64,000 bases of DNA from Macrostomum lignano (GCA_002269645.1 NIVC01001358.1:1-64000), one strand, 5' to 3'; numbered from the stretch's first letter, positions 1 to 64,000 are shown. Notes: a model not told the origin generated them from the letters alone. Made by a program: numbers and translations.

Positions 1-3000
1 TGTTTAATAATTTAATTTATTTTTGTCTTTTAGTGTATAATTATCAACTAGACTAAACCCATTTATCTATTGCCCTATACAGTTTTCATTTTTTTTATTT
101 ATTTAAATATACAGAATTGTAAATCATGAGTGCAAGCCTTGAAAATGACTGTTTTGTGTTGAAACGCAATTAGCTATAACAATAATTTACTTATATATTG
201 ATTTTGGCTTTCATTTCTCTATTATTTATTAAATGAGCATCTCTATTAGATTTAGACCACATATGCATATCCATAGGTTTTTAAACTATTTCAATAGGAA
301 TCTTACAAATTAGTATTTAATTAATAGAGCCATATCATGACCATATTATATAAAACAAAATGTTGAGATCAAAAAACAATTTGTAGTAAAGATTAATTAA
401 AGAATTAATATAGGCCTAAGACTTAATTAAAGTTCAAATAAACAAAATATATAATAAAAAGGTAGTAAAATAAAAAATAGCAGATAGAGAAAAAATTATA
501 TAAATAAAAATACAAACCAATAAAATCAAAAATTATTTTATTGATTGAGGTATGAGCTTTGTAATTTGATACTTATGTTATTATTTATTACTAATTACTA
601 TTAGACCTAGGCTTAGGGCCTATCTTATAATTTTAGACCTAACCTAGCCTAGCCTAGCCTTACCTAGGACAGCCTAGGTAGGATTCTTATTATGGTCTAG
701 GTCTAGACTAAGACATTTTAAGGCTAATAGGGCTAGGCCTATAGGCTTATATAGCAATATAAAATTGCTATTAAAATGTTAAGTTTTAAAGTTTATATTA
801 TAAATATTGATTTCAAACAATCAAACTCACTGATTTTAAATCAAAGATTCATATTCATTTTTCATCATGTTGTTCAGGCCTAATAACAATATAGGGCTAT
901 TAGTATTACTAGGCCCTAGGCTAGGCCCTAAGCCTAATTAAGAGTTTAAAAACAAGTCATAGGCCTAGGCCTAACTCTTATCAATTTAGCCTAAGCCTAA
1001 GAGGAAGGTTACTTACCCTTAAAATGTGAAAAGCATAGCTTTTATTTCTATCAAAATAATCACCTTTATTACTGAACACCTGGCCCATATTAAATATTTT
1101 TCATCTCAATTCTCTATTTAGACTATTTCTATTTGGCTTTAGGTGTACCAGGCCAGGGCGATTAAGACAATTCATAGACTAGGCCTATGCTAATGCCAAA
1201 GCTGATGTTCAACCCTTACTAGGCCTAGGCTATACAACATCATAAATGCAAGGGGCTAAGGAAAATTTCTGGGTTTTCTAGCCAACACTAAGTAGTATGG
1301 GCCTAAGTCAATAACCAATCAATTTAATAGGGCTAGGCTAAGCCTAATTATAAAAGAAAAGCCTTTAAATCTAATCAATTTTACTTCACTAAATACCAAA
1401 AACAATTGAGTAGCTTGACCTCAGACAGATGTAACTCGTGTGAATTGTGATCATCACACTTGGCTGGGGGTCTCCCTAAAACACGCCCCGCACCGCCCTG
1501 CAGCGCTACACATTAAAACAAATTGGACTATAACTGAAGACACTAAAAATGCGTTTTCTGTTAAGCTTCAAAGCTTTTATTAAATTTAGTTTTTTTAATT
1601 TGAAATATAAAATTCAGTGAATAATAAGTGATATTAATAATAATATTAATAAAGTAATAATAATATAATTTAATAATCAAAACGAGAATATAAAAAATAA
1701 TAACAATATTTATAATAATAATTAAAGATATTTATTCCATTACTCTTACAACAAATAGTTTTCCTTGCAATCAAATACTGCGTTGACACACCCGACCAGC
1801 ATGGATTTAATCGGTAGAAAAGGTAAACGTTTTCTACGATTAGATAGGGTAGATGGCATGTCGACTGCCAGCATAACATGCTTTCCTTCTGATTAAAAGC
1901 GGACTGTATATACTTGTATTGGGCAGTTATGGCGCGCAATTCAAAAGCCTACGCACAACCAATATTATAATGGCTCGACATATTTAATTAGTATAGCCTA
2001 TAGGGCATTGTGTTAGTATGTATGAATTCAAGACCTAGACTAATAAAGCAGTTTGTGTCTAGAGTCGAAAACTTTGGAAATGTGTCGCCCTAGCTTGCAC
2101 AAAAAGCCATGTATGACATGACTGAATGAAATTTAATTAGGAGGTTAATGATTGTAAAATAAACTAGCTACTTGGACCTCTTGACAATGACAATAAGGAT
2201 GAAATGGTCCTGTTGCAGGCAGATATTAATTGGCTTAAAAAAAAGTAAAAGCTTGATGGCTAGCTAGCTAGGTGGCCTTGGCTCACCCAGTTATTGGCCT
2301 TATATTGGCCTTCTTATCAATATGTGGGCCATTTTGTACTGCATTCTGCTTTAATCTACTTTGTTTTTCTTCTTTATTGCCAGGTATTTAGTATAATTTT
2401 TTAGCTCTTAGTTGTATTCTTTATTTTAATATCACTCTATACTTGTACCATGAAAAGAAACACAAAAGGCCTTGTCAATTTTAGGCCTATGATAGGTAGC
2501 TAGCTATGTTATTTTATTTTAGTAATAGGCCTATAGCTATTAAGAGTAGGCCTACTAAATTATTAGTCTATAAAATGTATATGGTCTAAAATAGGCTAGC
2601 TATTTTAGACCCTATTATATTTTATGCTTCTTGTCTAACAATCTAATAATTGTTGTAGGCCAATATTATGAAATGTATAGGCCTAGCTATAGAAAAAGAA
2701 AAAGAAGCCAATAACCTTCCTAATGAATAAATTAATTAATATTAGTTCAGTTGTGTATTTACTTTATATTTATTGTCATATGAATCCTATATACTAAAAA
2801 TGAGTTGTCTGTGGGTAGGTAGGTAGGTAGGTATGCGATAGATTTCAGAAAAAATGGCTCAACCGATTTTCTTCAAACTTGCACCATTCGATCAGAAATT
2901 TTCCTGGGACGGTACATGCATCTTGGCTAAGAAATTGCTCAATATTAAAGGGATTAAATATTCGAAAAACATGCTTTTTTGCAAAGGTCAAGCAGCTCTT

Positions 3001-3265
3001 TCGACCTGAAATGCATTGTAAGAATGCTAGAGAAAAAACTGACTGACTGAATTCCAATTGTGATAAAGATTACATCACAACCAGTTGAAAACAGTGCCGA
3101 ACAAATGCACACAAAACTTGATTTAAATTGCGTAACAATATTGCCAACTTAAATTGACACTGATATTGGCTGACTGAGAAATTGATTATGTCATAACTTT
3201 TTACTCTAACCGATTTGCTATAAGAATTTAATTATAAGGGCCACAATTCACGTATTCCAATTGAC

Positions 3266-3348
3266 AAGAGATAGCATAGATGCGAACAGACTGGAATGCT
3301 AATGCAGCGACCTGGGTTCGAATCTTAGTAGTGCAAAAAGATTTTTTT
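3266..3348 (+). promoter_or_regulatory. tRNA-derived (SINE-like) Pol III cassette; mirror copy at about 18808-18890 on the minus strand
   Basis: A-box-like TAGCATAGATG at 3272, B-box GGGTTCGAATC at 3314-3324, and a T7 run at 3342-3348. It does not fold into a full cloverleaf. Confidence 0.5.
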
Positions 3349-3404
3349 ATTCAAAAACCTTAAAAACACAAATGCTAAACACAAAAAAGCACAATGTCAA
3401 ACAT

Positions 3405-5225
3405 TAAAGAGCCACCATGTCAAACATTAAAGAGCCACCATGTCGAACATTAAAGAGCCATCATGTCGACCATTAAAGAGCCACCATGTCGAACATTAAA
3501 GAGCCACCATGTCGAACATTAAAGAGCCACCATGTCTAACATTAAAGAGCCACCATGTAAAACATAAAAAAGCCACCATGTCAAACATAAAAGAGCCACC
3601 ATGTCAAACATATATGTGAATCCAGGTCAAACAGTAAAGAGCCACCATGTCAAACATAAAAGAGCCACCATGTCGAACATAAAAGAACCACCATGTCCAA
3701 CATAAAAGAGCCACCATGTCAAACATTAAAGAGCCTCAATGTCAAACATTAAAGAGCCACCATGTCGAATATTAAAGAGCCACCATGTCTAACATTAAAG
3801 AGCCACCATGTAAAACATAAAAAAGCCACCATGTCAAACATAAAAGAGCCACCATGTCAAACATATATGTGAATCCAGGTCAAACAGTAAAGAGCCACCA
3901 TGTCAAACATAAAAGAGCCACCATGTCGAACATAAAAGAACCACCATGTCCAACATAAAAGAGCCACCATGTCAAACATTAAAGAGCCTCAATGTCAAAC
4001 ATTAAAGAGCCACCATGTCGAATATTAAAGAGCCACCATGTCTAACATTATAGAGCCACCATGTCGAACATTAAAGAGCCACTATGTCTAACATTAAAGA
4101 GCCACCATGTCGAATATTAAAGAGCCACCATGTCTAACATTAAAGAGCCACCATGTCGAACATTAAAGAGCCACTATGTCTAACATTAAAGAGCCACCAT
4201 GTCAAACATAAAAGAGCCACCATGTCAAACATAAAAGAGCCACCATGTCAAACATAAAAGAGCCACCATGTCAAACATATATGTGACTCCATGTCAATCA
4301 GTAAAGAGCCACCATGTCAAGCATAAAAGAGCCACCATGTCGAACATAAAAGAGCCACCATGTCAAACATATATGTGAATCCAGGTCAAACAGTAAGGAG
4401 CCACCATGTCAAACATAAAAGAGCCACCATGTCGAACATAAAAGAACCACCATGTCCAACATAAAAGAGCCACCATGTCAAACATTAAAGAGCCTCAATG
4501 TCAAACATTAAAGAGCCACCATGTCGAATATTAAAGAGCCACCATGTCTAACATTATAGAGCCACCATGTCGAACATTAAAGAGCCACTATGTCTAACAT
4601 TATAGAGCCACCATGTCGAATATTAAAGAGCCACCATGTCTAACATTAAAGAGCCACCATGTCGAATATTAAAGAGCCACCATGTCTAACATTAAAGAGC
4701 CACCATGTCTAACATTAAAAAGCCACCATGTCGAACATTAAAGAGCCACCATGTCGAACATATATGTGACTCCATGTCAAACAGTAAAGAGCCACCATGT
4801 CAAGCATAGAAGAGCCACCATGTCGAACATAAAAGAGCCATCATGTCAAACATTAAAGAGCCACCATGTCAAGCATAAAAGAGCCACCATGTAGAACATA
4901 AAAGAACCACCATGTCCAACATAAAAGAGCCACCATGTCAAATATTAAAGAGCCGCAATGTCAAACATTAAAGAGCCATCATGTCTAACATTAAACAGCC
5001 ACCATGTCGAACATTAAAGAGCCACCATGTCGAACATTAAAGAGCCACCGTGTCTAACATTAAAGAGCCACCATGTCTAACATTATAGAGCCACCATGTC
5101 GAACATTAAAGAGCCACCATGTCTAACATTAAAGAGCCACCATGTCGAACATTAAAGAGCCACCATGTCGAACATAAAAGAGCCACCATGTCAAACATTT
5201 AGGAGCCACCATGTCAAACATAAAA
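3405..5225 (+). repeat. 23-bp minisatellite (TAAAGAGCCACCATGTCRAACAT)n; mirror array at about 16748-18760
   Basis: Direct reading of tandem units; contains recurrent variant units ATATATGTGAATCCAGGTCAAACAG. Confidence 0.97.
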
Positions 5226-5334
5226 TTTACACAATTTCAAACGTAAAAGTAAGCGTCATGCCAATGTTAAAGGAGCCACTATAGAGCTAAGGAAATTGTA
5301 GCACTAGCTACCGGGTACTTATTGTATGGTGGAT

Positions 5335-5430
5335 GCTTACTATTTGGGGATGCTTGCTATCTGGGGATGCTTGCTATCTGGGGGATGCTTGCAATCTGGG
5401 GGATGCTTGCTATTTGGGGGATGCTTGCTG
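5335..5430 (+). repeat. 18-19-bp minisatellite (GGGGGATGCTTGCTATCT)x5; mirror at about 16542-16637
   Basis: Tandem units visible. Confidence 0.9.
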
Positions 5431-5721
5431 TCTTGGGATGATTTCTTTTTGCATTACACTTTATTTGAGCAGTTTGTCTGTCGTCTTTGTGAAGGCTTTT
5501 TTGGCTATCTTTTTGTTACTTGTAGAGAACAGAGATTCTATCCAGATGTCCCCCAACGGGGGCGAAGATTGCTAGTTATATACTTATATTGCATTTAGCC
5601 TAGGCATATCTACTCTAGTCTGCCTATCCTCTACCTATGTCTGTTCTCTCAATCATTATATTTTTACTTTTTCCCTCTCTTAATTCCTTTATATCATGCT
5701 TCTCAATTATCTCCCATCTTT

Positions 5722-5900
5722 GCCCTCCCCAATTCCCTCCTATCCTGCCTATCCCCAATTCCCTCCTATCCTGCCCACCCCCCCAATTCCCTCCTATCCT
5801 GCCCACCCCCCAATTCCCTCCTATCTTGCCCACCCCCCAATTCCCTCCTATCCTGCCCACCCCCCAATTCCTTCCTATCCTGCCCATCCCCCAATTTCCG
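5722..5900 (+). repeat. ~26-bp minisatellite (CCCCAATTCCCTCCTATCCTGCCCAC)n; mirror at about 16072-16250
   Basis: Tandem units visible. Confidence 0.9.
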
Positions 5901-6209
5901 CCATCCTGCCCTTCAATCTTTTCACCCTTGGGTTTTAAGCTATAAACCCAAGGCAATTCAAAATCTAGAAATGGATTTCAAATTGGAAAATTGAATTCAG
6001 CATTTCAAGCACCTTTCAAAAAGGCGAAACTATAGAGCTAGAAAATATGGAACTATTTAACTACCTTAAGTTCAATAAGTTATAGTTGGATATTGCCAAC
6101 TCTTTTCCAGGTGCCTCTATCTAGCTAATGCTAACAAAAATGTTGCAAGGTGTACTTTAATATTATATTTGTTCTAGTAAGCAGTTTTTCTGTGTCTCCC
6201 ATTCTACCC

Positions 6210-6600
6210 CACCTTTCCCTCCCGTTCTACCCTTCCATTCCTTCCCATTCTACCCCTCCATTCCCTCCCATTCTACCCCCACCATTCCCTCCCATTCTAC
6301 CCTTCCATTCCCTCACATTCTACCCCCTCCATTCCCTCCCATTCTACCCTTCCATTCCTTCCCATTCTACCCTCTATGCCTTCCATATACCCTCAATACT
6401 CTCCCTATACCCTCCATACCCTTCTATACCCATTCTTACCCTCCATATACCCTCCATACCATCCCTATACCCTCCATACCATTCCTATACCCTCAATACC
6501 ATCCCTATACCCTCCATACCATCCCTATACTCTCCTTATAACCTCTCCATACCCTCCATACCCTCCATACTTTTTCTATACCCACCCATGGACTCCCTGT
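6210..6600 (+). repeat. Degenerate pyrimidine-rich repeats (CCCTCCCATTCTA / CCCTCCATACC); mirror at about 15372-15762
   Basis: Low-complexity C/T-rich tandem motifs. Confidence 0.8.
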
Positions 6601-6804
6601 ACCCTCTATGCCCTCCCTATACTCTCCATACCCTCCTGCTTTTCCTATCCTTCCCGCGTTATACTTTTCCCTATCCAGCCTCTACTATTCCCTCTTTCCA
6701 CCTCCAGCGCCTCCCCCTCTCTAGCCCCTACCCTCTCTTCCTTTACTTTCCAGCCCCCATCCTCTACTCCCCTCCAGCGCCCACCCTCTTCTCCCATCAG
6801 CCCC

Positions 6805-7712
6805 TACCCTCTCCTCCACTCCAGCGCCCTCCCTCTCCTCCACTCCAGCGCCCTCCCTCTCCTCCACTCCAGGGCCCTCTCTCTCCACTCCAGCGCCCTC
6901 CCTCTCCTCCACTCCAGCGCCCTCCCTCTCCTCCACTCCAGCGCCCTCCCTCTCCTCCACTCCAGCGCCCTCCCTCTCCTCCACTCCAGCGCCCTCCCTC
7001 TCCTCCACTCCAGCGCCCTCCCTCTCCTCCACTCCAGCGCCCTCCCTCTCCTCCACTCCAGCGCCCTCCCTCTCCTCCACTCCAGGGCCCTCTCTCTCCT
7101 CCACTCCAGCGCCCTCCCTCTCCTCCACTCCAGCGCCCTCCCTCTCCTCCACTCCAGCGCCCTCCCTCTCCTCCACTCCAGCGCCCTCCCTCTCTTCCAC
7201 TCCAGCGCCCTCCCTCTCCTCCACTCCAGCGCCCTCCCTCTCCTCCACTCCAGCGCCCTCCCTCTCCTCCACTCCAGCGCCCTCCCTCTCCTCCACTCCA
7301 GCGCCCTCCCTCTCCTCCACTCCAGCGCCCTCCCTCTCCTCCACTCCAGCGCCCTCCCTCTCCTCCACTCCAGCGCCCTCCCTCTCCTCCACTCCAGCGC
7401 CCTCCCTCTCCTCCACTCCAGCGCCCTCCCTCTCCTCCACTCCAGCGCCCTCCCTCTCCTCCACTCCAGCGCCCTCCCTCTCCTCCACTCCAGCGCCCTC
7501 CCTCTCCTCCACTCCAGCGCCCTCCCTCTCCTCCACTCCAGCGCCCTCCCTCTCCTCCACTCCAGCGCCCTCCCTCTCCTCCACTCCAGCGCCCTCCCTC
7601 TCCTCCACTCCAGCGCCCTCCCTCTCCTCCACTCCAGCGCCCTCCCTCTCCTCCACTCCAGCGCCCTCCCTCTCCTCCACTCCAGCGCCCTCCCTCTCCT
7701 CCACTCCAGCGC
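6805..7712 (+). repeat. 24-bp minisatellite (CCCTCCCTCTCCTCCACTCCAGCG)x~38; mirror at about 14260-15167
   Basis: Near-perfect tandem array. The translations of both arms are identical, including the positions of variant units. Confidence 0.97.
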
Positions 7713-8824
7713 CCACCCTCTACTCTCCTTGGTTATCCCTTCGTTACGCTCTTCCCTCCTCTCTGTTTTACTTACTGTGTCATGCATAACCCGTCTGCTA
7801 CAGTGTTCTTAAATAGCCTTTTATACCCTCCTCTTTCCCTAGCCCCTCCTCCCCCGGCGGCTCCCCTTCTCGTAGCTCTGCTAATAAAATCGTAATTCTT
7901 CTTCTCTTCAGAATAATTTGCCCAGCTGCGAACTGTGATGGTGCATACCGGGTACTCGCAATTTAAAAAGCGTATGCTTCTTACTGATTTACTGATTTAA
8001 TTCCGACGCAACCAAGCAAATCGTTTACTTTCAAGTCCGTGCATTTTCGTTCGGCGTTAATGCCGTGTGGCGTTGGTGTAATACTATCGCGAAATTCAAT
8101 TTCCAATGTCATTATCTAACTATTGTCGCTTTTCTGTATTACAACTATATACAATACTTCTGCATTTATTGACGTAACATTGTGCCAATAATGTCACATT
8201 GTGTGGCCTCAATATGAATCTGTTGCTGAATGCAACTTATAGCCCATTGACCAGTTTAATCGCTTGAAATACATTGTAATGTAATACTGTATCGCTTTTG
8301 GCAATCGAAACGAGACTTTAGCCAGACTCCTCACTGATCCAAATGCTCCTCAAGCAAAGGTACGAGTATATGGAAAGCAGACTGAGCTCCGCAGACTTAG
8401 TATATTTGATCTTCGGATCGCGGATAGAACCAAGGAAATCTTGGTACGTAAATAAAATTGGAGTCACTTTTCCTACTTCCACTTTCCCTGCTCTTTCCCT
8501 GACCACAGTCTGTGCCCCAGGCTCAAGTTAGACCAACGCAAAATACTAACCTGAATAGGAAGCAAGCAACTCACTTCCCACTCTAGTCTTTTTCTGCCAC
8601 TGTTGTCTTGCAATACTCGCAAAGATCTCGTATGGCGTCCTATTTGAATTGGCGCGTCTCGTTAACGTAGTCGAAAGCAATACTGGTGCCAATTATTTGT
8701 GTCGATCAAGTTTCCTAGAGAATGATTTGTTGATAACTGTATATTCGCTGTCTTAGAGCTGCACGCTGTGTTTAACCATTACTTTGTCGTAGAGGAGCTG
8801 ATGAAGGGAGGCGTTGGGGCGGAC

Positions 8825-9310
8825 CTTTTGGAGGGGCGGAGCTGATGGGGGGCGGTAGCGGCGGAGCTTTTGGAGGGGCGGAGCTGATGGGGGCGGTAGC
8901 GGCGGAGCTTTTGGAGGGGCGGAGCTGATGGGGGCGGTAGGAGCGGAGCTGATGGGGGGCGGTAGCGGCGGAGCTTTTGGAGGGGCGGAGCTGATGGGGG
9001 CGGTAGGAGCGGAGCTGATGGGGGCGGTAGGGGCGGAGCTGATGGGGCGGTAGCGGCGGAGCTTTTGGAGGGGCGGAGCTGATGGGGGCGGTAGGAGCGG
9101 AGCTGATGGGGGCGGTAGGGGCGGAGCTGATGGGGGGCGGTAGGGCGGAGCTGATGGGGGCGGTAGCGGCGGAGCTTTTGGAGGGGCGGAGCTGATGGGG
9201 GCGGTAGGAGCGGAGCTGATGGGGGCGGTAGGGGCGGAGCTGATGGGGGCGGTAGGGGCGGAGCTGATGGGGGCGGTAGCGGCGGAGCTTTTGGAGGGCG
9301 GAGCTGATGG
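8825..9310 (+). repeat. G-rich minisatellite (GGAGCTGATGGGGGCGGTAG / GGAGCTTTTGGAGGGGC modules); shorter mirror array at about 12975-13145
   Basis: Tandem modules visible; the left copy is 330 bp longer than the right. Confidence 0.92.
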
Positions 9311-9974
9311 AGGGGGGTCGAAGGGGCGGAGTTGATGGAGGATGGTTTTTCTATTTATTCGACCGATTGAAGTATACACAACGTATATCGTCATTCAGTC
9401 AAGTTTTGAACCCAGTCATACAAAATACTCGTATCTTGTCAGTCAAGTTGAGAATCCCCACTGACAAAGCAACATTGAAAAAAGCCGCCACTCTATGCGC
9501 CAGTGAGCTAGCTTCTAGCTTGGACTATTCTGAAATAAAAGATACGAGAAAACTGAGGCGTAGCTTTAATCCGTCCAACTCTCGCACACCGCGATCCCCT
9601 TCCCCCACTTCATTCCTCAACCCAGGTCGTCTTGTGGCGTATAGCTATAAGTTGCGTCACTCGCAAGATTGAGAGACAGTGCAGAGACAGTCGAAGCTTA
9701 TAGGGACGGAGCTTATGGAGGGGGAGGCCGGTAGAGGTGGACTTGTGGGAGGGAGGACTTCTCACTCACAATTCAACCCTCGAGTTTCGCAAATAAGTCG
9801 CCGCGAGTGAATCAATAATAACGTCAGTCGAGCAAAATCAACACAATTATTTTTTTGCAATATGCAGTTAGAATCACAAATGCTTAAGAACGATCCCTCG
9901 CACGCTGAAGTGCGGCGACTCTGCGGGGCATCCCCAAGATGAGGCGGCGCAGAAAGTCCTGGGGAAGCTGCTGC

Positions 9975-11470
9975 CAAGCGTTTTCAATGGCATGACGCAG
10001 CTCCGCAACATTCTGATGGGTTCGGCCTTTTTAAGCCTGTAGCTCTGGGCCTCAGAACTCAGAAATGAATCACTTAGAACTCTGGCTTCTCACTCCTGTC
10101 AGATGGTCAGCCCCGTGGTAGCTGGATTGTGTGGCGAGCAGCAAGGTCCTATAGCTAAGGGAAGACAGCGAGTCGAGAGACAAGCAGGGAGAATTTGAAA
10201 GGTAGAGATTAGCTAACCGCGGATTAACTAACCCGCTGCCACCAGTCCGTGCGCCCCGGCTCACCAAACCATGCAGCTACCTGTATTCCCTGCACACCGG
10301 AGGCGCCGTGGAAACAAGGCGGCCCAATCAGCTACTCAGCCCAATTTAAAAGCTGTGTTTGCAGCTCCCGTGAGATAGCAGCTGCATTATAGAGAAAATG
10401 ATGCTCAATGAGCTTTTTCATGCTCAATTTCAGTATCATGATGAGGACGCACTTTTTCCCAAATCCCGCGCTAGCACATGGGCTCGAAACTTACTAGCCT
10501 ACTAACAGTGGGCAAGGGGCATTTTTATCTTTTTTCTGCAAATTGTCATAGAATCTATACTAGATATAATGTCTGGCCATACTAGTAATAATACTGCCAG
10601 CAGTAGTCTAAGACTCCAATTCAATCTAAAGTGTGAAGTGAATTAAGGAGAAGGTTAAATCTAACAGTTATCTTTGTCGGCTTTATTTCTTTGTTCGCCG
10701 ATGGCTCAGATGAGTAGCTAAGCTAGTAGGCGCCGGTCACAGTGGACCAATGGCAAGGCAGTTCTCAGTCGACCAATCTAACAAATCAGTGAGCAAAACT
10801 GCCAAAAGTGCAGAATCGGCGCCAGAGATGTACTTTGTGCACTCTAGGGTAGCCAAGCGGCTCGGGTAAATGAATCATGCGGTCTCTGAGGTTCGAGTTA
10901 GCCTATCATCAGCGCTATGAGAGGCTAGTTGGCGCGTTGAAGGCTAAAAGTACATATCTTCGTATTTAGCAATGTAATAGTACATGTAGCTACCCCATAG
11001 ACTCGCCACCGCAAGAATCCCCTGCACAAGTCCCCTCTGTACCTGCATGGCCAACGCGATCTAGTCCCAGCAGTGTCCCTTATCATCGGCTATGACTTCG
11101 AGATTGACAGCAAAAAGACACTAGTTGGCAGGTAAGTGCAAAGCCCCTTCTAGTCGGAAGCCCGATTTCGAGAGTCCCGGTGTGGTGAGCCAGGGCGCAC
11201 GGGCTGGTGGCAGCAAGTTAGTTGATCTGCGGATTAGCTAATTTCTACTTTCAAAATTCTCCCTGCTCGTCTCTCGCTGTCCCTCTCTTAGCTATAGGAC
11301 CTAGACTGCTCGCCACACGATCAAGCTACCATGGGGCTGACCATCTGACAGGAGTGGGGGGCCAGGTCTCTAATTGATTTATTTCTGAGCCTGAGGCCCG
11401 AAGGCTTCCCTAACAAGGAGCCCGAAGGTCGAAACCCATCAATCAGTTTAGTTTCAATTTAAAACACTTG
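9975..11470. repeat. Diverged inner inverted repeat (about 9975-10270 vs 11178-11470) inside the palindrome spacer
   Basis: CTCCTGTCAGATGGTCAGCCCC (10083-10104) pairs with GGGGCTGACCATCTGACAGGAG (11333-11354). GCTGCCACCAGTCCGTGCGCCCCGGCTCACC pairs with GGTGAGCCAGGGCGCACGGGCTGGTGGCAGC. Substitutions and indels occur throughout. Confidence 0.85.
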
Positions 11471-11939
11471 CCTCGTTTTGAGGCCTGTTAACCAGTTCCA
11501 AGGTCTACTACTTATCTCAATGTAAATGCAAATTCTCAGGCTTTATTTTTAGTGTGTAATTTTAGCCATATTTAGACGGCCTCTCCGACATGGTACATGT
11601 AATTGGATTGAGCCTTGAAAGTACTCAGCAACATTATACATAAAGTGGCGCACAATGAATTAAGACCACCTAACACAAATTCGAACTTTTATAGTTTCAT
11701 AACCTTCACAGATTGCGGAAGCATTTAATCTAATCAGTTATAGATAACCGTGGTATCAATCAGTAAAATTATAGTTATGTGTTGTGTAATTACTCACAAT
11801 TGAGTCTGTTTAATTGAAGTCCTTATCTCACAATCGAATATGATAAGTCACACAGTAATAAGACCACTTAATTAATTGGGCTAAAAGGTAGGTGCTACAA
11901 CAGTGGGGCCCCTGCTGATTCCAAAGTCCAAAACATCAA

Positions 11940-12760
11940 GTTCAATACAACTCCAAGCAAAAATGATCTCGAACTCTCCTAGAATGGGAAAGGCAAAGCT
12001 CTATCGCCTGAATCGTGTAGGAAAATCAGGGCCCTGTTCGACCAAGGAGTTTCCCAGCGTGCCAAAGTCACGTACGCAGAAAACGTGCGTCCAGCAAGCA
12101 CTCAGGCGCCACAGCAGCACTGGCAAAACAGACTGTGGCTCAAGACCTGGCAGGGCACCGAAAACTGACCACCGACTGGATCGACGAATTGTGCGAATGC
12201 CCGAGTCCAACCGTCGGCTAACCGCTGTGGACATCAGCCGTAAACTTTTGGTGTCCAGCTGCACCCCATGACTGTCCGCCGCCGTCTGGTAGCTGCCGGA
12301 CTGCATGGCCGCATTGCTAGGAAGAAGCCATTCATCTCCGACAAAAACCGGAAGCGGCGCTTGAACTGGGCGAAGCAACATGCAAGCTCTACACCCCAGG
12401 ACTGGGGCCAAGGTCATCTGGAGTGATGAGAGCAAATTTTCCCGCACTGGTTCTGATGGTCGCCGGTATGTGCGCCACCGAGCTGGTGAGGAATTCGATT
12501 CCAGGTGCCCCGTTGGTTCCATGAAGCATGTAGATGGCAATGTCATGGTGTGGGCTGCATTCTCCAGAGCTGGACCTGGGCCAATAACTCGCATTGAGGG
12601 CATCATGGACAGAGGCTGTAGATGCGCTGCCAGTTTCAGCAGGACAACGATCCGAAGCTTGCTGAGAACAACATCCGCACCATGGACTGGCAATCCAATT
12701 GAGAATCTGTGCAACTGGGTCGAGCTGGACTGGGTTCATAACTTCACCGAATGACGATAG
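11940..12760 (+). pseudogene. Degenerate Tc1-family transposase (HTH plus DDE remnants, frameshifted)
   Basis: Motifs across frames: RPGRAPKTDHRLDRRIVR, RRRLVAAGLHGRIARKKPFIS, KVIWSDESKF, VMVWAAFS, FQQDNDPK, NPIENL. Several frameshifts and deletions; no TIRs found. Confidence 0.9.
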
Positions 12761-12917
12761 CTGCATGTGGATCTAATATCCCCACGATTACTAACCAAAG
12801 AAATAAAATGTCTAGCTTTTGATGAGATTGTGAGACTACATGTACATTACAGTATACACATGTATAAACTATACTAGACAAACAACTACACTACCAGCGT
12901 AGCTCGAATACACGTAC

Positions 12918-15900
12918 ACGTTGTGTATACTTCAATCGGTCGAATAAATAGAAAAACCATCCTCCATCAACTCCGCCCCTTCGATCCACCTCCATCAGCT
13001 CCGCCCCTACCGCCCCCCATCAGCTCCGCTCCTAACGCCCCCATCAGCTCCGCCCCTCCAAAAGCTCCGCCGCTACCGCCCCCATCAGCTCCGCCCCTCC
13101 AAAAGCTCCGCCGCTACCGCCCCCCATCAGCTCCGCCCCTCCAAAAGGTCCGCCCCAACGCCTCCCTTCATCAGCTCCTCTACGACAAAGTAATGGTTAA
13201 ACACAGCGTGCAGCTCTAAGACAGCGAATATACAGTTATCAACAAATCATTCTCTAGGAAACTTGATCGACACAAATAATTGGCACCAGTATTGCTTTCG
13301 ACTACGTTAACGAGACGCGCCAATTCAAATAGGACGCCATACGAGATCTTTGCGAGTATTGCAAGACAACAGTGGCAGAAAAAGACTAGAGTGGGAAGTG
13401 AGTTGCTTGCTTCCTATTCAGGTTAGTATTTTGCGTTGGTCTAACTTGAGCCTGGGGCACAGACTGTGGTCAGGGAAAGAGCAGGGAAAGTGGAAGTAGG
13501 AAAAGTGACTCCAATTTTATTTACGTACCAAGATTTCCTTGGTTCTATCCGCGATCCGAAGATCAAATATACTAAGTCTGCGGAGCTCAGTCTGCTTTCC
13601 ATATACTCGTACCTTTGCTTGAGGAGCATTTGGATCAGTGAGGAGTCTGGCTAAAGTCTCGTTTCGATTGCCAAAAGCGATACAGTATTACATTACAATG
13701 TATTTCAAGCGATTAAACTGGTCAATGGGCTATAAGTTGCATTCAGCAACAGATTCATATTGAGGCCACACAATGTGACATTATTGGCACAATGTTACGT
13801 CAATAAATGCAGAAGTATTGTATATAGTTGTAATACAGAAAAGCGACAATAGTTAGATAATGACATTGGAAATTGAATTTCGCGATAGTATTACACCAAC
13901 GCCACACGGCATTAACGCCGAACGAAAATGCACGGACTTGAAAGTAAACGATTTGCTTGGTTGCGTCGGAATTAAATCAGTAAATCAGTAAGAAGCATAC
14001 GCTTTTTAAATTGCGAGTACCCGGTATGCACCATCACAGTTCGCAGCTGGGCAAATTATTCTGAAGAGAAGAAGAATTACGATTTTATTAGCAGAGCTAC
14101 GAGAAGGGGAGCCGCCGGGGGAGGAGGGGCTAGGGAAAGAGGAGGGTATAAAAGGCTATTTAAGAACACTGTAGCAGACGGGTTATGCATGACACAGTAA
14201 GTAAAACAGAGAGGAGGGAAGAGCGTAACGAAGGGATAACCAAGGAGAGTAGAGGGTGGGCGCTGGAGTGGAGGAGAGGGAGGGCGCTGGAGTGGAGGAG
14301 AGGGAGGGCGCTGGAGTGGAGGAGAGGGAGGGCGCTGGAGTGGAGGAGAGGGAGGGCGCTGGAGTGGAGGAGAGGGAGGGCGCTGGAGTGGAGGAGAGGG
14401 AGGGCGCTGGAGTGGAGGAGAGGGAGGGCGCTGGAGTGGAGGAGAGGGAGGGCGCTGGAGTGGAGGAGAGGGAGGGCGCTGGAGTGGAGGAGAGGGAGGG
14501 CGCTGGAGTGGAGGAGAGGGAGGGCGCTGGAGTGGAGGAGAGGGAGGGCGCTGGAGTGGAGGAGAGGGAGGGCGCTGGAGTGGAGGAGAGGGAGGGCGCT
14601 GGAGTGGAGGAGAGGGAGGGCGCTGGAGTGGAGGAGAGGGAGGGCGCTGGAGTGGAGGAGAGGGAGGGCGCTGGAGTGGAGGAGAGGGAGGGCGCTGGAG
14701 TGGAGGAGAGGGAGGGCGCTGGAGTGGAGGAGAGGGAGGGCGCTGGAGTGGAGGAGAGGGAGGGCGCTGGAGTGGAAGAGAGGGAGGGCGCTGGAGTGGA
14801 GGAGAGGGAGGGCGCTGGAGTGGAGGAGAGGGAGGGCGCTGGAGTGGAGGAGAGGGAGGGCGCTGGAGTGGAGGAGAGAGAGGGCCCTGGAGTGGAGGAG
14901 AGGGAGGGCGCTGGAGTGGAGGAGAGGGAGGGCGCTGGAGTGGAGGAGAGGGAGGGCGCTGGAGTGGAGGAGAGGGAGGGCGCTGGAGTGGAGGAGAGGG
15001 AGGGCGCTGGAGTGGAGGAGAGGGAGGGCGCTGGAGTGGAGGAGAGGGAGGGCGCTGGAGTGGAGGAGAGGGAGGGCGCTGGAGTGGAGAGAGAGGGCCC
15101 TGGAGTGGAGGAGAGGGAGGGCGCTGGAGTGGAGGAGAGGGAGGGCGCTGGAGTGGAGGAGAGGGTAGGGGCTGATGGGAGAAGAGGGTGGGCGCTGGAG
15201 GGGAGTAGAGGATGGGGGCTGGAAAGTAAAGGAAGAGAGGGTAGGGGCTAGAGAGGGGGAGGCGCTGGAGGTGGAAAGAGGGAATAGTAGAGGCTGGATA
15301 GGGAAAAGTATAACGCGGGAAGGATAGGAAAAGCAGGAGGGTATGGAGAGTATAGGGAGGGCATAGAGGGTACAGGGAGTCCATGGGTGGGTATAGAAAA
15401 AGTATGGAGGGTATGGAGGGTATGGAGAGGTTATAAGGAGAGTATAGGGATGGTATGGAGGGTATAGGGATGGTATTGAGGGTATAGGAATGGTATGGAG
15501 GGTATAGGGATGGTATGGAGGGTATATGGAGGGTAAGAATGGGTATAGAAGGGTATGGAGGGTATAGGGAGAGTATTGAGGGTATATGGAAGGCATAGAG
15601 GGTAGAATGGGAAGGAATGGAAGGGTAGAATGGGAGGGAATGGAGGGGGTAGAATGTGAGGGAATGGAAGGGTAGAATGGGAGGGAATGGTGGGGGTAGA
15701 ATGGGAGGGAATGGAGGGGTAGAATGGGAAGGAATGGAAGGGTAGAACGGGAGGGAAAGGTGGGGTAGAATGGGAGACACAGAAAAACTGCTTACTAGAA
15801 CAAATATAATATTAAAGTACACCTTGCAACATTTTTGTTAGCATTAGCTAGATAGAGGCACCTGGAAAAGAGTTGGCAATATCCAACTATAACTTATTGA

Positions 15901-18900
15901 ACTTAAGGTAGTTAAATAGTTCCATATTTTCTAGCTCTATAGTTTCGCCTTTTTGAAAGGTGCTTGAAATGCTGAATTCAATTTTCCAATTTGAAATCCA
16001 TTTCTAGATTTTGAATTGCCTTGGGTTTATAGCTTAAAACCCAAGGGTGAAAAGATTGAAGGGCAGGATGGCGGAAATTGGGGGATGGGCAGGATAGGAA
16101 GGAATTGGGGGGTGGGCAGGATAGGAGGGAATTGGGGGGTGGGCAAGATAGGAGGGAATTGGGGGTGGGCAGGATAGGAGGGAATTGGGGGGGTGGGCAG
16201 GATAGGAGGGAATTGGGGGATAGGCAGGATAGGAGGGAATTGGGGAGGGCAAAGATGGGAGATAATTGAGAAGCATGATATAAAGGAATTAAGAGAGGGA
16301 AAAAGTAAAAATATAATGATTGAGAGAACAGACATAGGTAGAGGATAGGCAGACTAGAGTAGATATGCCTAGGCTAAATGCAATATAAGTATATAACTAG
16401 CAATCTTCGCCCCCGTTGGGGGACATCTGGATAGAATCTCTGTTCTCTACAAGTAACAAAAAGATAGCCAAAAAAGCCTTCACAAAGACGACAGACAAAC
16501 TGCTCAAATAAAGTGTAATGCAAAAAGAAATCATCCCAAGACAGCAAGCATCCCCAAATAGCAAGCATCCCCCAGATTGCAAGCATCCCCCAGATAGCAA
16601 GCATCCCCCAGATAGCAAGCATCCCCAAATAGTAAGCATCCACCATACAATAAGTACCCGGTAGCTAGTGCTACAATTTCCTTAGCTCTATAGTGGCTCC
16701 TTTAACATTGGCATGACGCTTACTTTTACGTTTGAAATTGTGTAAATTTTATGTTTGACATGGTGGCTCCTAAATGTTTGACATGGTGGCTCTTTTATGT
16801 TCGACATGGTGGCTCTTTAATGTTCGACATGGTGGCTCTTTAATGTTAGACATGGTGGCTCTTTAATGTTCGACATGGTGGCTCTATAATGTTAGACATG
16901 GTGGCTCTTTAATGTTAGACACGGTGGCTCTTTAATGTTCGACATGGTGGCTCTTTAATGTTCGACATGGTGGCTGTTTAATGTTAGACATGATGGCTCT
17001 TTAATGTTTGACATTGCGGCTCTTTAATATTTGACATGGTGGCTCTTTTATGTTGGACATGGTGGTTCTTTTATGTTCTACATGGTGGCTCTTTTATGCT
17101 TGACATGGTGGCTCTTTAATGTTTGACATGATGGCTCTTTTATGTTCGACATGGTGGCTCTTCTATGCTTGACATGGTGGCTCTTTACTGTTTGACATGG
17201 AGTCACATATATGTTTGACATGGTGGCTCTTTTATGTTTGACAAGGTGGCTCTTTAATGTTTTACGAGGTGGCTCTTTAATGTTCTTCATGGTAGCTCTT
17301 TTATGTTAGACATGATGGCTTTTTAATTTTCGACATGGTAGCACTTTAATGTTAGACATGGTGGCTCTTAAATGTTTGACGTGGTGGCTCTTTTATGTTC
17401 GACATGGTGGCTCTTTAATGTTCGACATGGTGGCTTTTTAATGTTAGACATGGTGGCTCTTTAATGTTAGACATGGTGGCTCTTTAATATTCGACATGGT
17501 GGCTCTTTAATGTTAGACATGGTGGCTCTTTAATATTCGACATGGTGGCTCTATAATGTTAGACATAGTGGCTCTTTAATGTTCGACATGGTGGCTCTAT
17601 AATGTTAGACATGGTGGCTCTTTAATATTCGACATGGTGGCTCTTTAATGTTTGACATTGAGGCTCTTTAATGTTTGACATGGTGGCTCTTTTATGTTGG
17701 ACATGGTGGTTCTTTTATGTTCGACATGGTGGCTCTTTTATGTTTGACATGGTGGCTCCTTACTGTTTGACCTGGATTCACATATATGTTTGACATGGTG
17801 GCTCTTTTATGTTCGACATGGTGGCTCTTTTATGCTTGACATGGTGGCTCTTTACTGATTGACATGGAGTCACATATATGTTTGACATGGTGGCTCTTTT
17901 ATGTTTGACATGGTGGCTCTTTTATGTTTGACATGGTGGCTCTTTTATGTTTGACATGGTGGCTCTTTAATGTTAGACATAGTGGCTCTTTAATGTTCGA
18001 CATGGTGGCTCTTTAATGTTAGACATGGTGGCTCTTTAATATTCGACATGGTGGCTCTTTAATGTTAGACATAGTGGCTCTTTAATGTTCGACATGGTGG
18101 CTCTATAATGTTAGACATGGTGGCTCTTTAATATTCGACATGGTGGCTCTTTAATGTTTGACATTGAGGCTCTTTAATGTTTGACATGGTGGCTCTTTTA
18201 TGTTGGACATGGTGGTTCTTTTATGTTCGACATGGTGGCTCTTTTATGTTTGACATGGTGGCTCTTTACTGTTTGACCTGGATTCACATATATGTTTGAC
18301 ATGGTGGCTCTTTTATGTTTGACATGGTGGCTTTTTTATGTTTTACATGGTGGCTCTTTAATGTTAGACATGGTGGCTCTTTAATATTCGACATGGTGGC
18401 TCTTTAATGTTTGACATTGAGGCTCTTTAATGTTTGACATGGTGGCTCTTTTATGTTGGACATGGTGGTTCTTTTATGTTCGACATGGTGGCTCTTTTAT
18501 GTTTGACATGGTGGCTCTTTACTGTTTGACCTGGATTCACATATATGTTTGACATGGTGGCTCTTTTATGTTTGACATGGTGGCTTTTTTATGTTTTACA
18601 TGGTGGCTCTTTAATGTTAGACATGGTGGCTCTTTAATGTTCGACATGGTGGCTCTTTAATGTTCGACATGGTGGCTCTTTAATGGTCGACATGATGGCT
18701 CTTTAATGTTCGACATGGTGGCTCTTTAATGTTTGACATGGTGGCTCTTTAATGTTTGACATTGTGCTTTTTTGTGTTTAGCATTTGTGTTTTTAAGGTT
18801 TTTGAATAAAAAAATCTTTTTGCACTACTAAGATTCGAACCCAGGTCGCTGCATTAGCATTCCAGTCTGTTCGCATCTATGCTATCTCTTGTCAATTGGA

Positions 18901-20367
18901 ATACGTGAATTGTGGCCCTTATAATTAAATTCTTATAGCAAATCGGTTAGAGTAAAAAGTTATGACATAATCAATTTCTCAGTCAGCCAATATCAGTGTC
19001 AATTTAAGTTGGCAATATTGTTACGCAATTTAAATCAAGTTTTGTGTGCATTTGTTCGGCACTGTTTTCAACTGGTTGTGATGTAATCTTTATCACAATT
19101 GGAATTCAGTCAGTCAGTTTTTTCTCTAGCATTCTTACAATGCATTTCAGGTCGAAAGAGCTGCTTGACCTTTGCAAAAAAGCATGTTTTTCGAATATTT
19201 AATCCCTTTAATATTGAGCAATTTCTTAGCCAAGATGCATGTACCGTCCCAGGAAAATTTCTGATCGAATGGTGCAAGTTTGAAGAAAATCGGTTGAGCC
19301 ATTTTTTCTGAAATCTATCGCATACCTACCTACCTACCTACCCACAGACAACTCATTTTTAGTATATAGGATTCATATGACAATAAATATAAAGTAAATA
19401 CACAACTGAACTAATATTAATTAATTTATTCATTAGGAAGGTTATTGGCTTCTTTTTCTTTTTCTATAGCTAGGCCTATACATTTCATAATATTGGCCTA
19501 CAACAATTATTAGATTGTTAGACAAGAAGCATAAAATATAATAGGGTCTAAAATAGCTAGCCTATTTTAGACCATATACATTTTATAGACTAATAATTTA
19601 GTAGGCCTACTCTTAATAGCTATAGGCCTATTACTAAAATAAAATAACATAGCTAGCTACCTATCATAGGCCTAAAATTGACAAGGCCTTTTGTGTTTCT
19701 TTTCATGGTACAAGTATAGAGTGATATTAAAATAAAGAATACAACTAAGAGCTAAAAAATTATACTAAATACCTGGCAATAAAGAAGAAAAACAAAGTAG
19801 ATTAAAGCAGAATGCAGTACAAAATGGCCCACATATTGATAAGAAGGCCAATATAAGGCCAATAACTGGGTGAGCCAAGGCCACCTAGCTAGCTAGCCAT
19901 CAAGCTTTTACTTTTTTTTAAGCCAATTAATATCTGCCTGCAACAGGACCATTTCATCCTTATTGTCATTGTCAAGAGGTCCAAGTAGCTAGTTTATTTT
20001 ACAATCATTAACCTCCTAATTAAATTTCATTCAGTCATGTCATACATGGCTTTTTGTGCAAGCTAGGGCGACACATTTCCAAAGTTTTCGACTCTAGACA
20101 CAAACTGCTTTATTAGTCTAGGTCTTGAATTCATACATACTAACACAATGCCCTATAGGCTATACTAATTAAATATGTCGAGCCATTATAATATTGGTTG
20201 TGCGTAGGCTTTTGAATTGCGCGCCATAACTGCCCAATACAAGTATATACAGTCCGCTTTTAATCAGAAGGAAAGCATGTTATGCTGGCAGTCGACATGC
20301 CATCTACCCTATCTAATCGTAGAAAACGTTTACCTTTTCTACCGATTAAATCCATGCTGGTCGGGTG
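12918..20367 (-). repeat. Right arm (7450 bp) of the giant inverted repeat
   Basis: Runs from ACGTTGTGT (12918) to GGTCGGGTG (20367). Unique sequence mirrors the left arm; the differences I found are confined to tandem arrays. Confidence 0.97.
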
Positions 20368-20855
20368 CATTGTTGCTGCTGCTGCTGCAAGCGTGTTAAA
20401 ATGTTAGTTCAATAAAACAAAACCTATAATATCGTTAATATAAAGAGCTAAAAAGCGAAGCTAACAAGCATTTGTGTAAGTTTGACAACAAGTTTAGTTT
20501 ATTTAAATGTTTCACTTTTAAAAGCTAGTCATGGGATTTAGCGTTTTTGGGAGTTTTTAAATGTTACCTTTTTCACAGCCGCGCGCGCGGGCCCGCCAGT
20601 TGAGCCCCTGGAGCCCGTAGATTTTATTTTATTAGCTTTTCTGCTTTAAACTAAATTTGATTGTCTTACGGCCAGCAGTTACAAAATAAGCACTACACTA
20701 GGTTTAGACTTAGGCCTACACCCGGTAAATTCGATCGTTAATAATTTTCAGTGACAAATTAAATTATGCATGCTTTTATAATTGGCAATCTTCTACTTTA
20801 AATTATTTTCCCGTGAAAAATAGTGTAAAATACGAAGTCATTAGTCATTAGAGTG

Positions 20856-21120
20856 TCAATAATAGTGCCTAACCCAATACAGGAAGTTCCCAAACACTTT
20901 TGGCGGCGGGAAGAGGCGGCGCCACAGGTACTCATTGAGGACGTTGAGGTGGGTGTCAAACACGACAAACAGGGCGTCCCTAGTGCCGTGCATCGCCCTG
21001 AATTTAGCCTTGACGCCTGCCCATGACCCCTCAATGGTGTTAATAAGGACGGCCGGGTCATGGGGGTCCACGAAATGGAATCGGTGATTGACAGCCACAT
21101 GATTCTGCAAGCCGCCATAG
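20856..21120 (-). pseudogene. C-terminal fragment of a Merlin/IS1595 (ISXO2-like) transposase
   Basis: HVAVNHRFHFVDPHDPAVLINTIEGSWAGVK...LNEYLWRR fits the recalled HxxVNHxxxFVDP...NTIEGxW...YLxExxWR signature. The N-terminal part is missing. Confidence 0.85.
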
Positions 21121-21190
21121 GCCTGCCTGATAGGCTGAAAAGTTTGTGTAAATGTGAAAATAATTTAACGCAGTAAATTAGAAGATTGCC

Positions 21191-21291
21191 GCCTTATTAC
21201 CCTAAGGCCTAAGACAAAACAAAATGTTTAAAACTGATAATATAAGGCAATACATTTTGTTTTTTGTCTTAGGCCTTAGGGTAATAAAGGC
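21191..21291. repeat. ~100-bp hairpin (37/40-bp arms, 24-nt loop), MITE-like
   Basis: GCCTTATTACCCTAAGGCCTAAGACAAAACAAAATGT vs ACATTTTGTTTTTTGTCTTAGGCCTTAGGGTAATAAAGGC; they differ only by homopolymer indels. Confidence 0.85.
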
Positions 21292-22132
21292 TTCCAGTCA
21301 ATCTGGCAACAAGACAATCCGCCGACAGATTTTGTATTGTAGATTTTATGGATTTTAGATACCAGCACAACTTTACATGTAGTTTTTAATTTTTCATGTA
21401 GAGAATTCACTTTAAGATGGTATCTTTTATAATAAAAATTGTACATGATATTTATAGCTTGCACTTCGGATATAATTTAAAGTGTATTGTCAAACATTTT
21501 AATGTAATAGTATATCTGAGGAGAGGATGAAACTAGTGTATGGCCCTTTAGTGAAATTAAGGAATGCATGATAGAAGACATTCAATTAAAAATAAATAGC
21601 AATAATATAAATAGTAATAATAATAGGGTCTAATAATAATATTAATAGTAATAGTAATAACAATCATAACAAATATAAAAAATAATAAAAGCTTTCTAAT
21701 CTATTTAAATGCCAAATAGTCTATTTAATAGCCTTTTACTACACCTTATTACCAGATTGACTATTACCATTTTGATTATTGCCACATTGTCTATTACCAG
21801 ATTGTATTGCCAGATTGACTGGAAGTGAAAACTAATAAAAATAGGGAGAAAAAGAAATTGTATAAACTCTAATTTAATATTTCTAAATCTTAACACTTAC
21901 TTAAACTTGTAACTACTTTGGGCCTATGCTACCCTATTTGCTAGCAAAGTACACAATAAATTTATTTAGTAGTATTAGAAGGTTTGAAATTGTAGTAAGA
22001 AGTATGCAATTGTTAACTTTTTCTAGACTTGGCCTTATAGGTCTATAATTAAAGTATTAAACTATATTTTTTCCTTTTTTATTTCACATTTTTATAGGCC
22101 TAGGGTCTAGAAAATTGTATAGTCCATTTTAT

Positions 22133-22802
22133 NNNNNNNNNNNNNNNNNNNNNNNNNNNNNNNNNNNNNNNNNNNNNNNNNNNNNNNNNNNNNNNNNNNN
22201 NNNNNNNNNNNNNNNNNNNNNNNNNNNNNNNNNNNNNNNNNNNNNNNNNNNNNNNNNNNNNNNNNNNNNNNNNNNNNNNNNNNNNNNNNNNNNNNNNNNN
22301 NNNNNNNNNNNNNNNNNNNNNNNNNNNNNNNNNNNNNNNNNNNNNNNNNNNNNNNNNNNNNNNNNNNNNNNNNNNNNNNNNNNNNNNNNNNNNNNNNNNN
22401 NNNNNNNNNNNNNNNNNNNNNNNNNNNNNNNNNNNNNNNNNNNNNNNNNNNNNNNNNNNNNNNNNNNNNNNNNNNNNNNNNNNNNNNNNNNNNNNNNNNN
22501 NNNNNNNNNNNNNNNNNNNNNNNNNNNNNNNNNNNNNNNNNNNNNNNNNNNNNNNNNNNNNNNNNNNNNNNNNNNNNNNNNNNNNNNNNNNNNNNNNNNN
22601 NNNNNNNNNNNNNNNNNNNNNNNNNNNNNNNNNNNNNNNNNNNNNNNNNNNNNNNNNNNNNNNNNNNNNNNNNNNNNNNNNNNNNNNNNNNNNNNNNNNN
22701 NNNNNNNNNNNNNNNNNNNNNNNNNNNNNNNNNNNNNNNNNNNNNNNNNNNNNNNNNNNNNNNNNNNNNNNNNNNNNNNNNNNNNNNNNNNNNNNNNNNN
22801 NN
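22133..22802. other. Assembly gap (670 N)
   Basis: Run of N. Confidence 1.
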
Positions 22803-23370
22803 CTGGTCACGTGACCAACTAGACTGAAGCTGGCGCTAGCGGCTGCCTCTGATTGGTCAGCAGAGCGCGGGGCAGCGGGCTGAGGCTCCGGGACTTCTGC
22901 GGCCGGACGAGCTGAGAAGGCGCTGGGCGCGGCGCTGGTGGTCCGCATGGCAGAGTTGAACCGGTCCTTGTCCAGCTTGGTGGACACTCCGCGCGTTGTT
23001 GAAATTCCAGCCAGGCTGGTGGTGGTGGCAGCGGAGGTGGCGGCACCCGATGGCCACTAGCAGCTGGTGGCGCAGTGCGCAATGCAGTTGAAGTCCCCAG
23101 GCTCAGCTGCAGGTTGAGCGACGTTGATGCTCCGCTGGGACGATTGGCAGCAAGGCTGGAGCCTCCACCAGTCAGCACAGATGGGCGCGTTGTGGACAGA
23201 GCTGTTGATGATAGCAGGCTGGTTCCAAAGCCACTAGTGGAGCCAATGGTTGGAGCTGTAGCCGATGCTGGCTTGAGCCCAAAACTAGTGTTCAGCTTTG
23301 GTGGCATGGCAAGCTTAGAGCTGAGAACTGAAGATGTCAGAGACAATTTGGTCTTGTCTGACATTGCCAT
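22803..23370 (-). CDS. Partial exon of an S/T/A/G-rich low-complexity protein (FG-nucleoporin-like composition), running into the gap, probably with a 1-bp frameshift near 23053
   Basis: Acceptor TTTCAG ends at 23377, just before the ATG at 23370. Frame 1 reads MAMSDKTKLSL...SFGLKPASATAPTIGSTSGFGTSLL...; the same composition continues in a shifted frame (PSGAATSAATTTSLAGISTTRGVSTKLDKDRFNSAM...). Family assignment rests on composition only. Confidence 0.5.
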
Positions 23371-25216
23371 ATTGGCTGAAAGTGAGCAAGTTAAAAGAAA
23401 GTTTACAATTATTAATTAAACTTAAAGCTTTCAGAAAAACAGGCAAAAAAGTAGAGAAGGAGGCGAAATTAGATAAAAGTGTGTCTACTTTCTGGAAGAA
23501 AGTAAGCAAATAATCATTCGTATTGTGTTCGATTTCTAAAAACTGTGCTTGACAAAGAACTATGCCTTGCTGAGACAAAAATAGAAGGTAAACTATGCAA
23601 ATATAGCAGCATGTGATATGCATGTTATGAAAAGAGTGCTAAGCCTATTTTCTATGATAAAAATGATGCATTTATATCCACGCCAGCATTAGACGTAGGA
23701 GCGAAGAAAAAGGTAAATGTAAGTTAAAAAAAAGGTAAATAAAAATGAATAGATTAAACTCAAAACACATTTAATAATTGCTTACCTAGTATGTTTTATA
23801 AAAAAATTATAGACTTCAAAAATGCGAATTAAAACACTATAAAGCAAAGAAACAGTATATAAGCTTCACTAGGCCTAACTTAATTCTACACAAAAATAAA
23901 TTGAAACTTCCGACATTTGATAAAATATATAAAATATATATATTTCTCACTAGAAAACTAAATCTTGTAACGTTGCGCAATATTACTTTTTTTAAATCTG
24001 CTTTTACACATACCTATAGTGCAAAGAACTCTTAGAAACAAATATTTTATTTTCTACTTTGTGTTAAACCTAATTGACAAATGCTTTGCGCAAATTTTGT
24101 TTAACTTTTTAATTAAATTTAAAAAAGGTATTAAACTGATTTTTTTATTTATTAAAAATTCCGAATGATGATCTGCGCGGTCGCAGGCCGCGTAGTAGTA
24201 GTATAATTAATAAATCTAAATATACTAAATCTCTAAGGTTTGTATGCTTGCTTGAATGTCCATAACGCTCTAGTAATTACTAAAAATAGTAAGAAATAAA
24301 AAGAAACAAAAGTCCTAAAAATAAAAAACTAGAGGTTATGTCACAATAATGAAGACAAAAGTTTGTAGAATAAGATCCTTATATTCACTTTCATTTCACG
24401 ATGCCTATAATTTGAGATGGTCATTAAGGGTATCATATTACAAAAGTAAAGACAAAAATTTTGACAACAAGTTGAGCAAAACTCTTTCAATTTTCTATCT
24501 GGACACTGTCCTAATTAATGTCAGAGATGGTCATCAGAATAAACAGGCAAAGTTGTTAGAGGGTACTGCAGTTGTTGTTCCTGGAAGAAAGCAGTGAAGA
24601 TATTGGTTTGAAATTTAATAGTAATTGAACTATGCACTAGCACATGAAACCCCAAGTTGGCACCCCTCATATTCATTTTACAGTACATTGTTAACAATTT
24701 GTCCACTTAGGGTATTGTAAACAAAAGTGAATATAAGGATTGCACTCTAGTAAGCTACAAGTATGATTTTTTTAATTGGCTATATCTGTTTCAATTTTTA
24801 TCCTATATCTATTGCCGTATTGGGTATCATATAACAAAATTGATGCAAGTAATCAATTAGGCTATAGGTATTGTATGACATAAGAATGCCAATATAAGGC
24901 TTACTCAGTACCCCCTTTTGGTTCTTAAGGGTCCCTTCACTTTCTTATTTATTTTAAGGTCCATTTCCTATTATCTAGTTATACCATTGCTTTAGCATAG
25001 AGCTATAGGCTACTTGATTTTTTCTGTATAACTTTAGTATTAAATCACCTTTAATAGTTATAACTGATTTATAAATTATACCATGCTTTTTATAGTCTAA
25101 AGCATAATAGAGTTGTTACTGTTTGCTAAAAGTTTAATTAAATTATTAGTAGTAATTCCAGTTCTTTTATATATTTAGATTAGCTAATATTGCTCATCTT
25201 TTTATTGAACTTTCAG

Positions 25217-26614
25217 GTATGATCAAGCCTAAAAACAGTTACAAGAAGCCATGAAGACAAAAGAGCCATTGGTTGTCAGTTCATCTGCATCTACAGTGTT
25301 GAAAGGACTTCATACAAAAAATCTTATTGGTCAGTTGGATTATGCCTAGTATGTATAATAAATTGAATCTAATTTTTTTGTAATTTGTGGTCTTTATATT
25401 TCCTTATACAGCCCATTGGCATGAGCTGCTGCACATTCGAGTGAAGCTGCAGTCTGTACTTGACATTGTCAATGTGCTCCCAGTTGGACATGTTGATGCT
25501 ATCGAGTCTCCAGAGCTGAAGGACCATGCTAGTAATGGTAAGTTTTCATATTATAAAAAACACTTTTCAACATCCGATTTCTACAGGCCTACTGTTAGTA
25601 GCTGAATTAGCCATTCATCACTAATTCAACGCAAGCTCTTTCTGACGCGCGCTCGCTCGCCTGTCTGTATGCGCAACGCGTTCTCGGCGCTCCGCTGGAC
25701 TCCACAGCCGCCGAAGAGGCCGCTTGGCCGTCCAGCCTGGAGGCTCAACTGGAGGAGCGGCAGCGAGCCCTGCTGGCCTGGCACGAGCCGGTGCTGGCCG
25801 ACTGGCACGAGCGGGCGTCCTTGGCCAGCGTAGGCGGCGGCGGCGGCATCAATAAGCTGGCTCAGCATCCTGTGCAGCGGCTTCAGGTGAGCGGAATCTG
25901 CTATGGCTTAAAAACAGCACCCAATGCTCTTGGTAGAACTCGATAACCACTATAATTAAATAAGACGGTGTACTTTGTTTCTATGAAATTTTTGATGGCT
26001 CACTTCCTTTCCTATGTGTACATATTTTAGAATAGGCTAGCGTATTAGCCGCCAGCTCTGCAAGTTAAGCAGAGTTGGCCGTGGTTAGTATTGATTGCTA
26101 TGTATCTCTCTGCTCCCTCCTCACCTGACAGGCCCTTCTGGCTGACCGCGAGCGCCTCATCGCCCGGTCCCGCCTCAACCGGTGCCACCTGCGGCCACTG
26201 CGGCTGCCAGGCAGCGACCTGCAGCAGCCCGCCAGCGAGCCCATGGACACCAGCGACCCGGATGTTGTCGGCGACCAGCCCGAAGCCAAGCTGTCCGATC
26301 CGCCTGAGTCCGATTCGCGGATCTACGACGACAGCGACCTGTACAAGCTGACTCTGCTGGACTTCGTGCACAGCCGCACTGCCGGCCTTACCGACCCGGC
26401 CGCTCTCGGCCAGGAGTTCGCCCGCCTGCAGCAGCTCCGCCGCCGGCTGCGCAAGCGGGCGAATGTCGACACTCGGGCGAGTAAAGCGCGCAGACTGCGC
26501 TACCTGGAGATGCCCCGACTGGTCGGCTTCGCCACCGCCTCCGAGCCGCCCGGACAGCTCACTGAAGGCCAGCGGCGCGAACTGTACGCCTCGCTGTTTG
26601 GCGGGCCCAAGTAG
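25217..26614 (+). CDS. AATF: AATF/Bfr2 (Che-1/Traube) homolog, 3' exons 25217-25329, 25412-25537, 25636-25886, 26132-26614; 5' exons unresolved; in-frame TAA at 25230-25232
   Basis: The spliced product KGLHTKNLIAHWHELLHIRVKLQ... VLADWHERASLAS... IYDDSDLYKLTLLDFV... VDTRASKARRLRY... ELYASLFG matches the AATF central and TRAUB motifs (KGxAVKNQIALWDxLLExRIKLQ; IFDDxDFY; VDxKASKGRKLR; ELYxSLFG). GT-AG sites and phases are consistent. Confidence 0.92.
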
Positions 26615-26639
26615 ACTCGAACTGTTGCTCCCCTTGTTC

Positions 26640-27497
26640 CCTCAGCTCCCCCTGATCCTTCAGCTCCCCCTGATCCTTCAGCTCCCCAATCCTTCAGCTC
26701 CACAATCCTTCAGCTCCCCTGATCCTTCAGCTCCCCCTGATCCTTCAGCTCCCCCTGATCCTTCAGCTCCCCCAGATCCTTCAACTCCCCCAGATCCTTC
26801 AGCTCCCCCAGATCCTTCAGCTCCCCCTGATCCTTCAGCTCCCCCTGATCCTTCAGCTCCCCCTGATCCTTCAGCTCCCCCTGATCCTTCAGCTCCCCAA
26901 TCCTTCAGCTCCCCCCATCCTTCAGCTCCCCAATCCTTCAGCTCCCCAATCCTTCAGCTCCCCCCCAATCCTTCAGCTCCCCAATCCTTCGGCTCCCCCC
27001 CAATCCTTCAGCTCCCCAATCCTTCAGCTCCCCAATCCTTCAGCTCCCCAATCCTTCAGCTCCCCAATCCTTCAGCTCCCCAGCCTTCCATCTCCTGATC
27101 CTTCAGCTCCCCCAACCTTCCATCTCCTGATCCTTCAGCTCCCCCAACCTTCCATCTCCTGATCCTTCAGCTCCCCCAACCTTCCATCTCCTGATCCTTC
27201 AGCTCCCCCAACCTTCCATCTCCTGATCCTTCAGCTCCCCCAACCTTCCATCTCCTGATCCTTCAGCTCCCCCAACCTTCCATCTCCTGATCCTTCAGCT
27301 CCCCCAACCTTCCATCTCCTGATCCTTCAGCTCCCCCAACCTTCCATCTCCTGATCCTTCAGCTCCCCCAACCTTCCATCTCCTGATCCTTCAGCTCCCC
27401 CAACCTTCCATCTCCTGATCCTTCAGCTCCCCCAACCTTCCATCTCCTGATCCTTCAGCTCCCCCAACCTTCCATCTCCTGATCCTTCAGCTCCCCT
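26640..27497 (+). repeat. Minisatellite: 18-bp (GATCCTTCAGCTCCCCCT) units grading into 32-bp (GATCCTTCAGCTCCCCCAACCTTCCATCTCCT) units
   Basis: Tandem units directly after the AATF stop codon. Confidence 0.95.
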
Positions 27498-27767
27498 GGT
27501 CCTCGCCAGTGTAAACTTGCTTCAGTGTAAAATTTTGCATGCAAAAAATAAACGAAGCGTTTTGCTTTGCTTTTTAACTGAGCATTTCTAGAAGCATTCG
27601 GCCCGCCGCTGTCTTAAAACTCGCAAAAAATTCCTTTTTTTCAGTTTACTTGAAGGTCCTTTCGAAAATGCCGCGATCAGATTTGAATATCGTTTAGATT
27701 TTTATTTAGATTAGGCACAGCTCAACCAAAGGTGCTGGGGTCATTAATACGAGCTGGGAAGAGAGCG

Positions 27768-28574
27768 GAAGTAGAGGGACGTGAAATGGAAGTAGATGGA
27801 AGTGAAATGGAAGTAGATGGACGTGAAATGGAAGTAGATGGACGTAAAGCGGAAGTAGATGGAAGTGAAGCGAAGTAGATGGAAGTGAAATGGAAGTAGA
27901 GGGACGTGAAATGGAAGTAGATGGACGTAAAGCGGAAGTAGATGGAAGTGAAGTGGAAGTAGAGGGACGTGAAATGGAAGTGAAGCGAAGTAGATGGAAG
28001 TGAAATGGAAGTAGAGGGACGTGAAATGGAAGTAGATGGACGTAAAGCGGAAGTAGATGGAAGTGAAGCGAAGTAGATGGAAGTGAAATGGAAGTAGAGG
28101 GACGTGAAATGGAAGTAGATGGACGTAAAGCGGAAGTAGATGGAAGTGAAGCGAAGTAGATGGAAGTGAAATGGAAGTAGAGGGACGTGAAATGGAAGTA
28201 GATGGACGTAAAGCGGAAGTAGATGGAAGTGAAGTGGAAGTAGAGGGACGTGAAATGGAAGTGAAGCGAAGTAGATGGAAGTGAAATGGAAGTAGAGGGA
28301 CGTGAAATGGAAGTAGATGGACGTAAAGCGGAAGTAGATGGAAGTGAAGTGGAAGAAGAAGGACGTGAAATGGAAGTAGATGGAAGTGAAGTGGAAGAAA
28401 AGGACGTGAAAGGGAAGTAGATGGAAGTGAAGTGGAAGAAAAGGACGTGAAATGGAAGTAGAGGGACGTGAAATGGAAGTAGATGGAAGTGAAATGGAAG
28501 TAGATGGAAGTGAAATGGAAGTAGATGGAATTGAAATGGAAGTAGATGGAAGTGAAATGGAAGTAGATGGAAGT
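27768..28574 (+). repeat. ~21-bp minisatellite (GAAGTGAAATGGAAGTAGATG variants), continuing at about 32320-32410 after the LTR element
   Basis: The same unit occurs on both sides of the retrotransposon. Confidence 0.95.
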
Positions 28575-28853
28575 TGTAAAGACTTCACTTTAGATTGTAG
28601 AACGATATAAGCTTGATACGAGGCAAGCCACTGCGATTTTTATTGTAAGTATTGAGCACGATACGTTTAGTGGATAAGGCTTAGGGGTGGAGAACAAAAG
28701 TAGCCAGATTGAAGAACGTACATGAGTAAGAGAGTACATCAAGATATTGTAGAAAGGCGCACAGAGCGAAACAGGTAAAAACACCACCCCCAAACACTGA
28801 ATAAAGTACAAGCTAACATCACTAACAAAAATCAACCCAGCCAAGTCACCACA
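28575..28853 (-). repeat. 3' LTR (279 bp)
   Basis: Preceded on the minus strand by the polypurine tract; no differences seen from 32041-32319. Confidence 0.95.
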
Positions 28854-28939
28854 CTCCTCCCCACGAAGATTAAGCGTTGGATTAAAACGGGAATAAAAGA
28901 CGCAAATCAGTTCACAGTCCATAGAAGAACAGTTCAGAG

Positions 28940-31900
28940 TCACTCGTAGCGCAGCCGGTCAGGTTCGGCTCTCGCCCTGGTCGAACGTCGAAGTAGCGCC
29001 TCAGAGCTCAACTCTGGTGCCTGGCCAGGCGTCTCTGCAGGAGCCTCTGGTTGATCGTCAGGCACCTCGACACATGGCGGTTGCTCGGCTTCGGAAGGCG
29101 CCGGAGGCTCCGGCGGCTTGCGCACTTGATCGATGTGCCGACGGACTTCTCGACCATCGTCGAACTGGCAAGAGAAAGACGCAGCCCCAGAGCAGTTGGT
29201 CACAACAGCAGGCTTCCACCTGCCGTCAGCAGCGAAGTCCCTCGCGACGACTGCGTCGCCCATCTCGATGCGGCGGTCATGGGCATGGGCGTCGTGTTGT
29301 TGCTTCTGCATTGCTTGTTGGAGCGCCACCCTGGCCTGTAGGTCAGGCCGAACTCGATCGAGCAGTGTGTGCAGCCGCCTCCCCATCAGCAATTTGCAAG
29401 GTGGCGCGCCGGTCGTCGCATGGGGCGTCACACGGTAGGTAAGCAGGAAGCGCGCCACTCGATCTTCTAGTGAGCCGTCTTTTTGCTTAGCGAGTGACTT
29501 CTTCAGGGTCTGGACAGCGCGCTCCGCTTGGCCATTTGACGCCGGGTGGTACGGGGCAGTTCGTACGTGCCGGATGCCGTTCCGCTGCAGAAAATCTGCC
29601 ATTTCATCGCTGACCAGGTTGCGCCCATTGTCCGTCACGATGATGTCCGGCAGCCCATGTGTAGCGAAGCTCTGCCGCAGCCGCTGGATGGTTGCCGTGG
29701 AAGTTGCTGACGCCAACACATGTACCTCCATCCACTTGGAATGGGCGTCGACAATCACCAGCAGCATTTTCCCTTCGATCGGACCCGCAAAATCCAGATG
29801 AAGGCGCGACCACGGCCTGTCAGGCCAGGCCCAGGGATGCAGCGGCGCAGGCCCCGGTGACTTCTGCAGCTCCTGGCAGTCCGAACAAGCGCCGGCGAGC
29901 TGCTCAATTGCCTCGTCCAGCTTTGGCCACCAGAAGAAGCTGCGGGCCAGCGCCTTCATTCTAGATGCGCCCTGGTGTCCTTGGTGCAAACAATGGAGAA
30001 GGGCTGTCCGGCCTGCCTCTGGAACGATGACTCGAGTTCCCCAGAGAAGGCAGCCGTCTTGAGTACTCAGCTGGTCGGCCCTGGATCTGTACGGCTGCAA
30101 CTCCGGCACGGTCCGCTCAGGCCAGTTGCCGACCTCCGTGAAGCGCAGTGCCTTTGACAGGATCGGGTCAGTTCGGGTCCAGGCTCGAATGTCGCCGGCG
30201 GTCACTGGCCCTTCGCCCAGCATGTCCATGACCAGGACAACGTCCGCAGGTGTCGGGGCCTTCGTCGGTCTTTCCGGCAGTGGCAGTCGGCTCAGTGCGT
30301 CTGCACGCAGTAGTGATTTGCCAGATCGGTGTTCCATCGAGTAGCTGTAGCCCGCCAGGATGAGCGCCCACCTCTGAATCCTTCCGGACGCCATGGCGGG
30401 AATTGGCTTAGACTCATGCAGGAGTCCTAGCAACGGCTTGTGGTCGCTGACGAGGGTGAATTTCCGGCCGTAAAGGTAAGAGTGAAATCTTTTTACCCCG
30501 AAAACGATCGCCAGAGCTTCTTTGTCCAGTTGCGAGTACTTCGCCTCGGCATCGTGCAGGGAACGCGAAGCGAAAGCGATCGGTCGATCGCAACCGTCAA
30601 CCCGATGACTGATGACGGCGCCGATGCCGTACGGAGAGGCATCGCACTCCAGCACCAACGGCTTTGTGTCGTCGAAATGCGCGAGGACCGGCGCTTTGGC
30701 GAGCAGCGCCTTGCACTTCTTAAAGGCGGCATCCTGCGAAGCGCCCCAGCACCAGTTGGCGCCTTGGTTTAGCAAGCGGTGCAGCGGGGCCAACTCGGCT
30801 GACAGGTTCGGCAGGAACTTGCTGTAATAGTTGACCATTCCGAGGAAGCTGCGTAGCTGGGTCACGTCCTGCGGTGCCGGAGCGTCCACGATGGCACGCA
30901 CTTTGTCTTGCAGGGGATGCAGGCCAGCGGCATCGATCCGATGACCCAGATAGCAGACGCTGTCCTGCATGAAGTTACACTTGCTCAGGCCGCAGCGCAG
31001 TCCACTTTGGTGCAGCCGTTGCAGCACCTGTTCCAGCGATTGCAAATGGCTCTCGTCGTCAACCCCGGTGATAATCAGGTCATCGATGAAGCAGGCCACA
31101 TGGGGAATGGTCTGCAGCAGGCTGTCCATGTGGCGCTGGAAAATTCCAACGGCCGGAGCGACACCAAACGGGAGGCGGGTATAGCGAAGCAGGCCTTTGG
31201 AAGTGTTTATAGTGCAGATCTGCTGGGCAGCTTCATCGAGTGGCATCTGGGAGTAAGCCTGCGACAAGTCGAGCTTAGTGAACTTTTTCCCGCCTGCCAG
31301 CTTTGCAAAAAGTTCCTCGATTCGCGGCAAGGGGTACTTGTCCGGCTCCACGGCGAGGTTGACGGTCTGCTTAAAGTCGGCACAGATGCGCACGGTGCCG
31401 TCTGATTTCAGAACGGGAACAATCGGCGATGCATAATCTGAGCTGCTGACTGGCTTGAGCACGCCCTGCTCAATCTCCTTTTCGAGTTGAGCCTCCACCT
31501 TAGCCTTGAGCGCAAACGGAACGTTGCGAGCTTTGAAAAAGCGAGGCCGGGCATCAGGCTTCAAATGCAGTTGCACAGGTGGACCGTTGTACTGACCCAA
31601 TCCGGGCTCGAAAACAGCTGCATACTTTTCCAGCAAGGCTCGGATTCTGGGGTGCTCACCGTCTTTTTGCACCTGGTTGATGCTTCTCCAGTCAAGCGGC
31701 AAGCCGGCCAGCCAGTCCCGGCCGATCAGATTCGATCCGGAGCCCTTGACGACGAGTAGCGGTAGCTCCTTGGAGATCTCTCCGATACGCACGCAGACGT
31801 TGATTTTGCCGAGTAGAGGAACCGGCTCCCCTGAATACGTACGTAGCTGTGCGTTGGCCGGCTCCAGCTTGGGCAGCCCACGGAGCTCAGAGCGAAAAGT

Positions 31901-32023
31901 ATCCGATGAGATGAGCGAGACGGATGCACCAGTGTCAATCTCCATTCGAACAGGCGTCTCCTCGATGATGACAGTCGTCTCAATCGGGGGAATCTTGGTC
32001 CTCGGCTCAGCCATCACATGCAT
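28940..32023 (-). CDS. pol: Pol polyprotein, 1027 aa: aspartic protease, RT, RNase H, integrase
   Basis: MEIDTGASVS (PR); LDLSQAYSQ, RLPFG, CFIDD (RT); CDASPYGIGAV, DHKPL, ADALSR (RNase H); HQGH...C-x2-C, HLDFAGP, VTDNG, SNGQAER (IN). No stops. Confidence 0.97.
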   Translation of the reverse strand: MHVMAEPRTKIPPIETTVIIEETPVRMEIDTGASVSLISSDTFRSELRGLPKLEPANAQLRTYSGEPVPLLGKINVCVRIGEISKELPLLVVKGSGSNLIGRDWLAGLPLDWRSINQVQKDGEHPRIRALLEKYAAVFEPGLGQYNGPPVQLHLKPDARPRFFKARNVPFALKAKVEAQLEKEIEQGVLKPVSSSDYASPIVPVLKSDGTVRICADFKQTVNLAVEPDKYPLPRIEELFAKLAGGKKFTKLDLSQAYSQMPLDEAAQQICTINTSKGLLRYTRLPFGVAPAVGIFQRHMDSLLQTIPHVACFIDDLIITGVDDESHLQSLEQVLQRLHQSGLRCGLSKCNFMQDSVCYLGHRIDAAGLHPLQDKVRAIVDAPAPQDVTQLRSFLGMVNYYSKFLPNLSAELAPLHRLLNQGANWCWGASQDAAFKKCKALLAKAPVLAHFDDTKPLVLECDASPYGIGAVISHRVDGCDRPIAFASRSLHDAEAKYSQLDKEALAIVFGVKRFHSYLYGRKFTLVSDHKPLLGLLHESKPIPAMASGRIQRWALILAGYSYSMEHRSGKSLLRADALSRLPLPERPTKAPTPADVVLVMDMLGEGPVTAGDIRAWTRTDPILSKALRFTEVGNWPERTVPELQPYRSRADQLSTQDGCLLWGTRVIVPEAGRTALLHCLHQGHQGASRMKALARSFFWWPKLDEAIEQLAGACSDCQELQKSPGPAPLHPWAWPDRPWSRLHLDFAGPIEGKMLLVIVDAHSKWMEVHVLASATSTATIQRLRQSFATHGLPDIIVTDNGRNLVSDEMADFLQRNGIRHVRTAPYHPASNGQAERAVQTLKKSLAKQKDGSLEDRVARFLLTYRVTPHATTGAPPCKLLMGRRLHTLLDRVRPDLQARVALQQAMQKQQHDAHAHDRRIEMGDAVVARDFAADGRWKPAVVTNCSGAASFSCQFDDGREVRRHIDQVRKPPEPPAPSEAEQPPCVEVPDDQPEAPAETPGQAPELSSEALLRRSTRARAEPDRLRYE

Positions 32024-32039
32024 CCCATCCTCGTCGCCA
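32022..32039 (-). promoter_or_regulatory. Primer-binding site TGGCGACGAGGATGGGAT (tRNA-Ser(GCU) type)
   Basis: The plus strand ATCCCATCCTCGTCGCCA equals the recalled 3' 18 nt, including CCA, of metazoan tRNA-Ser(GCU). It lies 1 nt from the 5' LTR. Confidence 0.85.
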
Positions 32040-32040
32040 G

Positions 32041-32319
32041 TGTAAAGACTTCACTTTAGATTGTAGAACGATATAAGCTTGATACGAGGCAAGCCACTGC
32101 GATTTTTATTGTAAGTATTGAGCACGATACGTTTAGTGGATAAGGCTTAGGGGTGGAGAACAAAAGTAGCCAGATTGAAGAACGTACATGAGTAAGAGAG
32201 TACATCAAGATATTGTAGAAAGGCGCACAGAGCGAAACAGGTAAAAACACCACCCCCAAACACTGAATAAAGTACAAGCTAACATCACTAACAAAAATCA
32301 ACCCAGCCAAGTCACCACA
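32041..32319 (-). repeat. 5' LTR (279 bp)
   Basis: Same sequence as 28575-28853; followed on the minus strand by the PBS. Confidence 0.95.
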
Positions 32320-33409
32320 GAAGTGAAATGGAAGTAGATGGAAGTGAAATGGAAGTGAAATGGAAGTAGAGGGACGTGAAATGAAAGAAGAGGGAAGTGA
32401 AGCTGAAGTGAATGTAAAATAATGCGGAACTGTTAGAAAATAAAGGGGAAGAAGCAGTTATTAAACAGAAAGGAAGTCAGAGAAGGATTAAGTGAGAAAG
32501 GCGGAGAGTAACTATAAGAATGAATGAAGGTCAGCTTGGATTAAGAATGTGACTCAGAATAAAAAAGTTTCAAGTGAGGCAGCGAGATGCAGGTAGCAAT
32601 GAAAGGCTGCAGTTTAGACGCGGCGATTCGGGCGGCTGCAGCTCGTGATTGCAGCCTGGGAAGGCGGCCCCGTCTCGGCCTTATAATTAAGCGCGCGCCC
32701 CATGCCTGTCCCAGCAAGTGCAGGTTGCAGGTATTCATTATGCTGAGCGGCTGCAGTCCGATATGCAATATACAAAATGAGAGTGCGATGCGATCAGCCG
32801 GACCTTGGGCCAAGGTGAATTATGCATGAGCTGACCCGGTTGCGGCTGCAGAGGAGATCCTTCAGGACTTTTTTTAGACGCTTGAAACTCGCCTTCATGG
32901 CTGTCCTTCACTCCCATCCTACTGCTGGCTCTCTGCGGCTCTTTTATTCCATGGGAGCTGCAATTGGAATAAATCGATAATCTCTCCGTGTGCTGGGCGG
33001 CCGCTACTTTATAGTGAGCCTTTTTTAGTAGCGCCTCTCGCCTTCTCAAGTGATGAAGGATTCAGACAGGCAGTCTCCGAGCCTGATGAAGCTGTCCGGA
33101 TTTGCGGTTTCTGCTTGGGATTATTCGAGTCCCCAGAATTGGGGGAGCCAAGTGAAGCGAACTGTTTAGCTAATTTAGATGTGTTTCTGGTCAAAGCAAA
33201 TTTAATTTTGGAATTGGATTTGATTTCGAATTGGAATCTGCAGGGCTGTGGAGACAATTGCAAATGTGCAGCACAAAACATTGATTTGCTACTAAATAAT
33301 TCAGTCGTTTATCAACGTACGATTTTGCATATTGCATATCGTAGAATGGTCGTTGCATTGTTAAACAGTTTTTCTATAGGCCAAGTTGGTAGCCAAGCCG
33401 AAGTCTGAC

Positions 33410-33612
33410 GTTGCTATGCAACTATAGCTAGGTCAAGGTCGTATCCAAGGGGAGTGAGTGTGGCGTTGCTATGCAACTATAGCTAGGCCAAGGTCGTATC
33501 CAAGGGGATTGAGTGTGGCGTTGCTATGCAACTGTAGCTGTAGGTCAAGGTCGTATTTAAGACAAGTCTGACGTTGCTATGCAACTATAGTTACAAGTGA
33601 GTCAAGGTCGTT
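33410..33612 (+). repeat. Four ~55-bp repeats, each starting with the hairpin GTTGCTATGCAAC
   Basis: Copies start at 33410, 33465, 33520 and 33573. Confidence 0.85.
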
Positions 33613-33741
33613 CACAAGAGAAATCTGTCGTTTCTATGCCAATATAATAATTTCCATGTCAAAACACAAGTACACTGTAAGTACAGTATCCAAGGTAATT
33701 TTCTTGTTGCTATGGAAACTAGGTCAGTGTTGTAGAATGCA

Positions 33742-46420
<12,679 letters not shown>

Positions 46421-47044
46421 GCCTGTGTTGAGCAGTGAGCTCTCTCGGTGCAGCGGCCCGGGGCCAGCTCAGCAGTTCCAGTCGCGTAGTTTTTATCTCC
46501 TATGCCATTTGCGGGTCTTATCTGGGCCACAGTAACTGAGGCCAACGCAACTTTCCTAGTCTCAGGCTCAAGCCGCGAGACCTGTTGGTCAGAGCAGCCA
46601 CATGTGTCTCGTCCCTGTGACCAGTTTACACGGCACAGTATTTAGTAACAGTGCCAAATTGTTGTATTCAAATAATTCTTAGTAAAGTAATATCTCTTTG
46701 CTCAGGAGTTACAGTAAAGCTGGAAACTAAGTTCACCATGTGCAAGGCGACTTATATGAAGCGATAAAAATCATCTTTCCGCATTCATTGGATCTTAGCC
46801 GGATTAGTGATTTATTAGCTTAGCCGAGACAGATTCTCACTCACTCTCCCAGTCGGTGGGGTATTTATAACTCAGTGGGAGTTCACATTGGGGAATCGCA
46901 GCGTGAATGGAAAGCTGTCTTGATAGAGAGAAATGCGTCTTGCATCCCAATGCAGCCACTCAGTCCTGGAAATGCTGGGTCTGCTGGGGAATGAAAGACC
47001 GGAGTGACGGTTTTGGGAAATAAACAGAAGGAAAGCGAGTGACG

Positions 47045-47465
47045 CTGGAGTGTCGCAGAGTGAGGCTGTAGTGTCACATAGTGAGGCTGGAGTGTCACAT
47101 AGTGAGGCTGGAGTGTCGCATAGTGAGGCTGGAGTGTCACAAAGTGAGGCTGGAGTTTCACATAGTGAGGCTGGAGTGTCACAGAGTGAGGCTGGAGTGT
47201 CACAGAGTGAGGCTGGAGTGTCACATAGTGAGGCTGGAGTGTCACAGAGTGAGGCTGGAGTGTCACATAGTGAGGCTGGAGTGTCACAGAGTGAGGCTGG
47301 AGTGCCACAGAGTGAGGCTGGCTGGAGTGTCACAGAGTGAGGCTGGAGTGTCACAGAGTGAGGCTGGAGTGTCACAGAGTGAGGCTGGAGTGTCACAGAG
47401 TGAGGCTGGAGTGTCACAGAGTGAGGCTGGAGTGTCACAGAGTGAGGCTGGAGTGTCACAGAGTG
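47045..47465 (+). repeat. 21-bp minisatellite (GAGTGAGGCTGGAGTGTCACA)n
   Basis: Tandem units. Confidence 0.95.
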
Positions 47466-48435
47466 GGACAGGCAGATTGCCACAGAGCCACTACAGCAAA
47501 GGTGGGTTTAAGTCAGACCAGGCCTTCTCTCTCACTCCTTTAATCCTTGGACCGGATCGTCACGGCGCACTCCAACCAAAGATTCTCTGCACGGAGTCTT
47601 CTGCATACTTAATCATCTTCCAAGCAGTTATTAATCAGCAGTTCGTGCTAATGGTTGAATAATTCCATTCCACCTCCACCCCAAAATGTGCCCCAGCTTC
47701 TGGCCAGGAAGTCGCTGCTCACCCACCCACAGACTGTTTGGTGGGTAATTGCGCTGCACACTGCAAGCCGCCTTGGAATTTACCGCATTGGAATTTGCAG
47801 CTTCTCTCCCCGAGAGAGACTGCAGCAGCATTCCAGCAATGGCGATATTCTTTCAGGCCCATTGTGGACTGAGGGAGGCTGGGAACGATGCGGGATGATG
47901 GACGGGACTATAAATATAAGGTCGCTGCTGCTCACACGGGGGGGGGGGGTAGCGATAATGATGTTGCCGGGAGGAAAGCAGAGGCAAGATTTCACGATGA
48001 AGACTCGATGATTCTGGATGGGAAGAAAGTGCAACAGGAAAAAATGATGGGATGCGAGAGCAGCACTTGTGCGACTGACCTGGGCTGGGCTCGATCTGCG
48101 GACTCCACTTTGTTCTTCTTCCAAGCGTTCTTCTGCCGGCAGCTAGAATTCAGCTTCTTATTATAATTTCTGCGGCAGAGTTTGCTTTCTCTACTGGTCT
48201 CCGCTCTCTCCGCTCTCTCCACAGCGGCAAGTTGGCCCGTGGTTGGCTGCCAAAGCATCTTGGCTCGTAATAAATAAAAAAGATGCGATTCAAAAGTTTG
48301 GATTTATCGAGCATTTAGGAGTCAGAATTTTCAGTTAAAAATAACGCTTTGTACTTTTCGTATTACTTTAATCTGCTACTGGTGCAATTGCTTGTTTGCC
48401 TTTTTACCAGCGCTATTTTACAGCCGAATATTTAG

Positions 48436-48483
48436 GTAGGGTTAGGGTTAGAGTTAGGGTTAGGGTTAGGGTTAGAGTTAGGG
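48436..48483 (+). repeat. Interstitial telomere-type repeat (TTAGGG)x~8 with TTAGAG variants
   Basis: Direct reading. Confidence 0.85.
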
Positions 48484-49264
48484 TTTACAATTCAAAATTT
48501 ACAAATTTATCATCAAGAAAAGAAAAAATTCCAAAACAGCTTCCTAATAGCCTACTTGCAGTAGACAGCGGAAACTATAATGCAGTCGGTAGTTCATTCA
48601 TTACCGTCGCTTGTTAATTTAGTAAAGTTAATTTTTTCCGTCGGCGATACTTATAAATTGAAGTTATATCCGATCCAGCCTACTTACAGTATGTTAGGTG
48701 GGTTTTGCACCTATATTCCCGACAATTTGAATTGCAGATTTATAAGTTTTGAAAAAAATGACTGCAGACTGTACAAGTTTTGGACAAGTGCCCCGTCCCT
48801 GCACCCAAGGATTTCACGAACTTATTTCTCTGCATCATGCAGCTTCTCTGTGAGAGTGGTGGTATCTCAGTGGGATCTCGATAAGCAGAGGCATCCCCAT
48901 TAGCTTCTCACGGACTGGCCATTGTCTCCAGACAAAGCAAACATGTGCTGCAGCGACTACTGCTTTATTCCAACGTTTTCTTTCGCATTCACATTTTTGC
49001 CAAAGCAGAGACACCGGGATGTCAGTTTTGTTTTTTTTCTGTCAGCACCGCCTGTGATTGGCTGCGTTGCCCCAGCCCAACGGGATCGGGGCTGGCGGAA
49101 TGCGTGAAGCTGCAATCTGCGTGTGCTTTTTAAATAAGCTTTCAACACATTTGAGACCACTTATCAGATGTTTGACTGGCCGCGGGCAGCCTGCAGACAT
49201 GATCCCAAATGCTCTGATCATCTGGTGAGTTCAACCAGTAAGCTGCCAAATTGGCTACTGCAAC

Positions 49265-50820
49265 TGGCGCCCCTGAGACACAATACTGGCGCCCCCTGAG
49301 ACACAATACTGGCGCCCCCTAAGACACAATACTGGCGCCCCCTGAGACACAATACTGGCGCCCTCTGAGACACAATACTAGCGCCCCCTGAGACACAATA
49401 CTGGCGCCCCCTGAGACACAATTACTGGCGCCCCCTGAGACACAATACTGGCGCCCTCTGAGACAAAATACTGGCGCCCCCTGAGACACAATACTGGCGC
49501 CCCCTGAGACACAATACTGGCGCCCCCTGAGACACAATACTGGCGCCCCTGAGACACAATACTGGCGCCCCTGAGACACAATACTGGCGCCCCCTGAGAC
49601 ACAATACTGGCGCCCTCTGAGACACAATACTAGCGCCCCCTGAGACACAATACTGGCGCCCCTGAGACACAATACTGGCGCCCCTAAGACACAATACTGG
49701 CGCCCCCTGAGACACAATACTGGCGCCCCCTGAGACACAATACTGGCGCCCTCTGAGACACAATACTAGCGCCCCCTGAGACACAATACTGGCGCCCCTG
49801 AGACACAATACTGGCGCCCCTGAGACACAATACTGGCGCCCTCTGAGACAAAATACTGGCGCCCCCTGAGACACAATACTGGCGCCCCCTGAGACACAAT
49901 ACTGGCGCCCCCTGAGACACAATACTGGCGCCCCCTGAGACACAATTACTGGCGCCCCCTGAGACACAATACTGGCGCCCTCTGAGACAAAATACTGGCG
50001 CCCCCTGAGACACAATACTGGCGCCCCCTGAGACACAATACTGGCGCCCCCTGAGACACAATACTGGCGCCCCCTAAGACACAATACTGGCGCCCCCTGA
50101 GACACAATACTGGCGCCCCTGAGACACAATACTGGCGCCCTCTGAGACACAATACTAGCGCCCCCTGAGACACAATACTGGCGCCCCTGAGACACAATAC
50201 TGGCGCCCCTGAGACACAATACTGGCGCCCTCTGAGACAAAATACTGGCGCCCCCTGAGACACAATACTGGCGCCCCCTGAGACACAATACTGGCGCCCC
50301 CTGAGACACAATACTGGCGCCCCTGAGACACAATACTGGCGCCCCTGAGACACAATACTGGCGCCCCTGAGACACAATATCGGCGCCCCTTTAAGACACA
50401 ATATCGCTGCCCTTAGGACACAATATCGGTGCCCTTAAGACACAATATCGGTGCCTTTAAGACACAATACCGGCGCCCCTTTAAGACACAATACCGGCGC
50501 CCCTTTAAGACACAATATCGGTGCCCCTTTAAGACACAATATCGGTGCCCCTTTAAGACACAATATCGGTGCCCCTTTAAGACACAGTATCGGTGCCCTT
50601 AAGACACAATATCGGTGCCCCTTTAAGACACAATATCGGTGCCCCTTTAAGACACAATATCGGTGCCCCTTTAAGACACAATATCGGTGCCCCTTTAAGA
50701 CACAATATCGGTGCCCCTTTAAGACACAATATCGGTGCCCCTTTAAGACACAATATCGGTGCCCCTTTAAGACACAATATCGGTGCCCCTTTAAGACACA
50801 GTATCGGTGCCCTTAAGACA
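49265..50820 (+). repeat. 22-24-bp minisatellite: CTGGCGCCCCCTGAGACACAATA grading into TCGGTGCCCCTTTAAGACACAATA
   Basis: Tandem units; switch near 50380. Confidence 0.96.
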
Positions 50821-51669
50821 CTAAGGCAATCGGACAATATTGGCAGTTCTCAGACACTTCAGCACAACAAAACACGTCATGAAAACAAATTTCTCACTCC
50901 AAACGCTTTAGAAATGCAGGGCGCCATTTTAGAGCTACAAATACGCATATTGCCCTTCCCTACTCAAAGTACCCGGGAACAATAGCTGCAGCGAGCCCGC
51001 TGCTGTAGGCTTCTGTTCCCAGGAAATGCTCCAAAAGAACGGCAAAGCAGCCAGGAGGAGGAGGAGGCTGGTTGGGGTGGTGATTGGCGCGCTCGAGAGC
51101 GGAACGCGCGAACGCAGAGCAGCATTTCTGCATCCAAAGAGATGCAGGTAGGAAAGAGATAATATCTTGCCCAAAAACACCCAACTGTCTAGCAGTCAGG
51201 TGTTCCGACAGGTGACGGCAAAAGACAGACTAGCAACAACTAAGTATAGACGCTTTCACCTGTGAATTTTCTTCTTTAATACTGGCAGTCATTTCAAGCA
51301 ACAGTGCGACAGTTTGAAACTGCTTCGATATCCGTTCTGCAGCATCCAAGCTCTCTTCATCACAAAGTCAGAGTAGAAAGCTGTCAGCCATTTTCCAATA
51401 TATTCCCAACTGGGGATTTCGGTCATGCTGTTGGACTTGTCTGTTCCGCCAAACCAACTGGGGATTTTCAATAGTTTCCAGATACTGAGCGAGTGGGAGC
51501 TGGGATCAGCAGTGGGACCCAGCGGCGCCCATTGGATCGGGTTCTCCCTGCTACGGTCTTCCTACTTTTCAACTTTCTGGCCAATTTGCACAGTGCAGCT
51601 TAATTTCGGTCCTGAACTTGGCTTGTCTGTTCCGTCGGTACACAGCGATTCAATATATCATATAAACAT

Positions 51670-52110
51670 TCTGTTCCTTTATCCGTGATGTTGCTTAGAT
51701 TAGCAATCCAATCTGTTCCTTTATCCGTGATGTTGGCTAGATTAGCAATCCAATCTGTTCCTTTATCCGTGATGTTGGCTAGATTAGCAATCCAATCTGT
51801 TCCTTCATCCGTGATGCTGGCTAGATTAGCAATCCATTCTGTTCCTTCATCCGTGTTGTTGGTTAGATTAGCAATCCATTCTAATGGTTCATCAGTGATG
51901 TTGGCTAGATTAGCAATCCATTTTTGGTTCATCCGTGATGTTGCTTAGATCAGCAATCCATTCTATTCCTTCATCAGTAATGTTGGCTAGATTAGCAATC
52001 CATTCTGTTCCTTCATCCGTGATGTTGGTTAGATTAGCAATCCAATCTGTTCCTTCATCCGTGATGTTGGCTAGATTAGCAATCCATTCTATTCCTTTAT
52101 CCGTGATGTA
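51670..52110 (+). repeat. 42-bp minisatellite (CCGTGATGTTGGCTAGATTAGCAATCCAWTCTGTTCCTTYAT)x~10
   Basis: Tandem units. Confidence 0.93.
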
Positions 52111-53028
52111 AGGTACAAGGTCGTGCATCTTTAGCAACTCTGGTCAATTATTGACTTCAGTAATTCCTTATCAATCTCGCACATATTTCAAGCTTTGGTA
52201 CATCACTACCCAGCACACGCACGGAGTGCACAGCGGTAAGCACACTCGTGACCGTGGCTATTAACTTAAATCCTCGCCTCATATTAACCTTCCATTAATT
52301 GATGCAGCAAGACTGGAACGGAGGCAGGGGACTGCAACAGGCCAACATTATCGAGAGCTAAAATAGTGTGAGGTATTTATGAAACTGAGGATATCATAAC
52401 TCGGCGAAAGAAACCGAATGAGAGAAATACAGAAGAAGAGGGGGAGGCGGCAGTTTCTGTTGTTTCAAGCCGGGCTTCTCCGCCAGCTGGGATTTGTCGG
52501 GAAAATTCGCGGTGGGAAATTTTGCAAGCGGTGCCGAGACCCAGATCCCCCCGATCCCCCAGATCCCCCAGATCCCCTAGATCTCAGCTAGACCCCCACC
52601 CCCGCTTTGGGGAATCGTATTTTCCCTTTCGCACTTTTTCTTCCCCTCCTCATCCTCCATCTTCAGTAATTTCTATAAGATCAACCTTTCCCAGAGGACT
52701 TACAGTTTTGGGATGTTTCAGATCCATACCGGCCCAACACCTGTCTGCTAGGACACTGTGCCTGCTCAAAGCGAAATTCTAACTCACTTTCTCACCTGCA
52801 TCCAATCATCTCTGATGGGTGATTTTTTGGGACTCTCGGGACTTTTGGGGGGGGTGGATTCCAAGAAACTGCGGTGACGCTCAAGTAATGAGTCAGTGGT
52901 GCCCGCTGTAGTTGATAAGAAATTTAGGATATCTAGTACTAGATGTACTCTATGCTGAATAGATCACTGAATCACTGAAATCACTGAATCGCCAAACCCG
53001 CTCACTGTTTAGTGGCATCTTATTTTCG

Positions 53029-56000
53029 ATGCGGGCAGTCGCCTCTCCTCCCGTCGGTGGCCCAGCTGACAGCGGCGGCGGCGGCGGTGGTGGAGGAGGA
53101 GGAGGAGGAGGTGCCGAAGAAGGTCGGTTTTTCGCGCCAGCGGCGCCCAGCAACAACACGGTGAAGCTGGTGCGCATCACGGACGTGCTCAACCACATGC
53201 TGAGCAGCAGCCGCTACGACAGCAACCTGCGGCCTGGCCTGGACATCAGAGAGAACAATGTCACCGGGGAGAAGGAGGTGGTCGGTGAGTCACTTCGGGG
53301 ATGACAATGACTGATTGATGATCAGCTGTGATTGAATTGGTGACTGATTGATGATCAGCTGTGATTGAATTGATGACTGATTGATGATCAGCTGTGATTG
53401 AATTGGTGATTGATTGATGATCAGCTGTGATTGAATTGGTGATTGATTGATGATCAGCTGTGATTGAATTGGTGACTGATTGATGATCAGCTGTGATTGA
53501 ATTGGTGACTGATTGATGATCAGCTGTGATTGAATTGGTGACTGATTGATGATCAGCTGTGATTGAATTGGTGATTGATTGATGATCAGCTGTGATTGAA
53601 TTGGTGATTGATTGATGATCAGCTGTGATTGAATTGGTGACTGATTGATGATCAGCTGTGATTGAATTGGTGACTGATTGATGATCAGCTGTGATTGAAT
53701 TGGTGACTGATTGATGATCAGCTGTGATTGAATTGGTGACTGATTGATGATCAGCTGTGATTGAATTGGTGATTGATTGATGATCAGCTGTGATTGAATT
53801 GGTGACTGATTGATGATCAGCTGTGATTGAATTGGTGATTGATTGATGATCAGCTGTGATTGAATTGGTGACTGATTGATGATCAGCTGTGATTGAATTG
53901 GTGATTGATTGATGATCAGCTGTGATTGAATTGGTGATTGATTGATGATCAGCTGTGATTGAATTGATTACTGATTCGTGATTGGCTGTGATTTAATCAA
54001 TGATTTAATTATGAAATATGAATATCAGTAAACTGATTAGGGATTGCGGTCACCAAATCCTTGCTGCCCCCAATCAGCTGAAATCGCATTCCGTCAGCTC
54101 ATCAAACCTATCAAAAGAACAAAAGGCATGGCAATTCCCCTAATTGGCGCATTGTTCAAACCGACAATATGAGTCAGCGCGCACCGTCCCCAGATTAAAG
54201 GATTTTGGGAGATGTGACCAAGCTAAATAATTATCGTGATTGAGTTTTGGTTCGTCAGTAAGGTTTGCGTGACATCTCGACAAGCCGTCCGCAGTCCCAA
54301 GAGTAGCTGAGGAGGTCAGTGCAGCAGATTGAGCTATTGGAATCGCAGAGAACGGCTGCACCTAGATGAAGCTCACTTTGTCAGCCGGCAGTCACTTCAG
54401 AAAAATGCCTATGAGAACAATGCTCCTTGTTTCGTGGAAAACACTTTCTCACAAAGTGCGAAAGGACCAAAAGTTCACAGATTGGGAGACTTTGAGACCA
54501 GCTAATGATAAAGGATATCTGTACTCTAGCACAGGGATATCTGTACTCTAGCACAGGGATATCTGTACTCTAGCACAGGGATATCTGTACTCTAGCACAG
54601 GGATATCTGTACTCTAGCACAGGGATATCTGTACTCTAGCACAGGGATATCTGTACTCTAGCACAGGGATATCTGTACTCTAGCACAGGGATATCTGTAC
54701 ACTAGCACAGGGATATCTGTACACTAGCACAGGGATATCTGTACACTAACACAGGGATATCTGTACACTAGCACAGGGATATCTGTACACTAACAAAGGG
54801 ATATCTGTACACTAGCACAGGGATATCTGTACACTAGCACAGGGATATCTGTACACTAGCACAGGGATATCTGTACACTAGCACAGGGATATCTGTACAC
54901 TAGCACAGGGATATCTGTACACTAGCACAGGGATATCTGTACACTAACGCAGGGATATCTGTACACTAGCACCAATATTTATATCCCTATTTAGCTCGCA
55001 TCAGCTGAGTCCCAATGCAATAAGCTGGTACCACTCATCCTTTATTCACACACAAAGCTATTTAAGAAGCAATAACTGATCACTCGTGCTTAGGAATTAA
55101 TGACTCTGTATTGGCTTCCAGACTTCCTACTCGTAGGAATTTCTCTCAGAGATTTCAAACGGACTTTCGACAAAAAATGTGAGCTTAGAAAAATATGCCT
55201 GATTAGCAGCAAAGAAAATCGAAAGAAGAGTCAGTGAAAGAAGAGAGATAGTAGGGAAGGGAGAACTGGAAAGATATAGGAGGGAGACGGAGAGATGGAA
55301 GAGGGGAGATGGGAGAGGGGGGAGAGGGGGAGATGGGAGAAGGAGAGATTCTTCTCCCATGGTGGGAGAGGAGTGAAAAAGGGGAAACGGAGAAGGGAGA
55401 TGGAGAAGGTGGAAGAAAGAGAGAAGGAGAGCCAGCATCATCAAGTGAATAAGCAGAGACTCCGTGAAACTGAAAAAAGCTCACAGCAAATCATATATTA
55501 TTATCAAATATGAATAGGTGCTCAGCAGCGGCTCAATGCTCAATGCATCCTAATTATAGCGGTAGCCGCCAAATCCCACTCAGATCACTCCCCAGCCGCG
55601 GTGAGGTGGTGCACCCTTCCGGAGCTTAGCAATCGAGCTGCTTGGGACGACTTTTTCCGGTTCTGGGAAAAGCTCTGGCAGAAATTCCTCAGTCGAGGGG
55701 GGGTGTTGGGGATAAATTCTTCATCAAGTGCGCTTCGAAGGGAAGCTGGTCAGGGATTAGCATATCTGATTATGATGATGACCAAGTCTGCAGCGTAATC
55801 CTGCCCGAGGCTCCCACATGCAACATGTCTGCCTTCCACTCCCCCCGGCAGCTGCTAGCGGCCCAAGAGAGGGAAGGAGGGGTGGGGAGAATTTATTGGC
55901 TGATGGTGCAAATTTGTTTGGCAACACTCCCTGCTGGCAGTTGCTGGCAGGGGGGGGGGCAGCAGTTATTGACGGACTGTCAGTTGCAATATTGCACGGC

Positions 56001-59000
56001 TAGGCGGAAACTTGAAGTTTGCGAGCCTTACTGTGGGGTGTGAGACTGCCTGCTCGGGGTAGCTGACTTGGAGAAGTAGTGCGAAAATTATGGATGCGGG
56101 CTATACAATATTATCATTGCATGTTGATGCGTCAGATATCAGATGGTGTCTGTCAGACCATAGGTATCAGACGGTGGGTGTCAGATGTCAGATGGTGTCT
56201 GTCAGACCATAGATGTCAGACGGTAGATGATGTCTGTCAAACCGTAGATGTCAGACGGTAGATGTTAGATTCAGATCAGATGGTAGATGTCAGATGGTGT
56301 TTATCAGACCATAGATGTCAGACGGTAGATGTCAGAAGGTAGATGTCAGAAGGTAGATTTCAGATGTCAGATGGTAGATGTGAGATAGTAGATGTCAGTG
56401 AGTAGATTGTACATGTAGATGTCAGAAGGTAGATTTCAGGTATCAGATGGTAGATGTGAGATAGTAGATGTCAGTGAGTAGATTGTGCATGTAGATGCCG
56501 GGTGGTAGATTGTAGATGTCAGATGATGTTTGTCAGACCGTAGATGTGAGGTGGTAGATAGTAGATGTCAGGTGGTAGATTGTAAATGTCAGATGATGTT
56601 TGTCAGACCGTAGATGTGAGGTGGTAGATAGTAGATGTCAGGTGGTAGATTGTAAATGTCAGATGGTGTTTGTCAGACCGTAGATGTGAGGTGGTAGATA
56701 GTAGATGTCAGGTGGTAGATTGTAGATGTCAGATGATGTTTGTCAGACCGTAGATGTGAGGTGGTAGATAGTAGATGTCAGGTGGTAGATTGTAAATGTC
56801 AGATGATGTTTGTCAGACCGTAGATGTCAGGTGGTAGATAGTAGATGTCAGGTGATAGATTTTAGATGTCAGATGATGTTTGTCAGACCGTAGATGTGAG
56901 GTGGTAGATAGTAGATGTCAGGTGGTAGATAGTAGATGTCAGGTGGTAGATAGTAGATGTCAGATGGTAGATAGTAGATGTCAGGTGGTAGATAGTAGAT
57001 GTCAGGTGGTAGATAGTAGATGTCAGGTGGTAGATAGTAGATGTCAGGTGGTAGATAGTAGATGTCAGGTGGTAGATGAAAAGTTGTCTGTGACAGGGCG
57101 CAGAGGTCTTTGTCGCGGAGGCATATTAAGACATAAACAGCATTTTAGGTAAACAATGTCAGCGGCTTTGCAACCCGACCTGACTGCCGAAAATGCGACG
57201 CAAAAGCAGCAATAGATAAATGCAATAAAATCTGCGTGGATTCTTGCTGCGCGAAAGCACTTTTCCTCTCAATTTTATCTGGCGCGATAAGACCGCGCTG
57301 GCACCCAATGCATTCAATTCGGTCCATTCATAATTTAATGGTGGAAAAAACTGCCAACGGGCAAAATGCCCCATAGATAGGGGGCCCCAGAGACAGGGGA
57401 AAACAAGTGCACTTGTTTCGGGCTCGTCTGCCACCGCCCGGCGCCGCCGCCAGCCCATGGGCGCGGCATCGGACGCAGCACGCAAATTGAGCGAAACGAA
57501 AGAAGAGCCAGAACCAGAAGGTCAGCGGGCGCTGCGGTAGGGAGCGGCAGGAGCCCCTGAGTGCCTTTTCTTCGCCAAAATAGACTGGGCAAAGGGGGAA
57601 ATGGGAGGAGAGAGAGAGAGTGGGAGCATGAGTGAGAGGCCGAGGTCGAGCAACGGGAAATCCGGAAGAAGGCAGTCGAGAAGGGAGGAGAAGGCGGCGC
57701 GGAGAGCTAAAAGAAGATTGAGAGCTGCTTTGGATTGCTGCATTTTGAAAAAAAGTCAATCACACAACGGGGGGCTCGGGTCACGCTCGGTTGTCGGTTC
57801 TGTGTTGGTCGATTTTGTGTTGGTCAGGGATTTCGCTGCTGGCTGCTGAGAAGCTTCCATTCGGACACTGAACTGCTCTCAGAGCTTCTCTGCGTCAGGC
57901 TGCTTTTAGCTGGCTGAGGTGGCTGAGGTGGCTGAGGTAGATGAGGTGGCTGAGGTAGATGAGGTGGCTGAGGTAGATGAGGTGGCTGAGGTAGATGAGG
58001 TGGCTGAGGTAGATGAGGTGGCTGAGGTAGATGAGGTGGCTGAGGTGGCTGAGGTAGATGAGGTGGCTGAGGTAGATGAGGTGGCTGAGGTAGATGAGGT
58101 GGCTAAGGTAGATGAGGTGGCTGAGGTAGATGAGGTGGCTGCGGTAGATGAGGTGGCTGCGGTAGATGAGGTGGCTGAGGTGGCTGAGGTGGCTGAGGTA
58201 GATGAGGTGGCTGAGGTAGATGCAGTACCTGAGGTAGATGAGGTGGCTTAGGTAGATGAGGTGGCTGCGGTAGATGAGGTGGCTGAGGTAGATGAGGTGG
58301 CTGAGGTGGCTGAGGTGGCTGAGGTAGATGAGGTGGCTCAGGTGGCTGAGGTGGCTGAGGTAGATGAGGTGGCTGAGGTGGCTGAGGTGGCTGAGGTAGA
58401 TGAGGTGGCTGAGGTAGATGAGGTGGCTGAGGTGGCTGAGGTGGCTGAGGTAGATGAGGTGGCTGAGGTAGATGAGGTGGCGGCGGTAGATGAGGTGGCT
58501 GAGGTAGATGCAGTACCTGAGGTAGATGCATTACCTGAGGTAGATGCAGTACCTGAGGTAGCTGCAGTACCTGAGGTAGCTGCAGTACCTTAGGTAGCTG
58601 CAGTACCTGAGGTAGATGCAGTACCTGAGGTAGATGCAGTACCTGAGGTAGATGCAGTACCTGAGGTAGATGCAGTACCTGAGGTAGATGCAGTACCTGA
58701 GGTAGATGCAGTACCTGAGGTAGATGCAGTACCTGAGGTAGATGCAGTACCTGAGGTAGATGCAGTACCTGAGGTAGATGCAGTACCTGAGGTAGATGCA
58801 GTACCTGAGGTAGATGCAGTACCTGAGGTAGATGCAGTACCTGAGGTAGATGCAGTACCTGAGGTAGATGCAGTACCTGAGGTAGATGCAGTACCTGAGG
58901 TAGATGCAGTACCTGAGGTAGATGCAGTACCTGAGGTAGATGCAGTACCTGAGGTAGATGCAGTACCTGAGGTAGATGCAGTACCTGAGGTAGATGCAGT

Positions 59001-62000
59001 ACCTGAGGTAGATGCAGTACCTGAGGTAGATGCAGTACCTGAGGTAGATGCAGTACCTGAGGTAGATGCAGTACCTGAGGTAGATGCAGTACCTGAGGTA
59101 GATGCAGTACCTGAGGTAGATGCAGTACCTGAGGTAGATGCAGTACCTGAGGTAGATGCAGTACCTGAGGTAGATGCAGTACCTGAGGTAGATGCAGTAC
59201 CTGAGGTAGATGCAGTACCTGAGGTAGATGCAGTACCTGAGGTAGATGCAGTACCTGAGGTAGATGCAGTACCTGAGGTAGATGCAGTACCTGAGGTAGA
59301 TGCAGTACCTGAGGTAGATGCAGTACCTGAGGTAGATGCATTACCTGAGATTGCATCGCAGAAAACCGGACCTTAGGAGGTTAAAACTGTCCCAAAATCG
59401 CATTAGCGGCTGTGCCCAAACTACTGACTTCAAAATTCCATTCTTAATGCGTGAGAAGTCGCGCAGAGGCTGACGGGTCATTTACGATGAGGGGGGAGGC
59501 GGTGGGAATTCGCGGAATTGGCGGAGACAACGCTTTTAAGGGGCTGCTGGCAGGCAGACAGGAGGACACTTGGGAATGCGGCCATAATCTCATAAAAGCG
59601 AATGACTTGGGCAGTGGCAAGACTCGACTGACAGGGGGGGGACACCAGGAGAGAAGAAGGGGTATAAGAACAGGCAAAAAAGTCCTTGAAGGTTGCCAAA
59701 GCCGAAAGTTGCAAAATCTTTCGGCTGAAAGCGAGAAAAACTGTCGGCTGGATATGTAGATTGGGCGGCAGATTCAATTTGGCTCAACGGAGATGGGGCT
59801 CGGTTCACTGCGTTGCCGCGGCCTCAACTGCTCCTCGCATTCTCTCTCCTTTGGCTTGTCGTGTTTGTCTGGATGGCTCTGATTTGTGCGGCTTGAGCAG
59901 ACAGTGGCGATTCTGTCTTGTTCTGACCCTGAGCGTGCCGCTAATAACCCATCCCCATTTCTCTGGGCACCGGCGCGGAAGCAAGGAGCTAAAGCTGATA
60001 AATACTTTGTAAGTAGAAAATGGCTTTTACGAGCTACAAGCAAGTTCGAAAACCGGAAACAGTTCTAACAAAGTTTCTTGTGAAGTGAAGTGTCTACCAA
60101 AGTTAGCTTGTGAAGTGTCTAGGTCGTGAAGTGTCTGGTTTGTGAATCGTCTGGTTTGTGAATCGTCTGGTTTGTGAATCGTCTGGTTTGTGAATCGTCT
60201 GGTTTGTGAATCGTCTGGTTTGTGAATCGTCTGGTTTGTGAATCGTCTGGTTTGTGAATCGTCTGGTTTGTGAATCGTCTGGTTTGTGAATCGTCTGGTT
60301 TGTGAATCGTCTGGTTTGTGAATCGTCTGGTTTGTGAATCGTCTGGTTTGTGAATCGTCTGGTTTGTGAATCGTCTGGTTTGTGAATCGTCTGGTTTGTG
60401 AATCGTCTGGTTTGTGAATCGTCTGGTTTGTGAATCGTCTGGTTTGTGAATCGTCTGGTTTGTGAATCGTCTGGTTTGTGAAACGTCTGGTTTGTGAATC
60501 GTCTGGTTTGTGAATCGTCTGGTTTGTGAATCGTCTGGTTTGTGAATCGTCTGGTTTGTGAATCGTCTGGTTTGTGAAGTGTATAGTTTGTGAAGCTATT
60601 GAGATAGCTCATTCTTTGTCACCTCGACCCACCTTCCAGACGATGAGCCGGCAGCGGTGGCAATCAACATGCTCATAAAAAATTTGGGACCCATCGATGA
60701 AGAGAATATGGTGAGTTTATGGTGAGCACTGTTAGCAACGATAAATTAACAGGGTTGCGGGTTGAAGGATGCTAATAGTGTCTAAAGTCCAGACGGACCT
60801 ATGCATATTCAATAGTTTTATATTATTACAACTGGGAAAGCTGAGAAAGCAACTGCTTTTAATTTGGGATTGGAAATGTTAGAAGAAATCTACAAAGAAA
60901 TAAGAATAGGTAGAAATTTGCTTGGCTTATACTAAATTATAGATTAAACTGAACTAGAACCAGTAAGTGAGGCGCAACCATGGTTTTATTCACCCGTGGG
61001 CGCAGTACTCGTATATTTGTAAGACTTAATAGGGGTGAGTTGGGTGCTGATAGGAAATTGGGTGAAGTTCGTGACAGAGAAAATATAAAATTGGTCAAAT
61101 TGAAGAGCCAATCAGAAGGCAGCGAGGGAGAGAGAGATAAGAACAACAAGCGAACTAGAGGGAGAGAAAACGCAGACGAGGGGTTGGAGGGCGCGACTGA
61201 GGAAAGAGATCAGATTGAAGGCCACAGGGAGAGAGATAAAAATAACAAGACTGAACTAGCAGAAAGGGGGAAAACAGAATAAACATTCGAGGGGGTGAAG
61301 TTCACGACTGAGGAAAGAGGTCAAGTTTAAGAGCCAATCAGAAGGCAGCGAGGGAGAGAGAGATAAGAACAACAAGCGAACTAGAGGGAGAGAAAACGCA
61401 GACGAGGGGTTGGAGGGCGCGACTGAGGAAGAGATCAGATTGAAGAGCCAATCAGAAGGCCGCGAGGGAAAGAGATAAGAATAACAAGACCACGAGACAG
61501 GAGAGAAACAGAGTATAGAGACCAAAGGCAAATCAAATGAAAAAATGACTAAGAAAGCCGCGACAATGTCAATTAATTAATACAAGTACTTTAAAATTAT
61601 CATACTATACTCAGCAACAGCTAACCCCCCCCCCCAACTCACGCTGTCACGCGGCACAAAAATGAATGTCTTTAATGGCTAGTTTTAGTATCGTGTGTAG
61701 GAACCGCGAGCATACAAAAGTGCGGTCACTCGGCGAGTCGGCGTGGCATCCTGATCACCAGCCGGTTGATGAACTTTAGGGCAGCTGCTGCCATCCATTC
61801 AGAACCGCCTGTCCCAGACATGCTCGATGGAGTTCATGTCTGGAGACTTTGACGGCCAGTTCAATGTGCGAATGCCATTGCAACATGGTTTACATTGATG
61901 GGGGTTAGTTTTCGCTGAGTATTAACCATTTTATGATACGGGCAACTGTAATTTATTATGCTGTACGACTCTCTGCCGTATTGACTGACAGCTAAGCTAA

Positions 62001-63602
62001 TCCACTGCCATAAAAATTTTAGCTTGATAATCGATTAAATAAGATCGTCTTGACCCGTAGAAACCACCGACTAAGCCATACTAAGCAATCGATTGAGCAG
62101 GTAGATTCGCATCAAAACATAAATCCGCGGCAACTTCCAGATGTACGCCATGGAAATCTACTTCCGCCAGTCCTGGGTGGATAATCGGCTCCGGTTCGAC
62201 GCGGATTTTGTCAACCAGGACGAAATCAAAGTTAGCATTAGTACGCTAGACAAGATCTGGCGGCCGGACACGTACTTTTTCAATGGCAAGGGCTCCAAGC
62301 TGCACGTGATTACCACGCCAAACAAGCTGCTAAGGATTCAGGCGGATGGCACCGTGTTCTTCTCTATGCGGTAGGCTTGCTAATTGCTATTTATTGGCAT
62401 CGGGTGGAGAGGGTTGAAATGAATGACTTTACTACTATGTACATTCAGTGATGTACATTACCAAGATTCAAGAAAGGTTAAGGGCAGAAGGGATGTATGT
62501 ATATTTATGCCGGGGGAAAGGAAAGAAAGGAAGCGGGGAATTGAGACTTCACAATGTACATCAATATTCTCTACACAATATAGAGCAGGGATTTGGCAAA
62601 ACATTTTTCCTCAAGGGCCAGATGAGCGAGTTAAAGAAATGAGAGGGAATAGATGAGACATGAGAGAGAGAGAAGAGATAAGAAAGAAGACAAGAGGAGA
62701 AGAGGGAAGAGATGAGAGAAGGGAGAGAGGGAGGAGAAGAAGGGAAAGAGGAGAGAGGAGAGTGGGTAGAGAGGAGAAAGGGGAGAGAAGAGGGGAGAGA
62801 GCAGAGAGGAGAGGGGAGAGAAGAGACACAAACCTTGGGCGGGTCAGATTGCTATTGTGAAGATTCAAAGGATCCGAGGGCCGGATAGAGAGGCTTGACG
62901 GGCCGCATGTGGCCCACAGGCCGGAGTTTCCCAACCCCTGATCCAGAGAATGGAGAACTACAGGAATCCTTACCAAATTCGACTTAAGCAATTTTTTTTG
63001 GCTTTAGCACACTTGATATTTACACGGAGTCAGATACAAGGGTTGCAGTTTTAAAACAAAAATGAAATCAAAACGAGAACTCTGATCCTAAAAAATCCGA
63101 CTGTTACAATTATTTAAAAAACTCTTAAATTCAGTGTTTCAACAAAGGAATGGAAAGATCATGAGCACACACTGCAACTCACTTGAAGCCTCAATATCCC
63201 AAGTAGATTGATTACTGAACCCACGAAAACTCAACCAAACAGTTTGCAGTTTGCTGTGCCTCACCCTGCGGTCTCTGCAATGCTATTAACTTCCGATCTG
63301 ACCTGGGGGGGGGGGGGGGTAACTCTTGACAATAAATTTATAGCAGCTTTTGGCCTTGATTGTCATGCAGTGTGATTTTTAACGCCACACCTTCGTATAA
63401 TGAACCGAACAGCTAAGTTTGGGGTAAAAAAGGAACGATTGAAAATGATTGATGGTGTCTAATAAACCAAACACCACCTCTCAGCCGCTGCCTCCCTCAC
63501 GGAACGCAAACCTTTGCAGACTGACGATCAAGGCCGTCTGCTTCATGGACTTCAGAAAATTCCCAGTCGACAAGCAGGCCTGCCCGCTGCTCATTGGCAG
63601 TT
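53029..63602 (+). CDS. Cys-loop ligand-gated ion channel subunit, GABA-A alpha/insect GRD-like, N-terminal exons 53029-53284, 60640-60710, 62141-62370, 63520-63602; continues beyond the window; true start uncertain
   Basis: Spliced product: ITDVLNHMLSSSRYDSNLRPG...DDEPAAVAINMLIKNLGPIDEENM|MYAMEIYFRQSWVDNRL...IWRPDTYFFNGK...TPNKLLRI...SMR|LTIKAVCFMDFRKFPVDKQACPLLIGS (Cys-loop C-x13-C). Phases are consistent. Confidence 0.93.
53305..53975 (+). repeat. 33-bp minisatellite (TGACTGATTGATGATCAGCTGTGATTGAATTGG)x~20
   Basis: Tandem units starting about 20 bp after the exon-1 donor. Confidence 0.96.
54508..54972 (+). repeat. 22-bp minisatellite (GGGATATCTGTACWCTAGCACA)x~21
   Basis: Tandem units. Confidence 0.96.
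56130..57075 (+). repeat. GTAGATGTCAG-based composite array (70-bp higher-order units, then 21-bp units)
   Basis: Period 70 at 56521/56591; 21-bp units from about 56900. Confidence 0.9.
57915..59348 (+). repeat. 9/18-bp minisatellite: GAGGTGGCT/GAGGTAGAT mosaic, then homogeneous (GAGGTAGATGCAGTACCT)n
   Basis: Tandem units. Confidence 0.97.
60130..60580 (+). repeat. 16-bp minisatellite (GGTTTGTGAATCGTCT)x~27
   Basis: Tandem units. Confidence 0.97.
61080..61500 (+). repeat. Local direct duplication, ~225-bp period, purine-rich
   Basis: AAGAGCCAATCAGAAGGCAGCGAGGGAGAGAGAGATAAGAACAACAAGCG... occurs at about 61103 and 61329, with a partial third copy at 61441. Confidence 0.85.
61685..61885 (-). 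pseudogene. C-terminal remnant of a Tc1-family transposase
   Basis: The minus strand reads IRTLNWPSKSPDMNSIEHVWD and ends ...ARGSYTRY*, both characteristic Tc1 motifs. There is an internal stop. Confidence 0.8.
62586..62940. mobile_element. hAT-Charlie-type MITE with a GA-rich internal expansion
   Basis: Ends are CAGGGATTTGGCAAAAC...AAGGGCCAGAT and GGGCCGCATGTGGCCC...GTTTCCCAACCCCTG. Flanks ATATAGAG and ATCCAGAG are each one change from ATCTAGAG (NTCTAGAN target consensus). Confidence 0.8.
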
Positions 63603-64000
63603 GTGAGTCAATGCGTCGCTTCCCATTTGTCTATTGACGCATTTTGCAAACTATCTACTATATTCAGTAGCAAGATCAGGTCATAAGTTTTTATCAGAAA
63701 AATCTGATTATTTAAAGTCACGATCACAGTTGCAGACAGGGGGTTACAACCACAATTACTGTTACAGTACCACAGACAGAGCTGTTAGAGTCACAAACAA
63801 GGGATTGTTACAGTTACAGAGTTGTTAGAGTCACAGACAGGACTGCTACAGACAGGAATTACAGTCACAATACCCCTTAGACAAGAGAATCACAGGAAAC
63901 CTTTACAAAAGGTTCCCTACCGAACCAACTCCGTAGAAATTCCGAACACAGAGTGTATTTTCACAGAGTTCTAATTACACTACTTACAGTACTACGAGTA

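What the first reader, a model, noticed from the sequence alone, without database searches (positions are those of the whole stretch)
1789..20367. 18.6-kb palindrome whose 7.5-kb arms are an ordered cassette of at least six minisatellite arrays
Seen: two inverted arms, effectively identical in unique sequence, each carrying the same sequence of modules (GGTA microsatellite, tRNA-like cassette, 23-, 19-, 26- and 24-bp arrays, G-rich array) around a non-palindromic 3533-bp spacer. I found no intact gene in the arms. Known: Drosophila Foldback elements have long TIRs built of tandem repeats, but at a much smaller scale. Inference: this is a giant foldback-type element, or a palindromic amplification kept homogeneous by arm-to-arm conversion. 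It would be able to form a very large hairpin and would be a rearrangement hotspot.
Basis: partly seen in the sequence, partly recalled or inferred. Interest (0 to 1): 0.8.

Follow-up and report, generated by a model that had tools for sequence, protein, structure and literature searches.

The report
Young noncoding palindrome around dead transposon
A stretch of ordinary, gene-free, minisatellite-rich animal DNA has very recently been copied back-to-front next to itself, giving an 18.6-kb palindrome with a dead Tc1-type transposon at its centre; this is a known kind of repair or replication accident, not a giant jumping element.

Summary
Positions 1789-20367 form an 18,579-bp palindrome. From the outer ends inward to 8936/13037 the arms have no substitutions in about 7,148 aligned bp. 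They differ only by an in-register loss of eight 23-bp units in the left arm and four 1-bp changes in G/C homopolymers.

All other differences lie within about 450 bp of the centre:
- the G-rich array has 23 units on the left and 8 on the right;
- there are three substitutions in that array;
- there is a 157-bp right-only segment.

The "3533-bp spacer" is that 157-bp segment plus a dead 3.37-kb Tc1/mariner element. The element has 30-bp TIRs (27/30), TA on both sides, a frameshifted and truncated transposase, and a nested 1.3-kb inverted-repeat element.

The arms carry no gene, tRNA or Rfam RNA. There is no target-site duplication at the outer ends and no other copy in the window. The rest of the window has the same array-after-array texture without any inverted repeat.

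Best reading: a recent fold-back or template-switch inverted duplication of local DNA, whose short loop was later enlarged by a TA-targeted Tc1-like insertion. A giant Foldback-type transposon is not supported. An assembly error is unlikely but cannot be excluded without reads. The source organism is an unidentified metazoan.

The parts
1789..8936 (.). Left arm, identical stratum. It holds AT-rich unique DNA and then (GGTA)n, 23-bp, 18-bp, 27-bp, 23/47-bp, 20/60-bp and 24-bp arrays, a 1.1-kb unique block, and the first five units of the G-rich array.
   Evidence: No substitutions against the reverse complement of 13037-20367. Arrays.
13037..20367 (.). Right arm, identical stratum. It is the mirror image of 1789-8936.
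17216..17399 (.). Eight 23-bp units present only in the right arm.
   Evidence: These are unique unit variants; the best match elsewhere has 21 mismatches out of 184. The left arm therefore lost them in register, rather than the right arm gaining them.
8937..9387 (.). Left inner arm. It holds the rest of the G-rich array (23 units in all, with a CEF higher-order repeat), then 44 bp of unique sequence, then TA.
   Evidence: Unit strings are ABCDCEBCEFGCEFHDCEFFDIJ on the left and ABCDCKLM on the right. Substitutions are at 8937, 9314 and 9317.
12918..13036 (.). Right inner arm. It holds 44 bp of unique sequence and the last three G-rich units (M, L, K).
12761..12917 (.). 157-bp single-copy segment, probably the original short loop of the palindrome.
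   Evidence: It has no counterpart in the left arm and no similar sequence elsewhere in the window.
9388..12757 (+). Dead Tc1/mariner-like element, flanked by TA at 9386-9387 and 12758-12759. If the termini are instead placed at the canonical CAGT, the element is 9396-12749.
   Evidence: The 30-bp TIRs match at 27/30. The left end carries two direct repeats of the TCAGTCAAGTT type. HTH_Tnp_Tc3_2 hit at E=4e-15.
11980..12727 (+). Transposase remnant. It needs at least five frame changes, has internal deletions, and lacks the C-terminal third, including the last catalytic residue.
   Evidence: Three-frame translation, ORFs and Pfam.
10058..11389 (.). Nested 1.33-kb element with inverted arms of about 210 bp that are about 87% complementary.
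   Evidence: Inverted pairs I2-I4.
9688..9765 (+). Degenerate relic of the G-rich array inside the Tc1-like element.
   Evidence: Position 9705-9724 matches the array unit with one mismatch. Sequence read.

Best explanation
This is a real, evolutionarily very young inverted segmental duplication (palindrome) of about 7.5 kb of ordinary, non-coding, minisatellite-rich DNA in a metazoan genome. It is not a mobile element and has no evident function.

Proposed history:
1. A break or a stalled replication fork let a 3' end fold back on its own strand. The end primed at a few bases of inverted microhomology; the arms meet the loop at ...ACGT / ACGT.... It then copied about 7.5 kb in reverse, leaving a single-copy loop of about 160 bp (12761-12917).
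2. A second switch or end-joining event reconnected the new copy to the downstream flank at 20367/20368, next to a (TGC)5 tract.
3. A defective, trans-mobilised 3.37-kb Tc1-like element then inserted at a TA at the left edge of the loop. This enlarged the spacer to 3.5 kb, which should make the palindrome more stable.
4. Since then only the fastest mutation classes have acted. One 8-unit minisatellite deletion and G/C homopolymer slippage occurred in the outer arms. The G-rich array beside the centre was heavily remodelled.

What is shown: the structure, the identity pattern, the absence of genes, the dead Tc1-like element with TA flanks, and the absence of a target-site duplication.

What is inferred: the fold-back mechanism, the order of events, and the youth of the duplication.
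For: - Identity: no substitutions in about 7,148 bp. The differences are limited to an 8-unit in-register deletion and four G/C homopolymer indels.
- Independent copies: the two arms differ in array lengths, and each is joined to a different unique flank. The two flanks share only AAT-type low-complexity sequence.
- One transposon between mirror copies: the left arm abuts the left end of the Tc1-like element and the right arm abuts its right end. The layout is therefore a single element between mirror copies, not two dispersed copies mis-joined.
- TA flanks: mirror symmetry of the element stops exactly outside TA at 9386-87 and 12758-59, as expected for a Tc1/mariner target-site duplication.
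- Original loop: the remaining 157 bp are unique.
- Local texture: the remaining 44 kb of the window shows the same succession of unrelated arrays and has no inverted repeat of 150 bp or more. The 'cassette' is therefore the ordinary character of this DNA, duplicated.
- Internal clock: the two gypsy LTRs are 279/279 identical, yet the adjoining 21-bp array is 808 bp at one LTR and 68 bp at the other. In this genome arrays change length before substitutions appear.
- Published parallel: human fold-back inverted duplications have single-copy spacers of 0.8-70 kb and 2-8 bp of inverted microhomology or inverted repeat pairs at the junction (PMC3907307). Rearrangements of palindromes concentrate at the centre, and small spacers are the least stable (PMC8327919).
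Against: - No reads, second haplotype or related genome were available, so neither the assembly nor the state before duplication could be checked.
- A 670-bp run of N lies only 1.77 kb beyond the right arm.
- A heavily decayed 3.4-kb element must have transposed after a very recent duplication.
- Canonical Tc1 termini (CAGT) lie 8 bp inside the termini proposed here.
- Three substitutions and a 15-unit length difference cluster in the G-rich array. This model must attribute them to hypermutability of that array near the centre.
- A relic of the G-rich array inside the transposon is unexplained.
- The classical fold-back model yields terminal, not interstitial, products. A second template switch has to be assumed.
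Confidence: 0.5

Rival explanations
1. Fold-back seeded by the transposon, or by an older short inverted repeat. In this reading the dead Tc1-like element was already present, with an older diverged inverted repeat around it. That repeat consisted of the 22-bp TIRs, a 10-bp flank, a 44-bp segment and the G-rich arrays. A break, possibly a transposase cut at one end, exposed single-stranded DNA. The inverted repeats annealed across the 3.3-kb element and synthesis copied 7.15 kb outward. This would give two age strata.
For: - Divergence changes as a step. There are six substitutions in 145 alignable bp inward of 8937/13036, against none in 7,148 bp outward. Simple estimate: (145/7293)^6, about 6e-11.
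- The 3,310-bp spacer matches the median fold-back spacer of 3,428 bp, and inverted Alu or L1 pairs at such junctions are documented (PMC3907307).
- Inverted repeats up to 30 kb apart and up to 25% diverged interact in single-stranded DNA (PMC10164571).
- The canonical CAGT termini and the direct repeats of the binding-site type start at 9396.
- The flanks read TT/AA as mirror images of each other rather than TA/TA.
Against: - Three of the six substitutions lie in the transposon's own TIRs, which are usually imperfect. The other three lie in one unstable array.
- The 44-bp unique segment has no substitutions.
- The 157-bp right-only block, and the fact that symmetry stops exactly at TA, would both be coincidences.
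- The origin of the older inverted repeat would itself need explaining.
Confidence: 0.2
2. An old palindrome kept uniform by arm-to-arm gene conversion, as on mammalian sex chromosomes, with a recent long conversion tract covering the outer 7.15 kb.
For: - The near-perfect identity, the diverged innermost part and the structural changes around the centre all resemble conserved primate X palindromes (PMC8327919).
- A decayed transposon in the spacer fits an old structure.
Against: - Identity is perfect to the very last outer base. If conversion faded at the edges of homology, divergence would be expected at both edges.
- Six fast-evolving arrays keep identical orders of unit variants.
- There are no genes in the arms for selection to preserve.
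- The arms, at 7.5-7.6 kb, fall just under the 8-kb criterion used for that class.
Confidence: 0.13
3. An assembly artefact. A single-copy locus, or two haplotypes of it, was joined head-to-head by a chimeric or fold-back read or by a mis-resolved assembly graph.
For: - The arms have no substitutions, and their small differences are classes that are also typical of long-read consensus error or of allelic variation (homopolymers, repeat copy number).
- A scaffold gap of 670 N lies 1.77 kb to the right.
- The region is extremely repetitive.
Against: - The centre is a 3.3-3.5-kb asymmetric spacer with no SMRTbell, ONT, Nextera or TruSeq adapter. Read-level fold-back chimeras have essentially no spacer.
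- The sequence beyond the right arm is not the reverse complement of the left flank. The arm therefore exists in two different genomic contexts.
- The arms abut opposite ends of one transposon.
- The arms differ by 184 bp and 330 bp in two arrays, so they were assembled from different molecules.
Confidence: 0.12
4. A giant Foldback-type or long-TIR transposon whose 7.6-kb TIRs are made of tandem arrays.
For: - Its form resembles FB, Galileo and Tetris elements, which have long, internally repetitive TIRs.
- The two TIRs of one copy can differ in repeat number (PMC3573991).
Against: - There is no target-site duplication.
- There is no other copy in the window, and none of the three exact patterns searched, two in JGI metagenomes and one in IMG/VR, was found.
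- The termini CACCCGACC... resemble no known TIR, and no transposase is linked to them.
- The arms contain about 3.5 kb of unique DNA and at least seven unrelated arrays, like the surrounding genome.
- The arms are about six times longer than the longest Galileo TIR.
Confidence: 0.04

Closest known systems
Fold-back (intrastrand template-switch) inverted duplications, as sequenced in human germline rearrangements (Hermetz et al. 2014, PMC3907307) and modelled in yeast (PMC10622511, PMC10164571)
   Same: Two inverted copies lie around a single-copy spacer in the range of hundreds of bp to a few kb. There is short inverted homology where the spacer meets the inverted copy. Repeats or transposable elements are sometimes found at that junction.
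   Different: The human cases are megabase-sized, terminal, and joined to a deletion, telomere or translocation. This one is 7.5 kb, interstitial, has unique DNA on both sides and appears fixed in an assembly. The spacer is also mostly a transposon that probably arrived later.
Large sex-chromosome palindromes of mammals (human Y P1-P8; primate X palindromes, PMC8327919)
   Same: The arms are at least 99.9% identical, the spacer is asymmetric, and structural changes are concentrated at the centre of symmetry.
   Different: Those palindromes carry testis-expressed gene families, are conserved for millions of years through gene conversion and selection, and are annotated at arms of 8 kb or more. 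Here the arms are gene-free minisatellite DNA of 7.5-7.6 kb, and long-term conversion is neither shown nor needed.
Foldback-like transposons (Drosophila FB, Galileo, Tetris; Meloidogyne Tm1)
   Same: They have long inverted termini containing tandem repeats, and repeat numbers can differ between the two termini.
   Different: Those elements have TIRs of 1.3 kb or less, built from one or a few related repeat families. They have 7-9-bp target-site duplications, many genomic copies and a cognate transposase of P or Mutator type. None of these features was found here.
Tc1/mariner elements of the IR-DR type (this applies to the central element only)
   Same: It has an HTH_Tnp_Tc3_2 domain and a DDE-type transposase remnant with the motifs WSDESKF and FQQDNDPK. 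It has short TIRs with a repeated binding-site-like motif and TA flanks.
   Different: The element is dead: frameshifted, internally deleted and truncated at the 3' end. It is swollen to 3.4 kb by nested insertions. The conserved CAGT lies 8 bp inside the TA-flanked termini.

Membership tests
Foldback-like DNA transposons (FB / Galileo / Tetris) | Direct target-site duplication flanking the element (7 bp in Galileo per PMC3573991; 9 bp in FB from my own knowledge) | tested here: not met
   The left flank ends ...GTTGACA and the right flank starts CATTGTT.... Only a 2-bp CA matches, and there is no match for k=3-12.
Foldback-like DNA transposons (FB / Galileo / Tetris) | Long TIRs that are internally repetitive | tested here: inconclusive
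   The arms do contain tandem arrays. However, they are 7.6 kb long, against a maximum of 1.25 kb in Galileo. They also hold at least seven unrelated arrays plus about 3.5 kb of unique DNA, like the non-palindromic remainder of the window.
Foldback-like DNA transposons (FB / Galileo / Tetris) | A dispersed multi-copy family with shared termini | tested here: inconclusive
   There is no second copy within the 64-kb window. Exact-pattern scans of JGI metagenomes and IMG/VR found nothing. The source genome itself could not be searched.
Foldback-like DNA transposons (FB / Galileo / Tetris) | A cognate transposase between the TIRs in autonomous copies | tested here: not met
   The only coding remnant is a dead Tc1-like transposase whose own TIRs lie at 9388-9417 and 12728-12757, not at the outer ends.
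Fold-back inverted duplication | Inverted copies separated by a single-copy spacer | tested here: met
   The spacer is 3,310-3,533 bp as assembled, or about 160 bp once the transposon is removed. The published range is 766-70,466 bp.
Fold-back inverted duplication | Inverted (micro)homology at the boundary between spacer and duplication | tested here: inconclusive
   The arms end at the self-complementary ACGT, and the TIR pair gives 29/33 inverted homology. However, the innermost bases of any palindrome look like this. The pre-duplication allele is needed to decide.
Fold-back inverted duplication | Distal end joined to a telomere, translocation or deletion | not testable with these tools
   Here the distal end joins unique AT-rich DNA at 20368. 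Whether sequence was deleted there cannot be known without an ancestral allele.
Gene-conversion-maintained genomic palindromes (sex-chromosome type) | Arms of at least 8 kb with at least 99% identity (criteria of PMC8327919) | tested here: inconclusive
   The identity criterion is met: no substitutions in 7.15 kb. The arms are 7.45-7.6 kb, just below the length cut-off.
Gene-conversion-maintained genomic palindromes (sex-chromosome type) | Protein-coding gene families in the arms | tested here: not met
   The only long ORFs are translations of the arrays, and ORFs from unique blocks have no Pfam hit. No tRNA or Rfam RNA was found.
Gene-conversion-maintained genomic palindromes (sex-chromosome type) | Persistence across species or individuals with ongoing arm-to-arm conversion | not testable with these tools
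   No related genome or population data could be reached, and the organism was not identified.
Tc1/mariner (central element) | Transposase with a Tc3-type HTH domain and a DDE catalytic core | tested here: met
   HTH_Tnp_Tc3_2 at E=4e-15. The motifs WSDESKF and FQQDNDPK are readable in shifted frames. The gene is not intact.
Tc1/mariner (central element) | Terminal inverted repeats flanked by a TA duplication | tested here: met
   The 30-bp TIRs match at 27/30, with TA at 9386-87 and 12758-59. Caveat: the canonical CAGT lies 8 bp further in, where the flanks read TT/AA.
Palindromic chimeric-read assembly artefact | Arms meet with no spacer or with an adapter, the second flank is the reverse complement of the first, and the arms are identical including repeat lengths | tested here: not met
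   The spacer is 3.3-3.5 kb and contains no adapter. The flanks are unrelated apart from AAT-type low-complexity sequence. The arms differ by 184 bp and 330 bp in two arrays. Read-level proof is still missing.

The most novel reading that the evidence does not exclude
The whole 18.6-kb unit could be a mobile or functional entity. One possibility is a foldback-like element with record 7.6-kb array-built TIRs that uses an unknown, non-duplicating insertion mechanism. Another is a long hairpin-RNA locus whose transcription through both arms yields small RNAs. Neither is excluded, because the source genome and its RNA data could not be searched.
Probability: 0.04. Interest if true: 0.8.

Novelty: new member of a known kind. 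Interest (0 to 1): 0.3.

Why it matters
If it is confirmed with reads, this is a clean natural snapshot of a palindrome soon after its birth. The arms have no substitutions, and only minisatellite length, homopolymer length and the centre have changed. A transposon insertion has turned a short, unstable loop into a long, stabilising spacer.

This would be useful as a worked example of three things:
- how interstitial palindromes arise and survive;
- how fast minisatellites mutate relative to point substitutions in this genome;
- how to vet palindromes in repeat-rich assemblies.

It does not reveal a new kind of element or a new function.

Tried and rejected
- Organism identification failed. 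The best match to the gypsy pol ORF is 75% identical, on a Logan contig from SRR31628392, and Macrostomum lignano proteins match at 60-69%. A search with the TRAUB exon returned nothing. The Cys-loop receptor exon gave one hit at 47%. Exact-protein look-ups for three window ORFs were not on record.
- No other copies were found. The arm terminus and the 23-mer are absent from JGI metagenomes, and the 24-mer is absent from IMG/VR. No eukaryotic genome collection was available.
- The tRNA or SINE idea for 3240-3330 was rejected.
- A hidden gene in the arms was rejected.
- Sequencing adapters at the centre or at the junctions were not found.
- The idea that the right arm gained 8 units by duplication was rejected. 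Those units are unique variants, so the left arm lost them.
- A small transposon (MITE) reading of the 157-bp right-only block was rejected, because I read no terminal inverted repeats at its ends in the sequence.
- DIRS, Polinton, Helitron and herpes-like readings were rejected, because the spacer encodes only a Tc1-like remnant.
- One Pfam call failed because the submitted frames contained stop codons.
Full report
**Observation**

The repeat finder reports inverted arms 1789-5249/16907-20367 and 5807-8983/12989-16165.

I aligned the left arm globally against the reverse complement of the right arm. From the outer ends (1789/20367) inward to 8936/13037 there is not one substitution in about 7,148 aligned bases. 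The only differences in that stretch are:
- a 184-bp block (8 x 23 bp) present only in the right arm, at 17216-17399;
- four single-base indels (left 5416 and 5806; right 16609 and 16219), each in a run of four to six G or C.

The eight extra units are unique sequence variants. Their best match elsewhere in either array has 21 mismatches out of 184. The left arm therefore lost them in register; the right arm did not gain them.

Tandem Repeats Finder shows the same order of arrays in both arms:
- a 23-bp array, 80 copies on the left and 88 on the right;
- an 18-bp array;
- a 27-bp array;
- a 23/47-bp array;
- a 20/60-bp array;
- a 24-bp array of 41 copies;
- a G-rich 24/41/113-bp array.

The 'tRNA-like cassette' is not supported. 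ARAGORN finds no tRNA in the window. Rfam finds nothing at gathering thresholds and no tRNA at E<=1. Relaxed ARAGORN gives only a chance-level hit elsewhere. What exists is a GGTTCGAATC motif at 3315-3324.

**The centre**

The G-rich arrays differ. Written as unit types, the left is ABCDCEBCEFGCEFHDCEFFDIJ (23 units) and the right is ABCDCKLM (8 units), with three private substitutions at 8937, 9314 and 9317. After the arrays, 44 bp of unique sequence are identical in both arms.

Then the two sides diverge:
- The left side reads ...ACACAACGTA-TA-TCGTCATTCAGTCAAGTTTTGAACCCAGTC....
- The right side (plus strand) reads ...GACTGGGTTCATAACTTCACCGAATGACGA-TA-, followed by 157 bp found nowhere else in the window, and then CACGTTGTGT....

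The 30-bp ends match at 27/30 as inverted repeats. The 22-bp core occurs only at these two places in the window. The left end carries two TCAGTCAAGTT-type direct repeats 44 bp apart.

Between these ends lies a transposase remnant. One ORF hits HTH_Tnp_Tc3_2 at E=4e-15, and the motifs WSDESKF and FQQDNDPK are readable. Reading through the gene needs at least five frame changes. It also has internal deletions and lacks its C-terminal third. A 1.33-kb unit with its own inverted arms of about 210 bp is nested at 10058-11389.

The spacer is therefore a dead 3.37-kb Tc1/mariner-like element (9388-12757) flanked by TA on each side, plus a 157-bp single-copy block.

**Surroundings**

The window is metazoan nuclear DNA. 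It contains:
- a Ty3/gypsy pol ORF, whose 279-bp LTR cores are 100% identical;
- ankyrin exons on the minus strand between 36 and 46 kb;
- a TRAUB (AATF C-terminal) exon at 26243-26614;
- a Cys-loop receptor ligand-binding exon at 62123-62371, E=3e-16.

From 26 to 63 kb the window is packed with more than twenty unrelated minisatellite arrays. That part contains no inverted repeat of 150 bp or more. Nothing in the arms or spacer is similar to anything else in the window. The 'ordered cassette of arrays' is therefore the normal texture of this genome region, duplicated once in reverse.

A 670-bp run of N lies at 22133-22802, 1.77 kb beyond the right arm.

**Is it a transposon?**

- The outer ends have no target-site duplication. 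The left flank ends GTTGACA and the right flank begins CATTGTT, so only two bases agree.
- The termini (CACCCGACCAGC...) are unlike any TIR I know, and no transposase is associated with them.
- The arms hold no gene. The long ORFs are translated arrays, and ten ORFs from the unique blocks have no Pfam hit.
- Galileo, the longest-TIR foldback-like element documented in the papers I read, reaches 1.25 kb and has 7-bp duplications (PMC3573991).

I therefore reject membership in the Foldback-like class. Copy number in the source genome could not be tested.

**Is it an assembly artefact?**

Several features argue against this:
- Read-level fold-back chimeras have no spacer, or an adapter, at the centre. 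Here there are 3.3-3.5 kb of asymmetric sequence and no adapter.
- The sequence beyond the right arm is not the reverse complement of the left flank. The two flanks share only AAT-type low complexity. The arm therefore sits in two genomic contexts.
- The left arm abuts the left end of the Tc1-like element and the right arm abuts its right end. This is what one transposon between two mirror copies predicts. A mis-join of two dispersed copies would not give this.
- The arms differ by 184 bp and 330 bp in two arrays, so they were built from different molecules.

Features that keep the doubt alive are the nearby gap, the extreme repetitiveness, and the fact that homopolymer and copy-number differences are also what consensus error or allelic variation would produce. 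I put the artefact at about 0.12.

**Mechanism**

The identity pattern points to youth. No substitutions in 7,148 bp gives a 95% upper bound of about 4e-4 on arm divergence. Assuming 1e-9 to 1e-8 substitutions per site per generation, that is at most about 2e4 to 2e5 generations. This figure is an inference, not a measurement.

The window supplies its own calibration. The two gypsy LTR cores are identical over 279 bp, yet the adjoining 21-bp array is 808 bp at one LTR and 68 bp at the other. Arrays here change length before substitutions accumulate.

The best-supported history has four steps:
1. A 3' end folds back on its own strand and primes at a few bases of inverted homology; the arms end in the self-complementary ACGT. 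It copies about 7.5 kb in reverse around a loop of about 160 bp.
2. A second switch or end-joining event reconnects to downstream DNA at 20368, directly beside a (TGC)5 tract.
3. A defective Tc1-like element inserts at a TA on the left edge of the loop.
4. Centre-proximal remodelling of the G-rich array follows.

This matches sequenced fold-back inverted duplications. Those have single-copy spacers of 766-70,466 bp and 2-8 bp of inverted microhomology or inverted repeat pairs at the junction (PMC3907307). It also matches the finding that palindromes rearrange mainly around their centre and that small spacers are the least stable (PMC8327919). On that basis the transposon insertion would have stabilised the structure.

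From my own knowledge (not checked here), break-induced synthesis is prone to template switching and to frameshifts in homopolymers. That could also account for the four 1-bp differences.

**Rival for the centre**

Divergence changes as a step rather than a gradient. There are six substitutions in 145 alignable bp inward of 8937/13036, against none outward. The 3,310-bp distance between the TIRs is close to the median fold-back spacer.

The canonical CAGT termini, with mirror-image TT/AA flanks, would fit a different model. In that model an older short inverted repeat around a resident transposon, or a transposase cut at one end, seeded the fold-back. Inverted repeats 30 kb apart and up to 25% diverged can do this in single-stranded DNA (PMC10164571).

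Against this model:
- Half of the six substitutions are in the transposon's own TIRs.
- The 44-bp unique segment is identical in both arms.
- The 157-bp block would be unexplained.
- The end of symmetry exactly at TA would be a coincidence.

I rate this model at 0.2, and an old palindrome maintained by conversion at 0.13.

**What stays unexplained**

A degenerate relic of the G-rich array lies inside the transposon at about 9688-9765. Position 9705-9724 matches the unit with one mismatch. No mirror copy exists on the right.

The organism was not identified.

**Verdict**

The interpretation as a giant foldback element is not supported. The structure is a young, gene-free inverted segmental duplication with a dead Tc1-like element in its spacer, which makes it a new member of a known kind. 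Interest is modest (0.3). Its main value is as a clean early-stage palindrome and as a locus that needs read-level validation.

Noticed in passing
window 22133-22802: A 670-bp run of N, a sized scaffold gap, lies 1.77 kb to the right of the palindrome. The contig that carries the palindrome ends there.
   Followed up: partly
window 27767-32387: A gag-less Ty3/gypsy element lies on the minus strand. Its pol ORF is 28940-32023, with PR-RT-RNaseH-IN domains. Its 279-bp LTR cores (28575-28853 and 32041-32319) are 100% identical. The 21-bp GGAAGTAGATGGAAGTGAAAT array next to the LTR is 808 bp on one side and 68 bp on the other, which implies very fast minisatellite expansion.
   Followed up: partly
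window 26000-63000: More than twenty unrelated minisatellite arrays with periods of 14-42 bp and lengths up to 1.5 kb, plus a long (AG)n tract and a long (GACA)n tract, fill the introns and intergenic DNA of this region. This is an unusually array-dense genome texture.
   Followed up: partly
window 33745-46468 (minus strand): Several ankyrin-repeat ORFs (36338-36718, 37237-38586, 42520-43128) and a weak CARD-like ORF (33745-34074, E=0.012) look like exons of one large gene whose introns are filled with arrays.
   Followed up: partly
window 26243-26614 (+) and 62123-62371 (+): A TRAUB (AATF C-terminal) exon (E=5e-13) ends right before a 16/32-bp array. A Cys-loop receptor ligand-binding exon (E=3e-16) lies near the right end of the window. 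Both indicate a metazoan host, but neither identified the species.
   Followed up: partly
window 9688-9765: A degenerate relic of the G-rich array lies inside the Tc1-like element, in the same orientation as the left-arm array, with no mirror copy on the right.
   Followed up: partly
window 10058-11389: A 1.33-kb unit with inverted arms of about 210 bp (about 87% complementary), nested in the Tc1-like element. It is probably a small foldback or MITE-like insertion and was not classified.
   Followed up: no
window 20798-21164 (minus strand): An ORF with the motif ...NTIEGSWAGVKAKFRAMHGT... resembles, from memory, ISXO2/IS1595-like transposase domains of animals. It had no Pfam hit at E<=0.05.
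   Followed up: partly
window 400-940, 2490-2700, 21194-21287: Short palindromic AGGCCT/TAGGCCTA-containing motifs recur in the AT-rich DNA of both flanks and in the outer arm block.
   Followed up: no
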